The notes under the pieces are model-generated. The model was not told where the DNA came from. It searched no databases and saw nothing but the letters and a program-made list of their open reading frames with translations. Positions 1-64,000 of a stretch of DNA of 64,000 bases are shown in pieces (within the stretch, counting starts at the first letter, position 1; every line of letters starts with the position of its first letter). Source of the DNA: an uncultured delta proteobacterium (GTDB lineage: Bacteria > Desulfobacterota > Desulfomonilia > Desulfomonilales > Desulfomonilaceae); assembly GCA_963789265.1 (NCBI GenBank), contig CAWBKB010000001.1, positions 1,568,001 through 1,632,000 of the forward strand, written 5' to 3'. The translations under genes and the position numbers were made by a program.

Positions 1-14
1 AGAGCTTTGCCGGT

Positions 15-1169
15 GTGGCGCCGGGGGACGTTCCTGTAGGAGGGCTTAATCTTGTTCCCTCTAATCCGTTTGTGTTGCCCGGGACCGCTCAGGGGTCTTG
101 GTGGGGCGCAATTTATAACAATTATTGGGACTTTTTAGGAAAGTTAGGGGTGACGAGCGCCCGCGTCGGCATCTTTTACGGATGGGGGAATATAAGAGTC
201 GACGATTCCGTCGGCTTTGGTCAACACAAAGGCCCTCTCCAGTCGGATTTTGCCGCCTTCCACAACTATAGAAAGGCGGATCTGAAGGACGGCTATCTCT
301 CGGGAGTCTTCGGCATAGGCATGCCGAACATGGAATTCCTCACATTCGGTATGGAAACAAATTTTCGCTCTCTTACAAGCTTTAAACAATACACTGAGGC
401 GGGGAACTTCCCTGTTGCCGGCTTACCTCCGGCCAGATGGTATCGGGGCGCTCTAGGTGTTTTGGTTTTAGGGAACGAGGAGTCCGGACTAATAACTCTT
501 GATAACAGAAACAAGTATTGGGCATTTGACTTATGTGGCAGGGTACCGATTTTTCCGGCATGGGACTTGCTTTTGGGTTACAAGTGGAGCTGGATTAAAA
601 GCAATATAGATCCATTAAGCGCTACTGTTGCTCCTGGTGGTGGTGGTGGTGGGTTTGCTACATATCCTGTCTTGCCTGGACAGGCGGGTTGGAGACCTGC
701 GTGGAGGGAGACAGCCCCAACCGCTACCGCGTTTGAAATGTTTCAGCAGATTACTTGGCACGGCCCGTTTATTGGCGTCCGCATGTCAAATGATGTCGGC
801 TACGGCTTTGACTGGTTTTTGGACACCCGCCTCTATCCGTGGCTGTTCGGAGAGTATACGTTTACATGGAGCGGCGCTTTCCTTGACCCGACGCCGAGTA
901 TTCACGGTGCGCAATCAACCGTATTTACGGGCGATCGCAGGTTTGCAATTGACGTGGACTTCCGTTGTCGGACTTTATGGAGGAATTTGATCACATTTCA
1001 GTTGGAAACTCGCTATTCGTATGCTTCGATGTCGGGTTCGTGTGTCGAATATCAGACAGAGGGCGATATTTATTTTCCCAACGGTAACTACGCTCAGGAT
1101 ACCCCTGAAACCCTCAGCATACGCCAACAATTCTGGACGGTTGGCGGAAGTCTTGAATTAGCCTTCTGA
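15..1169 (+). CDS. Outer-membrane beta-barrel protein, omptin-like architecture (probably starts upstream of window)
   Basis: Aromatic-rich amphipathic strands, LLLGYKWS...WHGPFIGV segment, C-terminal LELAF (terminal Phe); (GGT)5 poly-Gly at 636-650. Confidence 0.55.
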   Translation: MAPGDVPVGGLNLVPSNPFVLPGTAQGSWWGAIYNNYWDFLGKLGVTSARVGIFYGWGNIRVDDSVGFGQHKGPLQSDFAAFHNYRKADLKDGYLSGVFGIGMPNMEFLTFGMETNFRSLTSFKQYTEAGNFPVAGLPPARWYRGALGVLVLGNEESGLITLDNRNKYWAFDLCGRVPIFPAWDLLLGYKWSWIKSNIDPLSATVAPGGGGGGFATYPVLPGQAGWRPAWRETAPTATAFEMFQQITWHGPFIGVRMSNDVGYGFDWFLDTRLYPWLFGEYTFTWSGAFLDPTPSIHGAQSTVFTGDRRFAIDVDFRCRTLWRNLITFQLETRYSYASMSGSCVEYQTEGDIYFPNGNYAQDTPETLSIRQQFWTVGGSLELAF

Positions 1170-1433
1170 CGACGGTCTTGAACCGGGCCTGAGGGCGAAG
1201 TTGCTGGAAATTGATGTGCCTGGGGTTAAGTCTTGCTTTTTGCCTCATCGATATCGCGGCGCAGATGTGGCTCCATAGTTCGCTGGTGAGCAGAACTGCC
1301 CAGGTCGAAAGGCAGTACTCAAGAAACAAGACCTGACACAACAACCTGCACGCTAGGCGCGAGACCGGCAATGACAGGCTTTCGCCGCGCGTAACTGAGG
1401 GATTGCATGGATCCCGGAATTTTGCTTGACGAG

Positions 1434-2954
1434 CCTTGATTGCGCATCAAAAAAAGTAAAAAACCTCGTTGTTCTTGAGGAATCAAGAGGATAGAATCCG
1501 GTTTGCTTTAAGGATCTATCACCAACGAGGTGGATGCATTATGGCGCAAAGGGCAGAAGAGGTCGGTGCCTCCCCCTTCTTCGGCAAACGGCTATTTGAA
1601 TCATTTCCATGACCCTGAGCAGGAGAAGCTTCGAAGGCCGGAGAAGGCATTTATTCCAGCTCCCAATGATTATCTGAGGGCCTTGATAGAGGTAAGGGGA
1701 GATTTCATAGCCTCTGTTCAAAGGCGTTCTCCTCAAAAGGTAGCGACTCTGGATCTCGATGCGACGGTAGTGGAGACGAACAAGCGAGAAGCGCTCGACT
1801 GTTACAAGGAATACAAAGCGTATCAGCCGTTGCAGGTGTACTGGGCGGAACAGGGCCTCATTGTGCACTCGGAGTTCCGAGACGGCAACGTCTGGGCCGG
1901 TAAGGACAATCTTCGCGTCTGAGAAGAGGCATTGTCCTTCCTGCCTGCGGCTGTATCTAAGGTATATCTGCGCTCGGATACGGCAGGATATCAGCATGAT
2001 CTGATGAAGTTCTGTGCGGACCCGAACAAGGGCCGCTTCGGACTCATCGATTTCGTCAGTGGCGCCAAGGTATCCGAATCGTTCAAGCGAGCAGTGTCAG
2101 AGGTGGAGGAATCAGAATGGCGCCGCTTGTATCGCAAGACTGATAAAGGCTTGATTGCTACGGGTCAGGAGTACGCGGAGGTCTGTTTCGTTCCTGAGGA
2201 GCTCGCACGCAAGAAAGACGGTCCTGAGTTTCGGTACCTGGCAATTCGCGAGGTTTTGGAGCAGCCTGCCCAGTCGGAGATGGATCAACAGATTACTCTG
2301 CCGTTTCCGACCATGAATTTCGGTTCGGTAAAGTACAAGGTGTTTGGAATTGTCACGAAACGTGACATCCCTGGAGATGATCTGATTTGGTGGTACAGGG
2401 AGCGCTGCGGGAAATCTGAAGAGGCGCATTCGGTTATGAAGGAAGATCTTGCGGGAGGGAGACTTCCTTCAGGAGATTTCGGGGTAAACGCAGCATGGTG
2501 GCACATGATAATTCTGGCTTTGAACCTGAACTCCTCGATGAAACGTTTGGTTCTGGGGGGAGCATGGGTGGGCAAACGCATGAAGGCCATCAGGTTCTGG
2601 TTGATCAAGCTGCGGGGTCGTGTGCTCAAACGAGCTCGGATGCTGCGTGTTCGACTCGTTGGGGGGCATGCGTCGAACGAGACACTTCTGGAGATGAGAA
2701 GGAGGATTCTGGGCCTTTGCGAATCGGGTTAGACAGCACCGCAGACGGGGGGAAATGAAGCGCAGAGAGGGAAACAGACTGACCGGGGGAGTAGTGTGCC
2801 TGAAATCCGGCCGAACAGGCGGAATTCGGTATACGAATCAGGCTGACGTGCTACGAAGTCCAGTCCGCATGGGCAAGGGACAACATCAAGGGGGCATTCA
2901 CGGTCCGAGAAGACGTCCAAATTACCTGCCAGCAAAATGGGTGGTGGATTATGG
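1434..2954 (+). mobile_element. Decayed IS1380-family insertion sequence (ends approximate)
   Basis: Contains IS1380-type transposase remnants; weak candidate ends CCTTGATT (1434) and GATTATGG (2954); no clear target duplication. Confidence 0.55.
1541..2732 (+). pseudogene. IS1380-family transposase pseudogene
   Basis: LDLDATVV..YQPL..EFRDGNV..YLRSDTAGY..WYRERCGKSEE..LPSGDFGVNAAWW motifs; in-frame TGA at 1920-1922; N-terminal part missing. Confidence 0.85.
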
Positions 2955-3343
2955 ATTATGATGCCGAATGGGACGACTTGGAAGTGCGGGATATGGTAGA
3001 ATTCCACTCAAAATCGTAAAGAGAAGCTTCCAATGAACGAAGAAGAATTAACCAGACTGGAACACGCCGAAAAAGCGCAATTTGCACGGATTTCGGTTTC
3101 ATCGCGTCTTGCCCGACGGACAGACGGTTGCAACCTGCCTTCTCAGGAGGGACTCCCGGATGCCGTATGGGAGAACCCACTGCACTTGGCGCAACGCCCA
3201 ACGGAAAGATTTCGATCGCCAATTTGGTGGCTAACGTCAAGGTATTTGCCAGGATGATGGACCGATCTCGGGCCGTCATTTGCTATTGTATTGCCCTGGT
3301 AGATTGCCGGGGGTGATGTTTTCGCTTTAAAGGATGCGGGGGT

Positions 3344-4765
3344 ATGCATTTACATAAGCCCTCGGTTGGTTCGTTCATTGTTTTGGTACTGTCAATATTC
3401 CTGGTTACGGCGCCTCCGCTGGCGAAGTGGACCGAGGCCGCAGAGGTGAGCCGCGCCTCCCGAACCGGTGACAGGCAGTTGTCATTGTCACAGGTTATTT
3501 CAATAGCTTTGGCGAGAAACCTGCGAATGGCCGACGCCCGTCTCGAGGTTCGGGAAAGGGAGTATCAGAGTCGCGAGGCTTTCTCAGACTTCCTTCCTTC
3601 CATTAATTTTCAATACTCCGCCACAGCGGACAGGTATAGGAACTCGGGATTCATAGGGGAGTTGACGGGGCAACATGACAGTCGGTGGAGGGAAAGAGGG
3701 CATCCGTTTTCCGGAGGGGGGCGACCATACTATCCTTACAGAATAGACCCATATCGAAACTTTACGCTCACCGCGACTATGACCCAGCCTGTGTTTACCG
3801 GCGGAAAATTGTTGAATGATTACAAATACGCTCAGTTAAATGTTGATTTTCAGGCGATTCAGTACGACGTCGACCGCCAGGACCTGATTCTTGACGTCAC
3901 TGAGGCATATTACCAGCTAATACAGGGAGAAAAAGAACTTGAGGTCGCGGAATCGGCAATTCGTGCCCTGGAAGCCTTGAGAAAGCAGACTATCGAATTC
4001 TTCCATGCCGGCGACGTGGCCAAAGTGGACGTCCTCTCCACAGAGGGGCAGTTGGCGCAAGCCCGCGTCCAGAAAAGTCAGGCTCTGGCTGACATTGAAC
4101 AAGCCGAGGCTACCCTCTGTTTCCTCCTCCGCTATCCTCAGGAGGCCCCAATCAAAGTCGTCCAAGATATAGCCTATCGTCCGAACCGATACCGTATCCC
4201 CGAGATTTATGCCGCGGCAGCGGCAAACAGGCTCGAAATACGCCAGGCGAACATCTCCGTGGATCAGGCCCTCGCTCTGATAAAGTCCGCCAAAGCCGAC
4301 CTACTGCCTTCGATCTCAGTCCAGATACAGGCAACCCGGATTAATGACGACTGGAACCCTTTCGATCCGGAGGGAGTAAATGACTGGCAAGTGCAAGGAC
4401 TGCTCACCTGGGCTTTTGACATGTTCCGTTCGCGGGAAACAGTCAAGGAACGGAGGGCAACTGAGGCCCGAGCCTTCGTTGCCAGAGAGCAACTTGTCGA
4501 ACAAGTGATGGAAGAGGTCAAGTCAGCGTACGTGGACATGAAGCATTCGGAAAGCGACATCGAAAACAACAAAGCAGCCGTCGCGTACAGGCGGGAGAAT
4601 TTTCGTATCACCCTCCAAAAGTATCAGGTGCAGAATGCCACGTATATCGAAGTATTGGACGCCCAGAGACAGTTGTCCTTATCTCAGGGGAGTTACTATA
4701 CATCCCTTATCGGCTACATAATCAATAAAGCTATACTAGAGAGGCGGATGGGAATTCTGAAATAG
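3344..4765 (+). CDS. TolC-family outer membrane efflux protein
   Basis: Signal peptide; LSLSQVISIALARN, TQPVFTGG, VTEAYY, LLPSISV, ATYIEVLDAQ two-repeat OEP pattern. Confidence 0.9.
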   Translation: MHLHKPSVGSFIVLVLSIFLVTAPPLAKWTEAAEVSRASRTGDRQLSLSQVISIALARNLRMADARLEVREREYQSREAFSDFLPSINFQYSATADRYRNSGFIGELTGQHDSRWRERGHPFSGGGRPYYPYRIDPYRNFTLTATMTQPVFTGGKLLNDYKYAQLNVDFQAIQYDVDRQDLILDVTEAYYQLIQGEKELEVAESAIRALEALRKQTIEFFHAGDVAKVDVLSTEGQLAQARVQKSQALADIEQAEATLCFLLRYPQEAPIKVVQDIAYRPNRYRIPEIYAAAAANRLEIRQANISVDQALALIKSAKADLLPSISVQIQATRINDDWNPFDPEGVNDWQVQGLLTWAFDMFRSRETVKERRATEARAFVAREQLVEQVMEEVKSAYVDMKHSESDIENNKAAVAYRRENFRITLQKYQVQNATYIEVLDAQRQLSLSQGSYYTSLIGYIINKAILERRMGILK

Positions 4766-4859
4766 TGTTGAAACAATTCCAGTAAATATCCACGGGCAGA
4801 GCACGTGGATATTTACTTCGGTGATCCCGGCCCTGCTTGACAGCCTACTAGGCGACGTC

Positions 4860-5087
4860 CTACATCTTGTTGGCGAAGTCACGGCCCGAAGTCGGCGGTG
4901 GAAGCGGCTTCCCGTCGGCCCGGCACAGGGCGACGGCTTCCTCGACGATCTCGCACAGTTCCGAAAATACCTCTTTCTCGTCAAGACCGTGACAGCCCCC
5001 AAAGATCAAACCAGGTGCGCTTCCCACATAACACTGATCCTCCTCGGACCATTCCACGATCTTGGCATATCTCGCGCTCTCTTTCAT
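4860..5087 (-). CDS. hicB: HicB-like antitoxin
   Basis: YAKIVEWSEEDQCYVGSAPGL..GGCHG..EAVAL..DGKPLPPP; downstream of hicA; ATG at 5087. Confidence 0.8.
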   Translation of the reverse strand: MKESARYAKIVEWSEEDQCYVGSAPGLIFGGCHGLDEKEVFSELCEIVEEAVALCRADGKPLPPPTSGRDFANKM

Positions 5088-5103
5088 AGTTGAGACTCCT
5101 CGA

Positions 5104-5310
5104 GACAAATTGTCTCAAAACTAATTTGATGCCCAGAATCGTGCCACGATTAAGCCTGATGGGCATTTTCGGTGCTCTCACCCCAGCCCTCTCCCAGAGG
5201 GAGAGGGAGCTGATCCAAGGTCTCTATCAGCGTCCCCTCGCCCTTTGGGAGAGGGTCAGGGTGAGGGAATTTCGTCTTACGATTGCGTCCAGTTCAAGAG
5301 TTTTGAGACT
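5104..5310. mobile_element. MITE/cassette with IS1182-type ends carrying a CCCTCTCCC..GGGAGAGGG REP doublet, between hicA and hicB
   Basis: TGTCTCAAAA (5111) / TTTTGAGAC (5301) ends, ATCGTGCCACGAT and TCGTCTTACGA boxes; 14-bp direct repeat at 5090-5103 and 5303-5316. Confidence 0.75.
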
Positions 5311-5494
5311 CCTCGATAGCCCGGCGCACCGCGCGGACCCGGTACTTTTTCGCTTCATCTCCCGGTCTTCCGGAGATTGTCACTGGCTTGGACACCTTCG
5401 GGTGCACGAAGTTTCGGTGACTTCCCTTTCCGCCACGATCTACGAAGCCGGCCTGAAGCAACTTGTCCGTCAACTCCCTCACCTTTGGTGGCAA
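5294..5494 (-). CDS. hicA: HicA-family mRNA interferase toxin
   Basis: 66 aa, KVRELTDKLLQAGF..GKGSHRNFVHP..VTISG motif. Confidence 0.88.
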   Translation of the reverse strand: MPPKVRELTDKLLQAGFVDRGGKGSHRNFVHPKVSKPVTISGRPGDEAKKYRVRAVRRAIEESQNS

Positions 5495-5565
5495 GGAGTC
5501 CTCCTCTATGTTTCAGCCGGCCGGCAGTGCAGGTCTGAACATATTGTCGTTCGTGGCTCTCTCAT

Positions 5566-6292
5566 TTATCCGCCAACTGCAATAAGCCGCAGAAGCTTTC
5601 GTAATTGCCGGAGATCGTTTTCCGATATCTTGCTTATGGCGAATCCAGTCAGGTAGGTTCCAATCTCGGCCTCGGCAAAACGCCACCGGCAGTACGCTTC
5701 GAATTCAAAGGAAGAAAATTCACCTAACTCGTCTCCAAGTACGACCAGAGTCTTGACTTCGCCTCGGTTGGCCTCGATCCCTGCAACGCCCACGCCTTCT
5801 TCAGAAATATCACGCACTGTACCATGAATTTCCGGCCGGCTTGCCTCGTAGATGAGCACCTCGAAATCGACTTCATGTCTCACAAATTCGCGGGTTGCAA
5901 GGAATTCCGTACGTTTCTTCGATGATTGTGTCCAGGCCATCCGTGACGACGGATCTCTTCCCGCGTGCGTCGAGCAGCTTCTTGCTCAATTGTCGAAGCA
6001 TGTCTTCCGACAATTCGTACTTTCTCATGAGGTCCGAGTCATTCATCCCCTTTCTGATGTCGGCCAGGACTTCGCCGATGTTGAGCTTACGTCGGACAGG
6101 CGTCTGATCCTGCTTCAGGAGACGGGCTTCGATCAACTTTTGATAAAGTCTCTGCAAGCCCTTGAAGGAAAGGTTGTATTTTTGTCGAATCGCGGTCTCG
6201 TCCATCCCCGATCGGATGTCATGAAGGACTTCCCTAAGAGGCACTTTGCGTACAATCATAACTTTTCCCGGACCAGCGGTTTGAGTGGTCAT
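5566..6292 (-). CDS. PilZ-domain protein with two N-terminal helical repeats; +1 frameshift near 5910-5916
   Basis: ORFs 5873-6292 and 5566-5940 join; PilZ RxxxR (REFVR) and DxSxxG (DISEEG); two DIRxGM..KYxLS repeats. Confidence 0.7.
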
Positions 6293-6379
6293 CCTACGCC
6301 ATAACCTGAGATCATGGAACTAAAAAATATTAGCTTGTAATCATTCGCTTCCGCCGGGTTCTCGGCGGGACAGGCATCC

Positions 6380-6588
6380 GAAAGAGTCACAAAACTATTT
6401 TGATGACCAGAATCGTGCCACGATTGAGGCTCATTCGTATAGTCGTCGCCCTCACCCCAACCCTCTCCCAGAGGGAGAGGGAGCAGGTCCAGGGCAGTTC
6501 TGCACTTCCCTCGCCCTCTGGGAGAGGGACACATGGTGAGGGATTCGTGGTACGATTTCGTCCGCTTCATTGCTTTTGAGACAGTTTC
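6380..6588. mobile_element. MITE/cassette with IS1182-type ends, inserted in a REP hairpin
   Basis: Ends GAAAGAGTCACAAAA / TTTTGAGACAGTTTC; ATCC duplicated at 6376-6379 and 6589-6592; REP doublet cargo. Confidence 0.85.
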
Positions 6589-6766
6589 ATCCTGCCGGTC
6601 AATGCTTAGTGGCGGGCAGGATGCCCACCCCACTGAAGGAGGCTTCGCTTCGCTCGCAAAGACACAGGCCGAGACAGGATGTTGTGAACACAAACTTGCA
6701 CCAACAGCTCAAAACAAATGGGCTTTACCCGTGTTCAGCCGCGTGCGGTTGAGCCGCGACAGCCTG

Positions 6767-9458
6767 TTAGGCCTCTTGCCCTCCGGCCGAATAGGCCAGA
6801 GCCAGCAGAATGGAGTTGAACTTGGTCTGGGCCGTGTCACCGCGGGACGTCAGAACTATGGGGACTGTACCGGGACCGGCTGTGATGATGGCGCCGTTGT
6901 CGACAAGAAGGCCCAGGGTTCCCATGGTTTTCGAGAGCATCTTGTAGAGGACATTTGCAGTATTAATGTCGGTAGCGACCAAGCAGTTTGCGTCCCCCAT
7001 GATTCGCCCCTGATAATGCTTTTCCTTGGCCACTTCAGGGACTGTGGCCAGATCAAAAGATAACGGGCCTTCAACGATCAGGGGGCCGTACCGGTCTTCC
7101 AGTGCTTTGGCTCGCTCTTCAGCCTCAGCGGCAAGAAGAGTGGCGGGAATTGCCGCAGTCTCCTTTTCAACTGCGGTTATCAAGGCCACTTTGAGGATAT
7201 GCCGTTTAGCCACGACTTTTCTGACCACGTCCAACTGGTTCTCTATCACCTTTGTCAGCGCTTCCGCATTTCGGAATCCGGGATTCACCGCGGCGTCGGA
7301 CAGAGCGAGGAAGCGGCCGTCGGGGAGAACAAACAGTGCGGTGTTCGATGCCAGCCGCCGGGGAGCCGGAGCGGCCCCAGCGCCGCCATTTGAATCGGTC
7401 CTGTAGATGGACAGCGCTTCACGCAGAAGCCCGGCCGTATCCACGCTCCCCTTCATCACAAGAAAATCGCGGTTTTCTTTGAGAAAGGCGCTGAATGTCT
7501 CGGCCATGGATTTCTTCTTTGCGTCGAAATCAACAGCCAAGGGGTCAATCGGGACCAACTCCACTCCGGGATCCAGATTGGGAGACAACCGGACTTTAGA
7601 CCGCTCGACGGCATCCTCTATTTCCGGAGGGTTCCCGATAAGCGCTACCCTGTCGACCAAGCCGTAATCCCTCGCGTTGGAAACCGCGACCAGTGCATCT
7701 TCATTGTCGGCTCCAACCAGGACCAAGTCGGCCGGACGGAACCTTCCCTCAGTGATATAACCTGTGACCTCATCAAGGAGCGAAGAGAACGAGAAGGTTT
7801 CAACAGCGCCTTCTGCCGCACCCAACACCTGTAGGGCATGTTGAACGCTCTTTGCTTCAACCGTGTATTGCAGGCGTCGATCTCCCTTGGCCGGATTTAC
7901 GTACATTTCAAAAAGATGATTCGCTATGAGATACTCCTGTTCCAGGGAATCCAGGCACATTATTGGAGTAAACGGCTTATCCAGCATCTCACGAATGCGC
8001 CCGAAGAGTTGATGGAAGTGACGATCAAGGGCCATCATGCTGGTAATTACAATGAAGTCCGGACGCTGAGAGGATTTGCCCGCAGAAGCCATCTCCAACA
8101 CCACAGCTACCTGCCGCGCGTATGAGTTGACCACGTGCATCAGGCTTCGTGCCAAGGAGGTGGATATCTTCCCGGACTCGACGATCATTAGTAATTCGCA
8201 GATCTCTTTGACTCCCGTTCCTATTCCGGGAGTGGCCAGCCGAAAGTGAGGAGGTATCGTAAAGTTTCTCTTGCTTCAGGCATTCTACGATCTTGTCGAA
8301 GTCGAATTCCGTCAATTCTCGGTTGGCCTCCTGGGCGGTGATTTCGCGAACTATGCGGGGGCCGATCTTTCTTGCCACTGAAGCAAAGAGTTCGTCCAGG
8401 GTCAGTACAAGAAGATTCAATGTCTCCGGATTGATCCTGTGAATCTCTGAAAGGAGCGCCGCGACCGATTTCAAAGGCGTTACCTTTACGAACCCCTTGA
8501 GGCTTTGTCTCAGTTCTCTCGATTCAGCCCTGAAAAGATTCCGGACATCTTGCGACCTTAACGTGGAAAAAGATAGCGGACTGCACAGCGATGCGTTGAC
8601 AACATCCCTGTCACCTTGACGCTTCAGCAAATCACGCAACTCCCACGCCACAAGCGCTCCGCGATTCAGAGAGCTGTTGTGCAATCTCTTCCACGATTCG
8701 TCGCGAACCTTTTCTGTTAGCACATAGATGCCGTCCGGAACGGTCCCCAGGTCGCCTCCGCCGCATACCACGTCCGTCACTTCCGAGAGCTTGATTTCGC
8801 TCTTCAGAAGGAGATTGGTGATCTGGAGGGCCAATTCTTCAGGAGAAGTACCGAACGTTCGGAAGTCGATCTCACTTCGAAAGAGCACCCGAAACCCTTG
8901 TACAGCCAGCACGTATACCGCATACCGTTTGGCAATGAGTGCCACGGTAATGGTCCGTTCCAGTTGTTTGAATGAGCGTTCGAGCTGCGGATGGTCGATT
9001 TCAATTGCTTTTCGACGGGCTATGTTACTGAGAATCATGTGAACGACGGGACTTTCTCGACCCGGGCTGCCGCAACGGTACAGGATCAACACATACACTG
9101 AGAGAAGTTCCCCATAAATTTTCGCAAACTGCCTCTCATGCCTGACATCGTCGGTAGCGGACAGAATGCCCTCCAACAGGACCCTGAGTTCGAAAAAGTC
9201 CTCCGGGTTCCTTATACGGTGTTCGAGTGCGAGGATTTCCGCGATTACTCGCTCGTGAAGGAATTCCGATATATTTTCCAATTCTTGTGCCGCATTCTTT
9301 GCGTCACTAAGTGCTGCTTGGATTCGGTGAACTCTCGGCGGCGCTTCAGAAGAGTCACCTCGCAAATCACAAAACAAGGCCGGCGGAAAGTAACCTGATT
9401 CTGCTATGGCCCGTTGCAGCTCTTTGATGCTCTTGCTTATTCCCTTATCTTCTCTCAT
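6767..9458 (-). CDS. Fusion of degenerate butyrate-kinase-like domain and phosphate acetyl/butyryltransferase domain; +1 frameshift at about 8265-8267
   Basis: C-terminal PTA/PTB motifs (LVMKGSVDT, SDAAVN, VEGPLSFDLA, ANVLYK, PIVLTSRGD); Buk-like VCGGGDLGTVPDGIY; removing one base joins ORFs 8025-9458 and 6767-8188. Confidence 0.75.
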
Positions 9459-9508
9459 TGTATTCTACCGATCTTCCGTAAGTTCCGGCTTCAATCTCTA
9501 TAACATTA

Positions 9509-9692
9509 TATAGCAGTTGCCAAAAAATAATGACCGATTGCACGACGGTCCAGGGGAGGGCACATTAGTGGGGCGGACTTTCTGGTCCGCCGAATTTGTG
9601 AGCGAAAGCGCAGACTGGAAAGACTGCGCCACAAATGGAGACACCCCCAAACTGCTGTAGTGAAACGGTCAAAAATATTGGCAACTGCTATA
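9509..9692. mobile_element. MITE with TA-terminated inverted repeats carrying a REP doublet
   Basis: Perfect 15-bp IR TATAGCAGTTGCCAA / TTGGCAACTGCTATA; cargo matches free REP at 14619-14684. Confidence 0.75.
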
Positions 9693-9772
9693 AACGAGCA
9701 GACAATGGATCTAGTTCGTCTGAAAATACAGACCACGGTACCCGTCACCTATACGAGGAACCTTTCGGCCCT

Positions 9773-9905
9773 TGTCATTGCGAGGAGCAAATAGTGGGAC
9801 AGGCATCCTGCCTGTCTATTATGGACGACGGGCAGGATGCCCGTCCCACTGGCAATCTAAGCGGGTTCATAAAAAAAAGATTGCTTCGCTTCGCTCGTAA
9901 TGACA
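9773..9905. repeat. Nested REP-like repeats
   Basis: TGTCATTGCGAG...CTCGTAATGACA outer IR with inner GTGGGACAGGCATCCTGCC..GGCAGGATGCCCGTCCCAC doublet at 9793-9850. Confidence 0.7.
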
Positions 9906-9950
9906 ACCTTTTCAGCGCTCGTACGCAAATTCTTTCAAGAGGGGTTTGTG

Positions 9951-11216
9951 GTGAAAATACTGGTTATAAACGGCGGCAGCTCATCTCTGAAATACACGCT
10001 TTTTGACATGATTGACGAGAGCGTCCTTTTCGAAGGAATAGTCGACAGGGTAGGGCTTCCAGGCAGCAGCCATTCCTTCAGTTGGGGAGACAAGAGCAAG
10101 CCGGAGACAGTTAAAGAGGTCCCGATCGGCGATCAGGGTCAGGCGCTGGATGAAATGCTCGCGACCCTCGCCCCCGGTCCCTTGAATTCCCTTGAGGAGC
10201 TTGCCGCGGTAGCTCATCGCGTGGGGCACGGCGGAAAATATCGAGATGCGGTGAGAATCGACCCGCACGTGATCTCCGAGATCAGGCGCATGACACCCAT
10301 GATCCCGATTCACCACCCCGCCATGATCAAAGAAATAGAAGAATGCCGGGCTCGCATGCCTCATGCGGTGCATGTTGCGGTGTTCGACTCCTGGTTTCAC
10401 TGGTCGATCCCTGATGAAGCCGCAATCTATGGTTTGCCCTACCGGTATTTCGCGGAGAAAGGGTACCGCCGAACAGGATTTCACGGGAATTCGCACGCGT
10501 ACAATTCGGAAAAGGGCGCGGAATTTGTGGGCCGGCTGTTGGAAGAACTCAAGATCATATCTTGCCATTTGGGTAACGGCGCGAGCGTCTGTGCGATTGA
10601 GCGCGGCAGATCCATAGATACTACTCTCGGGATGACCTCTGTAGAGGGGCTCATCATGGGCACGCGATCCGGTGACGTAGATCCGGGGCTCATACCTGTG
10701 ATCATGAAAGAGGATTCTCTAACTCCGGATCAAATGGTCAGGATGCTATACACCGAGTCCGGGCTGCTTGGGATCAGCGGCATAAGCCGTGACATGCGTG
10801 AAATCGAGCAGGCGGCCGCGGGGAACCCCAGGGCCGCGCTCGCGGTGAATGCTTTCTGCTATAAGGTGAAACGTGCCATAGGTGCGATGCTTATGGTCCT
10901 CGGCGGGTGTGATGTATTGATCTTCGCGGGCGGAATCGGCGTTAACAGCCCCACGGTCAGATCGAAGGCGCTCGCGGGAACAGCCGGTCTCGGCTTTGTG
11001 ATAGACCAGGAGAAGAACAGCGGTCCGGAAAGAGCCACCGAAGAGCATCCAGTTGTGGAGATCTCCGCTGCATCTTCTAAGGTGCGCATCCTTGTGATCC
11101 GAACCTTCGAAGAGCTTATAATGGCTCGCCAGTGTATGAAGGTGGTGCGAGGGGAGGGAAGTGCTGCTATAGGAACTGCCCCCACAGCCCATGAGGAGCA
11201 ACGCCAGCCGAAATGA
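9951..11216 (+). CDS. ackA: Acetate kinase
   Basis: ILVINGGSSSLKY, HRVGHGG, GFHG, CHLGNGAS, GLIMGTRSGDVDPG, FAGGIG, TFEEL motifs; GTG start with GAGGGG RBS. Confidence 0.93.
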   Translation: MKILVINGGSSSLKYTLFDMIDESVLFEGIVDRVGLPGSSHSFSWGDKSKPETVKEVPIGDQGQALDEMLATLAPGPLNSLEELAAVAHRVGHGGKYRDAVRIDPHVISEIRRMTPMIPIHHPAMIKEIEECRARMPHAVHVAVFDSWFHWSIPDEAAIYGLPYRYFAEKGYRRTGFHGNSHAYNSEKGAEFVGRLLEELKIISCHLGNGASVCAIERGRSIDTTLGMTSVEGLIMGTRSGDVDPGLIPVIMKEDSLTPDQMVRMLYTESGLLGISGISRDMREIEQAAAGNPRAALAVNAFCYKVKRAIGAMLMVLGGCDVLIFAGGIGVNSPTVRSKALAGTAGLGFVIDQEKNSGPERATEEHPVVEISAASSKVRILVIRTFEELIMARQCMKVVRGEGSAAIGTAPTAHEEQRQPK

Positions 11217-11665
11217 TGAAAGCGAAATACAAACACACAAACATCATCGCGCGCGATTGGAACGCACTCGCAGCCTTCTATGAAAAGGTCTTCGGATGCG
11301 TTCGTGTTCCGCCGGAACGCCGCTTGTCCGGTGAATGGTTGGAAAAAGGGACAGGAGTTCCCGCCGCGCGATTCTCGGGTGTGCATCTGCGCTTGCCGGG
11401 TCATGGCAGCAGTGGACCGACCCTGGAGATATACCAGTACTCGGAAAATACGCCCAAGCCGCGGCCGATGGCAAACCGCGAAGGCTTCTCGCACATCGCG
11501 TTCGAAGTCGAAAATGTTGCCGATGCTACGGCGCAAGTCTTGAAACACGGCGGAAGAAAGATCGGTGACGTAACAAGCGCCAGTGTCGAAGGAGTCGGAA
11601 TCCTCACATTCGTCTATCTTGCCGATCCCGAAGGAAATATCATTGAACTTCAGGCATGGGGATGA
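11213..11665 (+). CDS. VOC/glyoxalase family protein
   Basis: HTNII..FYEKVFG, LEIYQY, HIAFEV, YLADPEGNIIEL; ATGA overlap with ackA. Confidence 0.88.
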   Translation: MMKAKYKHTNIIARDWNALAAFYEKVFGCVRVPPERRLSGEWLEKGTGVPAARFSGVHLRLPGHGSSGPTLEIYQYSENTPKPRPMANREGFSHIAFEVENVADATAQVLKHGGRKIGDVTSASVEGVGILTFVYLADPEGNIIELQAWG

Positions 11666-12007
11666 ATCGTCGAACCGCCGAGGGCAGGTGGCGCGGTCAC
11701 TTGCGCACACGAATCCGTGCGTTCATCACGGGAGGGGATCGAGCCTAGGAGCAAGTGCGGAAAACAGCCCCTAGCGGTAATATGCCTGTTTGTCGCCAGC
11801 TTCCTCGTCCGGCTGTACTTTCGTGAACCCAGATCCCTCTGCGATAGATGCTGACTTACTCTTAGCCAGGCCGGCACCAAATGCGATGAACCTGCTGTCG
11901 CGGCGGTCCCAAGATTTGCTCCTTGCGGCAAGCCATTAGAAACAAAGGTAATTTAGCATTTGCGGAGTGCTTCAGACGAAGCGTTGCCTGATCTGCGAAT
12001 ATTCCTC

Positions 12008-12036
12008 TTGACATATATCGTCGCGAGATATATCGT
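12008..12036 (+). promoter_or_regulatory. Sigma70-type promoter overlapped by palindromic operator (likely PadR autoregulation)
   Basis: TTGACA (12008)-17 bp-TATCGT (12031); ATATATC-N7-GATATAT at 12013-12033. Confidence 0.7.
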
Positions 12037-12055
12037 AGTGCCCAAAGGAGCCCCC

Positions 12056-12592
12056 ATGAACGTCCAGTCCATTCTCCTCGGATTCCTCATGAAATACAGC
12101 ATGACCGGCTATGACCTGAAGAAGACATTCTCGATCTCGTTCTCCTTTTTCTCCGGCCTAAGTTACGGCTCCATTTACCCCGCTCTGAAGAAGATGGAGG
12201 ATCAGGGGTTAATTTCCAAACAGATGGAGATCCAGGATGGCGCACCAAATCGTAAGGTCTATACTATTACCGATGCGGGAAGGAAGGCGTTTCTGGAGGC
12301 CCTGAAATTAGCATTCGTCCCCGAAAAACCGAAGAATTCTTTTGCAATGAAGCTCTTCTTCTTTGACTACCTCTCTCCTGCTGAACGAAAGGTCATTGCG
12401 TCCGAGTATCTCAATTCCATAACGCGTTCCTGCGAGCAGTTGGAGTTCGCCCGCCCGCAGATTGAGGCAAAAGCGGACCGATTCCAGTACCTGTGCTTTC
12501 AGTTCGGCGTGCGCTTTTTTCAGGACCTGGCTCGCAATCTCTCCGAGGTGATTGGCGCCCTGGACGACGGGGAGAAAATCAATGAGCGATGA
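12056..12592 (+). CDS. PadR-family transcriptional regulator
   Basis: ILLGFL..MTGYDL..SYGSIYPALKKME..RKVYTITDAGR; AAGGAG RBS before ATG 12056. Confidence 0.92.
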   Translation: MNVQSILLGFLMKYSMTGYDLKKTFSISFSFFSGLSYGSIYPALKKMEDQGLISKQMEIQDGAPNRKVYTITDAGRKAFLEALKLAFVPEKPKNSFAMKLFFFDYLSPAERKVIASEYLNSITRSCEQLEFARPQIEAKADRFQYLCFQFGVRFFQDLARNLSEVIGALDDGEKINER

Positions 12593-14459
12593 ACACATTT
12601 CAGAGAAGGATCGGATGCGGAAACCTACCAGAGCCCAACAGATCTTTTTGTACATGGGCGCTTTTCCCGCTCTCGTGTTCTTCCAGGTCTGGGCTTCCTC
12701 CGGAAGAGGCACTGGTGGATTGTTCACCGTCGCGTGCGCCATGCTTATCTATTGCGTCTTTGTCGTGGCGGTGGCGCGGCGATGGGACAAACCGAGCTAC
12801 TTCGACTGGGCGATTTGCAGCTATTTCTTTGTGCTTGCAATTTGCCTGGCCCTCTGGCCGAAAGCAGTGGGGTCTATAGCTACCGAATACGCGGTAACAG
12901 GCATCTACATCTGTCTATTCGCTGCCGCGTTCGTTCCCCCAATCCTTGGATTCGAGCCCTTCACCTACCACTACGCCAAGAAATCCACCCCGCCGGAGCT
13001 GTGGGCCAATCCCGTTTTCATAACCATCAATCGAATCATGACCTTTGCCTGGGCCGGGATCTTCGCAATTTGCACGTTATTGAGCCTTTATCCGTCATTC
13101 ACAACACAAGCGTTAATCCCCATAGCCCTCAACCTCGTAATCGGCGTACCGTTCAATATCCGTTTTCCGGACTATTACCTCAAGCGGCTCGGCTTGCCCT
13201 CACGGGCTGAAATGCAAAAATCACGGCTTTCCGGTACACGTGAGATTGCCTCTACGGTGGATAGCAGCACAATCCCGCGGTCAGCCGTTACGTCCCTTGA
13301 ACCGATTCGTTCGAATTTCTCTCCGGAGTCGCACCCGGGGGAACTAAAACCGGCTGTTCGGCCACAACCGCAAAAGGAGGGCATTATGAAAGTCATAGCC
13401 ATTAATTCCAGTCCAAGAAGCGAAGGAACCAGCAAGACCAGGATGCTGCTTGACCCGCTCGTTAAAGGGATGCGAGACGCGGGAGCAGAAGTTGAGATTA
13501 TTCATCTGCGTGACAAGAAGATCAAGAATTGCATTGGCTGCTACACTTGCTGGACCAAGACTCCGGGGGTGTGCGTCCAGCAGGACGACATGACCAACGA
13601 ATTGTTTCCGAAGTGGCTGGCGGCCGACCTGGCTATTTACGCCACACCTTTGTACCATTTTACGGTTAACGCGGCTATGAAGACTGTCATCGAGCGGACT
13701 CTCCCCATTGTTCAGCCTTTTTTTGAACGACATGAATCGTGGACATCCCACCCGTTGCGTCAACCCTTTCCCAAGACCGTATTTTTGTCTGTCGCCGGCT
13801 TCCCGGAAGCATCCGTCTTTGCTCAGCTCACTTCGTACGTGAAGTTTCTGTTCCGTGATAGACTTGTGGCCGAGATTTACCGACCGGCGGCGGAAATGGT
13901 GATGACGTTGCCGCAAATGGCTGACGTGAAGAAGGATGTTCTTGAAGCAACAGAGCAGGGCGGCCGGGAATTGGTTCAGTCCATGAAGATATCCCCGGAG
14001 ACGATGGAGCGGATCACTCAGCCCGTCAATGTTGATTTCGACACTGTAGCCAAGATGGCCAATGCGTTTTGGAAGACCTGCATCGCGGAGAAGTTGACGC
14101 CTGCCGAGTTTCAAAAAAGGAATCTAACCCCACGCCCTGATTCTCTCGACACTTTCATGATAATCATGCCGATGGCGTTTAACCCTGATGCTGCGGGTGA
14201 CATGAAGGCTATCCTTCAGTTCAATTTTTCTGGAGAAGTAACCGGCTCGTGCTATTTCAAAATAGAAAAGGGCAAGCTCGAAGCGAAAGAGGGACATTCA
14301 GAAAAACCGGACTTGACCGTTGATTCGCCGTTTGAAGTTTGGATGGACATCATAACCGGGAAAGCCGACGGCCAACAGATGTTCATGCAGCAAAAATACA
14401 AGACTTCCGGTGACCTGTCTCTATTGATGCGTCTGAAAGATCTCTTCAGCAACCGGTAA
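12582..14459 (+). CDS. Membrane domain + NADPH-dependent FMN reductase/iron-sulfur flavoprotein domain + SCP2 lipid-binding domain
   Basis: Multiple TM segments; AINSSPR, CIGCYTCW..CVQQDDM, ATPLY; C-terminal AFNPDAAG..LQF..DLTV..GKADGQQMFM SCP2 pattern. Confidence 0.8.
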   Translation: MSDEHISEKDRMRKPTRAQQIFLYMGAFPALVFFQVWASSGRGTGGLFTVACAMLIYCVFVVAVARRWDKPSYFDWAICSYFFVLAICLALWPKAVGSIATEYAVTGIYICLFAAAFVPPILGFEPFTYHYAKKSTPPELWANPVFITINRIMTFAWAGIFAICTLLSLYPSFTTQALIPIALNLVIGVPFNIRFPDYYLKRLGLPSRAEMQKSRLSGTREIASTVDSSTIPRSAVTSLEPIRSNFSPESHPGELKPAVRPQPQKEGIMKVIAINSSPRSEGTSKTRMLLDPLVKGMRDAGAEVEIIHLRDKKIKNCIGCYTCWTKTPGVCVQQDDMTNELFPKWLAADLAIYATPLYHFTVNAAMKTVIERTLPIVQPFFERHESWTSHPLRQPFPKTVFLSVAGFPEASVFAQLTSYVKFLFRDRLVAEIYRPAAEMVMTLPQMADVKKDVLEATEQGGRELVQSMKISPETMERITQPVNVDFDTVAKMANAFWKTCIAEKLTPAEFQKRNLTPRPDSLDTFMIIMPMAFNPDAAGDMKAILQFNFSGEVTGSCYFKIEKGKLEAKEGHSEKPDLTVDSPFEVWMDIITGKADGQQMFMQQKYKTSGDLSLLMRLKDLFSNR

Positions 14460-14618
14460 AGGTAAAGTTGAACACTTTTTGCCGATCAGTTCCGCCGTGC
14501 GCTGAGAATCCACGGCGGAACAGTTCGATCGTGAGCATTCACTAACGTGGAGAACCGGCATTGCGAGTCCCGCGGGAACGCGGAAAAGCAATCTTTTCCC
14601 CTGATAGCTTAGATTGCC

Positions 14619-14684
14619 GTGGGGCGGACTTTCCAGTCCGCCGAATCTAAGACTATAAACCGCAGACTGGAAAGTCTGCGCCAC
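14619..14684. repeat. REP-like doublet
   Basis: GTGGGGCGGACTTTCCAGTCCGC ... GCAGACTGGAAAGTCTGCGCCAC inverted pair. Confidence 0.7.
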
Positions 14685-14896
14685 GAGCTAGATAGAAAGA
14701 AATGTAATCTGATCCGTTGGGCGGGGACGGGCATCTGAGACTGTCTCAAAATCAAACCATGAACGAAATTCGTAGCACGATGCTCCCTTTTCCCGGCAAT
14801 CCCGCGTTCCGCGCGGGACCGGGCTACTATCTGCGGTCCCTCAGGGACGCTTGCATTTAGCCCCATCGGGGCGATAGAAAGTAGCCCGGCGCTTCA

Positions 14897-16572
14897 GAAA
14901 CTGTCTCAAAAGTCGATTTTGGGCTCGCGATTCTCAACCGATTCTACTAATGAGATGTGAAAAGAGAATCGGAGAGGGAAAGGATTATGCCGCAAATCAG
15001 AGCCGACTACAAGCAGGTGTTTCTGCTTCCGCCCGCTATAGATGACTGGATAGGGCCTGATCATCCAGCGCGCTTCATAGGAGACTTTGTGGATTCCTTG
15101 GATTTGGAGGTGCTGGGTTTTCGAGTTCCGAATGGCGAAACGGGCCGTCCTCCCTATAGTACCGATCTTTTGTTGAAGGCATGGCTCTACGGCTATTTCA
15201 GCAGAATCAGGTCATCGCGCAAGCTTGAGAAGGCATGCATGGAGAACATGGGATTGATTTGGCTGACGGGTATGAATGCAGCGGATCATAATACCCTGTG
15301 GCGATTCTGGAGGGACAACAAGAAGGTTTTCAAGGGAATATTCAAACAATCGGTTCAAGTGGCAGTCAAAGCCGAGTTGATAGGTATGGCGGTTCATGCA
15401 TTGGATGGAACCAAGATCCCTGTCGGATCATCTCGGGAGAAGTTCAAGAACCAAGATCAGTTGGAGCGGATGCTTGAGAATTTGGACAAGTGCGTTGCCG
15501 ACGTCATGACGGAGACAGAGAGGTGCGAGCAAGAGGAGGGTGGCGAATGGCGTCTTCCCGAAGCCCTGCAGGACGAGTTGAAACGCAAGGAGCGGATACA
15601 GAAGGCCTTGCAGGAATTGGATAAGACTGACAAGAAGGTCGTCCATCCCTGCGAGCCGGATGCCCGGTACATGAAGAACCGGCGGTCTACTGAGCCCTCT
15701 TACAATGCTCAAGCGGTGGCAGACCAACAAAGCGGCATGATTGTGGCTGAGGAAGTGGTCGACGAAGGCAATGACAATGGGCAGCTTGTTCCCATGCTGG
15801 ATCGAGTTCAGGAAAATTTGGGCGCAACCGCAGAGGAAACCGTGGCGGACGCAGGATACTTCGCATCGGCTCAAATCGCGTTGGCCGAAGAGAAGGAGTA
15901 CGAGGTCTTGGTCGCCAAGTCGTCGGGAGAGTCCGCTGCGGAAAAAGGCGCTCAATGGGACCCTTATCACGCTTCCCAGTTCGTCTACGACCAAGAGCGA
16001 GACGTCTGTATTTGTCCGCAAGGCGCATCGCTGAACTTTCTTCAGAAGAAAGTCACAGGAAAAAACGGAAACGAGATCCGGCGGTATCGATGCCGGGACT
16101 ACTTGACGTGTCCTGAACGGTGGAAGTGCAGCAAGAGCAAGAATGGCCGTCTCATAGACATTAACATCTATCGTGACGCAGTTGAGCGCCACCGCAAGAA
16201 ACGGGAGGTCCCGGAAAGCAAGACGCTACTCCGAGCCCGCAAGGTGATCATTGAGCCGGTCTTTGCATGGATAAAGAGCCACTTGGACTTTAGACGGTGG
16301 ACCGTGTCCGGATTATCCAATGCGAGGGCTCAATGGTCTTTGATGTGCGCCACCTTGAATCTCAAGAAGCTCTACAGCCATTGGCTGACGGGGCGTCTGG
16401 TGCTAACCGCGGCCTAAGACATCAGGACGGAGAGTGACTCATGGCTGCCTGAGGCATACTCATAGCCGGCCCCGGCTCGTCGGAGACAAGGGAGGCCAAG
16501 GTGCGAGATTAACCGCACCCTACCACCCCGAGAGTCGTCATCGTGCCACTACAACCGTTTTGAGACACTCTC
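14897..16572 (+). mobile_element. IS1182-family insertion sequence, copy 1 (1676 bp)
   Basis: IRs GAAACTGTCTCAAAA / TTTTGAGACACTCTC; TTCA duplicated in loop of CCCGGCGC-TTCA-GCGCCGGG hairpin. Confidence 0.92.
14987..16417 (+). CDS. IS1182-family transposase
   Basis: LLPPAIDDWIGPDHPARFI, GRPPY, SSRKLEK, LDGTKI, YNAQAVAD, ADAGY, ICPQG, IEPVFAWIK motifs. Confidence 0.93.
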   Translation: MPQIRADYKQVFLLPPAIDDWIGPDHPARFIGDFVDSLDLEVLGFRVPNGETGRPPYSTDLLLKAWLYGYFSRIRSSRKLEKACMENMGLIWLTGMNAADHNTLWRFWRDNKKVFKGIFKQSVQVAVKAELIGMAVHALDGTKIPVGSSREKFKNQDQLERMLENLDKCVADVMTETERCEQEEGGEWRLPEALQDELKRKERIQKALQELDKTDKKVVHPCEPDARYMKNRRSTEPSYNAQAVADQQSGMIVAEEVVDEGNDNGQLVPMLDRVQENLGATAEETVADAGYFASAQIALAEEKEYEVLVAKSSGESAAEKGAQWDPYHASQFVYDQERDVCICPQGASLNFLQKKVTGKNGNEIRRYRCRDYLTCPERWKCSKSKNGRLIDINIYRDAVERHRKKREVPESKTLLRARKVIIEPVFAWIKSHLDFRRWTVSGLSNARAQWSLMCATLNLKKLYSHWLTGRLVLTAA

Positions 16573-16825
16573 TTCAGCGCCGGGCTTGACATCGTGGCGC
16601 GATTCTGAGCATCAAGATCGTTTTGAGACAGTTTCATCTTGCCGGACTATGAGCGACAGGCTGGACTGTCCCACTACATGCTCACTGCAATGAAAAGGGT
16701 GAGAAGATTCCCCAGGTAGGTGAATGCATGCTGCTGTACCCGCTCCCAAAGTGAAGAAATAGCGAATCTTGATGCAACAAACTTTAGCAGGGGGGAGCAC
16801 GTCGCTCCGCGTAAGGAGATGGCTA

Positions 16826-17827
16826 ATGAATAAAGTGATTCTGTTCGCGTTTCTCTTTGTTCTGGTATCGGCGGCGATTTATTTTGGAATTGCCGCAGCG
16901 CTCATTATGTGTGGCGCACCTCAAAAGCAATCGTCCGATCAGGGTGGTCTTGCTTACAAAGAAATGTTTCTTGATTACTCAAGAATACCTCCGTTGAAAA
17001 CTTTTGTCGCGAGAGATGGACAACTGCTGGAGTATCGTTACTATGGGGCTCAATCAGACAAGGTGCTTATTCTGTTACATGGTGCCTGTTGGCACAGCCA
17101 GTATTTTCTGCCGTTGGCAGAGTTCATCAGCTCTGAAGGCTTGGCGAAAGTCTATACTCCGGATTTACGCGGGCACGGGAGGGCGCCGAAAAGACGAGGC
17201 GATGTAGACTATATCGGCCAGTTGGAAGACGATCTGGCAGCCCTCATTTCCATGATTCGAAAGGATAATCCGCATGCAATGCTAATCGTGGGCGGCCACT
17301 CTTCGGGAGGCGGGCTGGCGATACGTTTTGCGGGAAGCCGGTACGGGAAGCAGGCGGATGCCTACTTATTATTGTCGCCGTACCTTCGATATGACGCGCC
17401 TACGGCTCGCCCGAAGCCTGTAAACTTTGCCCATCCCTACATCAAACGCATTATTGGGTTGACCATGTTAAATAACGTCGGCATTCGCTGGTTCAATTAT
17501 TTGACTACCGTCGATTTCGACATGCCGAAAGAGGCCCGAAACGGGACCGAAACCTTGTCGTACTCTTATCGACTCAACACGTCGTACGCACCCCGCGATT
17601 ACAAAAGAGATCTCGGGGCGATACACCAACCTTTGTTGGTAGTCGCCGGCACATCGGATGAACTCTTTTTGGCAGAGCGATATGAACCGGTAATTTCGCA
17701 AGAGACCAAAGTAAAGGTCAAATTATTGAAGGGCGTGACACACTTGGGCGTCGTCGTTAATCCTGGAACTCAGACGGCCATCAAGGAATGGCTGGGCGCT
17801 CTTGGCAGCCCGACTACCATGCGGTAA
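16826..17827 (+). CDS. Alpha/beta hydrolase with N-terminal membrane anchor
   Basis: LLHG, PDLRGHG, GHSSGG nucleophile elbow, C-terminal Asp/His; AAGGAG RBS. Confidence 0.9.
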   Translation: MNKVILFAFLFVLVSAAIYFGIAAALIMCGAPQKQSSDQGGLAYKEMFLDYSRIPPLKTFVARDGQLLEYRYYGAQSDKVLILLHGACWHSQYFLPLAEFISSEGLAKVYTPDLRGHGRAPKRRGDVDYIGQLEDDLAALISMIRKDNPHAMLIVGGHSSGGGLAIRFAGSRYGKQADAYLLLSPYLRYDAPTARPKPVNFAHPYIKRIIGLTMLNNVGIRWFNYLTTVDFDMPKEARNGTETLSYSYRLNTSYAPRDYKRDLGAIHQPLLVVAGTSDELFLAERYEPVISQETKVKVKLLKGVTHLGVVVNPGTQTAIKEWLGALGSPTTMR

Positions 17828-17971
17828 GCGAACCGGACTGCCTTGCTCACGAATGAACTGCAAATGATGCGGTTTCCCCGACGTCCTGCGGGGTCACCGC
17901 ATCCAAGGGGAACTCAAGTTCGTCGCTTGTACGCCGGCGGTTGATTATAGAGAAATCCAGAAAAACCGAGT

Positions 17972-18757
17972 TCAGTCCTCCTGCACGATAGCCACAGGAC
18001 GAACCCAGCCCGCACTGGCACCCTTGATCTTCACAGGAAAGCAACAGACCGTGAAACCTTTTGAAACCCCGATGGCTGAAAGATTTGACATCTTTTCCAT
18101 GTGGCAGTACCCGATTTCAATCCCGGCAAAATGAGCTTCCCAGATAACTTTAGGATCACCGTTTTGTTGAAATTCTTGGGCCTGAAAGGGTAGGGGACGG
18201 TCCCAACTCCACGCGTCGATCCCCACAACCCTGACCCCGCGTTCTGTGAGATATAGAGTGCTCTCTCTGCACATCCCCGCACCCTTAAGCAGATATTCCG
18301 CGCTTCCCCATGCGGCATCCGCGCCGGTCTGGATGAGCACTATATCCAATGGTTTGATCTGATATTGAATTCTGTCCAGCTCTCTTTCGAGATCTTTCAC
18401 AGTGATTCGATCTCCGTCCTCTTTGTGGCGAAAATCCAGGACGACGCCGTCCCCGAAACACCATTCCAAAGGAACCTCATCTATGGTCAGCGCTTGTAGT
18501 CCTTTATTCATAGTCGGATGATAATGGTAAGGTGCATCTAAATGTGTGCCACTGTGCGTTGTGAGGGTTACGTACTCGACCGCCCATCCGAGGCCTCCAG
18601 GCAATTGATCCGTGCGGACCCCTGGGAAAAAAGCCTTCATTTGTTCCGCGCCCTGAGAGTGGTCCAGATAGTCGATTTTGGGGATCATCATTGGCGGATC
18701 GCTTGGGATACCTGATTCGATAGCAATGCTGAGGTCGATGATACGCTTACGTTTCAT
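17972..18757 (-). CDS. Cyclase-family (kynurenine formamidase-like) metal hydrolase
   Basis: IIDLS, HSGTHLDAPYH, VGIDAWSWD, HMEKMSNL motifs. Confidence 0.9.
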   Translation of the reverse strand: MKRKRIIDLSIAIESGIPSDPPMMIPKIDYLDHSQGAEQMKAFFPGVRTDQLPGGLGWAVEYVTLTTHSGTHLDAPYHYHPTMNKGLQALTIDEVPLEWCFGDGVVLDFRHKEDGDRITVKDLERELDRIQYQIKPLDIVLIQTGADAAWGSAEYLLKGAGMCRESTLYLTERGVRVVGIDAWSWDRPLPFQAQEFQQNGDPKVIWEAHFAGIEIGYCHMEKMSNLSAIGVSKGFTVCCFPVKIKGASAGWVRPVAIVQED

Positions 18758-18777
18758 TGGCAATCTGTTCCTTTTCT

Positions 18778-19872
18778 TCAGCGTCTGAAAAACGCCACGA
18801 AATCTTTCGGATAACTCCGTTTCAAGTATCGGTTAACTGTGCTCTTGTCCTGAAATGGAGCTAGTCTGTCTGTCTTGACGATTTTGCTGCTGCTGTCGGT
18901 GAAATAGAGAATACCTACAGCGTTGCCGGGATTGGCATCTCCGTGGATTGCCCGGACGCACCCGGCGAGGACCAGGGCCTTAGCGAGATCGATTGTGTCG
19001 ATATGATAGCCTACGGCAAAAACCAGGTTGCCGTCGGGCCGTATTCCGAACGCGCTGCGTGTGGCCAAAAACCAAAGGTCCCCTGATGTAAAATTAAGTT
19101 TATATGTCGGTTTCTCTCCGGGAGCACTAGCCGGCACAGCGATCACCGGGCGATCCTCGTCAAGCAGGGAACCGAGCCCGATCTCCGCGGATACAATGTG
19201 ACCCCTTTTCACCCTGGTAGTCACTATCTTGCCGCCTTTTGCTATCAGATGCTGTAGCTGGCGCGCGTCCTGAACTTCCGATACCGGTATCTTGTCGCTC
19301 CATTCAACTACATCGGCCTTCTCATTCTTATAGAAAACTAAGGTTGCAACTCCGGGCGCCATCTTCTTGAGAACTTTACCACGGAAGATTATTCCACCCG
19401 GCCCCGAGTGCCTGGTTGGCCAAAGTGCATTGGTGACGCACACAAGTTGGGATTGAATTGACTTTTCAATGCTGGAAGGGGAATCTCCTTTGTATGGTTC
19501 AGCAGAACCAAGATACATTTTGGCGGAGACATGGTGCATATTGATAACCATCATATAAACTATGGCGGTGGGAAAGCGTACACTCGGGCGATAGAATGTG
19601 CGATAGATGAGAGCGGCTTGATCGTGACCTCCGGACATGTCTTGCTTCACCCAAATGCCTTCACCCCGCATTTTGGGCTCGCTATATAGCGGGACGATGT
19701 TCTTCAAAGCGATCGTTGGAGCGTCAATCGGTGAGAGATTAGCCGACGGCGCGACGTTCCGCGAGAAAGAAGTTTTCGGATCCTTTATTCCGGGGTCTCC
19801 AGCCGCACAAGTGTAACAGACAGAAAAGGAAACAAGGACAATTACCCCCAGCCGGAAAAGATGTCTGATCAC
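18778..19872 (-). CDS. Exported protein, phosphodiester-glycosidase-like
   Basis: Signal peptide; TRSAFGIRPDGNLVF..LAKALVLAGCVRAIHGD pattern. Confidence 0.55.
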   Translation of the reverse strand: MIRHLFRLGVIVLVSFSVCYTCAAGDPGIKDPKTSFSRNVAPSANLSPIDAPTIALKNIVPLYSEPKMRGEGIWVKQDMSGGHDQAALIYRTFYRPSVRFPTAIVYMMVINMHHVSAKMYLGSAEPYKGDSPSSIEKSIQSQLVCVTNALWPTRHSGPGGIIFRGKVLKKMAPGVATLVFYKNEKADVVEWSDKIPVSEVQDARQLQHLIAKGGKIVTTRVKRGHIVSAEIGLGSLLDEDRPVIAVPASAPGEKPTYKLNFTSGDLWFLATRSAFGIRPDGNLVFAVGYHIDTIDLAKALVLAGCVRAIHGDANPGNAVGILYFTDSSSKIVKTDRLAPFQDKSTVNRYLKRSYPKDFVAFFRR

Positions 19873-19981
19873 CGCAACCTATCCTCCACTAAATGCCCTT
19901 ATGTGCCCGAATCCGGACATATTCGGTTGAATGACCGAATCTTAAGTCATTTTCGAGCATACGCCACCCTGGATACCACGG

Positions 19982-20404
19982 TCAAGAAAGGGGTGGGTCT
20001 CCGATGCAACCGCGCTCCTCGCGCCGAGGCCCAATATTACCCGCGATTTGTTGTTTCGTCTGTTTTTTCTTCCGGGGTATGCACCCTACGGTTGCCCTTT
20101 TTCCGGGAGATCGTGACAGTGTTCCTCGCTCTAACGCGATCTGCCTGGCCAGGTATATCTTTGCCAAGCTCTGGTAAGGGACATCTTTCTTGTTGGCGAA
20201 TATTTTCAGCTCCGCCAGCATATCCGCAGGAAGGCGAATCGAAATCGATTTCAGAGAAGGCTTCAGATTCGGGAACAGAACCCGCCTCGCGCTGCCGGTA
20301 TCAAAGTAGTCCAGTGGAGAATGAGTGGCCCAGAACTCGCGCTCCTCGTCCTCATTCTTGAATTGAGGTATCTCGATGTCCTTTTTCTTGGCTGAACCTT
20401 TCAT
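19982..20404 (-). CDS. BrnA/CopG-like antitoxin family protein (orphan)
   Basis: IPQFKNEDEEREFWATH..FPNLKPSLKSISIRLP..LKIFANKKDVPYQSL. Confidence 0.75.
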   Translation of the reverse strand: MKGSAKKKDIEIPQFKNEDEEREFWATHSPLDYFDTGSARRVLFPNLKPSLKSISIRLPADMLAELKIFANKKDVPYQSLAKIYLARQIALERGTLSRSPGKRATVGCIPRKKKQTKQQIAGNIGPRREERGCIGDPPLS

Positions 20405-21573
20405 AGTAACCCTCTCAGCGTGCCTGCCAGTCGCTCCAGGCTGATGAGATTATGCCCTGGCAGGAAGGAGTCCACGTGTGGCAAGGCGGCTTTCATCCCT
20501 CTGCACGTCGGTTCGTACGACGGTCCGCCCAGGAGGGGATTGATCCAGATAACTCGATATGACCTGCGATGGATCTTTGCCATTTCCTTTTCCAAGAGCG
20601 AGATGTCCCCGCGATCCCACCCGTCGGAATGAATCATTACCACGGTGGAAGACCCCAACACTCCGCCTCCTCGAAAAGATGAAAACTGTTGCAAACATTG
20701 CCCGATACGTGTGCCGCCGGACCAATCGCGTATCGTGTAACTTAATTCTTTCAGGGCCTTAGAAAACGGCAAGCGCCGGAGCAATGGGGTTATTCGGTGC
20801 AAATGTGTGGCGAAGACGAAAGTTTCCACTTTAGTGGGGACAGCCTGAATTTCCTTTATGAATCGGAGAATGAATCGAAGGTACGGGTTCATTGAACCAC
20901 TGACATCGCAGAGGAAGACCAGCTTCTTGATTCGCTTTTTCGGTTTAAACCGGGGAAGCTCATAGACTTCGCCACCGTACCTTACATTTTTCCTGAGCAG
21001 CCGGCGGAAATCGAGGGGCGCTGCCGACCAGACCGGCCTTCTCCTCACCCCCGCATGCCTCATTAACGGCGCCAGGATTTCTCGGATTAGTCGTGCCATA
21101 CGAAAGTCTTCGCCCTGCGGGACCTCTTTGAAGTCTTGCTCTCGAAGGATCTCTTCAGGCGAATACATCTCGTGTGGTTTGGGCTTTGCGTTCCAGGAAT
21201 TTTGCTCCTCAGAATCCGACATGTTCTCTTCAGAGAGCACGATGCCATCGAATGCGAGGGAAGAATCCAGCTCCATACTTCCAGGTCCGGGTTTTCTCCC
21301 TCGATCCTCCTGCGGCTCTTCGAGAATTTCCCCGGCCATCCAAAATGCTGTGAAGAGCCGGTCGAACATGGCCCACTCTTCTCGCCTCACGGTGAATGTG
21401 GCTCTCAAAACGGTTTGAAAATCATGGAGATTTTCAACGCCCACGCATGAAACACCTCTGAGAGCATCCATAGCCGACGGGATGGATACAGCGAAGCCGT
21501 TCTCCTTCAAGAGACGGCCGAATGACACAACTGCACCGGCAAGAGAATCTTTTGGCATGGAAGGGCTAAGCAT
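20401..21573 (-). CDS. CoxE-like VWA domain protein
   Basis: LDFRRLLR, LCDVSGSM, WSGGTRIG, SDGWD, IWINPL motifs. Confidence 0.9.
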   Translation of the reverse strand: MLSPSMPKDSLAGAVVSFGRLLKENGFAVSIPSAMDALRGVSCVGVENLHDFQTVLRATFTVRREEWAMFDRLFTAFWMAGEILEEPQEDRGRKPGPGSMELDSSLAFDGIVLSEENMSDSEEQNSWNAKPKPHEMYSPEEILREQDFKEVPQGEDFRMARLIREILAPLMRHAGVRRRPVWSAAPLDFRRLLRKNVRYGGEVYELPRFKPKKRIKKLVFLCDVSGSMNPYLRFILRFIKEIQAVPTKVETFVFATHLHRITPLLRRLPFSKALKELSYTIRDWSGGTRIGQCLQQFSSFRGGGVLGSSTVVMIHSDGWDRGDISLLEKEMAKIHRRSYRVIWINPLLGGPSYEPTCRGMKAALPHVDSFLPGHNLISLERLAGTLRGLL

Positions 21574-21694
21574 CTTGGTTCAATCCGAATGCAAAGAATC
21601 ACCGCGGAGATCGCGAAGGACTATCTTTTCTTTCCATTCTTATCTGCCGGGGAACTATTCCTCGGGCCTTGGAGCGGTGAAGAAGATGCCGGTT

Positions 21695-21847
21695 TATAGC
21701 AGTTGTCAAAAATTTTGTCCGATTCGGAGGATAAAATCCGGGGATTGTAGGGGCGACCCCGCGGGACGCGGGACCGCCCTGGGCGAATGCCATTCGCCTC
21801 TACAACCTCCCACTAATGAAAGGACATCGTTGGTGGCAACTGCTCTA
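21695..21847. mobile_element. 153-bp MITE with TA-terminated IRs and GTAG-REP doublet cargo
   Basis: TATAGCAGTTGTCA / TGGCAACTGCTCTA ends; closely similar inverted copy at 59635-59787. Confidence 0.8.
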
Positions 21848-21949
21848 ACCGTGCACCATCTGATTTGTCCGGCGCAGTCCAAATGGTTTTCCTCCCTGTG
21901 TTCTCCGCGGGCTCTACGGTTAATCCGGCCCTCTCGCTGACCTCTCACA

Positions 21950-22858
21950 TCAACACAATGTCGCAAGTACTTCCTCGGGAAATGAATCCCTGAAATCAGG
22001 GCGGCTCCAGAGATCTTGAAAGTACAGCATGTCTTCCCGGTATTTCAAAATGCAGCCGAGAGTTTCAGTGACCGTCTTTTCATCCAGGGCAGTTCGTTCC
22101 AGGGCCAACAGGGCTGCCGCCCAGTCCAATGTTTCCGCCACCCCCGGTTTCTTGACAAAATCTTCCTGCCTTACACGTTTCATGAAGAGCGCCACCTGCA
22201 GGGCCAATTCTTCGGAGATCCCGTGAACTCGCGCCGCGATTATTTCTCGCTCCTTTTCGGGGCTTGGGTAGTCTATCCAGTGATACAGGCATCGGCGTTT
22301 CAGTGCGTCATGGATGTCGCGAGTGCGGTTGGAAGTCAGGATCACCAGGGGCCGGCGCACTGCCTTTAGTGTGCCAATTTCAGGGACGGATATTTGAAAA
22401 TCCGAAAGCACTTCCAGCAGCAGCGCCTCAAATTCCTCATCAGAGCGGTCGATCTCGTCGATCAACAAAACCGGCTCCTTATCCCGAGAGGAAAGAATGG
22501 CTTCCAAGAGGGGTCTCTTAATGAGAAAGTCTTCGGTGAAAATCGTACGTCCAAGCAACTCCCGGTCTGTGCCGCATTCCTCTCCAAGTTTAATCGCGAG
22601 AATCTGCCGCGGATAGTTCCATTCATACAGCGCATGGTTTGCGTCGAGACCCTCGTAGCACTGGAGCCGTATCAGGTCTGTTTGAAGTGCCCGGGCTATC
22701 ACCACCGCCGTTTCTGTTTTGCCGACCCCGGGTTCCCCTTCCAGGAAGAGCGGCTTCTTCAAAGACCAGGCGAGATAGAGAACTGTTGCAAGGGATCGGT
22801 CGGGAATATAGTTTTCCCTGAGCAGCACCTGTTCAACCGATTCAATTGATTGGAACAT
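21950..22858 (-). CDS. MoxR/CoxD-family AAA+ ATPase
   Basis: GEPGVGKT Walker A, RLQCYEGLD, LLIDEIDR, TSNRTR, ALKRRC. Confidence 0.92.
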   Translation of the reverse strand: MFQSIESVEQVLLRENYIPDRSLATVLYLAWSLKKPLFLEGEPGVGKTETAVVIARALQTDLIRLQCYEGLDANHALYEWNYPRQILAIKLGEECGTDRELLGRTIFTEDFLIKRPLLEAILSSRDKEPVLLIDEIDRSDEEFEALLLEVLSDFQISVPEIGTLKAVRRPLVILTSNRTRDIHDALKRRCLYHWIDYPSPEKEREIIAARVHGISEELALQVALFMKRVRQEDFVKKPGVAETLDWAAALLALERTALDEKTVTETLGCILKYREDMLYFQDLWSRPDFRDSFPEEVLATLC

Positions 22859-22940
22859 TTTTCCTTCCAGTAATACGGATTCGCGTCAGACCTCCGTGTA
22901 AGCAGCTCGAGAGCCCACCAGAGGAACACGGAACCGGCCG

Positions 22941-24143
22941 TTATACGGATACTTTTTCGATCGCTTCGGCGCAGTCGGCCATGCTCAGAGCATTTTTCAG
23001 CACCGAAGCCGCTCGGCAGATATCCTCTTCGGTGTGATCGCTCATTAGAGTGAAGCGAAGCCTTGCAGTCCCTTCAGGGACACTGGGAAATCGTATTGCA
23101 TGGGCAAAAATGCCTTGGTCTAGACAAGCTTCACTGGCACGCAGGGTATTGCGGGAGTCACCGATCCTGATGGGTATAATATGGCTCGGTCCGGAAGGGC
23201 TCGGCGTGCAGGCATTCACCCCATTGTGGAATTTCAAGGTGTTCTCCCTGAGCCGGGCTCTCCGGCGAGCCCCTTCCGGCGAGGCGATGATTTTCAGCGC
23301 AGCCAGAGCTGCACCTGCAATTCCCGGTGGCGCGGCCGTGGTGTAAACCAGCGACCGGCACTTGTTGGTAAGAAGCTCGATGAGAGAGCGGCTTCCTGCC
23401 ACATAAGCCCCGCTCGTACCCCCGGCCTTCCCCAGTGTCCCGATCTGAATCTCGGGAATGACCCCAACTTCGGAAGCGAATCCTTCTCCCTTAAGTCCTC
23501 TCACTCCGGTGGCATGAGCTTCGTCAACCATAAGCATCGCGCCCCAACGTCGGCAAAGGTAGTCTACCTCTCTTAACTGAGCACAATCGCCGTCCATCGA
23601 GAAAATCGATTCGGTAACTACTATCCTGCGGCGGAATCCCGACAAACGGAGAATACCTTCGAGCGCCGAGAGATCCAGGTGCGGGTAGATCATCACACGT
23701 GCTTTTGAAAGCCTGCACCCGTCGACAATGCTGGCATGATTCAGTTCGTCGGAGATAATAAGATCCCCTTCGCCGGCGATGGTGGAGAGAATACCCACGT
23801 TCGCTTGATAACCGCTCCCGAAAAGAAGCGCGGCCTCGGTTCCTTTCCAGCCTGCTATGAAGGACTCCAGGGCCCTGTGAATCTCCGTGTTGCCGGCAAT
23901 CAGCCGCGAAGCAGTTGCACCTGCTCCGCAATCGGCGATACACTTCGCAAAGGCCCTCATCACTTCGGGATGACCTGCCAATCCCAGATAGTTGTTGCTT
24001 GAGAAATTAATAGCGGATTTGCCGTTGACCGTGATGGTTCGGCCGGGCATACCTTCAACAACCGGCATAACTCTATATAGGTTGCTTTTTCGAAGCCCTT
24101 CCAGTTCAGATTCCCAGGGTGTATTGTGAGTCGAATGTTTCAT
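22941..24143 (-). CDS. bioF: 8-amino-7-oxononanoate synthase
   Basis: FSSNNYLGL, GATASRL, SGYQAN, NHASIVDG, SMDGD, DEAHA, GTLGKA, PSVPEGTARLR. Confidence 0.85.
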   Translation of the reverse strand: MKHSTHNTPWESELEGLRKSNLYRVMPVVEGMPGRTITVNGKSAINFSSNNYLGLAGHPEVMRAFAKCIADCGAGATASRLIAGNTEIHRALESFIAGWKGTEAALLFGSGYQANVGILSTIAGEGDLIISDELNHASIVDGCRLSKARVMIYPHLDLSALEGILRLSGFRRRIVVTESIFSMDGDCAQLREVDYLCRRWGAMLMVDEAHATGVRGLKGEGFASEVGVIPEIQIGTLGKAGGTSGAYVAGSRSLIELLTNKCRSLVYTTAAPPGIAGAALAALKIIASPEGARRRARLRENTLKFHNGVNACTPSPSGPSHIIPIRIGDSRNTLRASEACLDQGIFAHAIRFPSVPEGTARLRFTLMSDHTEEDICRAASVLKNALSMADCAEAIEKVSV

Positions 24144-24218
24144 TATAAATGTATATCCGAGGAGATCGGCCTCGGTTTCACCTGACCTTCGGAGACGCGT
24201 TTTGAGTGAGAGAATACC

Positions 24219-25064
24219 ATGAAAATCACCTTTTGGGGGACCAGAGGATCTATAGCCTCCCCGGGACCTGATACCATTGTGCATGGTGGCAATACCACGT
24301 GCCTCGAAATCGAAACTGATGCGAGCGGAACCGTCATTGTTGACGCGGGAACAGGAATCCGAAGTCTGGGGGATGTCCTCTTGGCGCGCGGTGAGCCTAT
24401 TTCAGCACATTTGTTGATGACTCATATCCACTGGGACCACGTGTGGGGATTCGCCTTCTTCGGCCCTCTCTTCCAGACCGACAGTCGAATTGTAGTAGAC
24501 GGTTCGCCTAGAGGTATGGAAGGCCTCAGACGAGTATTCAGCAGAGACTACGTCGATGGGACCTGGCCGATCAGGTTCGAAGATCTGAAGGCCCGGATTG
24601 AAGTTTCCCAGCAACTTTGCCGGGGCCCGTTGTCCTTGGACGGAATGGTGGTGGAATCCCACCACATTCAGCACCCCCAAGGTGGGATGGGGTTCAAATT
24701 CACTGAGGGGGAGCGTACATTCGTTTTCCTGACGGACAATGAACTGCTTGAAAAGCCCTCATTCGGACCAAGCTTCAAGGATTTCGTACTATTCTGCCGC
24801 AATGCAGACGTACTTGTCCACGACTGCCAATATCTTCCCGAAGAAATGGAAATCAAGCAAGGCTGGGGTCACTCCGATCTGGGCTCAGTAGTTAAGTTGG
24901 CCCTTGAGGCGGATGTCCGAAGGCTCATCCTGTTTCATCACGACCCGTGGCGAACGGACGCTGCTGTGTCTTCTATGGTGGAGCGCTGTGTAGATATGCT
25001 TGCCTCGGCCAACTCTGAAATTTCTGCAGAGGCCGCTCAGGAAGGCTCGACCTTGGAGCTATGA
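24219..25064 (+). CDS. MBL-fold metallo-hydrolase
   Basis: FWGTRGS, GGNTTC, DAGTG, THIHWDH, WGHS, LFHHDP. Confidence 0.9.
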   Translation: MKITFWGTRGSIASPGPDTIVHGGNTTCLEIETDASGTVIVDAGTGIRSLGDVLLARGEPISAHLLMTHIHWDHVWGFAFFGPLFQTDSRIVVDGSPRGMEGLRRVFSRDYVDGTWPIRFEDLKARIEVSQQLCRGPLSLDGMVVESHHIQHPQGGMGFKFTEGERTFVFLTDNELLEKPSFGPSFKDFVLFCRNADVLVHDCQYLPEEMEIKQGWGHSDLGSVVKLALEADVRRLILFHHDPWRTDAAVSSMVERCVDMLASANSEISAEAAQEGSTLEL

Positions 25065-25198
25065 ATTGGGAACCCGGATTGGCCATGGACAGAACGATGG
25101 GCATCCAGTCCGTTGGTTCTTGATGGCAGTCGAGATGCCGGGAGCCCGTGTGCAATCGACTATCAATCCGTCGTTTCGCGCGACATGCCTACCTACCA

Positions 25199-26113
25199 TT
25201 ATCCGTTATCCTTCGCATGGCGTTCCATGAATTCTTCCCATCGTTGGTCGGTAAACTCCTGGAGCCTCGAGACCTGGTCTTTGGAGATGGTTCTGAATCT
25301 AGTCTGACCCCTCACATAATCGGCAACGGCTTTTCTGCCGCGGTTCTTTGAAAGAGCCAGGGAACGCGAGGTGAGCTGAAATTTGCCGTCTCGGATCTCG
25401 TAAAGTACATGTATGCCAGTTTCAACCGCCAGTCTTCCGATTTTGACGAGATCCTTGTTCGGGAAACCCCACCCGGGAGGGCAGGGGGCATGGACTTCGA
25501 TATAACGGGATCCCTGTATATCCTTGGCAGTACGGACCTTGTCATAGAGGTCCAAGGGAAAAGCCGGTGATGCTGTCGCAACGTACGGTATGCGATGCGC
25601 TTCCACGATGCGGATCATATCCTTTTTGTTTTGGAGCTTTGTCAGGACCGGCGTTGTCGTGGTAATTGCGCCCGCAGGGCTGGCACTGGAGCGCTGGGTG
25701 CCGGTATTCATGTATCCCTCGTTGTCGTAACAGATGAAAATGAAGTTCGTGCCTCTTTCCAAAGCTCCCGACAGTGACTGAATGCCGATGTCATAAGTGC
25801 CGCCGTCACCAGCGAAGCCTACGACCGTATAACCTTCCTTGCCGGTTGCCTTGAGACCGGCGACAATGCCCGAAACCGCCGCCCCTGTGGCTGCAAAGGG
25901 GTTGTTGATGCAGATTACTTTTACGGGCGTGATCGGATAGACACCATGAAGCACTGTCATGCAGCTTGCCGGCACCGCAACTATAGTTTTATCGGCTGCC
26001 AATGCCTTTAACGTATGGCGGTAGGTCAGCATCAAGCCGCATGCCGCACACGATCTGGATCCGGGCAGTATGTATTCTTCCCTGGGTAGCTCTCTCACTG
26101 CTTTTGTGATCAT
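25199..26113 (-). CDS. porB: 2-oxoacid:ferredoxin oxidoreductase beta subunit (TPP-binding)
   Basis: CAACG, GDGGTYDIG, DNEGYMNTG, PCPPGW. Confidence 0.88.
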   Translation of the reverse strand: MITKAVRELPREEYILPGSRSCAACGLMLTYRHTLKALAADKTIVAVPASCMTVLHGVYPITPVKVICINNPFAATGAAVSGIVAGLKATGKEGYTVVGFAGDGGTYDIGIQSLSGALERGTNFIFICYDNEGYMNTGTQRSSASPAGAITTTTPVLTKLQNKKDMIRIVEAHRIPYVATASPAFPLDLYDKVRTAKDIQGSRYIEVHAPCPPGWGFPNKDLVKIGRLAVETGIHVLYEIRDGKFQLTSRSLALSKNRGRKAVADYVRGQTRFRTISKDQVSRLQEFTDQRWEEFMERHAKDNG

Positions 26114-26220
26114 GTTGGGTATCTACTTCCTGCGTTTATATGTATAAGCTGCATCCTGATTGCTGCATTTCACAAATTCGGCAATGCATCCCGGATAAAT
26201 GCGGTGGGAGAGGCATCCTG

Positions 26221-26349
26221 CCATAAGCCTTAAAATAGGCTCGCGATACTCAGATTTTCCCCCCTTTAGAAAAGGGGGACTTTGAGGGCCTATCGGACCG
26301 TCTAAGGTACCCACAACCGAGGTAACCAGCTCTAATTTGACGCCCATGG
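26221..26349. mobile_element. 129-bp MITE inserted into a REP hairpin
   Basis: Ends CCATAAGCCTTAAA / TTTGACGCCCATGG; flanks GCATCCTG and GCATCTTG; CCCCCTTT-AG-AAAAGGGGG hairpin cargo. Confidence 0.65.
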
Positions 26350-26456
26350 GCATCTTGCCTGTCCAACTAACACAGTGGCCTCGAATCCTCTATCATTGAG
26401 TTCGGACCGAGACTGCGACGCTCCAATCTTGAATTGGACGCCTCGGTCTCGAGCCC

Positions 26457-27644
26457 TCACCCCTTTACATTGATCCATCCGTAGGCGGCATCCCCGGTCA
26501 CTGTTTCCACTGCGGCCCACGCGAGCTCTTCCGGTCGAACATCGCGTCCCCCGAGCCCCGCCACAAAGGATGAAAACTTGGGCCGCAGATTACTGTCGAA
26601 GAGTGCAGCTTTCAAATCCATGGCGAGTGCTCCGCCATATCCGTAACTGATGTCCTTTTCGAACACCGCCACAGTCTCCACTCGGGTCAGCGCTCGTGCG
26701 AGGGCTTGAGCAGGGAAGGGCCGGTAGGCCCGAACGCCCACAACCCCGGTACGCAACCCCTGCTCTCTCATCGAGTCAGCCGCCAAAGTGCACTCCGATG
26801 CCAGAGATCCCATACTGACCAGGGCGTGTGTCGCATCCTCCATGCGGTACTCCCAAACCAGCCCACCCCATGCACGTCCGAATATCGACTTAAATTCACA
26901 GTCGGTGTCGGATATCAAATTTAACGATGCCACGAGGTCTTTCTGCAACCGGTACCGGAGGTCCATGTATCCGGGTCTGAGGTCCCCCTGGGGATCTTCA
27001 CGCGGCTCGCTGAGTATGAGCGGGTTGAGGTTCATATAGTTCCCTTCGGTGAGACCGGTGTCAGGCGCAAACGTGGGCAGAAATCTATCAACTTCGGACG
27101 CGGCCGGGACATCAACAGGGGTGCTGGCATGTGAAAGCACAAACCCATCATAGCAAACCATGATGGGGACAAGAGCCTGTTCTGCAATCCTGAATCCCTG
27201 GATGATTGTGTCCAGCACTTCCTGGCTGTTTCGGCAATAAAGCTGAATCCAGCCTGTGTCCCTCTGAGCTATGGAGTCTTGCTGGTCATTAAGTATAGTC
27301 CAGGGCGCCCCAACGCCGCGGTTCACGCAAGCCATCACCACAGGCACTCGGGCGCCGGCAGCCCAATGAAGCATCTCGTGCATATACAAGAGACCGTTGG
27401 CGCTGGTAGCCGTGAACACTCTCGCCCCCACCTGTGACGCAGCCACCACCGAGGCCATCGCTGAATGTTCACTTTCCACCGTCAGATACTCAGCCTTGAG
27501 CTCGCCGCGTTCCACCATGGCTGCTAGTTCCTCAGTGACCGGAGTTTGCGGGGTTATTGGATAAGCCGCGATCACCTGAACTCTGCAAAGCGAAGCTGCA
27601 AGTGCCGCGGCGGAGTTGGCGGTGATAATTCTGACGTCACTCAT
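26457..27644 (-). CDS. porA: 2-oxoacid:ferredoxin oxidoreductase alpha subunit
   Basis: AAYPITPQT, ESEHSA, TATSANGL, DGFVLSH, GLGGRD. Confidence 0.9.
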   Translation of the reverse strand: MSDVRIITANSAAALAASLCRVQVIAAYPITPQTPVTEELAAMVERGELKAEYLTVESEHSAMASVVAASQVGARVFTATSANGLLYMHEMLHWAAGARVPVVMACVNRGVGAPWTILNDQQDSIAQRDTGWIQLYCRNSQEVLDTIIQGFRIAEQALVPIMVCYDGFVLSHASTPVDVPAASEVDRFLPTFAPDTGLTEGNYMNLNPLILSEPREDPQGDLRPGYMDLRYRLQKDLVASLNLISDTDCEFKSIFGRAWGGLVWEYRMEDATHALVSMGSLASECTLAADSMREQGLRTGVVGVRAYRPFPAQALARALTRVETVAVFEKDISYGYGGALAMDLKAALFDSNLRPKFSSFVAGLGGRDVRPEELAWAAVETVTGDAAYGWINVKG

Positions 27645-27958
27645 TGGGGTTTCCCTTTGGAGCCGGCCGAGTCTACTTGGCCGGGCGTACGGCCCTCCAC
27701 CATTTTGATGGCTTTGCGGGGACATTCCTCCGCGCAGATGCCGCATCCTTTGCAGAATTCCAGATCGATCTGAAGAGGGAACTCAGAAGAAATTACTCCA
27801 TCGGGGCAGTATAACCAGCACAGGAGGCATGTGTCCTTCTTGGTACACTTTTCCTGGTCAATCTGCGGGGTATGGGACCTCCAGTCCCCTGTTTTGCCCG
27901 CTTCCCCTGTCGCCGGCTTGGAAGCTGCCACAAGGGTGTCCTTAATTTTATCGGCCAT
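27641..27958 (-). CDS. porD: 2-oxoacid:ferredoxin oxidoreductase delta subunit (4Fe-4S)
   Basis: KTGDWR..CLLCWLYCP..CKGCGICAEECP. Confidence 0.88.
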   Translation of the reverse strand: MADKIKDTLVAASKPATGEAGKTGDWRSHTPQIDQEKCTKKDTCLLCWLYCPDGVISSEFPLQIDLEFCKGCGICAEECPRKAIKMVEGRTPGQVDSAGSKGKPQ

Positions 27959-28082
27959 AACACCTCTCGAGTTTTGGGAAAAATAACGACAAGATTCCCG
28001 GCATACAGAATAATAGGCAAGCTGGAACTTGAGCGTGTTACACGAACAGATAAAGAGGCTGTCTCTTTCCGGCCTCCCTCCG

Positions 28083-28682
28083 TCATGCGCCTGCTGAAGC
28101 AGCCTGAAGATCGGGCCGAAAAATGCTTGTATTCCGGTAGGCCAGCTCCAGCGCGGCAAGATTCCGATCCAATGCAGCGCCTTTGAATTTCCGCCCCACT
28201 GCTCGTCTGATATTCTCCAGGCTAACCAGGGTCGAGGCCGAGGCAAAAGGGCCGAGAATGGACGTAGAAATCAGCACGTTCCCTTCGACGATGAGCCCGG
28301 CCTCCTGGGATGAACGGAACGCATCCGACGCTGCGACGGTAAACGATCCGAGAAATCCAAACTCTTGGGCGGCGCGGGCGGAATTGATGACGAGAAGACC
28401 ACCCTCTTTCAGGTTTGCGGTAACGTTTACCATCTCCAACAGATTATCGTCCAGGACAACAGCGATGTCGGGATTGACCACGTTTGAATAGGTGCGGATC
28501 GGTTCGGCTGCAATACGCGTGTGTACGCTTACCGGCGCTCCGCGACGCTCCGAGAAGTACGTCGGCTTCGCGCTCACCCCCTTGAACCCTTGATAGTAAG
28601 CTGCTTCAGTCAATATTTTGGCAGCGGTCACGGCTCCCTGGCCGCCCCGGCCATGCCACACGATTTCGTATGATGCTCCCAT
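28083..28682 (-). CDS. porC: 2-oxoacid:ferredoxin oxidoreductase gamma subunit
   Basis: HGRGGQGAVTA, ERRGAPV. Confidence 0.88.
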   Translation of the reverse strand: MGASYEIVWHGRGGQGAVTAAKILTEAAYYQGFKGVSAKPTYFSERRGAPVSVHTRIAAEPIRTYSNVVNPDIAVVLDDNLLEMVNVTANLKEGGLLVINSARAAQEFGFLGSFTVAASDAFRSSQEAGLIVEGNVLISTSILGPFASASTLVSLENIRRAVGRKFKGAALDRNLAALELAYRNTSIFRPDLQAASAGA

Positions 28683-28874
28683 AGACCTCTCGATCTCACG
28701 CTTCTTTTGGCGTCTTTAGATTAATTCAGTCGCGAGTATTCGTCAACAGGGAAGCGGCGGCGCCAGCCCCGCAGTTGACGACGGGGAAAAGAATCAGCTA
28801 CTATCGGCTCCACGACCCCCTTCAACTTCTCGGCACGTCAAGGAGACGTGCCTGAACATTGATTTAACGCGGTT

Positions 28875-30431
28875 ATGGGACAAAGAATGAACGTTCTACT
28901 GGTACAACCGAAGCTTCCTTACTCTTTTTGGAGTTTTGATCAGGTACTGAAACTCACGGGCCACAGGGCCCTGGTATCGCCACTTGGACTCATCACGGTT
29001 GCTGCACTGCTTCCACAAGAATGGGACTTGCGACTGATTGATAGGAATTTCCAGCAGATCACTGATGAGATGTGGAACTGGTCGGAAATAGTGATGATAT
29101 CCGGGATGATAGTGCAGAGCGAGGATTTTCTCAAGGTAACAAGGGAAGCAAAACGAAGAGCGAAAACAGTGGTGGTTGGAGGGCCTTATCCGACTTTGCT
29201 TCCTGAGGAACCCAAAGAGGCGGGAGCTGACTTTGTGGTCAAAGGAGAGGCCGAAATCGCTGTTCCTCTTTTGCTCGATGCTTTGGCCTCCGGCAAAAAA
29301 AACGCGGTGATTGAAGGGCCTTCCAAGCCGGACATGGGCATATCGCCTATACCCCGTTTCGATCTTCTACGTCTGGATGCATACGTTGCAATTGGAGTTC
29401 AGACTTCCCGGGGATGCCCCCATGACTGTGATTTCTGCAATGTAACCAGCATGTACGGAAGAGCGCCTCGGTACAAACAAGCCGGCCAGCTTATAGCCGA
29501 GTTGGAACTGCTCCACTCCCTGGGCGGGCACGGGGATGTGTTTATATGCGACGACAATTTTATTGGTAGTAGGAAGCATGCCCGTTTAATCCTTGAGAAG
29601 CTGATCCCGTGGAATAAGGCTCATGGCGAACCTTTCAGTTTTTGGACTCAAGCCTCGGCAAACTTGGGGCAAGATCTCGAGTTGATTGACTTGATGACCA
29701 AGGCGAACTTCAACACCGTTTTCGTAGGGATTGAATCTCCGGACGAGGAAGTTCTTGAAGGCGCGGGCAAACACCAAAATGTCAGGAATCCCTTGGCTGA
29801 GTCGATGCATAACATAAATGCGAACGGCCTTTCGATTGTGGGAAGTTTCATCGTCGGGCTGGACGGCGAGAAGGCCGGCGCCGGAGACCGGATCGTAGCC
29901 TTTGTGGAACAAAGCGGCATACCGGTGGTCATGTTGAACACCTTGCAGCCTTTACCCGGTACCCGCCTGTGGCATCGCCTGAAGGAGGAGAATCGTCTCC
30001 TGGATGAAAGAGGCAGCGGCGTTCCTACCGGGGGAGAGCTGGGTTTTATTCCCACGAGACCGGAGGCCGAAATTATTGGAGAATACAGGGACCTTACGGA
30101 TCGTCTTTACGAACCCTCAGCTTTCTTACACCGCGCCTACAAATTCTTCCTCACCATGAGACCCACTCGGAAAGCTCTGGGTACCGAGACCGAAGCGGAG
30201 CGATCTCATGGTCTGCTTGCCAAAAAGATAGCAAACAAGGAAACAGCTCGCCATCTTAAGGTGCTTCTATTCCTCGTCTGGAGGTACGGAATTGCGGGTT
30301 CGACCAGAATTCAGTTTTGGAAGCAGCTTGTAGGAATATGGAGATCGAATCCGAGCCGACTGATCCAGTATCTTGTCACCATTGCCAACGGACAGGATTT
30401 GTCCCACTTGAGAAATCACGAGTGCCGTTAA
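28875..30431 (+). CDS. B12-binding radical SAM protein (DUF4070/HpnP-like class)
   Basis: SFWSF..PLGLITVAALLP, SRGCPHDCDFC, DDNFIG, TQAS, VFVGIES. Confidence 0.88.
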   Translation: MGQRMNVLLVQPKLPYSFWSFDQVLKLTGHRALVSPLGLITVAALLPQEWDLRLIDRNFQQITDEMWNWSEIVMISGMIVQSEDFLKVTREAKRRAKTVVVGGPYPTLLPEEPKEAGADFVVKGEAEIAVPLLLDALASGKKNAVIEGPSKPDMGISPIPRFDLLRLDAYVAIGVQTSRGCPHDCDFCNVTSMYGRAPRYKQAGQLIAELELLHSLGGHGDVFICDDNFIGSRKHARLILEKLIPWNKAHGEPFSFWTQASANLGQDLELIDLMTKANFNTVFVGIESPDEEVLEGAGKHQNVRNPLAESMHNINANGLSIVGSFIVGLDGEKAGAGDRIVAFVEQSGIPVVMLNTLQPLPGTRLWHRLKEENRLLDERGSGVPTGGELGFIPTRPEAEIIGEYRDLTDRLYEPSAFLHRAYKFFLTMRPTRKALGTETEAERSHGLLAKKIANKETARHLKVLLFLVWRYGIAGSTRIQFWKQLVGIWRSNPSRLIQYLVTIANGQDLSHLRNHECR

Positions 30432-30568
30432 TTTGCATCGCCGGCGGGGGAAAGTCGCACTCCATAATTTCGGCTGCCGGCATGAAAAAACGCACTACGA
30501 CCCATCTAAAGAGAAAGACCTGCGCATCTTGCAATGAAAGCGCAAAGCACTCACACGCACACCAAACG

Positions 30569-30600
30569 AAAAAAGGCTGCAAGCCTGAACTTGCAACCCT
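30569..30600 (-). terminator. Probable intrinsic terminator of the tRNA gene
   Basis: Hairpin GGCTGCAAG-N6-CTTGCAACC next to A6 (U-tract on minus strand), 10 bp past the tRNA 3' end. Confidence 0.6.
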
Positions 30601-30610
30601 CTGAAATTCC

Positions 30611-30687
<77 letters not shown>

Positions 30688-30701
30688 ATCGTTATCTCTT
30701 C

Positions 30702-30730
30702 AATATAGAAACAATAAGCCCGTATGTCAA
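30702..30730 (-). promoter_or_regulatory. Sigma70-type promoter of tRNA-fMet
   Basis: TTGACA-17 bp-TATATT on minus strand just upstream of the tRNA. Confidence 0.8.
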
Positions 30731-30750
30731 GAAAAGCTTGAATTGCTTTG

Positions 30751-30870
30751 TGTGCATTCAGTTACAGCCGGAATTTGCAGGTGGCTTCGTGGGGTGGGCT
30801 TTCTAGCCCGCCATTGAACAGGGGATTCCTCGGCAGGCTGGAAAGCCTGCCCCACAAGACTGAATGGCTA
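30751..30870. repeat. REP doublet within short degenerate terminal IRs (MITE-like)
   Basis: CATTCAGT / ACTGAATG ends around GTGGGGTGGGCTTTCTAGCCCGCC..GGCAGGCTGGAAAGCCTGCCCCAC. Confidence 0.55.
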
Positions 30871-30925
30871 TATTGCTTTCACCAGGCATATTCTAAAAGC
30901 CTTTGATCCCGCTATGATGGGCCGA

Positions 30926-31783
30926 TTACGAAAATTCTTCGGAATGATGCACTCTTGGGGTAGCACTCTCAGCAGAAGAGGGTTTGCCTGATAGGATATC
31001 CAGCAAGTCTCCATGAACAAGGCCGTTGGTCGCTACAATACTGTCCGTATAGACATCGGTCTGCTTTCCGAGCCTGTCGGTCACCCATCCACCGGCCTCT
31101 TGCACTAACAGCATCCCTGCGGCCATATCCCAGGGCTTTAGTTTCAGCTCCCAAAAACCGTCCAGTCGGCCGCACGAAACATACGCCAAGTCGATGGCCG
31201 CCGATCCTACTCGTCGTATGCCTTGAACGCGCAGTAGTACCCGAGAAAACTCCGCCAGATTATTAATCGCTGAATAACTCCGATCATACGGGAACCCTGT
31301 GGCAATTAAGCTGTGGTCCAATCGGTCCGCTCGGGATACGCGCACCGAGCTGCCGTTGAGGAACGCTCCCCCATTTCTGACAGCCCAAAATTTTTCCATT
31401 CTGATTGGATCGTGAACAATGCCTGCCATGAGAATACCGTTGTGCATCAGAGCTACGGATACACTAAAGAATGGAATCCCGTGTGCAAAATTGACGGTCC
31501 CATCCAGCGGGTCCACCAGCCACAACCATGGTGAACCGGTGCTATCTGTACGCCTTTCTTCAGTCAGGATGTCATGATGTGGGAACTCGCCCCTGATGGC
31601 CTCGAGTATAATGTCCTCCGAAGCTCGATCCGCATCCGTGACTATATCGATTCCTCCGGGCCTGGAGTCCTTGAGGTCGATCTGAAATTTTCCCTCGTAA
31701 TACGACATGATCGCCAGTCCCGCCCGATTAGTCACGTCTTCAATAAATGGCACTATATCCTTGGGAATAAAGTCTTTTTCCAT
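30926..31783 (-). CDS. suhB: Inositol monophosphatase family protein
   Basis: VTDAD, TEE, WLVDPLDGTVNF, GSAAIDL, WDMAAG; start moved to ATG 31783. Confidence 0.88.
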   Translation of the reverse strand: MEKDFIPKDIVPFIEDVTNRAGLAIMSYYEGKFQIDLKDSRPGGIDIVTDADRASEDIILEAIRGEFPHHDILTEERRTDSTGSPWLWLVDPLDGTVNFAHGIPFFSVSVALMHNGILMAGIVHDPIRMEKFWAVRNGGAFLNGSSVRVSRADRLDHSLIATGFPYDRSYSAINNLAEFSRVLLRVQGIRRVGSAAIDLAYVSCGRLDGFWELKLKPWDMAAGMLLVQEAGGWVTDRLGKQTDVYTDSIVATNGLVHGDLLDILSGKPSSAESATPRVHHSEEFS

Positions 31784-31944
31784 ATCAATTTCTCCTGAGG
31801 GAGGTTCATTGGGCCGTATCAAGATCCGTTGTTTCTTGCATTTGTAGATGGGAGCAGTATGCCACACCCCTGACGCTAAGCACTCGATTTCCCAGATACG
31901 TTTATGCGAGATTCCGGTGCGTGTGAGAGGAAACATCTCTGATC

Positions 31945-32015
<71 letters not shown>

Positions 32016-32095
32016 AAATACGCGACCGTGTTGTCGCTACGCAGTACCAATCTTATTCTTTGATTTAGCTCATTATAGCAGGGCCTTAGCCCAGG

Positions 32096-33448
32096 CTACG
32101 CGCTCCCTTCTACCGGTTTCTTAGTTGTTACCTCACAAGAAAGTTCGCCGCGGTGCAAACGAACCTGCAATACTTCTCCGATTTGAACTTCCGCAGCGTC
32201 GCCGATCACCTTGCCGGTTTCGGGCCTGAGAGTGATGGAGTAACCTCTGGCGAGCACGGACAGAGGGCTGAGATTGTCCAACCTGGCTGAAAGGTTTTCA
32301 ACCGAGCTGAGGCTTGCTTTAATTTTATCTCGAATTGCCCTCAGGAGTTCCGATGACAGCGCGGAGCATTGATCCTTCCCAGCGCCCATTTCCCTGACCA
32401 AATACTGGGGCCTAAGTCGTGTCGCGACCGCTTCCGTTTCTCTGCCCAGCACTTCCAACTGACGGCGGACGGTGCGGGCCAACCGAATTGTGAGATCATC
32501 CAGCTTCATACGACGCTCCTCGATTTGGCGTCGGGGATCGTAAAGCCTCTTGACGAATTCGCTCAGGCTCTCTACACGCCTTTCCAAGAAGTTCCTTATG
32601 CAGGTTTTCATCCTGGCCAAGAGATGCAGCACGTGTTCCTGCAAATCACGTTTGTCGGGAACGATCATTTCAGCCGCGGCCGAAGGCGTGGATGCTCGCA
32701 GGTCGGCAGCGAAGTCCGTTAGCGTGACATCCGTCTCGTGTCCGACTGCGCTCACTATCGGGATGCGGCAACCAGCTACGGCTCTCACAACCGTCTCGTC
32801 ATTAAAAGCCCAAAGATCTTCAATGGAGCCGCCGCCTCGGCCCACTATGATGACATCTACGTCGCCCGCATTGCACAGCCTGTCGATAGCGGCCACAATC
32901 TCCCCCGGCGCTCGATCGCCTTGCACGGAAGCAGGGCTCACGAGAATGTGGGTTCCCGGAAACCGTCGTTTGCAAATACGGATCATATCGCGGACAGCCG
33001 CGCCCCTCGGGGAAGTTACCAATCCAATTCTTTTTGGCATAGGAGGAATGGGTCTCTTGTTTTCCTCGACAAAGAGACCTTCAGCCGTGAGCTTCTTCTT
33101 CAATTGTTCGAAGGCCAGCATGAGGCTCCCTAGCCCTGCCGGCTCCATCGTATCCAGAATTAGCTGATATTCTCCTCGCATATTGTAAACGGAAATCCTG
33201 CCCCAAGCGATCACGCTCAATCCGTCTTCAGGCCTGAACTTGAGAAAACGACGCTGCAACTTGAACATCACGCATCGGATCTGGGCCGTATCGTCCTTCA
33301 AGGTAAAATAAACATGCCCCGACGGAGCCGGGTGAAAGTTGGAGATTTCGCCTTGGATCCAAACCGACGGAAATTCACGTTCTAATAGCACCCTGATCCG
33401 GTCGGTCAGTTCGGAGACGGTATATATTTTGCGTTCCGGTAGTTCCAT
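32096..33448 (-). CDS. xseA: Exodeoxyribonuclease VII large subunit
   Basis: VWIQGEISN, SGHVYFTLKD, GRGGGSIEDLWAFN, AVGHETD, TPSAAAE, LARGYS. Confidence 0.96.
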   Translation of the reverse strand: MELPERKIYTVSELTDRIRVLLEREFPSVWIQGEISNFHPAPSGHVYFTLKDDTAQIRCVMFKLQRRFLKFRPEDGLSVIAWGRISVYNMRGEYQLILDTMEPAGLGSLMLAFEQLKKKLTAEGLFVEENKRPIPPMPKRIGLVTSPRGAAVRDMIRICKRRFPGTHILVSPASVQGDRAPGEIVAAIDRLCNAGDVDVIIVGRGGGSIEDLWAFNDETVVRAVAGCRIPIVSAVGHETDVTLTDFAADLRASTPSAAAEMIVPDKRDLQEHVLHLLARMKTCIRNFLERRVESLSEFVKRLYDPRRQIEERRMKLDDLTIRLARTVRRQLEVLGRETEAVATRLRPQYLVREMGAGKDQCSALSSELLRAIRDKIKASLSSVENLSARLDNLSPLSVLARGYSITLRPETGKVIGDAAEVQIGEVLQVRLHRGELSCEVTTKKPVEGSA

Positions 33449-33888
33449 CCGCTTGTCCTAAAAGCCGGTTTACCGCACCGATCCCATCGTCGGCCTACGT
33501 GGGGCACGGTCCGTATGCAGGAGTGCATTCTATAGGGTGAAGCGATGACTTTCAATGTTGGAGACTTATATAGAAATGCACTCTTATAGCATTTGTCCAA
33601 ATAGACGTCCTCTTGTCCGTCTGGAGCATAGTCATTCGAAGACTTGGCCAGGGGCGTTTTTTTGTCGTCATTCCCGCGCCCCTGGGAATCCTTTGTATGA
33701 GCACGTCTCGCGGGTGCCGGCAAGCGGGCACAAATCCGCTTCGCGCTGGACTTCCCCTACATCCCCGGATCGCGGGACAGTTTTCCCGCTCTACAGTTTC
33801 GAGTTTTCTGCTGCCGGGCCTTTGCTTTGTAGAAATCGTGCTCAAAATAATGAGAAATCATGCTCAGTTCAATTACGAGGTGATCGCT

Positions 33889-34071
33889 ATGAAAGAAATT
33901 AATCTGGGACGAAGAAATAAGTCAAGAAAGCTTCGGGAGCCCCGCAAAATCAAAGCGGCGTCCGGACGCAAGCAAACAAAATTCGACTGCTATAGACACT
34001 GTATGGATGACCCGTGGGAAATGAAAGGCGAATCGGTCTGCGCTTCTGCATGTGGAGTCAAGTTTCTTTAG
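33889..34071 (+). CDS. Small basic protein with twin CX3C motif (60 aa)
   Basis: GAGGTG RBS, ATG 33889; CYRHC-X12-CASAC; followed by terminator. Confidence 0.6.
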   Translation: MKEINLGRRNKSRKLREPRKIKAASGRKQTKFDCYRHCMDDPWEMKGESVCASACGVKFL

Positions 34072-34101
34072 AAAATCGGAGCCTTTTAGTTCCAGTTGGG
34101 T

Positions 34102-34131
34102 ATGCCGGGACATCCTGCCCGGCATTTTTTT
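34102..34131 (+). terminator. Intrinsic terminator
   Basis: ATGCCGGG..CCCGGCAT hairpin followed by T7. Confidence 0.75.
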
Positions 34132-34132
34132 G

Positions 34133-34148
34133 TGTGACGGTTGTCACA
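34133..34148. promoter_or_regulatory. CRP/FNR-family-type binding site
   Basis: Exact TGTGA-N6-TCACA (extended GTGTGAC-N4-GTCACAC), about 130 bp upstream of the GNAT gene. Confidence 0.55.
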
Positions 34149-34276
34149 CCGCTAATTGGAGATGGCAGCAGCGGTTTTTAACCAGTTGAAGGTCAAACGA
34201 GTGGACAACTGATGAGGAAATGGGATATGAATCTGCTCTTATCAACTCGAACGCGCGAGCATTGAGGGGATGTTTG

Positions 34277-35401
34277 ATGTCTGAGGTTGAAATCCGCCGA
34301 GTAACCAAGAAGTCGGAATTAGATGAATTCATAGATTTACCCTGGAGGATCTATGCTGATGATGCCAATTGGGTCCCGCCGCTGAAGAAGGCAGTTCGTA
34401 GACTGCTTGATCCAGCTAAGCACCCGTTCTGGAAATTCTCCGAACGGGCCCTCTTTCTGGCCAAACGTGGGCCACGCACAGTCGGGCGGATTGCCGGAAT
34501 ATTGGACAACAATTTCAATTCCTTTCACGATGAAAAAATGGGCGCGTGGGGATTCTTTGAATGCGAGGACGACCCGGGTGCTGCTAAAGCTCTATTTGAC
34601 GCGGTTGAGCAATGGACGCGCAGTAAAGGTCTATCGTTCATGCGAGGACCGTTCAATCCGTCGACCAATTACGACATCGGCCTACTTATAGAAGGTTTTC
34701 AGTATCCCCCATCTATCATGATGCCTTACAACCCGTCCTATTACGCGCAGCTCATCGAGTCCCGCGGTTTCTCCAAAGAAAAAGATCTGGTGGCTGTGAT
34801 CCTTGAAAAGAACCAGACAAAAAGCGATCGAATTCAACGGTTGGCCCGGAGAATTGCACGGAACAAAAAAGTTACCGTCCGAAAAGCCGAGAAGAAGAAT
34901 TTCAGCTCGGAAATGGCTCTGATCAGAGAAATCTATAATGCGGCCTGGTCGCGAAACTGGGGCTTTGTTCCCATGACGGACGAGGAGATGCTCGACGTGG
35001 GTAAGGAGATGGTTCAGATCGCGGATACGGACCTGATACTCTTTACTTACTATGATGACGAACCGGTAGGAGTGACCATAGGCCTCCCCGATATTGGTCC
35101 TTTGCTAAAGCGCTTGAACGGTAAAATTGGACTCCTGGGTATTTTCAAAGTCCTGTTGTTCAAGCATGAAATCAGGAGCGCGAGAATTTTGGCCATGGGA
35201 TTCAAGAAATCCCATCAGGGCTTAGGCTTGCCTATCATTACATGCGATCACCTTCTAAGAGTGTGGGAAAAGAAGAACTACGACTTCGTTGAACTCGGCT
35301 GGAACCTTGAGGACAATTACGACATCGTCAATCTTGAATTAGAGTTCGGCGCCCGCATTTATAAGAGATATCGGATATTTCGGAAAGATCTCGCAATGTG
35401 A
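34277..35401 (+). CDS. GNAT-fold acyltransferase, YghO/bacterial ceramide synthase-like
   Basis: FIDLPWRIY..WVPPL, VGRIA, GFFEC, RGPFNPSTN..GLLIEGF, MPYNP.YY, NWGFVP, WNLEDN, YKRYRIF. Confidence 0.8.
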   Translation: MSEVEIRRVTKKSELDEFIDLPWRIYADDANWVPPLKKAVRRLLDPAKHPFWKFSERALFLAKRGPRTVGRIAGILDNNFNSFHDEKMGAWGFFECEDDPGAAKALFDAVEQWTRSKGLSFMRGPFNPSTNYDIGLLIEGFQYPPSIMMPYNPSYYAQLIESRGFSKEKDLVAVILEKNQTKSDRIQRLARRIARNKKVTVRKAEKKNFSSEMALIREIYNAAWSRNWGFVPMTDEEMLDVGKEMVQIADTDLILFTYYDDEPVGVTIGLPDIGPLLKRLNGKIGLLGIFKVLLFKHEIRSARILAMGFKKSHQGLGLPIITCDHLLRVWEKKNYDFVELGWNLEDNYDIVNLELEFGARIYKRYRIFRKDLAM

Positions 35402-35879
35402 AAAAAGGGGAGCCCGCGCTTAAACAGGGACGTGACCTTTTGTTCATTACAAAGGATGAAAATGCCTTCCCGCCTTAGGATCCTATCACGAGCATCCGGT
35501 TCTCGTCGAATTTCCCATGTGGCGCTAAAGTTGGATAAACAAAAGAATTCGCAGCCTGGCGGCGGTAAATCCCGCTGGATTCCCAAATGGTCATTCTAAA
35601 GCCACTTTTTTGCATTTCGACTCCGTGTCTTCCCACATTAGTCACCAAACCTACCGAAAATTCTGCCGATCCGATCTCGAAGAGACTGAAAAGAATAAAA
35701 TCCGGCTATCGCAAACGCTAAGGATGGGACTTGGCACCGTAACCATCTTATTTTACTGAGCCGCCACCGTGGCCACCGCTGAGGGAAAAGCGCATTTGTT
35801 TGCATCTTGCCAATGAAAACAGATGAAAGCTTTGCACCGACAAGTCAGCCCACATTAGGAGGTGGCTTGTCCATGTGGA

Positions 35880-36225
35880 TCGTGGGATCATGCCGGTGGC
35901 TGGTGGGACACAAAGGCTTCCCAAGCGCATCCCCAGGTAAGAGCCTGGAGGTGATCCTCACCGGAGAAAGGATCGATGCTCAGGAAGCTTATCGGATCGG
36001 GCTTGTCAACGAGGTGGTGCCTTCTGATCAATTGCTCCCCGAAGCCACGAACCTGGCTGAACGGTTCTGCCGGAATGCGCCCCTTGCCGTACAGGCTGCC
36101 AAAGAGGCAGTTTACCGGGGGATGGGACCGTCCCCTTTCTAAGGGAATGGGGCTGGAGCAATCCTTGACAGATTCTGTTTTTCAATCTGAAGTTGCAAAG
36201 GAAGGTCCGAGGGCCTTTTCGAGAA
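35880..36225 (+). pseudogene. Enoyl-CoA hydratase C-terminal remnant
   Basis: GGTQRLP, ILTGERIDAQEAYRIGLVNEVVP, NAPLAVQAAK, AKEGPRAF spread over several frames; N-terminus absent. Confidence 0.75.
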
Positions 36226-36585
36226 GATGCCTCCAGTGTTCAAAGGAAAATAAACCTAGCCAAAGGTATTTGAAATTCTTACTCTATCGGTTGTGCATCC
36301 GATAACCTTGTTTACCGAGCAAGTTGAATTAGCCCTCAAGGAGGCCTGTTCATGCGCGTCTTGAAGGGTGAGTGTATTCGTCAAACATATTGAATTGGCC
36401 GAGACGGGCGTTCTTCGGCTGATCAGGCCATGGAAGCAGGAAACGTAAAACCGTGGTGATAAGGCACTCGAGGAAGGGCAAGGGAATGCCTCTACCCACC
36501 CACGCTCGGGTCGCTCTCCGGCGTTGACTATCCTCCGGCTGGGCTGGTTTCTCGCAAACATTGCCCACATACGATAGCGAGAAGC

Positions 36586-38097
36586 CTACCTTCTGTGTGC
36601 CTTTTCTATGACTTTGGCATAAGTATGGTAATGCTCGCATCCAATAGAGTAATCAAAAAATCGGACCAATTGGGTCGGATTTTTCAGGAAAATTTTCAAG
36701 AGGTTCCGCCAAAAGACGAAGCGCGATGAATATAGGATTCCATGTCTTATGATCACGGCAAACAATCCTTTGATTTCGAACTTCTTAGGGAACTGAAACG
36801 ATCTGCGTCGGGCCAGAGGTTTCATCCTCAGGATGTGGGTGGCCACTCTGTCAAGATAATGTCTTCGATCGTACAGGCTATTGTACAGACTTGTAAACTC
36901 TTCCGTGATCTTCTCCATGGGTTTGGTGGGATTGAAGTTCATCGGACTCGTCTGGTTACTGAAGTTGCGGTAATCTCTTGTAAGGAGTCTGTCTTCTTTA
37001 GCCAGCCTGTTCCACAGGTCGGTCCCCGGTCCAGCTTGTAACAACGTTACAAACATTTCGGGGATACCCGTAAGACGAGCAAATTTCTGGAGCCGATCCC
37101 CGGCGTCGCTCGGTTCACCGTCAAATCCTAGAATACATCCGGCAATTATCCCAAGCCCCGCCTCATTAATTTTACGACACACTTCGACCAGGTCAACTTT
37201 CGTATTTTGTGATTTCTTTGTCCTCGTCAAAGTCTCTTCGTCAAGTGTTTCTATGCCGAGAAATACCTTGAAGAACCCAGCCTCAACCATGAGATCCAAC
37301 AGTTCATCGTCCGTGGCGAGATTCACTGAGGCTTGAGTGTAGAATCCATAGGGATTTCCGTGAACACCGAGCCATGGAATCATTTCTTCCAAGAGAGCTT
37401 TAGTCTTTCTGAAACTACCTACAAAATTGTCATCGGCAAGAAAGATGTAGTGCCGATAGCCGAGATCGTAGAGCGATTGCAATTCCGCGACAATCTGCTT
37501 GGGTGATTTCGTTCTCACCTTGTGCCCTAGCATGTGAGTAACATCGCAAAACTCGCATTCAAATGGGCATCCTCGTGAGAATTGGATAGACACGTTGAGA
37601 TATGCTGTAATATCAATCAGATCGTACCTAGGCACCGGCGATTTCTCCAGGTCAGCCATTGCCTGGGCCCGGATAATCACACCTGTTAGCCCTTGTGCAA
37701 TCGCTTCGAGGATCTCAGGCATAGTTGCTTCAGCCTCCCCGACTACGACGATGTCGGCCCCCTCCCTCAAAGCGTCTTCAGGGTAGTGGTACACCCATGC
37801 CCCGCCTATAACAACTTTTTTGCCTCGCTGATGGGCTTCACGTATAGTCTTGATAATATCTTCGTATTGTACGGTCATGCCCGTGATGAACACCAGGTCG
37901 GCTTCTGTCCATTGGGATTCTTTGACTTGTTCGAATTCGCGATCAACTACTTCGAGTTGCCATTGCGAGGGTAACAGGGCTGCCACCGTAAGCAGACCCA
38001 ATGGCGGCAGGGTAGCCTTTTTGCCGAGTAGTTTCAGTACTGGCCCAAATGACCAGAATGTTGTCGGAGTCGCTGGGTTTATGAGCAGAGCTTTCAA
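36586..38097 (-). CDS. B12-binding radical SAM protein (DUF4070/HpnP-like class), paralog of 28875-30431
   Basis: TFWSF..PPLGLLTVAALLP, SRGCPFECEFC, DDNFVG, TQAS, VFLGIET. Confidence 0.88.
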   Translation of the reverse strand: MKALLINPATPTTFWSFGPVLKLLGKKATLPPLGLLTVAALLPSQWQLEVVDREFEQVKESQWTEADLVFITGMTVQYEDIIKTIREAHQRGKKVVIGGAWVYHYPEDALREGADIVVVGEAEATMPEILEAIAQGLTGVIIRAQAMADLEKSPVPRYDLIDITAYLNVSIQFSRGCPFECEFCDVTHMLGHKVRTKSPKQIVAELQSLYDLGYRHYIFLADDNFVGSFRKTKALLEEMIPWLGVHGNPYGFYTQASVNLATDDELLDLMVEAGFFKVFLGIETLDEETLTRTKKSQNTKVDLVEVCRKINEAGLGIIAGCILGFDGEPSDAGDRLQKFARLTGIPEMFVTLLQAGPGTDLWNRLAKEDRLLTRDYRNFSNQTSPMNFNPTKPMEKITEEFTSLYNSLYDRRHYLDRVATHILRMKPLARRRSFQFPKKFEIKGLFAVIIRHGILYSSRFVFWRNLLKIFLKNPTQLVRFFDYSIGCEHYHTYAKVIEKAHRR

Positions 38098-38719
38098 ACT
38101 TCGTCTTCTCCTCGAATCGCGAGTTGGTGTCGACGTTGCTGTTGACAGGAATCATGCGGCGGTCTTGCTATTTTGAGCGTTTGGGAACCGTTGAGCAGTC
38201 GAGTTACAGTTTCGAAGACCCGAAAATATGTCCGCAAGAAGTACCACAGTTCCCGATCCAGGCAAAACCGTCGTCACCTCACTGAGAAAGCCACATTTTC
38301 CCAGTTTTTGAACATACACGGTCGTCCGCGCCACTGTCAACCAAATTTCTGTCAGCTCTCACTCGAAGACAGGGCAGTAATGTCGAGCCAAGAAAAAGTG
38401 CCGACGCCACATCAACATGCCAACTCCTTGCACGATAAGATACTGTGGCTCCAGCCTTCAAGATTGGGGCAACGTTTGTCGGCCATCGATAACTGACAGA
38501 GTTCATATTCTTCCGGTGCTTCAGGTGAGTCTTATACAATTCGTTCAGAACCATTCTTTTGACTCCGCTGTTCGTCTTTCGTTGGCATAAACCAACGTGA
38601 AATGTGAGTGCCAATTTCCTGACCGAATGGTTCCTCGGCTGCCTTCGATTCATTGACGTTTTTTCCCGATTCTCAAATACGTCAAACATCAATTCCTGTT
38701 TCTCCACAATTCCAACTTA

Positions 38720-40008
38720 GGGATTGTCCACAAATAAGTCTTGCAATTTGATTTCGCGTTTTGTATAGAGCGGGGGCATGATTGATGTGTCCCATATCAT
38801 AAAGAGGTTCGAATTGCTAGAACCTTTATTGGGTGAGCGCGAAGTCAGAATGCTTGACGCGGCTGAAGCAGAGTGCATAGGCCGCGGTGGGGTAACGCTG
38901 GTCGCGGAAGCGACCGGGGTATCTCAGCGTAGGATTGCCGAGGGGATCAAGGAGTTGAGGCAGGAGGAACGCCTGGACAAAGGCCGGACCCGCAGAAAGG
39001 GAGGAGGCCGCAAGAGAATCATCGAGAAAGACGACGCTCTGGAACGGGATTTGGAACTTTTGCTGGACCCGTGCACTCGGGGCGATCCCGAATCACCGTT
39101 GAGGTGGACGAGTAAAAGCTTGCGGAAACTTGCAAGAGAGCTGACGGCCATGGAACATAAGATCGGGAAGTCAGCCCTAGCTGGAATCCTTCGGAAAATG
39201 GGATACAGCCTTCAGGCAAACCGAAGGACCCTGGAGGGTTCATCCCACGAGGACCGTGACGCGCAATTTCAGCACATCAGTTCCAGAGCCTTGGAGTTTC
39301 TCAAAGATGGGCAACCGGTTCTATCGGTAGACGCCAAGAAGAAGGAGTTGATAGGCCGATTCAAGAATGGCGGACGTGAATATCGTCCCAAAGGCAACCC
39401 CCAAGAGGTTTGTGTCTACGACTTCATGGACAAGCAATTAGGTAAGGGGGTCCCCTACGGGGTGTACGATACCGGCAAAAACGAGGCTTGGGTGAGCGTG
39501 GGCATTGACCACGACACCGCATCCTTTGCAGCGGAATCCATACGGCGGTGGTGGCGTTACATGGGAGAAGAGTCCTATCCCAATGCGAAGAAACTGCTGA
39601 TAACAGCTGATTCCGGCGGCAGCAACGGCTCCAGAATTCGACTCTGGAAAATGGAACTGCAGAATCTTGCAGACGAACACGGCATGGAGATTTCCGTGTG
39701 CCACCTGCCTCCCGGCACCAGCAAATGGAATAAGATCGAGCACCGACTCTTCGCATTCATTACCCAAAACTGGAGAGGAAAACCTCTGGTAAGCCACGAA
39801 GTCATCGTCAGTCTCATAGCGCACACAACGACCTCCACAGGACTCAAGGTCCGCTGCGAGCTTGACACCAACGCCTATCCTAAAGGGACCAAGATATCGG
39901 ATAAGGAATTCGCAACCATAAACATCTCAAAGAACAACTTTCATGGCGAATGGAACTATACCGCACCGCGGAGCCCCTAAAATGAGACAGTTAGTTATGG
40001 ACAAGCCC
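38720..40008 (+). mobile_element. ISAzo13-family insertion sequence
   Basis: IRs GGGATTGTCCACAAATAA / TTAGTTATGGACAAGCCC enclosing transposase. Confidence 0.88.
38778..39980 (+). CDS. ISAzo13-family transposase
   Basis: TRGDPESPLRWTSKS, GYSLQAN, SVDAKKKE, DHDTASFA, ADSGGSN, PPGTSKWNKIEHRLF, FHGEWNY. Confidence 0.95.
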   Translation: MIDVSHIIKRFELLEPLLGEREVRMLDAAEAECIGRGGVTLVAEATGVSQRRIAEGIKELRQEERLDKGRTRRKGGGRKRIIEKDDALERDLELLLDPCTRGDPESPLRWTSKSLRKLARELTAMEHKIGKSALAGILRKMGYSLQANRRTLEGSSHEDRDAQFQHISSRALEFLKDGQPVLSVDAKKKELIGRFKNGGREYRPKGNPQEVCVYDFMDKQLGKGVPYGVYDTGKNEAWVSVGIDHDTASFAAESIRRWWRYMGEESYPNAKKLLITADSGGSNGSRIRLWKMELQNLADEHGMEISVCHLPPGTSKWNKIEHRLFAFITQNWRGKPLVSHEVIVSLIAHTTTSTGLKVRCELDTNAYPKGTKISDKEFATINISKNNFHGEWNYTAPRSP

Positions 40009-40994
40009 TAAGCACCCGTTCTGGAAATTCTCCGAACGGGCCCTCTTTCTGGCCAAACGTGGGCCACGCACAGTCGGGCGGATTGCCGGAATATTGGACA
40101 ACAATTTCAATTCCTTTCACGATGAAAAAATGGGCGCGTGGGGATTCTTTGAATGCGAGGACGACCCGGGTGCTGCTAAAGCTCTATTTGACGCGGTTGA
40201 GCAGTGGACGCGCAGTAAAGGTCTATCGTTCATGCGAGGACCGTTCAATCCGTCGACCAATTACGACATCGGCCTACTTATAGAAGGTTTTCAGTATCCC
40301 CCGTCTATCATGATGCCTTACAACCCGTCCTATTACGCGCAGCTCATCGAGTCCTGCGGTCTTTCCAAAGAAAAAGATCTGGTGGCCGTGATCCTTGAAA
40401 AGAATCAAGCCAAAAGTGATCGAGTTCAACGGTTGGCCCGGAGAATTGCACGGAACAAAAAGGTTACCATCCGAAAAGCGGAGAAGAAGAATTTCAGCTC
40501 GGAAATGGCTCTGATCAGAGAAATCTATAATGCGGCCTGGTCGCGAAACTGGGGCTTTGTTCCCATGACAGACGAAGAAATGCTCGACGTGGGCAAGGAG
40601 ATGCTTCAGATCGCGGATACTGACTTGATACTCTTCACTTACTTTGAAGACGAGCCGGTTGGGGTGACCATAGTACTTCCCGACATCGGACCTTTGCTAA
40701 AGCGCTTGAACGGCAAGATTGGACTCCTCGGTATTTTCAAAGTCCTGTTGTTCAAGCATGAAATCAGGAGCGCGGCGAGCTTTGGCCATGGGATTCAAGA
40801 AATCCCATCAAGGCTTGGGCTTGCCTATTATTACGTTCGATCACCTGCTGAAAGTGTGGGAAAAGAAAAACTTTGATTTTATTGAAATTGGTTGGAACCT
40901 TGAAGACAATCATGACATCATCAACCTTGAATTGGAGTTCGGCTCCCGTATTTATAAGCGATATCGGATATTTCGGAAAGATATCGTGATTTGA
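40009..40994 (+). pseudogene. 5'-truncated paralog of the 34277-35401 GNAT acyltransferase
   Basis: Matches gene 1 from 34417 onward; first 47 codons absent at IS junction; +1 G at 40774-40775. Confidence 0.85.
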
Positions 40995-41096
40995 AAAACG
41001 TCGAGTCTCTGTTGAAGGGCAAACTTTCCGAGTCTGTCTCAAAACTAAACCGTGAATAAAATTCGTAGCACGATGCTCCCTTTTCCCGGCAATGAA

Positions 41097-42772
41097 GAGA
41101 GTGTCTCAAAACGGTTGTAGTGGCACGATGACGACTCTCGGGGTGGTAGGGTGCGGTTAATCTCGCACCTTGGCCTCCCTTGTCTCCGACGAGCCGGGGC
41201 CGGCTATGAGTATGCCTCAGGCAGCCATGAGTCACTCTCCGTCCTGATGTCTTAGGCCGCGGTTAGCACCAGACGCCCCGTCAGCCAATGGCTGTAGAGC
41301 TTCTTGAGATTCAAGGTGGCGCACATCAAAGACCATTGAGCCCTCGCATTGGATAATCCGGACACGGTCCACCGTCTAAAGTCCAAGTGGCTCTTTATCC
41401 ATGCAAAGACCGGCTCAATGATCACCTTGCGGGCTCGGAGTAGCGTCTTGCTTTCCGGGACCTCCCGTTTCTTGCGGTGGCGCTCAACTGCGTCACGATA
41501 GATGTTAATGTCTATGAGACGGCCATTCTTGCTCTTGCTGCACTTCCACCGTTCAGGACACGTCAAGTAGTCCCGGCATCGATACCGCCGGATCTCGTTT
41601 CCGTTTTTTCCTGTGACTTTCTTCTGAAGAAAGTTCAGCGATGCGCCTTGCGGACAAATACAGACGTCTCGCTCTTGGTCGTAGACGAACTGGGAAGCGT
41701 GATAAGGGTCCCATTGAGCGCCTTTTTCCGCAGCGGACTCTCCCGACGACTTGGCGACCAAGACCTCGTACTCCTTCTCTTCGGCCAACGCGATTTGAGC
41801 CGATGCGAAGTATCCTGCGTCCGCCACGGTTTCCTCTGCGGTTGCGCCCAAATTTTCCTGAACTCGATCCAGCATGGGAACAAGCTGCCCATTGTCATTG
41901 CCTTCGTCGACCACTTCCTCAGCCACAATCATGCCGCTTTGTTGGTCTGCCACCGCTTGAGCATTGTAAGAGGGCTCAGTAGACCGCCGGTTCTTCATGT
42001 ACCGGGCATCCGGCTCGCAGGGATGGACGACCTTCTTGTCAGTCTTATCCAATTCCTGCAAGGCCTTCTGTATCCGCTCCTTGCGTTTCAACTCGTCCTG
42101 CAGGGCTTCGGGAAGACGCCATTCGCCACCCTCCTCTTGCTCGCACCTCTCTGTCTCCGTCATGACGTCGGCAACGCACTTGTCCAAATTCTCAAGCATC
42201 CGCTCCAACTGATCTTGGTTCTTGAACTTCTCCCGAGATGATCCGACAGGGATCTTGGTTCCATCCAATGCATGAACCGCCATACCTATCAACTCGGCTT
42301 TGACTGCCACTTGAACCGATTGTTTGAATATTCCCTTGAAAACCTTCTTGTTGTCCCTCCAGAATCGCCACAGGGTATTATGATCCGCTGCATTCATACC
42401 CGTCAGCCAAATCAATCCCATGTTCTCCATGCATGCCTTCTCAAGCTTGCGCGATGACCTGATTCTGCTGAAATAGCCGTAGAGCCATGCCTTCAACAAA
42501 AGATCGGTACTATAGGGAGGACGGCCCGTTTCGCCATTCGGAACTCGAAAACCCAGCACCTCCAAATCCAAGGAATCCACAAAGTCTCCTATGAAGCGCG
42601 CTGGATGATCAGGCCCTATCCAGTCATCTATAGCGGGCGGAAGCAGAAACACCTGCTTGTAGTCGGCTCTGATTTGCGGCATAATCCTTTCCCTCTCCGA
42701 TTCTCTTTTCACATCTCATTAGTAGAATCGGTTGAGAATCGCGAGCCCAAAATCGACTTTTGAGACAGTGTC
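41097..42772 (-). mobile_element. IS1182-family insertion sequence, copy 2 (1676 bp, inverted)
   Basis: Same length and same translated transposase as copy 1. Confidence 0.92.
41252..42682 (-). CDS. IS1182-family transposase
   Basis: Protein identical to 14987-16417. Confidence 0.93.
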   Translation of the reverse strand: MPQIRADYKQVFLLPPAIDDWIGPDHPARFIGDFVDSLDLEVLGFRVPNGETGRPPYSTDLLLKAWLYGYFSRIRSSRKLEKACMENMGLIWLTGMNAADHNTLWRFWRDNKKVFKGIFKQSVQVAVKAELIGMAVHALDGTKIPVGSSREKFKNQDQLERMLENLDKCVADVMTETERCEQEEGGEWRLPEALQDELKRKERIQKALQELDKTDKKVVHPCEPDARYMKNRRSTEPSYNAQAVADQQSGMIVAEEVVDEGNDNGQLVPMLDRVQENLGATAEETVADAGYFASAQIALAEEKEYEVLVAKSSGESAAEKGAQWDPYHASQFVYDQERDVCICPQGASLNFLQKKVTGKNGNEIRRYRCRDYLTCPERWKCSKSKNGRLIDINIYRDAVERHRKKREVPESKTLLRARKVIIEPVFAWIKSHLDFRRWTVSGLSNARAQWSLMCATLNLKKLYSHWLTGRLVLTAA

Positions 42773-43022
42773 TTCAGCGCCAGGCTGCCATCGTGCCACG
42801 ATTCCGAGCATCAAAATAGTTTTGAGATACTTTCTTCCAGCCTGCCTTTTTCTTCCCTTGGCTGACGACAGGCCGAAAAGCTTGCTCCGCAGGCTTAATG
42901 ACACTTTCCCGCTGAAAATTGAGTGCTTGCCGGGATCAATAAAATAACGTTTCTTTTTCGACAAAATCGGAGTTATAATAGTATCGCGTAATTCATGTTC
43001 AATTTGGTATGGGGCTAGGATA

Positions 43023-43922
43023 TTGAGTCGTCGCGCGCTCAGGGCTATAGCCGTGTTGTTCATCTTGGCGGGCGTGGCCTCGTCTGCGGGGGCCGGCCCC
43101 CTACCTTGGAACATCCGGGTGGACTCATCGTTCAGAGCCGAGTTCCTTTTCGGACATCAGGAGGTCCGCCAGCTCGACGCAAGAGTTCCAGACACTCAGC
43201 CACTTCTTGCGGGTCAGGTGCTGGATCGGTTTTCAGTCAATTTCGATCCTCGTCTCCCCGTTCTCGCAGGGACAGTTGAGATAACACCATTTCCAGTCGT
43301 GTCCGGCCGCCTCGCCGGATCAATTAGCGTCTTTGAGAAAAGTGGCGTGGCGAATCGCCGTGTAGACCCACTTTTGGTAAGGACAGACTGGGATGTGAAG
43401 CCCGAGTATAGCTCATGGGAGGCCGCCGGGCTTTATCACCTATGGCATGGGGGTGGTTATCGTTTTAGCGTTACGGCAGGCTATCGACGGGAGATATGGG
43501 ACTACCGGGGAACGCCGGCCAACGGTGGGCCCGACTCGCCTTTGCACGACTCTTTTACTGCGAGCATTCCTTTCATCGGTATGCAAACAGCAATGTTCTT
43601 TCCGTGGTGGAAGGCGCGCTTTGAGGTGTTGGGTTCCCCGTTTATGAACATGAACGTTTCTGATTCGATTCAGAAAAGCGGCTTTGCTCTTCAATTTGAC
43701 GGTAACCTTTACAGGGGCGGCCTAGTTGAGGTTCAGATGGAAGGGAACGCGAATCTCACTGCGAATGTCCTCGTGGGGCTCTACAGCCGGTATGCATATC
43801 AGGAATTGTACGGTTCGTTGTCAGGAACGGGGACCACGACCAACGTCGGATTGGCTCCCTACACTGTGTTTGTGAACCAAAGCATGGCTACAGTCGGATT
43901 AAACGTGACGGTCTTCTTCTGA
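43023..43922 (+). CDS. Outer-membrane beta-barrel protein, omptin-like architecture
   Basis: Signal peptide (SSAGA); YRFSVTAGYRRE..SIPFIGMQ; C-terminal VGLNVTVFF. Confidence 0.6.
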   Translation: MSRRALRAIAVLFILAGVASSAGAGPLPWNIRVDSSFRAEFLFGHQEVRQLDARVPDTQPLLAGQVLDRFSVNFDPRLPVLAGTVEITPFPVVSGRLAGSISVFEKSGVANRRVDPLLVRTDWDVKPEYSSWEAAGLYHLWHGGGYRFSVTAGYRREIWDYRGTPANGGPDSPLHDSFTASIPFIGMQTAMFFPWWKARFEVLGSPFMNMNVSDSIQKSGFALQFDGNLYRGGLVEVQMEGNANLTANVLVGLYSRYAYQELYGSLSGTGTTTNVGLAPYTVFVNQSMATVGLNVTVFF

Positions 43923-43999
43923 GGAGGCGAACCGGGTTCCGAAAATGGAGTAATTGGCTTTCCTGAAGATGACATTAAATTAGTCTCTCGCCACTATTC

Positions 44000-45367
44000 T
44001 TATCGTACGCACCGATCCCACAGCGAGTCCATTTCCGACTTCCAAACGCGGATTGTTTCCAGAGCACGACCTGACAGTACCTCTTTCCTGAGCTTCTTGG
44101 GTGTCCCCGCGGGCGCAGGTTCCATAATGCCGAAGTTGACGTTCATCGGTTGGTAAGTTTTGACCGGCTGATCGTATGTGTGCTTCAAGAGGGCTCCCAT
44201 GGCCGTAACGGCCGGCGGTGGCCAGGGCGTAATCCCCGCTGCCGTCAGTCCGGCCATGAGCCCCACCGCGAGGCCGGAGGCTGTGGACTCTATGTACCCT
44301 TCTACTCCCGTTATTTGGCCGGCAAAAAAGACATGAGGATGTGTCTTTGACCGCGAAAATCGGTCCAGAAGCCGTGGTGTGTCCAGATAGGTGTTGCGGT
44401 GGATCGAGCCCAAGCGTTCAAAAACAGCATTTTCAAGACCCGGGATCATGCGGAAAACTCGCTCTTGCTCGGGATGAGTCATTTTCGTCTGAAAGCCCAC
44501 AAGGTTGTAAAGAGTCTTTTCACGGTTCTCGGCCCGGAGTTGGACCACTGCAAAGGGCCGCGTTCCCGTGGATGGGTCCGTAAGGCCCACCGGCTTCATC
44601 GGGCCAAACGCCAGAGTGTCCGGTCCGCGGCGAGCCAATTCTTCCACAGGGAGGCAACCCTCAAAATGAGGGATTGTCTCGAACGGAAACGGGTCAACCT
44701 TCTTTGCTGCCAGGATTTCGTTGACAAACGACCGATAGGTCTCCTCACTCATGGGGGCATTCAAATAGTCGCCGTCTCCATCGCCATATCGGGATGCACG
44801 GAAGAGCCGGCTCATGTCCAGAGAATCGGCAGTTACTATCGGAGCTATTGCATCATAGAAAGACAGTCCGTCCGACCCCAGGATGCCGGCTATGTCCGAT
44901 GCCAAAGCATCGGATGTCAAAGGCCCTGTCGCTACTATGACAATTCCTTCCTCCGGCGGTGGAATTCGAGTAATCTCCACGCGCTGGAGTCTGATCAGAG
45001 GATTTGCCTCGATTTTCTCTGTAATGAATCGGGAAAAGAGATCTCGTTGTACCGCGAGAGCTTTCCCGGCCGGGACTGCCGTGGCATCAGCAGCTCGCAT
45101 AATAAGGGAATCCAGCACACGCAACTCTTCTTTGAGCAACCCCGCGGCTGAGTGAAATGACGCGGACCTTAACGAATTGGAACAGACCAATTCCCCTAGA
45201 TCAGGAGAGTTGTGAGCTGGGGAGTAACGTGTGGGCTTCATTTCAACCAGCCGCACAGCCACTCCTCTTTCGCCGAGTTGCCATGCAGCCTCGGATCCGG
45301 CCAGACCTCCCCCCAGGATTGTGATCCTTGTTTTTAGGTCATGTGCCCTAGAGTCGCAGCGATTCAC
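44000..45367 (-). CDS. trmFO: Folate/FAD-dependent tRNA m5U54 methyltransferase
   Basis: [66 protein letters not shown]. Confidence 0.96.
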
Positions 45368-45961
45368 TTATTCTACCTGTTTAGACGCCAATCGGTACCA
45401 CGAGTCTCTCAGCGCGAGGAATCTCTGTCTTCTCCTTGAGAAGAATGGGTTGGAAATGCCCCGCCTGAGAATTTTCGGCCTTCTTTCCGGTATTGCAGAC
45501 GCCAACATGGAACTCGCGGGCCCGATAACAGACACTCTCACAGGCGAAGTTCCCTGGGCCACCATGCCGATTTTCTGCGCTGCCGCAAGTGAAAGATCAA
45601 TCACCCTGTCCTTCACAAAAGGTCCTCGATCATTGATCCTCACAACCACGTTCTTATTATTCTTCAGGTTGGTGACCCTCACAAGTGTGTTCAAGGGCAA
45701 GACACTGTGGGCAGCCGTAAGGCCATGCATATTATATACTTCTCCTGACGATGTTTTTTTGCCGTCAAATCCGGGCCCGTACCATGAAGCCACACCATCC
45801 TGAAAAAAACCCGGACAAGCCTTCTGCAAAGGGTGGTAGGTGCGACCTCTTACCGCATAGGAATTTGGACAGCCCCCTTTTACCGCGACAATTCTGGAAG
45901 CGCAACCGGCCGCTATGACAGACATAAATAAAGCCATAATAGTGAGTTGGAATAATTTCAT
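45368..45961 (-). CDS. rlpA: Septal ring lytic transglycosylase RlpA-family lipoprotein
   Basis: Lipobox AAGC; GVASWYG, LTAAH, VRINDRGPF, RVIDLS. Confidence 0.9.
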   Translation of the reverse strand: MKLFQLTIMALFMSVIAAGCASRIVAVKGGCPNSYAVRGRTYHPLQKACPGFFQDGVASWYGPGFDGKKTSSGEVYNMHGLTAAHSVLPLNTLVRVTNLKNNKNVVVRINDRGPFVKDRVIDLSLAAAQKIGMVAQGTSPVRVSVIGPASSMLASAIPERRPKILRRGISNPFFSRRRQRFLALRDSWYRLASKQVE

Positions 45962-46437
45962 TACACTGAGGCTTGTGTACTAACATAAGCGCTAAATATT
46001 AATGAGATAAATATCACACAATTCCATCGGCTGTCAAGATCTCGGCGTTTGGATCTGTTCCTACTAAAGGTCGAGGGCGCATCGCCTGCGTTCCGGCTGA
46101 TGAGCCGCCATACTGGACCCGCGTCACAGACTCCTTGACCTTGAGTTGAGAAGCATAGTAATCTCAACGCCGTGAGATCGCCGCGAATCCGCGGCCCAGG
46201 ACCGTTTCCCTGCAGCAAAGAATTTGTGAAAGATATATAGGTGTGATCGACTAAGGGACGATTTCAACTCCGCGTCACGGAGCTTGCAATCATGGCCGAA
46301 GTAGGCAGTCGGAGCGCGCCTCGCGCTGGTGTCGGCGATCTGGCGTAGAAGAGAGTTCCGATGGGGTAGGCTGAACAGATTGTGGCAGTGCGGTCAAACT
46401 CCATGTGGCCACCTTCGAAGCTTTGGAGCTGGATCAA

Positions 46438-48138
46438 ATGTTTTCGAGATCTCTAAGAATGGTCTTGATTGCAGTGGGCCTCCTGATCCTAATTAGCTGC
46501 GATCCTGAGACCGTGATAAAGAGCAAGGTCCCTGAGTCCCTGCAAGAGTTGCTCACTTTTGGCCCTTCTCGGGTAAGCCTGAAGGCCAAGCAACCTGAGC
46601 TATCCACTGTGGAGATCGCGGCTCCAAGGAACGGCGGCGCTTACCCGGTGGGGAGTGATATGCTTTTCCTGGGAAAGGCGAAGTTAGTCGGTGATGCCAA
46701 GCAGCACGGGCCGGATCTGGTTTGGAAGCTGTTTCCTGAAAAGGCCCATGCCGGTGTGTCGTTGGGAAAAGGGATTTCAATCAGAAAACGGCTTGATCCT
46801 GGGAATTATCGCGTTCAGGTGACAATGACCGCGGGAGGTCGAACGGTAGCCAAGACTGTGAAGTTTCGCGTGGTACGCAGCATGTCTGGTAAAGTGATAG
46901 CGGTTGATGGCGCCGGTTTGCCCGGAACCGACCTCAATTTGACGAACCTCGAAGGAGACGAAGTTATTTTCAGTACTAAATCGGGAAGGGGCGGAGTTTT
47001 CTCAATTGAATTTCCCTCGGAGGAACCGTTTAGACTGATGCCGCGCAAAAAAGGCTTCAGCTTTTCCCCAGTCAGCCAGATAGTCAAGTTTGGCAAGAAA
47101 GGGGCGCTGCCGCCGTTCAAGGCGATCAAAGGTGAAATTTCCGATATCCGGCTGATCGAATCGGAAAAAGGGGATGAGAATGTCCGGAATATTTGTCCTC
47201 AGCAGGAATCGTGGCTAAAATTGCGCATAAAGTTCAAGCATAAGCCTGCTCGAGTGGAGCCTTTTCTGGTGCAGCAGGAAGATGACAAAGAGCGATTGAT
47301 CCCGCTGGAAGACTTGACGGATTTGACTGATGCGACAAAGGAGTACGACCCTAACGCACCCGTAGTGATGAAGGTTCGGGTGCCGGCAGGGTCGACACTT
47401 GGGATCTCAAAAGGTTCGTATCGCCTCAGAGTCAAAGTTTACGACGACGCCGGGAATCATTTTTCAGCCGAAGCGTCGGCTCCAGTACGAATGAACGTGG
47501 CGAAATGTTTCGCCACGAAATTTGCTGAAGGTCTGTCGTTGCAGGAGCAAGGAAAACTCGATGAGGCTATAAAGGCTTACTCGGTCATGGACGACTTCAA
47601 AAAGACTGTCGAAGATTCGCGGCAGTTTTCCGGAGACATGCAAAAGGCCTATTTCAACAGAGGCATTGCTCATCTGGGGATCGCCATTTCAAAGAAAGCC
47701 GCAGAAGGGCCTATCCTTGGCGAGCTTAACAGGGCTCTCATAGATTTCAATGCCGTGCTGAAGATACATAGTCGGGACACTGAAGCCCTCTTGCTCAGAG
47801 GAGCAGTCAATTACATGGCGAGGAGTTATAAAGCAGCACTGAAGGATCTCGATACCGATCTGAACATCAATCCGCAGATGGTCGTCGCACGTGAACTCAG
47901 GGCTCAGGGCCTTGTGAAGAGCGGCATCAAACGTAACCTCACACCGGCAATTGACGATTTCACCGATCTTGTCGATCTAGACACCCGGAATGACGGTCTA
48001 AGGAAGAGTCGGAGCGAAGCGTTGAAGCTCCTGGTCCGCTCTGAGAGCAAGAGTGACGATTCGAAGGTCGATATCTCGTCTATTCCTCTCAGAAAGATCG
48101 ACAAGATACTGAATTTGGCCAAGTACATCCGGAAATAG
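46438..48138 (+). CDS. Lipoprotein with Ig-like N-terminal region and C-terminal TPR repeats
   Basis: Lipobox LISC; AYFNRGIAH, ALIDFNAVL, ALLLRGAVN, AIDDFT. Confidence 0.7.
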   Translation: MFSRSLRMVLIAVGLLILISCDPETVIKSKVPESLQELLTFGPSRVSLKAKQPELSTVEIAAPRNGGAYPVGSDMLFLGKAKLVGDAKQHGPDLVWKLFPEKAHAGVSLGKGISIRKRLDPGNYRVQVTMTAGGRTVAKTVKFRVVRSMSGKVIAVDGAGLPGTDLNLTNLEGDEVIFSTKSGRGGVFSIEFPSEEPFRLMPRKKGFSFSPVSQIVKFGKKGALPPFKAIKGEISDIRLIESEKGDENVRNICPQQESWLKLRIKFKHKPARVEPFLVQQEDDKERLIPLEDLTDLTDATKEYDPNAPVVMKVRVPAGSTLGISKGSYRLRVKVYDDAGNHFSAEASAPVRMNVAKCFATKFAEGLSLQEQGKLDEAIKAYSVMDDFKKTVEDSRQFSGDMQKAYFNRGIAHLGIAISKKAAEGPILGELNRALIDFNAVLKIHSRDTEALLLRGAVNYMARSYKAALKDLDTDLNINPQMVVARELRAQGLVKSGIKRNLTPAIDDFTDLVDLDTRNDGLRKSRSEALKLLVRSESKSDDSKVDISSIPLRKIDKILNLAKYIRK

Positions 48139-48227
48139 ATCATGTAGAGTATGTCGCAGGCCAGGGTCCCACCAGGCGTCCACCTGTGGCAGTGCTTTGG
48201 ATGCAGACCGGTACGAGCTGAAAGCCG

Positions 48228-48842
48228 ATGCTTGAATGTCCCCTGTTGACCCGTTTCCATCCCACCGCGATCATTTGGCTCTTGGTCCCGGTCCTTCTTA
48301 CAGGTTGCTTCGCTGCACGGGGCATAGTAAAGGTTGGGTCGCAACCATATCCTCTAATTTACCAGGACGATTCCACTGAGAAATTCTCGGATTCCGAAGA
48401 TGCTGCATTTGTTGAGGTCCGCCGAAAGAAAGTTTCTCGCCCGCTGGAAAATTTGGCAATCCATTATGCGGCACTATTTCCCGGGGGGGAGGTTGTCAGG
48501 CCCGGAGACACAGAAGAGTACGTCAAGATAGACGGCAGGAACGCGTACAAAGTCATATTCAGACCGAATTATATCAGGAGAAGGAAGCGAATTGACCCCA
48601 AGAAGAAACTCGATCCCGGTAAGATCCCGCTGGGATGGAAAGTCGCGAATATTGAAGACCCCACGACCGGCAAGCTAACCCCGGTGCTTTACGGGCCGGT
48701 CATTCCGAGACAGAAGATTCTATATCTTGTTGAAGGCGGCCCTTTCATATACTATATTTTCTTCAGGGCCGACGGAGACGCTATAGAACCGGCTCGAAAA
48801 AAATTTGAGGAGTTCGTTCGCAAGGGCATTAAGTACGAGTAA
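48228..48842 (+). CDS. Hypothetical lipoprotein
   Basis: Lipobox LTGC; 204 aa ORF in same-strand cluster. Confidence 0.65.
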   Translation: MLECPLLTRFHPTAIIWLLVPVLLTGCFAARGIVKVGSQPYPLIYQDDSTEKFSDSEDAAFVEVRRKKVSRPLENLAIHYAALFPGGEVVRPGDTEEYVKIDGRNAYKVIFRPNYIRRRKRIDPKKKLDPGKIPLGWKVANIEDPTTGKLTPVLYGPVIPRQKILYLVEGGPFIYYIFFRADGDAIEPARKKFEEFVRKGIKYE

Positions 48843-48965
48843 TACCATTTCACGTTCATACAACTAATATGGCGGGCACGGAGGCCCGCCGCTACCAAAT
48901 TGGTAGAGCCGGCGTCCCTGCCGGCCAAGATAAGTTGATTAGTTTCTTGAAAGCGGAATGGTCTA
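48841..48965. mobile_element. MITE-like element with degenerate IRs and REP doublet cargo
   Basis: AATACCATTTCACGTTCA..AACTAAT / ATTAGTT..TGAAAGCGGAATGGTCTA enclosing CTAC/GTAG hairpin pair. Confidence 0.55.
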
Positions 48966-49026
48966 AGAAGCCGTTGGAAGCAGCCACTACTCGGTCTGCC
49001 TGATTTGCGGACAAGGGGAAAACACA

Positions 49027-49899
49027 GTGAGATACATAGGATCTGTTTACCGGCCTCCAAGCGAGGCCCATAGTCTGATAATTCAGGCAACGCTGGGTTG
49101 CAATCACAACAAGTGCACTTTTTGCGGAAGCTACCGTGATAAACGTTTCACGATCAGGTCGATCAAGGATATTCGAGAGGACCTAAAGGAAGCCCGCGAT
49201 ATGGGGCCGATTCCACGTGTCTTTCTCGCTGACGGCGATGCCCTGTGTATGCCACAGAAGCGCCTGGTGGAGGTCCTTCAGGCAGTCGAGGAATTTATTC
49301 CCTCTGTGGAAAGGGTCGGCATTTATGCTAACGCCAGGAACATCCTGCGCAAGTCACTCGAAGACCTCCAAGCGCTCGCATCATTGAAGCTGGGCATAAT
49401 CTACATGGGGGTCGAGACCGGAGATAGTGTCCTGCTCGAAAATATTTGCAAAGGATCCACTTACGAACAGTTGGTAGAGGCAGGCAAGAAAGTGAAACAA
49501 GCCGGAATAACTCTTTCTGTAACGGTGCTCTTGGGGATCGGGGGGATTGAAGGCAGCGAGCGGCATGCCCGCGCGACTGCGAGAGTGTTGACTGACATGG
49601 ATCCGGACTATGTGGGGGCACTGAGCGTCATTCTCGTACCGGGAACACCGCTTCACAAGGAATTTGTCGAAGGCCGATTCCGGCTTCCCGATCCCTTCGG
49701 CCTTATCAACGAATTGAGAATTATGATAGCTGAATCGTCCTTTAGCCATTGCGTGTTCCGATCCAACCACGCTTCAAACTATTTGCCGGTGAAGGCTACA
49801 CTTCCGGAGGATAAGAAAAGGATCCTGGAGGCTATCGACACCGTGCTTGAATCGCGTGACGAGAGGAGACTCAGGCCGGAATTCCTTCGCGCCCTGTAA
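49027..49899 (+). CDS. Radical SAM protein
   Basis: YRPPSEA, GCNHNKCTFC, FLADGDAL, FRSNHASNY. Confidence 0.9.
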   Translation: MRYIGSVYRPPSEAHSLIIQATLGCNHNKCTFCGSYRDKRFTIRSIKDIREDLKEARDMGPIPRVFLADGDALCMPQKRLVEVLQAVEEFIPSVERVGIYANARNILRKSLEDLQALASLKLGIIYMGVETGDSVLLENICKGSTYEQLVEAGKKVKQAGITLSVTVLLGIGGIEGSERHARATARVLTDMDPDYVGALSVILVPGTPLHKEFVEGRFRLPDPFGLINELRIMIAESSFSHCVFRSNHASNYLPVKATLPEDKKRILEAIDTVLESRDERRLRPEFLRAL

Positions 49900-49970
49900 T
49901 AGCCGGCTCTGGATTCACCTAAACTTGGCGGGGGGCTTGCAAATTGCTATGGGGAGGAGTTGTCGTGTCT

Positions 49971-52900
49971 GTGCATAGGTACCTTGGCATAGATTGCGGG
50001 TCGGTTAGTCTGAATTTGGCTCTGCTTACCGATGGAACTAATGAACCCATCTCAGTGTATCTGCGAACCCGAGGGCGCCCTCTGCAAACGTTGGTAGAGG
50101 CCGCAGACGAGCTGATCACGATCTGTGGCACAGACGTGTCCATTACCTCAGCCCTGGTAACCGGGAGCGCTCGGGAACTACTAGCCAAGGCATTGAATAT
50201 CCCGGCGGTAAATGAGATCAGCGCCCACGCTGCAGGAATCCAGCACGTGAATCCCAGCGTGAAGACTGTCATTGAAATCGGAGGCCAGGATTCAAAATTC
50301 ATCAGGATACAACCCCTCCTGAATAGTGGCAAATCCCGCATTCACAGCTTCCGGATGAATGAGATCTGTGCTGCGGGAACCGGAGCGTTCCTGGACGAGC
50401 AGGCAGAAAGACTTGGGATCGGAATAGAATCATTCGGTTCGTTGGCGCTTCAGAGCGACAAGCCCGCTCCGATTGCCGGGCGCTGTGCGGTATTCGCTAA
50501 GACCGACATGATTCACCGGGCCCAAGAGGGAACGCCCCTTCCGGACATTTTGCTTGGACTTGCCTTTGCTCTTGTTCGTAATTATATCGCCACCTTGATA
50601 AGGGGAGACTCGCTGGTTCCTGTGGTTGCGCTCCAAGGTGGCGTGATGAGCAATCAGGCTGTTGTTCACGCGTTCCGGAAATTGCTCGATCTGGAAGAAG
50701 AACAGGTTCTGATTCCACCCCATTATAAGGTCATCGGCGCCTTAGGGTGCGCTGTGCTCACCGCCGGTTCCAAGTCCTTGCACGGACTCTCCCTCGGAAC
50801 TATCAAAGCCGCGGCTGACAAAGCTTCGCGAAATCCCTTTTCGCATTCGTTCTTCAATCCACTCAATCCGGCATTGAATTCGAAACCGCCGACCATAGAG
50901 ATCGCCGGCAACGGGGCCTTGTCGACAAGTCGCCTTGTCATGGGACTCGATGTTGGTTCGGTTTCCGTGAAAGGGGTGATCCTGGATGGTAAAGGCCGCG
51001 TTGTCAGAGAAGATTACCGCCTTTCCAGATCTCTTCCCCTGGAAGCGTTAGCACAGGTGGTAGGCTCCTTGACCGATGATGATATCAGCATCGCAGCGAT
51101 TGCGGTAACCGGTAGCGGCCGCCATCTTGCAGGCGGGCTCTTAGGTGCCGACCTGATCGTCAATGAAATTACCGCGCAGGCGTGCGCCGCACTCAGTTAC
51201 GACTCCGGTGCCGACACTGTCGTCGAAATTGGGGGACAGGATTCCAAGTGGATTTCTCTTGAAGACGGGCAAGTCGGGGACTTCGAGATGAATCGAGTTT
51301 GTGCCGCAGGCACTGGCAGTTTCTTGATGGCGCAAGCTCAACGTCTGGAGCTCCCCATGGGCGATACCTTTTCAGAGGCTGCTTTCGCATCATACAGACC
51401 CGCGGACCTGGGAAATCGGTGCACGGTCTTCATGGAATCGGACCTGATTCACCACCAGAATAACGGGGCGTCGTCCGAGGATTTGGCCGCGGGTGTCTGT
51501 ATCAGCATAGTTCACAACTATCTCGAACGAGTTGCGAATCACAAGCCTCTTGGAGAAAAAGTCCTCTTCATGGGCGGGGTAGCGGCTACTCCGGCAGTGA
51601 AAGCAGCGTTTGAGCAGCAAACTGGGCGCCGGTTCGAGACCCCGCCGTTCTTTCGAGTGTCCGGTGCCGTCGGGGCCGCATTGAAGGCATTGGAAGGACT
51701 TGAGGCCGAAACTATTGTTCCCGGACAACGTAAACCGATCCATTGGGATCCCGAACAAATCCGAAAGGAGCAATTTACCTGCAAAGGTTGCTCGAACCAG
51801 TGCAGTGTCAACAAATATAAATCCGGGGAAAGACAAGTCTTCCACGGAGGCTTATGTGACCGATGGGAGATGGATGACGGACCGCGGGGGCGCGGTGATG
51901 AGCCCGATCTCTTCTCATTCAGGGCCCGCCTTCTCAAGGAATTGTCCAGCACAAGTCTCAATGCGGACATATCCTGGGCGATGGTTCAGTCACCGCAATT
52001 CTACGAGTGGTTTCCGTTTTGGAAGGTCTTCTGCGAGGACTTGGGTATTTCGCTGCTGGTCTCCTCTCCGCCAACCCGGAAACAATTCGAGAGCGGCTCG
52101 CGGTTCCTGCGTGTTGAGACATGCCTCCCCATGAAGGCCATGGCAGGGCAGATCGAAGACCTGGTAAACCGAGGAGCAAAGATGCTGTTTCACCCGGCGA
52201 TTCTGAGCGAATCGCCTTCGGTCCGGGGAAACAAACCGTTGGACCATTGCCCGTTTATTCAGGCTTCCTCTCAGTTCTTTCGGGAAACCTTTGACGTCGA
52301 ATGGAAAGAGCCGGTGGTGAATTGCGAGATTGATGCGGATGCTCTCCGTAGGGAGTGTGTTTCGTTTGCTCGCGGTCTCGGGTTTTCACACTATAAAGCA
52401 ATGTCCGCGTTCGGAAAGGGGCAACAGCATCTCGAGCAATTTCAAGCTCGCCTTCGAAGAGAAGGGGAAGAATTCGTGAGCTCACTGGGCCCAACCGAGC
52501 CGGCAATTGTCGTGCTCGGCAAGCCATATCACACTTCCGATCCTTTTCTTAACATGAACCTGGGCAGCCTCCTTCATAGACTGGGGATTCGTGGTCTCCC
52601 CGGCGACCTGTATCCGCTGAGAAGTTCGGCTGCCGAGAAGCCGGTTTCTTGGAAATATCAAGGAAATATGATCCAGGTCGCCCGCGAAATAGCAGAAGAT
52701 CCAAGGCTCTTCCCGGTCCTTATCACTTTCTTCGGTTGTGGTCCCGATCCGTTTACTCTGCGCCATATTAAGGAAAGTATCGCAGACAAGCCCATGCTCA
52801 TCTTGGAAATGGACGAGCACTGCTCAAGGGCGGGGATTATTACCAGATTGGAAGCATTTCTTGACCGTATCACCCTGAGCAGGAACGGATGCAAGACGGG

Positions 52901-54308
52901 ATTACATTCACGTTCCGCGTCAAAGCCCGTTGACACTCCCGGAGAGAGCAGCGCGGAAGTTGCGGCTCAGCCGGCAATAGTCTCGGCCCACGGACCCTCG
53001 GCCTCCGAGACTAACGAGCAGCACCACTTTTCCATGAAGCATGGAGCACTTCAACCTGCCGGCAAGCACAAAGGGCACGGATCGAGAGCCGAAGTTCTCT
53101 ATATACCTTTTATAGGTGACCATGCTTTCGGATTTGCAGCAGCCGCCCGGTCGGTAGGAGTTGATGCCCGTGTACTTCCTCCTCCGGATGAAGAATCAGA
53201 GCGCCTGGGACGCCCGCACATGGTTGGTGGTGAGTGCCATCCGTACGCTCTGGTCCTGGGAGACTACCTCAAGGTTGCTCGGGTGCTGTCAACCGAAGAC
53301 GCGCGACGATCCCTATTTTACATACTAGGCCCTGACGCATGTCGGCTGGGACAATTCCCGACGTACATTGAGAAGGTTCGCCGCGAGCTCGGGCTCGGCG
53401 TCCATGTGATTCGGGACATAGATGAAGGGATCAATGCTTTCGCAGTTTCCGCGCGGAGCAGGCAGCAGGTGTTGCTAAGGGCCTGGGAGGGATTGAACGC
53501 GTATGACGTGCTGCTCCGGCTGTTTCTTCAAGTTCGCCCCAGGGCGCAAGATCGGGTGCTCCTCGAGCATGTTTACATTCGATGTCGAGACAAGCTCTAC
53601 AAAGCCCTTTCAGAGGGCAGGGTCAGAGCTGGGATGGACGAAGTCCTTCATGACCTTGATGCAGTGGCGCTGTACGACTCGGATCCTGTACCGGTTGTCG
53701 CTGTTACCGGTGACTATTACACTCGGATAGTGCCGTACGCCAATAATGACGTGTACAGTGAAATAGAGGCTCTCGGCGGCATGCTCTGGTCACCGCCGAC
53801 ATTCTCGGATAGTTACAAACTGGCGACGTTAAGGGATTTCTTGTGGAGCGTCATGACCGGCCGAACACGGGCTGCTGCTGAACACGGAATCTTTTATACT
53901 TTGATGACGATATCCGAATTTAAGGTCAAGGCACTACCGAGAGCTCGAAGGGCTCTAAACCGATCCATCGACCTGACCGGGTTGAATATGTGGAGAAAGG
54001 CTTCCGAGCATTCCCACAGCCGGCTTCCTCCGGGAATCAACGCCCCGCTTGCGACCGCGCTTAATTATCTGGATCAGGGTGCAGACGGCCTGCTCAACCT
54101 TATAACCCTGAACTGCTCTTATGGCACCGTGGTTACAGCAGCGCTGCTGCGAGCATTAAAGAAAAGACCCGGTATCCCGCTGCTAACGCTGGTCTTTGAC
54201 GGACTCAAGAAGACCAACGAAAAGACTCGCCTGGAAGCGTTCATGGAGCAGGTTAGAGACCGCTTTCATACCAGGTTGCAGCACCACGGGAAGCGATCCG
54301 CCGGCTGA
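49971..54308 (+). CDS. Acyl-CoA dehydratase activase-related multidomain protein (two BadF/BcrA-type ATPase domains + DUF2229-like regions)
   Basis: Two sets of GID/GLDxGS, EIGGQDSK, MNxxCAAGTG, RCxVF; ETCLP, FGCGPD, ECHP; start uncertain within 49944-49971. Confidence 0.9.
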   Translation: MHRYLGIDCGSVSLNLALLTDGTNEPISVYLRTRGRPLQTLVEAADELITICGTDVSITSALVTGSARELLAKALNIPAVNEISAHAAGIQHVNPSVKTVIEIGGQDSKFIRIQPLLNSGKSRIHSFRMNEICAAGTGAFLDEQAERLGIGIESFGSLALQSDKPAPIAGRCAVFAKTDMIHRAQEGTPLPDILLGLAFALVRNYIATLIRGDSLVPVVALQGGVMSNQAVVHAFRKLLDLEEEQVLIPPHYKVIGALGCAVLTAGSKSLHGLSLGTIKAAADKASRNPFSHSFFNPLNPALNSKPPTIEIAGNGALSTSRLVMGLDVGSVSVKGVILDGKGRVVREDYRLSRSLPLEALAQVVGSLTDDDISIAAIAVTGSGRHLAGGLLGADLIVNEITAQACAALSYDSGADTVVEIGGQDSKWISLEDGQVGDFEMNRVCAAGTGSFLMAQAQRLELPMGDTFSEAAFASYRPADLGNRCTVFMESDLIHHQNNGASSEDLAAGVCISIVHNYLERVANHKPLGEKVLFMGGVAATPAVKAAFEQQTGRRFETPPFFRVSGAVGAALKALEGLEAETIVPGQRKPIHWDPEQIRKEQFTCKGCSNQCSVNKYKSGERQVFHGGLCDRWEMDDGPRGRGDEPDLFSFRARLLKELSSTSLNADISWAMVQSPQFYEWFPFWKVFCEDLGISLLVSSPPTRKQFESGSRFLRVETCLPMKAMAGQIEDLVNRGAKMLFHPAILSESPSVRGNKPLDHCPFIQASSQFFRETFDVEWKEPVVNCEIDADALRRECVSFARGLGFSHYKAMSAFGKGQQHLEQFQARLRREGEEFVSSLGPTEPAIVVLGKPYHTSDPFLNMNLGSLLHRLGIRGLPGDLYPLRSSAAEKPVSWKYQGNMIQVAREIAEDPRLFPVLITFFGCGPDPFTLRHIKESIADKPMLILEMDEHCSRAGIITRLEAFLDRITLSRNGCKTGLHSRSASKPVDTPGESSAEVAAQPAIVSAHGPSASETNEQHHFSMKHGALQPAGKHKGHGSRAEVLYIPFIGDHAFGFAAAARSVGVDARVLPPPDEESERLGRPHMVGGECHPYALVLGDYLKVARVLSTEDARRSLFYILGPDACRLGQFPTYIEKVRRELGLGVHVIRDIDEGINAFAVSARSRQQVLLRAWEGLNAYDVLLRLFLQVRPRAQDRVLLEHVYIRCRDKLYKALSEGRVRAGMDEVLHDLDAVALYDSDPVPVVAVTGDYYTRIVPYANNDVYSEIEALGGMLWSPPTFSDSYKLATLRDFLWSVMTGRTRAAAEHGIFYTLMTISEFKVKALPRARRALNRSIDLTGLNMWRKASEHSHSRLPPGINAPLATALNYLDQGADGLLNLITLNCSYGTVVTAALLRALKKRPGIPLLTLVFDGLKKTNEKTRLEAFMEQVRDRFHTRLQHHGKRSAG

Positions 54309-54478
54309 ACGACGTCAGTTAGTACTCGATTTCCCGAACACGCGACCCTATTTCCGCGATGCAGTAATTGGGCAGTTTATGGTCCCCCTCGGGGAATGGG
54401 AGAAAAGCCCTCGCTTTCAGGCGAAGACCTCAGTACGTACAACCGTGTAATGGCGTGGCACAAAATGCAGAGATGCCG

Positions 54479-54587
54479 GTAGGATGCTGGTGAGTTCCGC
54501 GATACGCGGAACGAACCGCATCGTTCGCGGTTTTATCTCGATTGATGCGGTTCTCCCGCGCAGAACGCGGGCTCACCAGCGTCCTAC
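54479..54587. repeat. GTAG-type REP doublet with micro-hairpin inserts
   Basis: GTAGGATGCTGGTGAG..GAACCGCATC ... GATGCGGTTC..CTCACCAGCGTCCTAC. Confidence 0.7.
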
Positions 54588-54899
54588 GCTGATAGTGACT
54601 CCGATCCTCTGGCGGTAGCGACCGCCGGATTCATCCGGGAGAGCTAAAATGCCGCCGAAGTCACCACCTTCAGGCAGTGGAGCCCCCATTTTGCGATGTT
54701 TCAAGCTCCTCGCAAAGTTCGACCGCTCGCTTCAGGCGACTTCACTACACCTCAAGTTCATGGTAAATTGTAATTGCCTGCATAGGAACAACCACTTACA
54801 ATCTGCTAGGGTCCTTGTACGGCGTGGATAAGTGTGGGCGTCCGAAGGCTTGATCGAATACAAACCAGGGCGGTCGTAGGTCTGCCCTTGCCCCTCTCT

Positions 54900-54938
54900 G
54901 TGACACCTTTGTATGCTGACAGTATAACAGTGTTACAC
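54900..54938 (+). promoter_or_regulatory. Candidate sigma70 promoter with overlapping palindrome for the hfs-like operon
   Basis: GTGACA-17 bp-TATAAC; GTATAACAGTGTTACAC near-palindrome at 54922-54938. Confidence 0.45.
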
Positions 54939-54970
54939 CTTCGGTTCATTCGGGAAAGGAGTACCAGTCG

Positions 54971-55219
54971 ATGCGAGTGATCACCGTCTGCGTGGGGAGC
55001 GCCTGCCATCTCAAAGGTTCCCACGAGATAATAAACTATTTCAAGACAGCAATAGCAGAAGCCGGAGTCGAAAAGGAAGTAGAACTTAAAGGAACTTTTT
55101 GCATGGATCAGTGTACTGATGGAGCCAATCTTCTTATCGACGAACAAATTTTCCATGCCAATTCAGTCGACGATGCCAGGCAAATTTTTCAAACGGAGAT
55201 ACTCCAGAAGCTAAAGTAA
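54971..55219 (+). CDS. Thioredoxin-like [2Fe-2S] ferredoxin (HfsA-like)
   Basis: ITVCVGSACHLKGS..ELKGTFCMDQC. Confidence 0.88.
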   Translation: MRVITVCVGSACHLKGSHEIINYFKTAIAEAGVEKEVELKGTFCMDQCTDGANLLIDEQIFHANSVDDARQIFQTEILQKLK

Positions 55220-55233
55220 AAGGTGACGGCATC

Positions 55234-57540
55234 ATGGACTCAGCTAGACCTAAAAGAGTACCTTGGAAGAGTTGGAGTGACTTCACAGCATGGGCTCAGG
55301 ATTTCTCTCTGCGGCAAAAGGTGCTGGGGGGATTCCTGGGTGTGGTCGTGCTTGTGGGATTGGCCACGATCCTGATCGGCACCCGGCTTGCCAGGGAAAC
55401 GATTATCGATCGGGCCAGGATCCGGCTCTTCAGCGATCTTGCTACCGCTGGATTTATTTTGAAGAACTCCCAGGAAGGTTTGGAACTCAAGGTCCGCATG
55501 GCTGCGGATTCAGAGAAGTTCAAAGATCTTCTGGCCAAAGGAGAAATCCACGAAATTCGTAACAGTCTGGCAAAACTGGCAGTTGAAAACGATTTGGATT
55601 TCCTTTCTCTCACCGACGATAAGGGCCGAGTCCTGGCCAGGGCTTTTACTCCGGAAATCAAGAACAAGGACGTCTCTGCCGATCCTCTGGTCGCGGCTGC
55701 ACTGAAAGGACAGGATTCGTCCGGCGTGAGGCTGGTTTCCGTGGAAAGGCTTTCAGACGAGAACCCGACACTCCTTCGTCGCATAGGAGAACGCCCTGAC
55801 AAGAAAGGCATGATACTGGAAGCAGCGCACCACGTTGTCACGGGCTCGACGGTGACGGCTACGTTTTACGGTGGAATACTTCTCAATGGCAACAATATCA
55901 TTGTGGATACGATCTCACGTAGGCTCTTCAGAGGAGAAGTCTTCGATAAACGGGACGTCGGGTATGTGGCTATATTTCAGGGAGACCAGGCAGTCAGCAC
56001 CACTTTGAGGGGGCGAGATGGTCTGCCTGTCCTGGGTTTCACGGCGGGCGGGGAGATTCGCGACAAGGTTCTCGACATGGGGCAGACCGAAATCACCTGG
56101 GAATCTCAGCTAGGGGCCAGGTATCTTTCCGCGACCGATCCAATTCGCGACCCTGGGGGGAAGATCATAGGCGCTCTTCAGGTGGGCACCCTGGAAAAAC
56201 CCATTACCTCAGTCATCCACAGACTCGTGGGAACCTTTATGGTGGTCGCATTTTTCGGGGTTCTGCTGATGGCCGCGATTTCTTATTTCCTTGTCAAATG
56301 GATTAATCGGCCGCTCGAACAGATGCTCCACGCGGCGAGAAGAGCCGCTGACGGTGACTTGAGCCATGAAGTCCCTGTCATGGCCAGGGATGAAGTCGGC
56401 GAGTTGGCTGCGACATTCAACCTGATGATCCGCAATTTAGCCGAATCGCGTAAGAAACTGGAAGCGTGGGGCGAACAACTGGCGTCCAAGGTGGCAGCTC
56501 AAACCGGCGAATTGGATCAAGCTCGAGAACAGGTCGCGTGGGTCAGGAAACTCGCATCGCTTGAAAAAATGGCCGACGGGATGAGCCACATAATGGCGCA
56601 CATCTCGGACCCAATGGTCGGATTTGCCGCACCCGGGGACGGCAGCGGGACCACAAGTAGAATACTTATCCTGGATACAGACGAGAAAGTCCTCGAAATC
56701 TGCGAGCGTATCCTGGAGAGCGAAGGGTTCGAGGTGAAACTGGCCCGTACGGTCGACGAAGCCCTGGCGGATCTTGAGAAACAATTCTTCGATGTAGTCG
56801 TAGCGGACATCGACATGCCGGAAATGAGCGGCCAGGATCTTCTCAAGGAGATGAAGTACCGACAACCTGAAGTTCTCGTAATATTGACAGCGCCGTTCAA
56901 AGCGACCGAAGAAGCGGTCGAGGTGGTGAAAATGGGCGCTTACGATTATATACCCAAGCCTTTTGGTCCACATCAGATCCTGCTAATGGTCTATACAGCG
57001 CTCCAGACAAAAGAGATGCTCCAAAAGACACGGCGACAACATGCCGAACAGAGGGCCGAGGCGATCTTCCAGCGCCTGCCCGTGGCGATAGCTCTGGCCG
57101 ATAAAGCTCACCGCGTGGTCTACCACAACAGAGCTCTCACTGAACTTGCCGCGCAGGACGGGGAGGACACTGTTCGGGGCAAGACCTTCGGAGAACTATT
57201 CGGGGTCGATCCCCTGGATGAGGGCATGGGTGAAGAAGAATCCGGTGGCTCAAGATGGTTGCAACTCGACAAAGTCGGCCGCACCGCAAAACTTTACAAT
57301 TTCGAGCTGCCCGATGAGGACCTCAGGGTCTTGATGCTTCTGGACATTACCGACACCGTTATGAAGGACCAACAGGCCGACGTTTTCAAAACCGAGACAA
57401 TTACGAAAGCTCAGCAGGTCATACACCAGCAGATGCGTGTGGCCCAGGAGATAGCCGGATTGCTTGGAGAGACCACCGTGGAGACCAAAGCGGCCCTTTT
57501 TGAGTTGATCAAGCTGGCAGGTGAGGGAGAGTCACGATGA
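55234..57540 (+). CDS. Cache-HAMP-REC-PAS membrane sensor with HfsB-type C-terminal tail; no kinase ATPase or hydrogenase domain
   Basis: Two TMs around Cache region, HAMP (RPLEQM..DEVGELAATFNLM), REC (VVADIDMPEMSG..YIPKPF), PAS, tail QQMRVAQEIAGLLGETTVETK. Confidence 0.82.
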   Translation: MDSARPKRVPWKSWSDFTAWAQDFSLRQKVLGGFLGVVVLVGLATILIGTRLARETIIDRARIRLFSDLATAGFILKNSQEGLELKVRMAADSEKFKDLLAKGEIHEIRNSLAKLAVENDLDFLSLTDDKGRVLARAFTPEIKNKDVSADPLVAAALKGQDSSGVRLVSVERLSDENPTLLRRIGERPDKKGMILEAAHHVVTGSTVTATFYGGILLNGNNIIVDTISRRLFRGEVFDKRDVGYVAIFQGDQAVSTTLRGRDGLPVLGFTAGGEIRDKVLDMGQTEITWESQLGARYLSATDPIRDPGGKIIGALQVGTLEKPITSVIHRLVGTFMVVAFFGVLLMAAISYFLVKWINRPLEQMLHAARRAADGDLSHEVPVMARDEVGELAATFNLMIRNLAESRKKLEAWGEQLASKVAAQTGELDQAREQVAWVRKLASLEKMADGMSHIMAHISDPMVGFAAPGDGSGTTSRILILDTDEKVLEICERILESEGFEVKLARTVDEALADLEKQFFDVVVADIDMPEMSGQDLLKEMKYRQPEVLVILTAPFKATEEAVEVVKMGAYDYIPKPFGPHQILLMVYTALQTKEMLQKTRRQHAEQRAEAIFQRLPVAIALADKAHRVVYHNRALTELAAQDGEDTVRGKTFGELFGVDPLDEGMGEEESGGSRWLQLDKVGRTAKLYNFELPDEDLRVLMLLDITDTVMKDQQADVFKTETITKAQQVIHQQMRVAQEIAGLLGETTVETKAALFELIKLAGEGESR

Positions 57541-58695
57541 ACGATGCGTTGTTCATCGAAGCCGGCGGAGCTAACATCTGCAGGTACGGGGAAATACTTT
57601 GCGGAGACTCATTATCTGTTGCTCCGATGGGTGGTGGCAAGCTCATGGTCCTCTCCGACGGCCTTGGCAGTGGAGTCAAAGCAAACATCCTGGCTACCTT
57701 AACGACCAAGATAGCCATGCGGTTGATGGAACGGGGCCTTCCCCTCGAAGAAGTTGTAGCGACACTAACCGACACGCTTCCCGAGTGCAAAGTTAGGAAG
57801 ATTGCGTACAGCACCTTCACTTTGCTGAAGGTGTTGGAAGACGGGCGGGCATATCTTGCGGAGTTCGACAACCCGCCAACGTTCTTTCTCAAGCGAGGCT
57901 ATGTCAGCCAGTTGAGGTACAAGGATCGAGTTATCGGCGCGAGAAAAATCCGCGAGGCTCACGTCCACCTGAATGCCGGTGACTGGTTGATAACAGTCAG
58001 TGACGGTGAGATTCATGCCGGAATTGGCGGGCTGCTGAATCTCGGCTGGGATTGGGAAAAGATCGCCAAGTTCCTTGAGACCCAGGTCTATGAAGATATT
58101 TCCGCCCAAAAGGTTGCTCAGATACTGGTGGACCAGGCTCGCCAGCTCTATGAAGGGAAGCCGGGTGACGACACGACGGTTGGGGTATTGAAGATACGGC
58201 CCAAGCGCATCAGTGCGTTCATGATCGGTCCACCGGTGAGACGTGAAGATGACGACATCGTAGTGAAGCGATTCCTGGAGACACCCGGCCGCAAAATAGT
58301 CAGTGGTGGAACGACAGCGGGCATCCTTGGCAAAATGCTGGGAAAAGACGTGATAGTTGACCTCTCGACCATGACCAGCAAGATTCCGCCCACCGGAAAG
58401 TTGGACGGGATCGACCTCGTGACCGAAGGAGTCCACACAGTAAACCATGCACTGGAAATACTGGAAAAGGTGAAAGATATCGAACAGCTCGTTGCCAAGC
58501 GCGATGGTGCAAGCCGCCTCGCTTGGGAGTTCCTCTATGCGGACAGTATCAATATCTTGCTGGGCCAGGCCATCAACCCCGCGCGACCTGAATCCTAACT
58601 TGCCTCAGGAAATGGGGTTCAAGAGCCGTAGCGTGCAAGCCATTGCGAACCTTCTCAGAGATAGCGGCAAAGAGGTTAATCTTGAAATTCACTAA
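57537..58695 (+). CDS. SpoIIE/PP2C-family phosphatase (HfsC-like); +1 frameshift at about 58585
   Basis: LCGD, VLSDGLGSGVKANIL, AYSTFT, SDG, DDTTV, GGTTA, LVTEG; removing G58585 restores AINPAH and the C-terminus ending at 58695. Confidence 0.87.
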
Positions 58696-58752
58696 TTTCA
58701 GCTTCGCTATCCGACTGAAACCCCGTGGAACCGACATTGAAATTAGAAACGT

Positions 58753-59637
58753 ATGAGGATTATTGCACCAATGAGTTTAGCTTGTCCGGTCTGCCTAAGC
58801 GAAAATCGGGAAATGGACGGATTTGACCTGATTTCAGTCTTGGGCCTTATGAAAGAATACAATTGGCAAGAGATTTGGAAGCGATACCGCCCCCAGAGTT
58901 CTCGAAATGACACCATAAGCATGTACGTGCCCGCCGACCTCTATTTCATAGAAATGCACGTCCAAAAGATGCAGCGGATAATCCTTTCGGAAAAGTTCAA
59001 CACGAACCCCTTCTTCATGCAACAGGTCATCCAAAGGATAATCGCATCCCACGACCATGACCTCATTATGGGGAAGATACGACAGCAAGGGATTGACACT
59101 GGAGATAATCCCATCTCTTTGTCATGTTCAATGGGGGACACGATAATAGATTTGATCGTGAACAGAGAAGAACACCGCTCAAAAAGAGCTTCCGCTCGCC
59201 ACGAAAATACCCATATCGAGATGGTGGAGAACCGGCCGCTGGATATCTACGACCTCTCCTCCACGTTGTACCTCTGTCAGCAAAACCTCTCCGGTGCGAT
59301 CTTTAAGCGGTACGAGGACCCGGAAAGTCAGCCAGATAAAGACCCGTCGGATCGTCGGGTCACGATCCGAACTCAAGTGGGCGATTACTCTGTATGTTTG
59401 GACTTCAGACAGGTTTCCACCCGAACGGAAAGAATAATCCCTCCCCCCGGCAACGCATCGGTTTTCACAATGCATCAGGTTCTCCAGAGAATGAATTTCA
59501 GGCATGCACCGACGCTTATTCTGAAGGAACTCAACGACGTGGGGCTTTCAGTCACACCGGAGCAGCTAGACAATCAGTTCACGTTGCAGCGATACATAAA
59601 TGACACTGTCTTGCACCTGGACTTCAAACGCGCCTAA
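58753..59637 (+). CDS. Hypothetical protein with CPVC motif and internal two-fold domain repeat
   Basis: 294-aa ORF directly after the phosphatase; halves align (ENR..DL.S.L.L..KRY..RII..M.QV.QR..DT...L...R). Confidence 0.75.
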   Translation: MRIIAPMSLACPVCLSENREMDGFDLISVLGLMKEYNWQEIWKRYRPQSSRNDTISMYVPADLYFIEMHVQKMQRIILSEKFNTNPFFMQQVIQRIIASHDHDLIMGKIRQQGIDTGDNPISLSCSMGDTIIDLIVNREEHRSKRASARHENTHIEMVENRPLDIYDLSSTLYLCQQNLSGAIFKRYEDPESQPDKDPSDRRVTIRTQVGDYSVCLDFRQVSTRTERIIPPPGNASVFTMHQVLQRMNFRHAPTLILKELNDVGLSVTPEQLDNQFTLQRYINDTVLHLDFKRA

Positions 59638-59787
59638 GGCAGTTGCCATAAATGAGGTCTTTTTATTAGCGAGACGTTGTAGGGGCGAATGGCATTCGCC
59701 CAGGGCGGTCCCGCGTCCCGCGGGATCGCCCCTACAATCCCCGGATTTTATCCTCCGAATCGGACAAAACTTTTGGCAATGGGTATA
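59635..59787. mobile_element. 153-bp MITE, inverted copy of 21695-21847
   Basis: Same length, high similarity; its terminus overlaps the TAA stop of the upstream gene. Confidence 0.8.
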
Positions 59788-59813
59788 ATTTCCAGAATCT
59801 CTACGAGTGCCGC

Positions 59814-61946
59814 TTATCTCCCCATTTTTCCCAATGCCTTTCGACACGCGGCGGTCTCTTTGTATGGACCGCTCCTTTGCCACACAGGGTCATCGTAACG
59901 ATCGTGGCAAGGGAGGCATGGAGCAATGCTAACTATTCTTCGGATCTCTTCCTTATTGAATCCTCTCGACAGCTTGTGGGATGTGCTTTGCTGGACGCTC
60001 CCGGAACTATCGACTATTGCATCGACCGGGAAGCGTATTCGTAAACCCGAGCTCTTCGAATCGTAAATAGACAGCAATTCCATGGATTTGGTTTTAGAGT
60101 TCCAGGTCAGGATACCATCTCCCAGCCCCAGCGCTTTGGGGTCCGAGTGGCAGTCAACACAACGGGGCACCTCTTTTCGAACCGTATGAGGATGTGTGGG
60201 GCCCATTGCTATGGATGATAGACCGTTCTTGAGCTTCATGATTTTGGAATCGTACGGAGGAACGACTTTGCCTCCGGCATCGATGACCGTATTCCACACC
60301 TGGCATCCGGGAACGAGAATTCCCACCTTGCCTCTGGAGTTAATTCCGTAGATGTTCCGTTCAAATCGGAAGAAGCCCCGTCCCTCTGCCCATCGGCCTT
60401 TAGTCATATTTCCGGATATGTGATCCAAGCCCTTTGAACCAAGATCCAGGACTTGATGGCACCCGTAGCACTGCGGGCTCCAGGCGCTGTGGCAGGTATC
60501 GCACTCAAGCCGCTTGTGGCCGTAAATTGTGTGTCCGTTTTTCCTTCCTGTTATTATACTTACCGAATGTCCTTTGCCTGTAAGTTTGTCCGTGAGTCTC
60601 CATCCTTTTTCAGTGAGCCGGACATGAGGCATCGGCCTCTCTTTCGAGGTCTGAAGTATAACGTCGCCGTCGGCAAGCTTCAAAAGCGGGGAGGCCCTTA
60701 TCAAAGTACGCACCAGAGGATTGTTGTTGTCCACGGTCATGGTCCTGGGAGGGGTTGAGTAAGAGCCGTGGCAATCTTCGCACCGAATCTCTACCTGATC
60801 CTCTATATGAGCATAGATTTTGCCGTCCCCCATGGTGTCCTGACCTGCGTGGCAATCTATGCATGCCATTCCTTTTTCATGATGAATGTCGGGAACGAGA
60901 TTCCAGATGAATCTATTGTCGCTCAGCGTTTCGTCGTTGAGACCGCCGTGGACAAAGGGGGTCCCATACTGTGTGCTTTCCATTTGCCCGTGATAGCTCA
61001 AGCCGACCCTTGCGCTGCGATTGTGGCATGCCCGGCAGCGGTCGTCCGGGATCTTGTTGGTTATGGTATGGGTAGCCGGATGGCCGACTTCATCCCGTTT
61101 GACGGTAGGATCGCAGCCCACGTAATGGCCCTCTTTGCCATAAGGCGCATGGCATGCAGGGCAGCCTTCCATACGTCCCATCTTTTTTCTGTACCGGGAA
61201 TTCCACAGATGGCATGCTGCACAGAATTTTTGGAACTGGCTTGATGCAAGGTCGAGATCGCCTCTCCGGTTGATTTCCGGTGGGACTGCCGCGAGGCTGG
61301 TCTTGCCATCAGATACAGATCGGATGGCGAACCTGGGGTTGTTGTCCTTCTCCAGCCCCCATTGGAAGCGCAATATGCTGATTATCCCCGCGTTGGTGGC
61401 CATCAAAGACTTGGGAACATTTTCAACACGATTAAGCAGCGGATTCACCCTTCCGGAATGACAGGTTCCTGCACCGGGAGCAGAGCTGCCGCAGCCCACG
61501 GGTGCCAGATCGAGCCTGGCGGGATTGCGTCCACCTCTTAAGCCGAGATGTGCGCCTCGGACTGTAAGATCCGCGGCATTACCGCCGTGGCAGGTGACGC
61601 AACCGAAAACAGAGTTGGGATGGGATTCGGACACGTCTTCAATTCCGAAATGGCAGGACATACAGCGTTCCGGAGGCAACTTGCCGCCAAAGGGGCTGAT
61701 CTCAATCACCTTCGGCGGTTTGTTCCTCAAGATTTCTATCTGCGCGAGAATTTGTCGCTTTTGGGCCAGCCGCGGTTCATCTGCCAAATTCTTTTCCAGG
61801 TGCGCTATTGTTAGAGCTATCCCCTTTCTTTGATAGCTTTGCCATTCAGGATTGCGGCCACGATATTCGACGTAAGCGAACGCAGCCAACAGAGCCATGC
61901 CTGCCGCCACAGTTGCGAGCCGGAACCCGGAGCCTGATGTCTTCAT
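59814..61946 (-). CDS. Multiheme cytochrome c (11 CXXCH + one CX9CH), ExtM-like
   Basis: N-terminal TM; CMSCH, CVTCH, CAACH, CPACH, CRACH, CIDCH, CEDCH, CDTCH, CYGCH, CVDCH, CLPCH. Confidence 0.88.
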   Translation of the reverse strand: MKTSGSGFRLATVAAGMALLAAFAYVEYRGRNPEWQSYQRKGIALTIAHLEKNLADEPRLAQKRQILAQIEILRNKPPKVIEISPFGGKLPPERCMSCHFGIEDVSESHPNSVFGCVTCHGGNAADLTVRGAHLGLRGGRNPARLDLAPVGCGSSAPGAGTCHSGRVNPLLNRVENVPKSLMATNAGIISILRFQWGLEKDNNPRFAIRSVSDGKTSLAAVPPEINRRGDLDLASSQFQKFCAACHLWNSRYRKKMGRMEGCPACHAPYGKEGHYVGCDPTVKRDEVGHPATHTITNKIPDDRCRACHNRSARVGLSYHGQMESTQYGTPFVHGGLNDETLSDNRFIWNLVPDIHHEKGMACIDCHAGQDTMGDGKIYAHIEDQVEIRCEDCHGSYSTPPRTMTVDNNNPLVRTLIRASPLLKLADGDVILQTSKERPMPHVRLTEKGWRLTDKLTGKGHSVSIITGRKNGHTIYGHKRLECDTCHSAWSPQCYGCHQVLDLGSKGLDHISGNMTKGRWAEGRGFFRFERNIYGINSRGKVGILVPGCQVWNTVIDAGGKVVPPYDSKIMKLKNGLSSIAMGPTHPHTVRKEVPRCVDCHSDPKALGLGDGILTWNSKTKSMELLSIYDSKSSGLRIRFPVDAIVDSSGSVQQSTSHKLSRGFNKEEIRRIVSIAPCLPCHDRYDDPVWQRSGPYKETAACRKALGKMGR

Positions 61947-62332
61947 GCAAGGTAGCCCCAGACGGTCAAGAAAATCACAGCTCCGCCAATCACAAAGAAT
62001 AGAGTACGTATAAGAGTTCGTTTGTCACAGGCGTAGGGTACCAGGGCTAAGGCGAGGAGCACAACCAGGGGAATAATGATTCCCGCGATGATAGGAGGGA
62101 AGTAACGCAGCATTTGCTGGATTCCCACGAAGATCCAAGGGGCCTTGACGTGTTCGGCAGCGAGGCCCGCAGCATCTGCTGGTGCCTTTATTGGAGCGTC
62201 TACCAGAGACGAGAGCAACGCGGCCGCGGCCAAAGTAATCAAGGCTGCAAGTCCTTCCTTGCGAAGAAGATCGGGAACGCTTCGTATTCTGGGATTTTGC
62301 CGCGCGGTCTCTTTTTGCACTGAACACTCCAT
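61943..62332 (-). CDS. Cytochrome b subunit-IV-like membrane protein (ExtQ-like)
   Basis: Three TM segments; DAPIKAPAD..KAPWIFVGIQQML; 4-bp overlap with cytochrome gene. Confidence 0.7.
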   Translation of the reverse strand: MECSVQKETARQNPRIRSVPDLLRKEGLAALITLAAAALLSSLVDAPIKAPADAAGLAAEHVKAPWIFVGIQQMLRYFPPIIAGIIIPLVVLLALALVPYACDKRTLIRTLFFVIGGAVIFLTVWGYLA

Positions 62333-62368
62333 TTCCCAAATGTGGTCTCGCGTTCCGGTACAATAGCT

Positions 62369-62518
62369 GTCATTCTCGCGTATGCGGGAATCCAGACATT
62401 GGCGGACAAGATGCCCACCCTACTATCGCAGGTCGTCGTTACCATGTTCGCGGGAATACATTGTAGGGGCACCTCTAGTGGGTGCCCGCGAGGGGGCAGG
62501 CGCAAGGTCGGCCCCTAC
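62369..62518. repeat. Cluster of REP-like repeats
   Basis: GTCATTCTCGCGTATGCGGGAATCC and GTAGGGGCACC..GGCCCCTAC. Confidence 0.6.
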
Positions 62519-62556
62519 GAACCCTTGAAACGCGAGTGTGCTACGACTGAATAAAT

Positions 62557-63565
62557 TTACTCTTTTATAATACGGAATCCTACCGTGCGATAGTAACCTC
62601 GGGGAGATGCCTTGTGGCGGTTCCGAATCCTCTTTGAGGCTTGTACAGAGGCCCACGAGCCTCCTCTTATGTTCTTTTCCTCGCCCAATGCAGGCCCCAC
62701 GGGGTTGCTCGAGGGGCTCTCGTGGTAGTAGTCATGCGAATACCAGTCCAGGCACCATTGCCATACGCTACCTGTTATCCCGGTCACTCCTTTGGCCCCG
62801 TGCACGGCCATGGTCACAGGGACGCTGCATTCCTTCGACAGGATGGCCATAGAGTTACCGGCAGTGTCGGGAGTGCAGAGCAGAGCGGCCTTTTCCCATT
62901 CCGCGGAAGTAGGAAGGCGACCTCCCGCCCACTCGGCATACTCGGCAGCCCCGTACCAGGACACACAAACCATGGGCTTGTCCGCACAGCCTTCTTTGGG
63001 CGTGAAAACTTTGCCGATCTTAACTATAGGACAATCGGGGCTGGTCAGCTTGATCCTTGGGAATCCATCCTTGGAATTCTCTCCCCGCGCGTTGAGAAAA
63101 TCGCAGTATTGCTTTGCTGTGACCTCGTACTTGGCAATGTAGAAATCCTCTATGAAGACCTTGTGAGCCGGACGTTCGTCGGGCCTTCCTTCGCCTTCGG
63201 GGCTCCCCATGTCAAAAGGGCCGGCAGGGATGAGAACCATACCTCTGTACTTTCCAACACCCTCAACTAGATTATTCGCGTCAACCGACGGCGTAGGAGC
63301 GCTGGGTTTGGGAACCGGCTTCAGCTTGGGAGGGAGAGGAACAGATGGACCGCCGGGACAACCGGGCAGCAAGGGGCAGTTGGATATGTTCGGCTCAGAT
63401 TGATCAGCAGACCGGCTCACCAGGCAGAAAGGCGACGAATTCTCGTTCAAGCGGCTCGAATTGTCGCCTGCGGCCCGGCCACCGGTCCAAAGAGGCAGTA
63501 CCGACCGCGATACCCAAACACAGCGCCCAGGTCTTCAGATTCCATTCGGGCGCCGCCAGGTCCAC
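62557..63565 (-). CDS. FGE/sulfatase-modifying-factor domain exported protein; +1 frameshift at about 63503
   Basis: MVLIPAGPFDMGS, DERPAH, YEVT, RLPTSAEWEKAA, VWQWC, RGGSW, GFR; removing one base adds a signal peptide from GTG 63565. Confidence 0.8.
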
Positions 63566-63745
63566 GCAGGCAACTCCATCATTGAGTTGTGGAACCTCAA
63601 ATCGACTTTCGGGGTGGCTCAAATTCCTCACCGGCTCTCTAAGAAGTCCTTTCTATAATGCGAGTCATGAGGGAGCCGCGTCAAGGGCCATTTGTAGTTG
63701 AATCTGTCAGGCGGGGAATCGGACCGAGAAGTAATGCCGAATTGG

Positions 63746-64000
63746 TCAATCCTCGCGCCATCTCCATTCATTCGGGGTGGTGAGTTCAACCTGAATGATC
63801 TCTTCCCAGGAAATGTCGTGCTTTTTAAAGATTTTCTCCAGAACATCTCTGCTCGGAGAGTCCCACCAGCAAAATCGCCTGCCGGACTCCAAGTTGAACC
63901 ACGTCTTCACCCACAGTCCGCTCCGTTCCCGTGCCAGCTCAATCCACTTGGATTCGAGTTTGTCTTTGGGGACGTCAGGCTCACGATGTGTGGACAAATA
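63746..64000 (-). CDS. DUF4242-like small protein (5' end outside window)
   Basis: WVKTWFN..GRRFCWWDSPS..EEIIQV pattern. Confidence 0.5.
   Translation of the reverse strand, partial: YLSTHREPDVPKDKLESKWIELARERSGLWVKTWFNLESGRRFCWWDSPSRDVLEKIFKKHDISWEEIIQVELTTPNEWRWRED

Follow-up and report, generated by a model that had tools for sequence, protein, structure and literature searches.

Four related elements, A to D, lie in the 64-kb window, the whole stretch of DNA analysed here. Each consists of two different arm types, a and b, on either side of a core, and is hence oriented; A and B point one way and C and D the opposite way. C and D each consist largely of a nested 1,676-bp IS of the IS1182 family, and the 15-bp tips of this resident IS are the same as those of the elements. 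The features of the window are as follows.

Bounding repeat of A, 5090-5103 (left) and 5303-5316 (right, overlapping the right tip of A): 14-bp direct repeat TTGAGACTCCTCGA
Element A, 5106-5315, + strand: core c1; a-type arm 5106-5151, b-type arm 5270-5315; boxes 5139-5149 and 5272-5282
Element B, 6380-6588, + strand: 209 bp, core c1; a-type arm 6380-6425, b-type arm 6543-6588; boxes 6413-6423 and 6545-6555; duplication ATCC, 6376-6379 / 6589-6592
Intact inverted doublet, 9798-9845: REP family targeted by B and C (GACRGGCA-TCC-TGCCYGTC)
Intact inverted doublet, 14623-14680: REP family targeted by D, GGCGGACT-TTCC-AGTCCGCC and CGCAGACT-GGAA-AGTCTGCG
Element C, 14737-16635, - strand: core c2 (14783-14896 plus 16573-16589) with nested IS; b-type arm 14737-14782, a-type arm 16590-16635; boxes 14770-14780 and 16592-16602; duplication ATCT, 14733-14736 / 16636-16639
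Small hairpin, 14800-14818: TCCCGCG-TTCCG-CGCGGGA, replacing the loop of core hairpin H2 in C
IS1182-family IS copy 1 (inside C), 14897-16572, + strand: 1,676 bp, tips GAAACTGTCTCAAAA and GAGAGTGTCTCAAAA; transposase gene 14987-16417
Intact REP hairpin, 30832-30851: GGCAGGCT-GGAA-AGCCTGCC, empty counterpart of the site at locus L046
Element D, 41030-42834, - strand: core c2 with nested IS; b-type arm 41030-41075, a-type arm 42789-42834; boxes 41063-41073 and 42791-42801; duplication TTCC, 41026-41029 / 42835-42838
IS1182-family IS copy 2 (inside D), 41097-42772, - strand: transposase gene 41252-42682

Ends, boxes and insertion sites in the window

Exact copies of GTCTCAAAA number ten in the window, and each of them falls at the end of one of the four elements or of either nested IS copy. 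Together with two ends that carry one mismatch (GTCACAAAA at 6386 and ATCTCAAAA at 42820), they form six inverted pairs, which bears out the sequence-only reading that four elements have ends of about 15 bp like those of the resident IS1182. When up to one mismatch is allowed, GTCTCAAAA occurs 20 times against a chance mean of 18.9, a number not above chance, so that the arrangement of the ends is what counts. The box TCGTNNNACGA is present in eight copies where 0.91 are expected, and a count of at least eight was reached in 0/100 shuffles. Seven of the eight copies lie inside arms, the box of the remaining, eighth arm (16592-16602) being TCGTGGCGCGA, and the gap from GTCTCAAAA to the box is exactly 18 nt in 8/8 arms. 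A box in each arm had been claimed, and all five variants quoted for it are present.

The cargo differs by pair, as had been described: A and B have in common a CCCTCTCCC...GGGAGAGGG doublet, and C and D a CCCGGC-hairpin cluster, of which D lacks about 100 bp of c2 core. The CCCTCTCCC motif is found only in A and B within the window, and a Pfam search of these two elements (209-213 bp) returned no family besides the neighbouring hicA.

The clean 4-bp duplications reported earlier (ATCC, ATCT and TTCC) are indeed present in three of the four elements, B, C and D. Element B occupies the loop of a GACAGGCA-TCC-TGCC REP, the inverted partner of which remains intact at 6615-6625; more intact copies of the REP family targeted by B and C lie at 26212 and 26349. 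Element A is atypical, with degenerate outer tips and neither a 4-bp duplication nor a hairpin at its insertion site. Its inserted block measures 213 bp (5104-5316), and removal of this block in silico restores a hicA stop codon in overlap with the ATG start of the gene that follows (ATGA).

The transposase of the resident IS scores 363.8 bits against NF033551 (IS1182 family; cut-off 270) and carries the Pfam domains DUF772, DDE_Tnp_1 and DDE_Tnp_1_6. The two ends of this IS agree at 13/15 tip positions, and both tips fit the arm consensus of the elements. Its size, its tip length and the 4-bp TTCA duplication of copy 1 match the features of ISPse1-like members, ISPse1 itself being described in the relevant part of PMC3281130 as 1,653 bp long with 16-bp inverted repeats and a 4-bp repeat. 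The TTCA duplicated here (14893-14896 / 16573-16576) forms the loop in core hairpin CCCGGCGC-TTCA-GCGCCGGG, so copy 1 exhibits the palindromic targeting that a statement in PMC5678879, citing Siguier et al., ascribes to some IS1182 members. Copy 2 differs from copy 1 by 1 nt in 1,676, at the third base of the left tip. Only copy 1 has a clean duplication: copy 2 is flanked by TGAA / TTCA, which is reverse-complementary rather than a direct repeat, one flank containing the left half of core hairpin H2 and the opposite flank the right half of H1. The same reverse-complementary pattern (TTCC / GGAA) flanks a MITE elsewhere, at locus L045.

A dispersed family with two-part arms

Further loci, including up to 2.5 kb of flanking sequence each, were retrieved with a pattern demanding tip, gap and box. 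The scan returned at least 94 stretches, 93 of these in 19 MAGs, for which Desulfomonile or Desulfomonilaceae is the usual label; one listed stretch is a solo match in Brevibacillus and looks like chance. Partner arms were located with a profile built from the pattern-fetched arms, so part of the observed conservation and spacing reflects this selection. Within the listed loci, the profile search identified 178 full arms, which form at least 77 paired elements and leave 24 arms unpaired. Of the latter, 15 lie at contig or locus ends, two bound a single 2,588-bp element, weak partners exist for four, one is the chance match in Brevibacillus and two are solo or truncated. Without nested insertions, the paired elements among the matches listed measure 77-251 bp.

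Across 146 unique arms, two conserved parts can be distinguished: a tip, GAAAnTGTCTCAAAA, and an 11-bp palindrome, TCGTG-S-CACGA. Positions 1-15 and 32-44 mostly carry 1.0-1.9 bits (1.1-1.9 bits for most of the 15-bp tip), the fifth base being variable, while values fall to 0-0.5 bits at positions 18-31 and past the box. The 18-nt gap between GTCTCAAAA and the palindrome is thus unconstrained in sequence and fixed in length. The scan pattern did not dictate 64 of the partner arms; a box is present in 60 of these, with a gap of 18 nt in 56/60. The box is also specific, with 63 copies in arms and one outside over 423 kb. The palindrome first described as TCGT-N3-ACGA is real, although its family-wide form is better written TCGTG-S-CACGA or TCGTAGCACGA.

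Perfect 4-bp duplications flank 36/77 paired elements among the matches listed, a further 16/77 match at three of four positions, and 25/77 match at two or fewer; random controls gave 0.5% perfect duplications and 4.9% at three of four. The duplications lie immediately external to the 15-bp tips. In 31/77 elements among the matches listed, the duplication is adjoined by a contiguous stem of 5 bp or more, against 1.4% in controls, which places these elements in REP-like hairpin loops. Insertion at such loops, as first proposed, therefore holds for these elements, A being an exception.

All 94 listed loci are devoid of a transposase homologue within flanks searched up to 2.5 kb. The elements are small, lack a transposase gene, possess terminal inverted repeats and target-site duplications, and occur in multiple dispersed copies, as type II MITEs do. 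The earlier description of a multi-copy, non-autonomous family with resident-IS tips is thereby upheld. The 25/77 elements matching at no more than two duplication positions count against this reading.

Empty versions were sought for 76 sites, and six junction-spanning matches were obtained, of which four are clear, one is ambiguous and one is a self-hit artefact. Among the clear cases, a 208-bp element at locus L046 fills the equivalent of window 30832-30851 with a GGAA duplication; the two are homologous repeat copies, not a proven orthologous locus. The same applies to every empty site, none of the 76 having yielded an orthologous filled/empty pair.

Modular cores

The core between the palindromes is either absent or drawn from at least four hairpin-repeat families. 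Cargo-less versions, the existence of which had been raised earlier, account for 8/77 elements among the matches listed; these are 77 bp long, with one central palindrome each. Their arms match those of 204-bp c3 elements and come from different lineages that have recombined. A single MAG has the S1+S4 arm pair around either c1 (L082) or the unrelated c2 (L045, L046); identity is 0.78-0.83 over the box segment and 0.28-0.36 right after it, so homology stops at the palindrome. Interchangeability of cargo is in this way substantiated.

Cores and targets alike are short GC-rich palindromes with many extragenic copies, often as inverted doublets, and so conform to the description of REPs, REPINs and BIMEs. 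The cores are hairpin doublets, some flanked by GTAG/CTAC like the GTAG-tagged REPs, a family defined in the pertinent section of PMC3733652. Cores c2, c3 and c4 also occur free in genomes, without arms and not flanked by boxes, while c1, the cargo of A and B, was encountered exclusively within elements or next to unpaired arms, the latter mostly at contig ends. The claim that the system disseminates REPs is accordingly plausible for c2, c3 and c4 and does not extend to c1. Relative to the a and b arms, c2 has the same orientation in all c2 elements inspected.

Certain core changes resemble later insertions. The hairpin at 14800-14818 is a secondary insertion inside the core, and the same arrangement, 17-19 nt nested in a core loop, recurs in locus L063; foreign elements also lie within the cores of L015/L016 and L024. 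Insertion scars pointing to passive, later acquisition in the cargo had been named as a sign against the initial proposal, and these changes resemble that sign.

Mobilisation and relation to known systems

The four elements are best explained, with a probability of about 70%, as type II MITEs of the IS1182 family that belong to a large Desulfomonilaceae-type family, target hairpin loops and are mobilised in trans by an IS1182-family transposase. In the mechanism envisaged, the 15-bp tip would be the end that is cut and joined, and an IS1182-family DDE transposase supplied in trans would recognise it. Insertion would proceed through a 4-bp staggered cut positioned at the hairpin loop of a palindromic REP-type target, which is probably recognised by its symmetry or structure rather than by a fixed sequence. 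The palindrome may serve as an accessory protein-binding site for efficient mobilisation of such short elements; the protein bound there may be a factor that bends or bridges DNA, or the site may provide the transposase with a second contact. The DNA between the palindromes is dispensable, being either a hairpin-repeat cluster or missing altogether, as in the 77-bp form, whose two arms have one palindrome in common; loss or exchange of cores could occur at the conserved palindromes, through template switching or recombination between short homologies. Being REP hairpins, the cores are family targets in their own right, which accounts for the position of both window IS copies in core hairpin loops.

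Mobilisation by the resident IS specifically, as initially proposed, goes beyond what the data establish: the arm profile matches its ends only over the first 20-29 nt, the similarity of the elements to the autonomous IS is limited to the terminal repeats, of which the 15-bp tips are the identical part, and no transposase lies within 2.5 kb of the listed loci. The resident IS also lacks the arm architecture of the MITE family, which counts against the preferred explanation. One of its ends has a box-like motif (10/11) at a gap of 6 nt instead of 18, and the other has no box even with three mismatches permitted. A different master element might therefore mobilise the MITEs, namely an IS1182-subgroup relative with the palindrome at an 18-nt gap, the resident IS merely having the same tips and target preference. 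Conservation of the box equals that of the tip across the 146 unique arms, which implies selection by the mobilising agent, and sister IS types do exist, since 16 cluster representatives among the matches listed have 77-85% identity to the transposase over at least 99% of its length (own cluster excluded). Such a master is nevertheless unlikely, as no IS of this kind was found in the window or in the 94 listed loci, the tip pair of the resident IS (GAAAC... / GAGAG...) is also borne by many c3 and 77-bp elements, and the near identity of its two copies indicates recent activity.

The modularity of the cores could alternatively reflect dedicated site-specific recombination, with the palindromes as crossover sites, the cores as cassettes, the 77-bp form as empty acceptor and longer forms as loaded ones. 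Different cores on the same arms with homology stopping at the palindrome, the presence of exactly one palindrome in 77-bp forms and exactly two in loaded forms, and the mixing of arm lineages in 77-bp elements would all fit this model, yet we regard it as improbable. Among the window ORFs, Pfam detected no recombinase gene in or beside the elements, such as an integron-like cassette system would involve, and none is linked to any element; the idea of a cassette as a dedicated exchange mechanism lacks support on this account. A palindrome of 11-15 bp is also small compared with the known core sites of tyrosine or serine recombinases. A symmetric site should permit both core orientations, only one of which is seen in c2, boxes do not flank free core copies, and replication slippage or gene conversion at 13-15-bp repeats gives the same pattern. 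Ordinary host REP/BIME repeats, of which the arms would be a part and which would owe their spread to recombination or to a REP-associated tyrosine transposase, would agree with the doublet structure and GTAG/CTAC flanks of the cores and with the strong folding of whole elements (element A as RNA, -95.3 kcal/mol, z = -6.6). This explanation is very hard to reconcile with duplications placed exactly outside the tips, with tips identical to those of a DDE-type IS, with arms and cores that are separable, as free cores show, and with a Pfam scan of 49 window ORFs that found no Y1 (tyrosine) transposase family.

Published accounts exist both of MITEs derived from IS1182 and of palindromes as targets of the IS1182 family, while the two-part arms and modular cores appear to be new. 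The MITE family is unusually modular in that it inserts into hairpin loops and also carries such hairpins inside. Mobile insertion cassettes, e.g. MIC231 of Bacillus cereus, consist of IS ends around unrelated passenger DNA, carry genes and are mobilised in trans; the present elements have non-coding hairpin repeats as passenger, or none at all. IS1111, a member of the IS110 family, is not known to be related to the ends of Coxiella QMITE2 itself. QMITE2 is comparable as a MITE with a GTAG-type REP that is targeted by IS1111, giving an IS nested in a MITE (as described in part of PMC10969869), whereas the nested IS here has the same tips as its host MITE. Specific insertion into REPs is likewise known for IS1397, ISKpn1, IS621 and ISPsy8; the sections of the survey concerned (PMC1525189) cover the IS3, IS110, IS4, IS256 and IS5 families without mention of IS1182, and deal with autonomous IS elements rather than REP-carrying MITEs. 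REPINs and BIMEs resemble the present cores and targets as inverted doublets of short GC-rich palindromes, some GTAG-tagged (in the relevant portions of PMC3116915, PMC3333891 and PMC3733652); REPINs have no DDE-type IS terminal inverted repeats and no target duplications, whereas the present doublets are enclosed by transposon arms.

A close counterpart among MITEs is MITEPye1 of Paracoccus yeei, which the corresponding passages of PMC11578231 present as an IS1182-derived, small, non-coding element with IS1182-like terminal inverted repeats, 4-bp direct repeats and proposed trans mobilisation. MITEPye1 is reported there as a single type with 1-3 copies per chromosome, whereas the present family comprises many subfamilies in 19 MAGs and has a fixed-distance subterminal palindrome, interchangeable cores, a 77-bp minimal form and hairpin-loop targeting. 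IS1272, of the same transposase family, also targets inverted repeats or stem-loops of varied sequence according to the part of PMC5678879 devoted to it, and this variety makes recognition appear structural in both cases. Loop-only duplication is among the outcomes modelled in that account, but IS1272 is reported to replace the stem-loop and to leave no duplication, whereas in the present family the stem halves stay on both sides and the 4 bp of the loop are duplicated.

The MITE family and its arms

Elements A to D are members of a well-resolved and diversified family of type II MITEs, a class defined in a MITE review (PMC10969869), that belongs to the IS1182 group and combines hairpin-loop targeting with modular cores. 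Two of the elements contain a nested copy of the resident IS.

5106-5315, + strand: element A
6380-6588, + strand: element B, clean 4-bp duplication ATCC
14737-16635, - strand: element C, clean 4-bp duplication ATCT
41030-42834, - strand: element D, clean 4-bp duplication TTCC
14897-16572, + strand: IS copy 1 (1,676 bp), inner pair of tips within C
41097-42772, - strand: IS copy 2 (1,676 bp), inner pair of tips within D

In a motif scan, the tip GTCTCAAAA occurs exactly ten times in the window, always at an element or IS end (10/10), and two more ends match it with one mismatch; together these ends form six inverted pairs, four belonging to the outer elements and two lying inside. The palindromic box TCGTNNNACGA is observed eight times in the window (0.91 expected), seven of them inside arms, while the eighth outer arm carries TCGTGGCGCGA as its box. 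The gap between GTCTCAAAA and the box is exactly 18 nt in all eight outer arms. Two arm types exist, and every window element is built from one "a" and one "b" arm, with A and B oriented one way and C and D the opposite way. Reading of the regions, together with the motif scan, bears out the sequence-only reading in its description of the four elements, their ends, their boxes and the duplications of B, C and D, and shuffles and controls rule out chance as the origin of the boxes, the duplications and the stems.

The same architecture extends to other genomes, as a scan for tip, gap and box returned at least 94 stretches. Among the matches listed, 93 stretches lie in 19 MAGs, mostly labelled Desulfomonile or Desulfomonilaceae with a few other names, and the window's own genome is not represented there. 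A solo pattern match in Brevibacillus formosus (L086), where the partner arm is absent, is probably due to chance, and a 1.6-kb contig labelled Acidobacteriota (L072), which belongs to a MAG of a different phylum, may stem from misbinning or from transfer. Apart from the elements, a single 90-bp repeat segment (in locus L046) is all that the window has in common with the listed loci. An arm profile search of the sampled DNA yielded 178 full arms, which form 77 pairs and leave 24 unpaired: 15 at contig or locus ends, two that terminate a single 2,588-bp element, four with weak partners, the Brevibacillus arm, and two solo or truncated. Length peaks of the 77 pairs lie at 77 bp (8 elements), at 199-210 bp and at 235-240 bp, with a few pairs elsewhere.

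A gene-carrying version is ruled out among the matches listed, as the sole long element (L015 2495 to L016 2544, one contig) is a 2,588-bp MITE of core type c3 with the duplication CAAT and a nested foreign IS, and holds no true cargo. This IS4-like insertion has TTAGAAAA repeated at its junctions and contains a 761-aa ORF with DruA, Tnp_DNA_bind and Dimer_Tnp_Tn5 domains, a transposase in which a DruA-like N-terminal domain is joined to Tn5-type DNA-binding and dimerisation domains.

Conservation within the arm is concentrated in two blocks. Across 146 unique arms, positions 1-15 (GAAAnTGTCTCAAAA) and 32-44 (AATCGTrsCACGA) mostly carry 1.0-1.9 bits, with less information at the variable fifth tip base and the central box base; positions 18-31 carry 0.0-0.5 bits, and information beyond the box is about 0 bits. 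The commonest boxes are TCGTAGCACGA (34), TCGTGCCACGA (31) and TCGTGGCACGA (27), the last two being perfect palindromes. The scan pattern and the arm profile both favour arms with the tip-gap-box architecture; of the 64 partner arms left unconstrained by the scan pattern, a box with at most 2 mismatches is present in 60, and in 56 of these 60 it lies at a gap of 18. Of the box occurrences in 423 kb of sampled DNA, 63 fall in arms and a single one elsewhere, which rules out a general host operator for the DNA sampled. Since the box is conserved as a sequence, shows no compensating changes among arms, and has its palindrome broken by the b-arm variant, a protein site fits this conservation pattern better than a folded structure.

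Insertion into hairpin loops

Perfect 4-bp duplications flank 36 of the 77 pairs (0.5% of random controls), and a further 16 match at three of four positions (4.9% of random controls). In 31 of the 77, the duplication directly adjoins a perfect stem of 5 bp or more, against 1.4% of control sites; this contiguous-stem test was used because a loose fold-based loop test (52/76 vs 153/380 controls) proved too lenient. Several sequences serve as target stems, among them GGCAGGCT/GGAA, GACAGGCA/TCC, CCCGGCGC/TTCA and CCATGGGT/TGAA, and symmetry or structure is therefore their common feature.

Intact copies of the two REP families targeted by B and C and by D are present in the window. The intact hairpin GGCAGGCT-GGAA-AGCCTGCC at 30832-30851 has a filled homologue in L046, where a 208-bp element is flanked by the duplication GGAA; homology between the two sites reaches 91% across 90 nt to one side and extends into the other. 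As the genes around L046 and the window site show no synteny, this is a homologous repeat copy rather than a proven orthologous site. Junction-spanning matches were obtained for six of 76 reconstructed sites: four clear ones (including L046), an ambiguous one, and an artefact in which element A hit itself. Rfam at gathering threshold returned no known RNA family over the whole window except one tRNA. After this tRNA gene (30614-30687, - strand, 63.1 bits), and together with it covering 30614-30880, comes a repeat unit of about 130 bp that has inverted ends CATTCAG...CTGAATG and contains two REP hairpins; homologues of this unit occur in L046 and L035.

Element A departs from this pattern and separates two ORFs.

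5294-5494, - strand: hicA, Pfam HicA_toxin
ATG at 5087, - strand: ORF following hicA, 75 aa, presumed partner, no Pfam match

The outer tips of element A are degenerate, and in place of a 4-bp duplication a 14-bp direct repeat (5090-5103 and 5303-5316) marks its boundaries. Excising the 213 bp between the repeats in silico restores a hicA stop overlapping the start codon of the ORF that follows (ATGA), which identifies element A as an insertion between hicA and its presumed partner gene, splitting a pair that spans 4860-5494 (- strand). Because the duplicated 14 bp includes a GGAG upstream of the ATG of the 75-aa ORF, both ORFs are intact yet uncoupled. This arrangement offers a testable case of a MITE altering toxin-antitoxin coupling.

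Core types and their exchange

The DNA between the two boxes falls into a small number of types.

Core types of the 77 pairs, assigned by motif labelling
c1 (CCCTCACCCC...CCCTCTCCC/GGGAGAGGG doublet; A and B): 24 elements
c2 (four-hairpin cluster, CCCGGC stems; C and D): 14 elements
c3 (CCCCCC/GGGGGG hairpins): 12 elements
c4 (GTAGGGGCGGGG...CCCCGCCCCTAC doublet plus about 90 nt): 15 elements
No core (77 bp): 8 elements
Mixed core: 3 elements
Other core: 1 element

Cargo-less versions, which the sequence-only reading had envisaged, are thus present among the listed loci as the eight 77-bp elements. In these, two arms known from longer elements are joined through a single palindrome; L093, for example, matches the arms of 204-bp c3 elements. 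Armless copies of cores c2, c3 and c4 also exist (e.g. L062 2300-2420, L057 860-970), and a free c2 cluster has element L077 inserted in its TGAA loop. In the sampled DNA, c1 is found only within elements or next to arms that lack a partner, mostly at contig ends. Arm lineage S1 is combined with c2 (13), c1 (4) and one 77-bp element, and S4 with c1 (4) and c2 (3); the modularity claim draws on these two lineages only, as single-linkage clustering over-merged S0 (47 arms), and the right arm of one S1 member (L060) looks misassigned. Within one MAG, an S1+S4 pair surrounds either c1 (L082) or c2 (L045, L046). Between elements with different cores, identity is 0.78-0.83 across the box segment and drops to 0.28-0.36 within the 14 nt that follow. 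Shared arms with different cores, this loss of homology after the box, and the fused 77-bp forms all identify the core as a replaceable module between palindromes.

Core exchange is most simply explained by deletion or gene conversion at the conserved repeats of 13-15 bp, and a dedicated exchange mechanism is less likely. A more far-reaching proposal, in which the palindromes would be functional exchange points and the 77-bp element an empty carrier where different REP/REPIN clusters are loaded and unloaded, seems rather improbable. If it were true, a DDE-transposon shell would spread host hairpin repeats, which have no transposase themselves, and make fresh targets for itself in doing so, a self-reinforcing partnership of two selfish-DNA classes.

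The cores are themselves sites of secondary insertion, as with the IS4-like element of L015/L016. A 17-19-nt hairpin occupies a core loop in element C (14800-14818) and in L063; at 14800-14818, TCCCGCG-loop-CGCGGGA takes the place of the loop of the larger core hairpin. Similar small hairpins are found free at window position 59709 and in L006, L025 and L091, so that REPs appear nested in REP loops, with no visible duplication. A small inverted-end element, CATAAGCGTTAA...TTAACGCCTATG, interrupts a c1 core hairpin (L024 2165-2544, L053 about 2590) and is flanked in L024 by the repeat CCCTCTGGGAG, which suggests a second mobile family aiming at the same hairpins. MITEs and REPs are bacterial repeats usually treated separately. 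In this family they are linked, as MITEs insert into REPs, carry REPs and are struck again via the REPs they carry, a cycle that helps explain the build-up of repeat-rich intergenic regions.

The resident IS and related systems

The two IS copies differ by one base and encode a 476-aa transposase that matches the NCBIfam IS1182 model at 363.8 bits (cut-off 270). Their ends fit the arm profile over the first 20-29 nt only: one end has a box-like TAGTGGCACGA (10/11) at a 6-nt gap, and the other has no box even with 3 mismatches allowed. The sequence-only proposal of cassettes mobilised by this IS is partly supported. What most weakens the case for mobilisation of the family by the resident IS is the missing arm architecture at the IS ends. 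The window transposase had no tblastn match outside the window in all 94 listed loci. A plasmid collection contained no DNA match to element C with its IS, and protein relatives of the transposase there are about 31% identical, too distant for comparing ends.

The position of each IS copy is best described relative to the standard c2 core, in which hairpin H2 (CCCGGCAA-TGAA-TTGCCGGG) adjoins the b arm and H1 (CCCGGCGC-loop-GCGCCGGG) the a arm. In element C the IS occupies the H1 loop with the duplication TTCA. In element D one flank is the left half of H2, which ends in TGAA, and the other is the right half of H1, which begins with TTCA; about 100 bp of core are absent. The flanks of IS copy 2 (41093-41096 and 42773-42776) are accordingly TGAA and TTCA, reverse complements with no direct repeat, and the MITE in L045 has likewise reverse-complementary flanks, TTCC and GGAA (2333-2336 and 2545-2548). 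Recombination between copies in oppositely oriented hairpins would explain such flanks in both cases. For D, replicative inversion between the two IS copies was considered and rejected, since its predicted flanks, compared by hand, match only 3 of 4 junctions; a deletion between H2 and H1 fits better. That deletion could have arisen through recombination between IS copies after two insertions, or through intramolecular transposition into the adjacent loop.

With dozens of diverged copies, the family provides a natural data set on what IS1182-type transposition needs and what it tolerates: the tip and a palindrome at fixed distance are kept, and all else varies. IS1182-derived MITEs are a kind already known, exemplified by MITEPye1 with its 4-bp repeats (PMC11578231), and a captured IS1182-family IS of 1,653 bp has 16-bp inverted repeats and a 4-bp repeat (PMC3281130). 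IS1272, another member of the family, inserts at stem-loops whose sequences vary and is reported to replace them without duplication; the model proposed in that study includes a loop-only duplication outcome (PMC5678879); a review cited there describes palindromes as targets of some IS1182 members. Whereas IS1272 is reported to replace the stem-loop, the window family inserts into the hairpin loop and duplicates it, a structure-directed behaviour that complements "stem-loop replacing". In a survey of REP-targeting IS, five families are covered and IS1182 is unmentioned (PMC1525189), and a Coxiella MITE has an internal GTAG REP as an IS target (PMC10969869). A literature search, with ISfinder outside it, did not find in print the two-part arm with a fixed-distance palindrome, the 77-bp one-palindrome form or palindrome-bounded interchangeable REP cores, and by title the Desulfomonile insertion-sequence literature included no paper on this topic.

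Two further transposase genes mark the window region as rich in mobile DNA, and two paralogous genes lie between the IS copies.

1932-2732: DDE_Tnp_1_4 transposase fragment
38778-39980: complete ISAzo13-type transposase (DDE_Tnp_ISAZ013, 454 bits)
28875-30431 and 36586-38097: two paralogous B12-binding radical SAM proteins with DUF4070

Follow-up and report, generated by a model that had tools for sequence, protein, structure and literature searches.

The putative sensory group C [FeFe]-hydrogenase HydS/HfsB (HydDB C3, 'phosphatase-linked') is encoded in an hfsA-hfsB-hfsC(-hfsD) operon, together with a small [2Fe-2S] ferredoxin gene upstream and a gene for a two-domain PP2C phosphatase downstream. 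According to the available part of a report on a related system, deletion of hfsA or of hfsB gave one phenotype, which depended on intact hfsC and hfsD (PMC5707799), and these genetics, as given in that part, fit a sensor and a ferredoxin that act via the phosphatase. We infer that HfsA is the small ferredoxin from the gene order and the paper's description. The accessible portion of a 2026 study argues against the C-terminal Fe-S cluster's redox state as the signal carrier of HydS (PMC13104023).

We analyzed a 64,000-nucleotide stretch of DNA from an uncultured delta proteobacterium (GCA_963789265.1 CAWBKB010000001.1:1568001-1632000; hereafter the window), in which three genes lie on the plus strand in the order of hfsA-hfsB-hfsC. 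The original prediction had described a tight operon of a thioredoxin-like [2Fe-2S] protein, a 768-aa sensor, and a SpoIIE phosphatase, and this description held except for the length of the phosphatase. The first gene (54971..55219) encodes a thioredoxin-like, HfsA-like [2Fe-2S] ferredoxin of 82 aa, which matched PF01257 (2Fe-2S_thioredx; the C-terminal type of NuoE/HoxE/HydC) with an E value of 2.4e-7 and a score of 31.2 bits, above the cut-off of 24.8. Since the match is confined to positions 67-142 of the 145-position profile, the protein is a minimal form. Its cluster ligands, Cys7, Cys12, Cys44, and Cys48 (CxxxxC...CxxxC), were invariant in 71 of 71 ferredoxins from all three types of locus described below. 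The sensor gene (55234..57540) follows after 14 nt, and its stop codon overlaps the start codon of the phosphatase gene as ATGA at 57537-57540.

The ORF and Pfam data showed that the 768-aa membrane sensor is composed of TM1, a periplasmic sCache region, TM2, HAMP, a helical linker, REC, PAS, and a C-terminal tail. The sCache_3_3 domain in the periplasmic region (aa 217-329, 55882..56220, E 2.2e-14), the HAMP domain (aa 352-403, 56287..56442, E 2.1e-15), and the Response_reg receiver (aa 477-586, 56662..56991, E 9.4e-25) are all encoded on the plus strand, and hydrophobic segments at aa 28-53 (TM1) and aa 326-357 (TM2) lie on either side of the Cache region. The predicted TM-Cache-TM-HAMP plus receiver N-terminus was thus confirmed, as was the predicted absence of H-cluster and FeS cysteine motifs: no hydrogenase or Fe-S family of Pfam matched the sensor, including PF02906 (Fe_hyd_lg_C, the H-cluster domain; no match at E <= 0.1), Fer4 (in HydS, the N-terminal 4Fe-4S ferredoxin-like domain), and PF04060 (in HydS, the C-terminal four-Cys FeS domain), and the protein has a single cysteine, C490. 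Where HydS/HfsB has these domains, the sensor has TM-sCache-TM-HAMP-REC instead. Hybrid Cache-HAMP receptors and REC proteins likewise have a periplasmic Cache domain between two TM segments, followed by HAMP and an intact receiver. However, none of their outputs (HisKA/HATPase, MCP-signal, GGDEF, EAL, or DNA-binding) was detected on the sensor, in which the HydS-type PAS-tail is the sole output-like element. Within the sensor, the Cache region varies most, with a mean identity of 53% versus 90% for the tail in 105 orthologue clusters. The receiver pocket residues D481, D483, D525 (the acceptor position), T552, and K575 are all present in the window's REC. An alignment of 106 sequences showed D481 and K575 to be invariant; at T552, 96 have T and 10 have S. 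Of the 106 aligned orthologue clusters, 82 have D at the acceptor position, 12 have E, and 8 have A; given the 20 with E or A, phosphorylation cannot be essential family-wide.

Homology search and alignments delimited a PAS-tail output module (aa 601-768, 168 aa; 57034..57537, plus strand) common to HydS-type [FeFe]-hydrogenases. These last 168 residues, comprising the PAS and the QMRVAQEIAGLLGETTVETK helix, aligned end to end with the C-terminus of HydS/HfsB-type [FeFe]-hydrogenases at E 5.5e-18, far beyond chance, which bore out the claim that the PAS and the HydS-type tail had been retained. The helical tail motif (aa 733-752; 57430..57489, plus strand) was located in an alignment of 81 sequences, and the sensor shares with HydS a C-terminal PAS domain and, after it, the conserved KQMRVAQEIAxLLGETTAETK tail. 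Eleven module positions were invariant in the 81 sequences (Q133, M134, I140, A141, L143, L144, G145, E146, T147, T148, and K152), and among the Cache-type proteins T747 was T in 106 and T748 in 104 of 106. PAS models on the window's protein (aa 609-662) scored 18-20.5 bits, below their cut-offs of 21.8-23.1; the PAS assignment was made because homologues pass the cut-offs and PDB profiles match PAS domains. The tail motif part matched no solved structure by sequence. A search with the tail of 1.84 billion representatives, part of the survey that the original prediction had proposed, gave 497 matches at E <= 1e-3, with hydrogenase-bearing proteins from E 5.5e-18. Pfam was run on 77 of the 150 matches listed, and 37 of the 77 carried PF02906, then PF04060, PAS, and the tail. 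PF04060 lies immediately N-terminal to the PAS in these hydrogenase-bearing homologues, and REC occupies that place in the window's protein. Identity to the HydS/HfsB PAS-tail was 30-37% over about 165 aa; the Thermoanaerobacterium-named HydS-type protein P0330 showed 30% identity over 161 aa (BLASTP, E 4e-15), with the motif intact.

The third gene (57537..58695, plus strand) encodes an HfsC-type phosphatase, in which a SpoIIE/RsbU-like PP2C domain is joined to an alpha/beta domain of about 160 aa that is conserved at the C-terminus, as defined by the SpoIIE match and orthologue alignment. The called ORF (57537-58598) is 353 aa long, with SpoIIE (PF07228) at aa 36-220 (E 3e-17). Alignment to orthologues, which are 384-385 aa long, showed that one extra base near 58577-58585 splits the gene into two frames; the conserved C-terminus resumes in the frame of ORF 58492-58695, and the true length of the phosphatase is about 385 aa. 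A soil-metagenome contig (depth 3.6) is without one letter at 58585. The insertion is probably an assembly error; if real, it would leave the cassette crippled in this strain. The PP2C motif residues D24, D41, G42, D156, G157, D211, and D212 were invariant in 77 sequences, and the predicted fold (overall pLDDT 88.4, and 92.5 for the C-domain) matched SpoIIE 5mqh (Foldseek, E 3e-16, TMt 0.71). In the RsbU/RsbP/SpoIIE family of partner-switching PP2C phosphatases, which have the same catalytic fold and motifs, sensor domains and helical linkers set phosphatase activity. However, a regulatory domain at the N-terminus is absent from the window's phosphatase, the PAS-plus-helix being on a separate protein, and it has the extra C-terminal alpha/beta domain, which matched no Pfam family. 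No STAS-type substrate, Ser/Thr kinase, or histidine kinase is encoded beside the cassette.

Next to the PAS-tail gene, the same partners recurred across 80 fetched PAS-tail loci. The two-domain phosphatase lay directly downstream in 80 of 80 (77 as one ORF, 2 split, and 1 cut by a contig end), and the small ferredoxin lay upstream in 73 (70 as a small ORF directly adjoining, 3 inside a longer called ORF). Hydrogenase-type sensors were found at 64 loci, the Cache-HAMP-REC form at 11, and a bare, standalone PAS-tail at 5. Comparison of the window with the hydrogenase-containing loci gave E values of 1e-11 to 1e-22 for the ferredoxin, about 1e-14 to 1e-19 for the PAS-tail, and, for the phosphatase, about 1e-47 to 1e-72 in the N-domain and 1e-15 to 1e-38 in the C-domain; phosphatase identity to the hydrogenase-linked proteins was 37-49%. 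The claimed kinship with hfsA-hfsB-hfsC, where the genes usually overlap or abut in the same order, was therefore supported by all three genes and not by the tail alone. In the hydrogenase-type loci, a gene for a HydA2-like hydrogenase (about 480 aa) often follows, as in the hfsABCD gene order given in the available part of PMC11837493. In contrast, no HydA2/HfsD-like hydrogenase follows the window's cassette, its neighbouring genes are not hydrogen-related, and its genome (95.6% complete) had no match to PF02906. The locus thus lacks the hydrogenase sensor and H2 signal of an hfs-type cassette in the HydDB C3 context, and gene neighbourhood alone is insufficient to call HydS-type cassettes H2 sensors.

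The standalone cassettes, from the filamentous cyanobacteria Floridaenema and Phormidium and a Phototrophicaceae MAG, have the same ferredoxin/PAS-tail/phosphatase order and no fused hydrogenase. Unlike the window's sensor, their PAS-tail proteins are only 170-177 aa long and have no input domain. They adjoin hox-type [NiFe] or HydAB-type [FeFe] hydrogenase genes and branch as a clade of their own in the phosphatase tree. The Floridaenema cassette (L039) lies after hoxE-F-U-Y-H-like genes and before a PFOR gene, and that of the Phototrophicaceae MAG (L075) lies after HydB- and HydA-like genes. Constant across the hydrogenase, receptor, and bare forms are the PAS with its invariant 20-residue helix, the minimal [2Fe-2S] ferredoxin, and the PP2C with its uncharacterised C-terminal domain. 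A receptor in the place of the hydrogen-sensing enzyme reveals this conserved core of the three-gene unit, and the comparison singles out the candidates for binding tests and provides natural 'domain-swap' controls.

Of 70 genomes from the window's family, Desulfomonilaceae, 64 carried the Cache-form sensor with the PAS-tail (34 of the 36 of high quality), and only 7 had PF02906. In the trees, the Cache clade fell among branches linked to hydrogenases, but support was weak and the outgroup was saturated. As to the proposal that the module had been rewired, the hydrogenase-free architecture stood, but the direction of the swap, from hydrogenase to Cache, is weakly supported by these trees. The architecture had also been thought undescribed. 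We found no paper that describes the Cache-HAMP-REC variant or links such proteins to HydS, but the proteins themselves are already in databases as a generic 'response regulator', and the comparison gives a context to a protein that occurs under this annotation in nearly all Desulfomonilaceae genomes.

The reading that we favour, and hold to be probable, is that of a hydrogenase-free ferredoxin/PAS-tail/PP2C cassette in which Cache and REC inputs act through the PAS-tail, with the ferredoxin, on the phosphatase. A periplasmic ligand would be sensed by the Cache domain of the membrane protein and the signal passed on via TM2 and HAMP, while phosphorylation of the receiver by an unlinked histidine kinase would provide an additional input. 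Both inputs would meet at the C-terminal PAS and invariant helical tail, which together with the co-encoded [2Fe-2S] ferredoxin would control the adjacent SpoIIE-type Ser/Thr phosphatase, and this would then dephosphorylate a target. We infer physical contact among PAS-tail, ferredoxin, and phosphatase, a sign of control, and a target.

A rather unlikely alternative is that the conserved core is a redox switch, with the ferredoxin as primary sensor and the PAS-tail and phosphatase as readers of its redox state. In that case the modules at the N-terminus (H-cluster, Cache-HAMP-REC, or none) would only modulate or feed this core, and in HydS H2 would reduce the small ferredoxin. The ferredoxin with its four cysteines is indeed kept in all three architectures, even where the PAS-tail has no sensor domain, and the L039 and L075 standalone cassettes adjoin redox enzymes; moreover, the C-terminal [4Fe-4S] cluster of a group D HydS was not reduced by H2, according to the portion of PMC13104023 available. 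The modelled phosphatase C-domain appears to resemble its best structural matches, which are alpha/beta domains from NuoG, FhcB, and formate dehydrogenases, but these are borderline (Z 9.9 to 7.6), and Z 8-10 is within the tool's range for unrelated Rossmann-like folds. The large, lineage-conserved periplasmic and REC input of the Desulfomonilaceae sensor also argues against mere accessories. Tentatively, and with a little more room for belief, the ferredoxin, PAS-tail, and two-domain PP2C might be an autonomous, ancient redox-to-phosphorylation switch, whose true signal would be the ferredoxin redox state and for which H2 would be one of at least three feeds (the H-cluster, a periplasmic ligand plus phosphorelay, or nothing). 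In Desulfomonilaceae it would have been uncoupled from hydrogen, to become a family-wide regulator integrating an extracellular cue with cellular redox.

It is improbable that the tail is a substrate, with the Thr-Thr pair of LLGETT (T747/T748) receiving phosphate from an unlinked Ser/Thr kinase and losing it to the adjacent PP2C, through which the sensor would be reset by its own cassette. Both module positions, T147 and T148, were invariant in the 81 sequences, but so was the entire 20-residue helix, which fits an interface better than a phosphosite; the conserved triad included no kinase gene at any of the 80 loci, and the cassette would be left without an output. A trivial resemblance, through a match to PAS domains in general or a chimera misassembled from a receptor and a HydS fragment, could draw on the sub-threshold PAS scores and the indel errors in the assembly but is hardly credible and was rejected, as the match runs through a non-PAS motif to the last residues, both flanking genes are homologous as well, and the architecture recurs in the family genomes, in 11 independent assemblies, and in 105 full-length members of the 119 other protein clusters listed.

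Downstream of the phosphatase, an ORF call within the region covered by the original prediction, which did not discuss it, gave a 294-aa ORF of no known family (58753..59637, plus strand). It had no Pfam, NCBIfam, or Atlas match and was absent from the hydrogenase-type and standalone loci, and its membership in the cassette unit is uncertain; of the 10 related loci with downstream sequence, 6 have it.

The ferredoxin gene of the cassette, an 82-aa ORF on the plus strand (54971-55219), matched PF01257, the thioredoxin-like [2Fe-2S] ferredoxin family of Pfam. It was separated by 14 nt from the 768-aa sensor ORF (55234-57540, plus strand), which overlapped the phosphatase ORF in a shared ATGA (57537-58598, plus strand; 353 aa as called, SpoIIE at 36-220 in Pfam). 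The domain check of 55234-57540 suggested with the original prediction was run with Pfam and NCBIfam. Pfam placed sCache_3_3 at residues 217-329 of the sensor, HAMP at 352-403, and Response_reg at 477-586, and PAS models matched residues 609-662 slightly below the Pfam cut-offs; NCBIfam contributed merely generic response-regulator and NuoE-like matches. Hydrophobic segments (residues 28-53 and 326-357) flanked the Cache region, and the receiver domain retained every canonical residue. The sensor contained a single cysteine in 768 residues, and therefore no Fe-S or H-cluster motif. It also carried no enzymatic or DNA-binding output. The predicted triad with its ATGA overlap, and a TM-Cache-TM-HAMP sensor with a receiver domain and without Fe-S or H-cluster motifs, were thus confirmed. 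Among sensor orthologues the Cache region was most variable (53% mean identity) and the tail best conserved (90%). Of the 106 orthologue clusters, 20 had another residue in place of the receiver's acceptor Asp, which means that not every member can depend on phosphorylation.

The last 168 residues of the sensor (aa 601-768), its PAS-tail, were used to search 1.84 billion representative proteins, which gave 497 matches at E <= 1e-3 and 47 at E <= 1e-10. Past the close orthologues, proteins of about 550-590 aa predominated (E from 5.5e-18, 30-37% identity), and the match spanned their final residues (about 165). The Pfam scan covered 77 of the 150 proteins among the matches listed. The HydS architecture, Fer4/Fe_hyd_lg_C (PF02906, the H-cluster domain)/PF04060/PAS, was found in 37 of these, and another 12, which may be fragments, combined PF04060 with PAS but lacked the hydrogenase portion. 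Two were generic multi-PAS proteins that matched in the PAS domain alone; the rest were short, apart from protein P0126 and one protein with a Complex1_51K piece. A phmmer census of all 150 listed proteins gave 82 hydrogenase-type, 43 tail-only or fragmentary, 20 other, 3 REC-only (2 of them Cache-type fragments), and 2 Cache-REC proteins. A further search, with a HydS tail as query, retrieved P0330 (582 aa, source name Thermoanaerobacterium), and BLASTP aligned the window module with it over 161 residues, through the motif (30% identity, E 4e-15). The tail was therefore of the HfsB/HydS type, as had been claimed. A profile search of the PDB matched only ordinary PAS domains at positions 5-125 and left the tail uncovered. 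Alignment of 81 PAS-tails showed 11 invariant positions, every one in the terminal helix, whose consensus was KQMRVAQEIAsLLGETTAETK.

P0126 (297 aa) is a fourth architecture, a soluble REC-PAS-tail protein without Cache or HAMP, 36% identical to the window module. Its genomic context was sought in metagenome contigs, and none of the 63 loci returned was of the REC type; 51 were of the hydrogenase type, a PAS-tail frame lacking any detected input domain was seen in 10 (8 of them truncated at the end of a contig), and the tail was missing from 2. In P0173 (299 aa), the tail motif came after part of the Nuo51 FMN-binding domain (Complex1_51K), which may represent a further fusion or a miscalled ORF.

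The genome-wide tail search proposed with the original prediction, in which N-terminal domains and neighbors were recorded, was carried out with IA[GS]LLGETT. At least 601 stretches matched and at least 594 were confirmed; the window proteins were mapped by phmmer onto the best 80 of these loci (at least 594), which were compared. Three forms were found. The hydrogenase form accounted for 64 of the best 80 loci, in Bacillota, Bacteroidota, Armatimonadota, Planctomycetota, Atribacterota, and Bipolaricaulota, and included the isolates Acetobacterium tundrae, Clostridium frigidicarnis, Pelotomaculum propionicicum, and Thermosediminibacter litoriperuensis. The Cache-HAMP-REC form was present in 11 loci (Desulfomonilaceae and similarly labelled MAGs), and a bare PAS-tail of 170-177 aa in 5 (four Floridaenema/Phormidium cyanobacteria and one Phototrophicaceae MAG). 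The phosphatase, a PP2C domain plus a C-terminal domain, directly followed the PAS-tail gene in all 80 loci, as a single ORF in 77, split in 2, and cut by a contig end in 1. The ferredoxin ORF lay directly upstream in 70 of the 80 loci and inside a longer called ORF in 3 more; that side was lost to a contig cut in 4, and no upstream ferredoxin was detected in 3 (L015, L074, and L078). Its four cluster cysteines were invariant (71/71). Phosphatases of the Cache and hydrogenase forms were 37-49% identical, with 42 invariant columns that included the PP2C Asp motifs. Judged from these sequences, the whole triad is homologous to that of HydS loci.

In many hydrogenase-type loci a hydrogenase of about 480 aa came next, in agreement with the hfsA-B-C-D order described in PMC11837493, where HfsB is given as a hydrogenase with PAS, HfsC as a serine phosphatase, and HfsD as HydA2-like. 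HydDB enters this gene context under group C3, 'phosphatase-linked (putative)' (PMC5037454), and a 2026 preprint reports that in Kiritimatiellia hydS occurs with a PP2C and that such hydrogenase loci also include a small [2Fe-2S] ferredoxin.

The Cache-linked genes fell into one clade (SH-aLRT 100) of a phosphatase tree of 77 rows, and the standalone-linked genes into another (100). Both sat among hydrogenase-linked branches, with a Planctomycetota locus (91) and a Caldatribacterium locus (87) as nearest neighbors. The ferredoxin-plus-tail tree again gave a single clade for each form, with different and poorly supported sister groups. Since both clades lie among hydrogenase-linked branches, a single origin of each hydrogenase-free form, from an ancestor linked to a hydrogenase, is probable. 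When a same-genome SpoIIE paralogue served as outgroup to the phosphatases, the root fell among hydrogenase-linked rows, but the saturated outgroup branch (about 10 changes per column) makes this root unreliable.

The bare cassettes were also inspected. In the Floridaenema locus L039 (609-13865), the cassette lay right behind hoxE-, hoxF-, hoxU-, hoxY-, and hoxH-like genes and was followed by CP12-CBS and PFOR genes. The same ferredoxin/PAS-tail/phosphatase cassette occurred in L045, L051, and L058. In the Phototrophicaceae MAG (L075, 45-4708), it was preceded by HydB-like and HydA-like genes, the latter encoding 573 aa with PF02906 and a small-subunit domain. The hydrogenase is encoded next to the cassette at this locus and is not fused to the PAS-tail.

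The sole conserved C-terminal element of the window sensor was the module that hydrogenase-type sensors place before the same phosphatase. In PP2C enzymes of the SpoIIE/RsbU family, sensor domains switch activity via helical linkers. The sensor would have two inputs, the periplasmic Cache domain acting via HAMP and the receiver domain with its canonical residues, and its PAS domain and terminal helix would control the PP2C phosphatase in trans, with the ferredoxin as third partner. This control in trans is the simplest reading of the sequences compared, and a fairly probable one. In T. saccharolyticum, loss of hfsA or hfsB gives a high ethanol yield only with hfsC and hfsD intact (PMC5707799), and these genetics fit a sensor and a ferredoxin that act through the phosphatase. 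That the ferredoxin is instead the real sensor, a reading favored by its retention in the bare form and by the hox, PFOR, or HydAB genes adjoining that form, seems rather unlikely to us. That the tail is a substrate of the phosphatase, for which its invariant Thr-Thr pair (T747/T748) would speak, is quite improbable. Complex prediction of the phosphatase with the PAS-tail, run without controls, gave a score of 0.04, compared with a mark of 0.32, which tells in neither direction on binding.

A misassembled chimera had been considered, and the data showed that the sensor is neither chimeric nor rare. Of the 119 other clusters listed, 105 shared the architecture at full length (730-810 aa), and the cultured relative Desulfomonile tiedjei has an orthologue (P0027). 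The PAS-tail occurred in 25 of the 26 genera of the family and in 64 of its 70 genomes, nearly always once per genome and in an open frame of about 770 aa. Of the 36 family genomes with >=90% completeness and <=5% contamination, 34 had it. PF02906 was present in 7 of the 70 genomes (4 of the 36 high-quality ones) and was not found in the window's genome (95.6% complete), whose [NiFe]-hydrogenase genes were either on other contigs or, on the contig of the cassette, at least 600 kb away from it. In one MAG (L006, 5203-7513), a stop or an assembly error divided the sensor orthologue into two ORFs of 194 and 569 aa.

The window phosphatase ORF ended at 58598 (353 aa), in comparison with 384-385 aa in orthologues. 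Nucleotide alignment showed one surplus base, compared with every orthologue, within 58570-58600 ('gcgcgacc' against 'gcgc-acc'), past which the conserved end (...HLNPNLPQEMGFKSRSVQAIANLLR..GKEVNLEIH) ran on in another frame to 58695. A soil-metagenome contig (depth 3.6; it may stem from the source sample) was one letter short at 58585. A second SpoIIE-family gene of the window's genome (G000:C1:352438-353029; L083, L085) matched the Pfam model in two neighboring pieces, positions 1-111 and 107-191, that lay in different frames, which suggests more indel errors in the assembly. Because of that contig and this split gene, the phosphatase frameshift is probably an assembly error.

AlphaFold gave confident models, with a pLDDT of 88.4 for an intact phosphatase orthologue and 92.5 for its C-domain. 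The N-domain model resembled SpoIIE, RsbU, and other PP2C structures, and the C-domain is predicted to have a Rossmann-like alpha/beta fold. It matched no Pfam family, and Foldseek against the PDB gave nothing at E <= 1e-3 (top, methylglyoxal synthase at about 1e-2). VIA-align (wide) returned NuoG, FhcB, and formate-dehydrogenase alpha/beta domains at a borderline Z of 9.9-7.6, and no family was assigned from these borderline structural matches.

HydS is already described, as are its PAS domain and PP2C neighbor. The original prediction knew of no account of the window architecture, and the literature searched (with few subscription journals) likewise described neither the tail motif nor a form without the hydrogenase; the sensor proteins are already deposited under generic names. 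Cache-HAMP-REC in place of the hydrogenase is a domain swap of the sort common in signal transduction, and the variant is useful for research on HydS signalling and Desulfomonilaceae.

Among the 11 related loci, the triad was the sole constant part of the neighborhood. The 294-aa ORF downstream (58753-59637, plus strand), whose product has an N-terminal CPVC, had no match in Pfam, NCBIfam, or Atlas; it recurred in 6 of 10 related loci with downstream sequence and was absent from hydrogenase-type loci. Its product may be a target specific to this lineage, or may have no connection with the cassette. Rfam gave no match at E <= 0.1 over 54000-60000, and a promoter and terminator scan of the locus found no signal above chance. 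By consensus match only, a terminator-like stem-loop (54509-54527) and a promoter-like site (54774-54802) were noted between the activase and ferredoxin genes, the stem-loop within their 662-nt intergenic gap. The upstream gene (49944-54308) encodes a protein of 1454 aa in which two activase ATPase domains of the BcrAD/BadFG type are fused with DUF2229 and an HGD-D-like C-terminus; 3 of the 11 related loci also had this fusion gene upstream of their cassette. On the minus strand, convergent with the cassette, 59814-63450 encodes a 710-aa multihaem cytochrome c, a 129-aa membrane protein, and an FGE-sulfatase-family protein, a set that recurred in L002.
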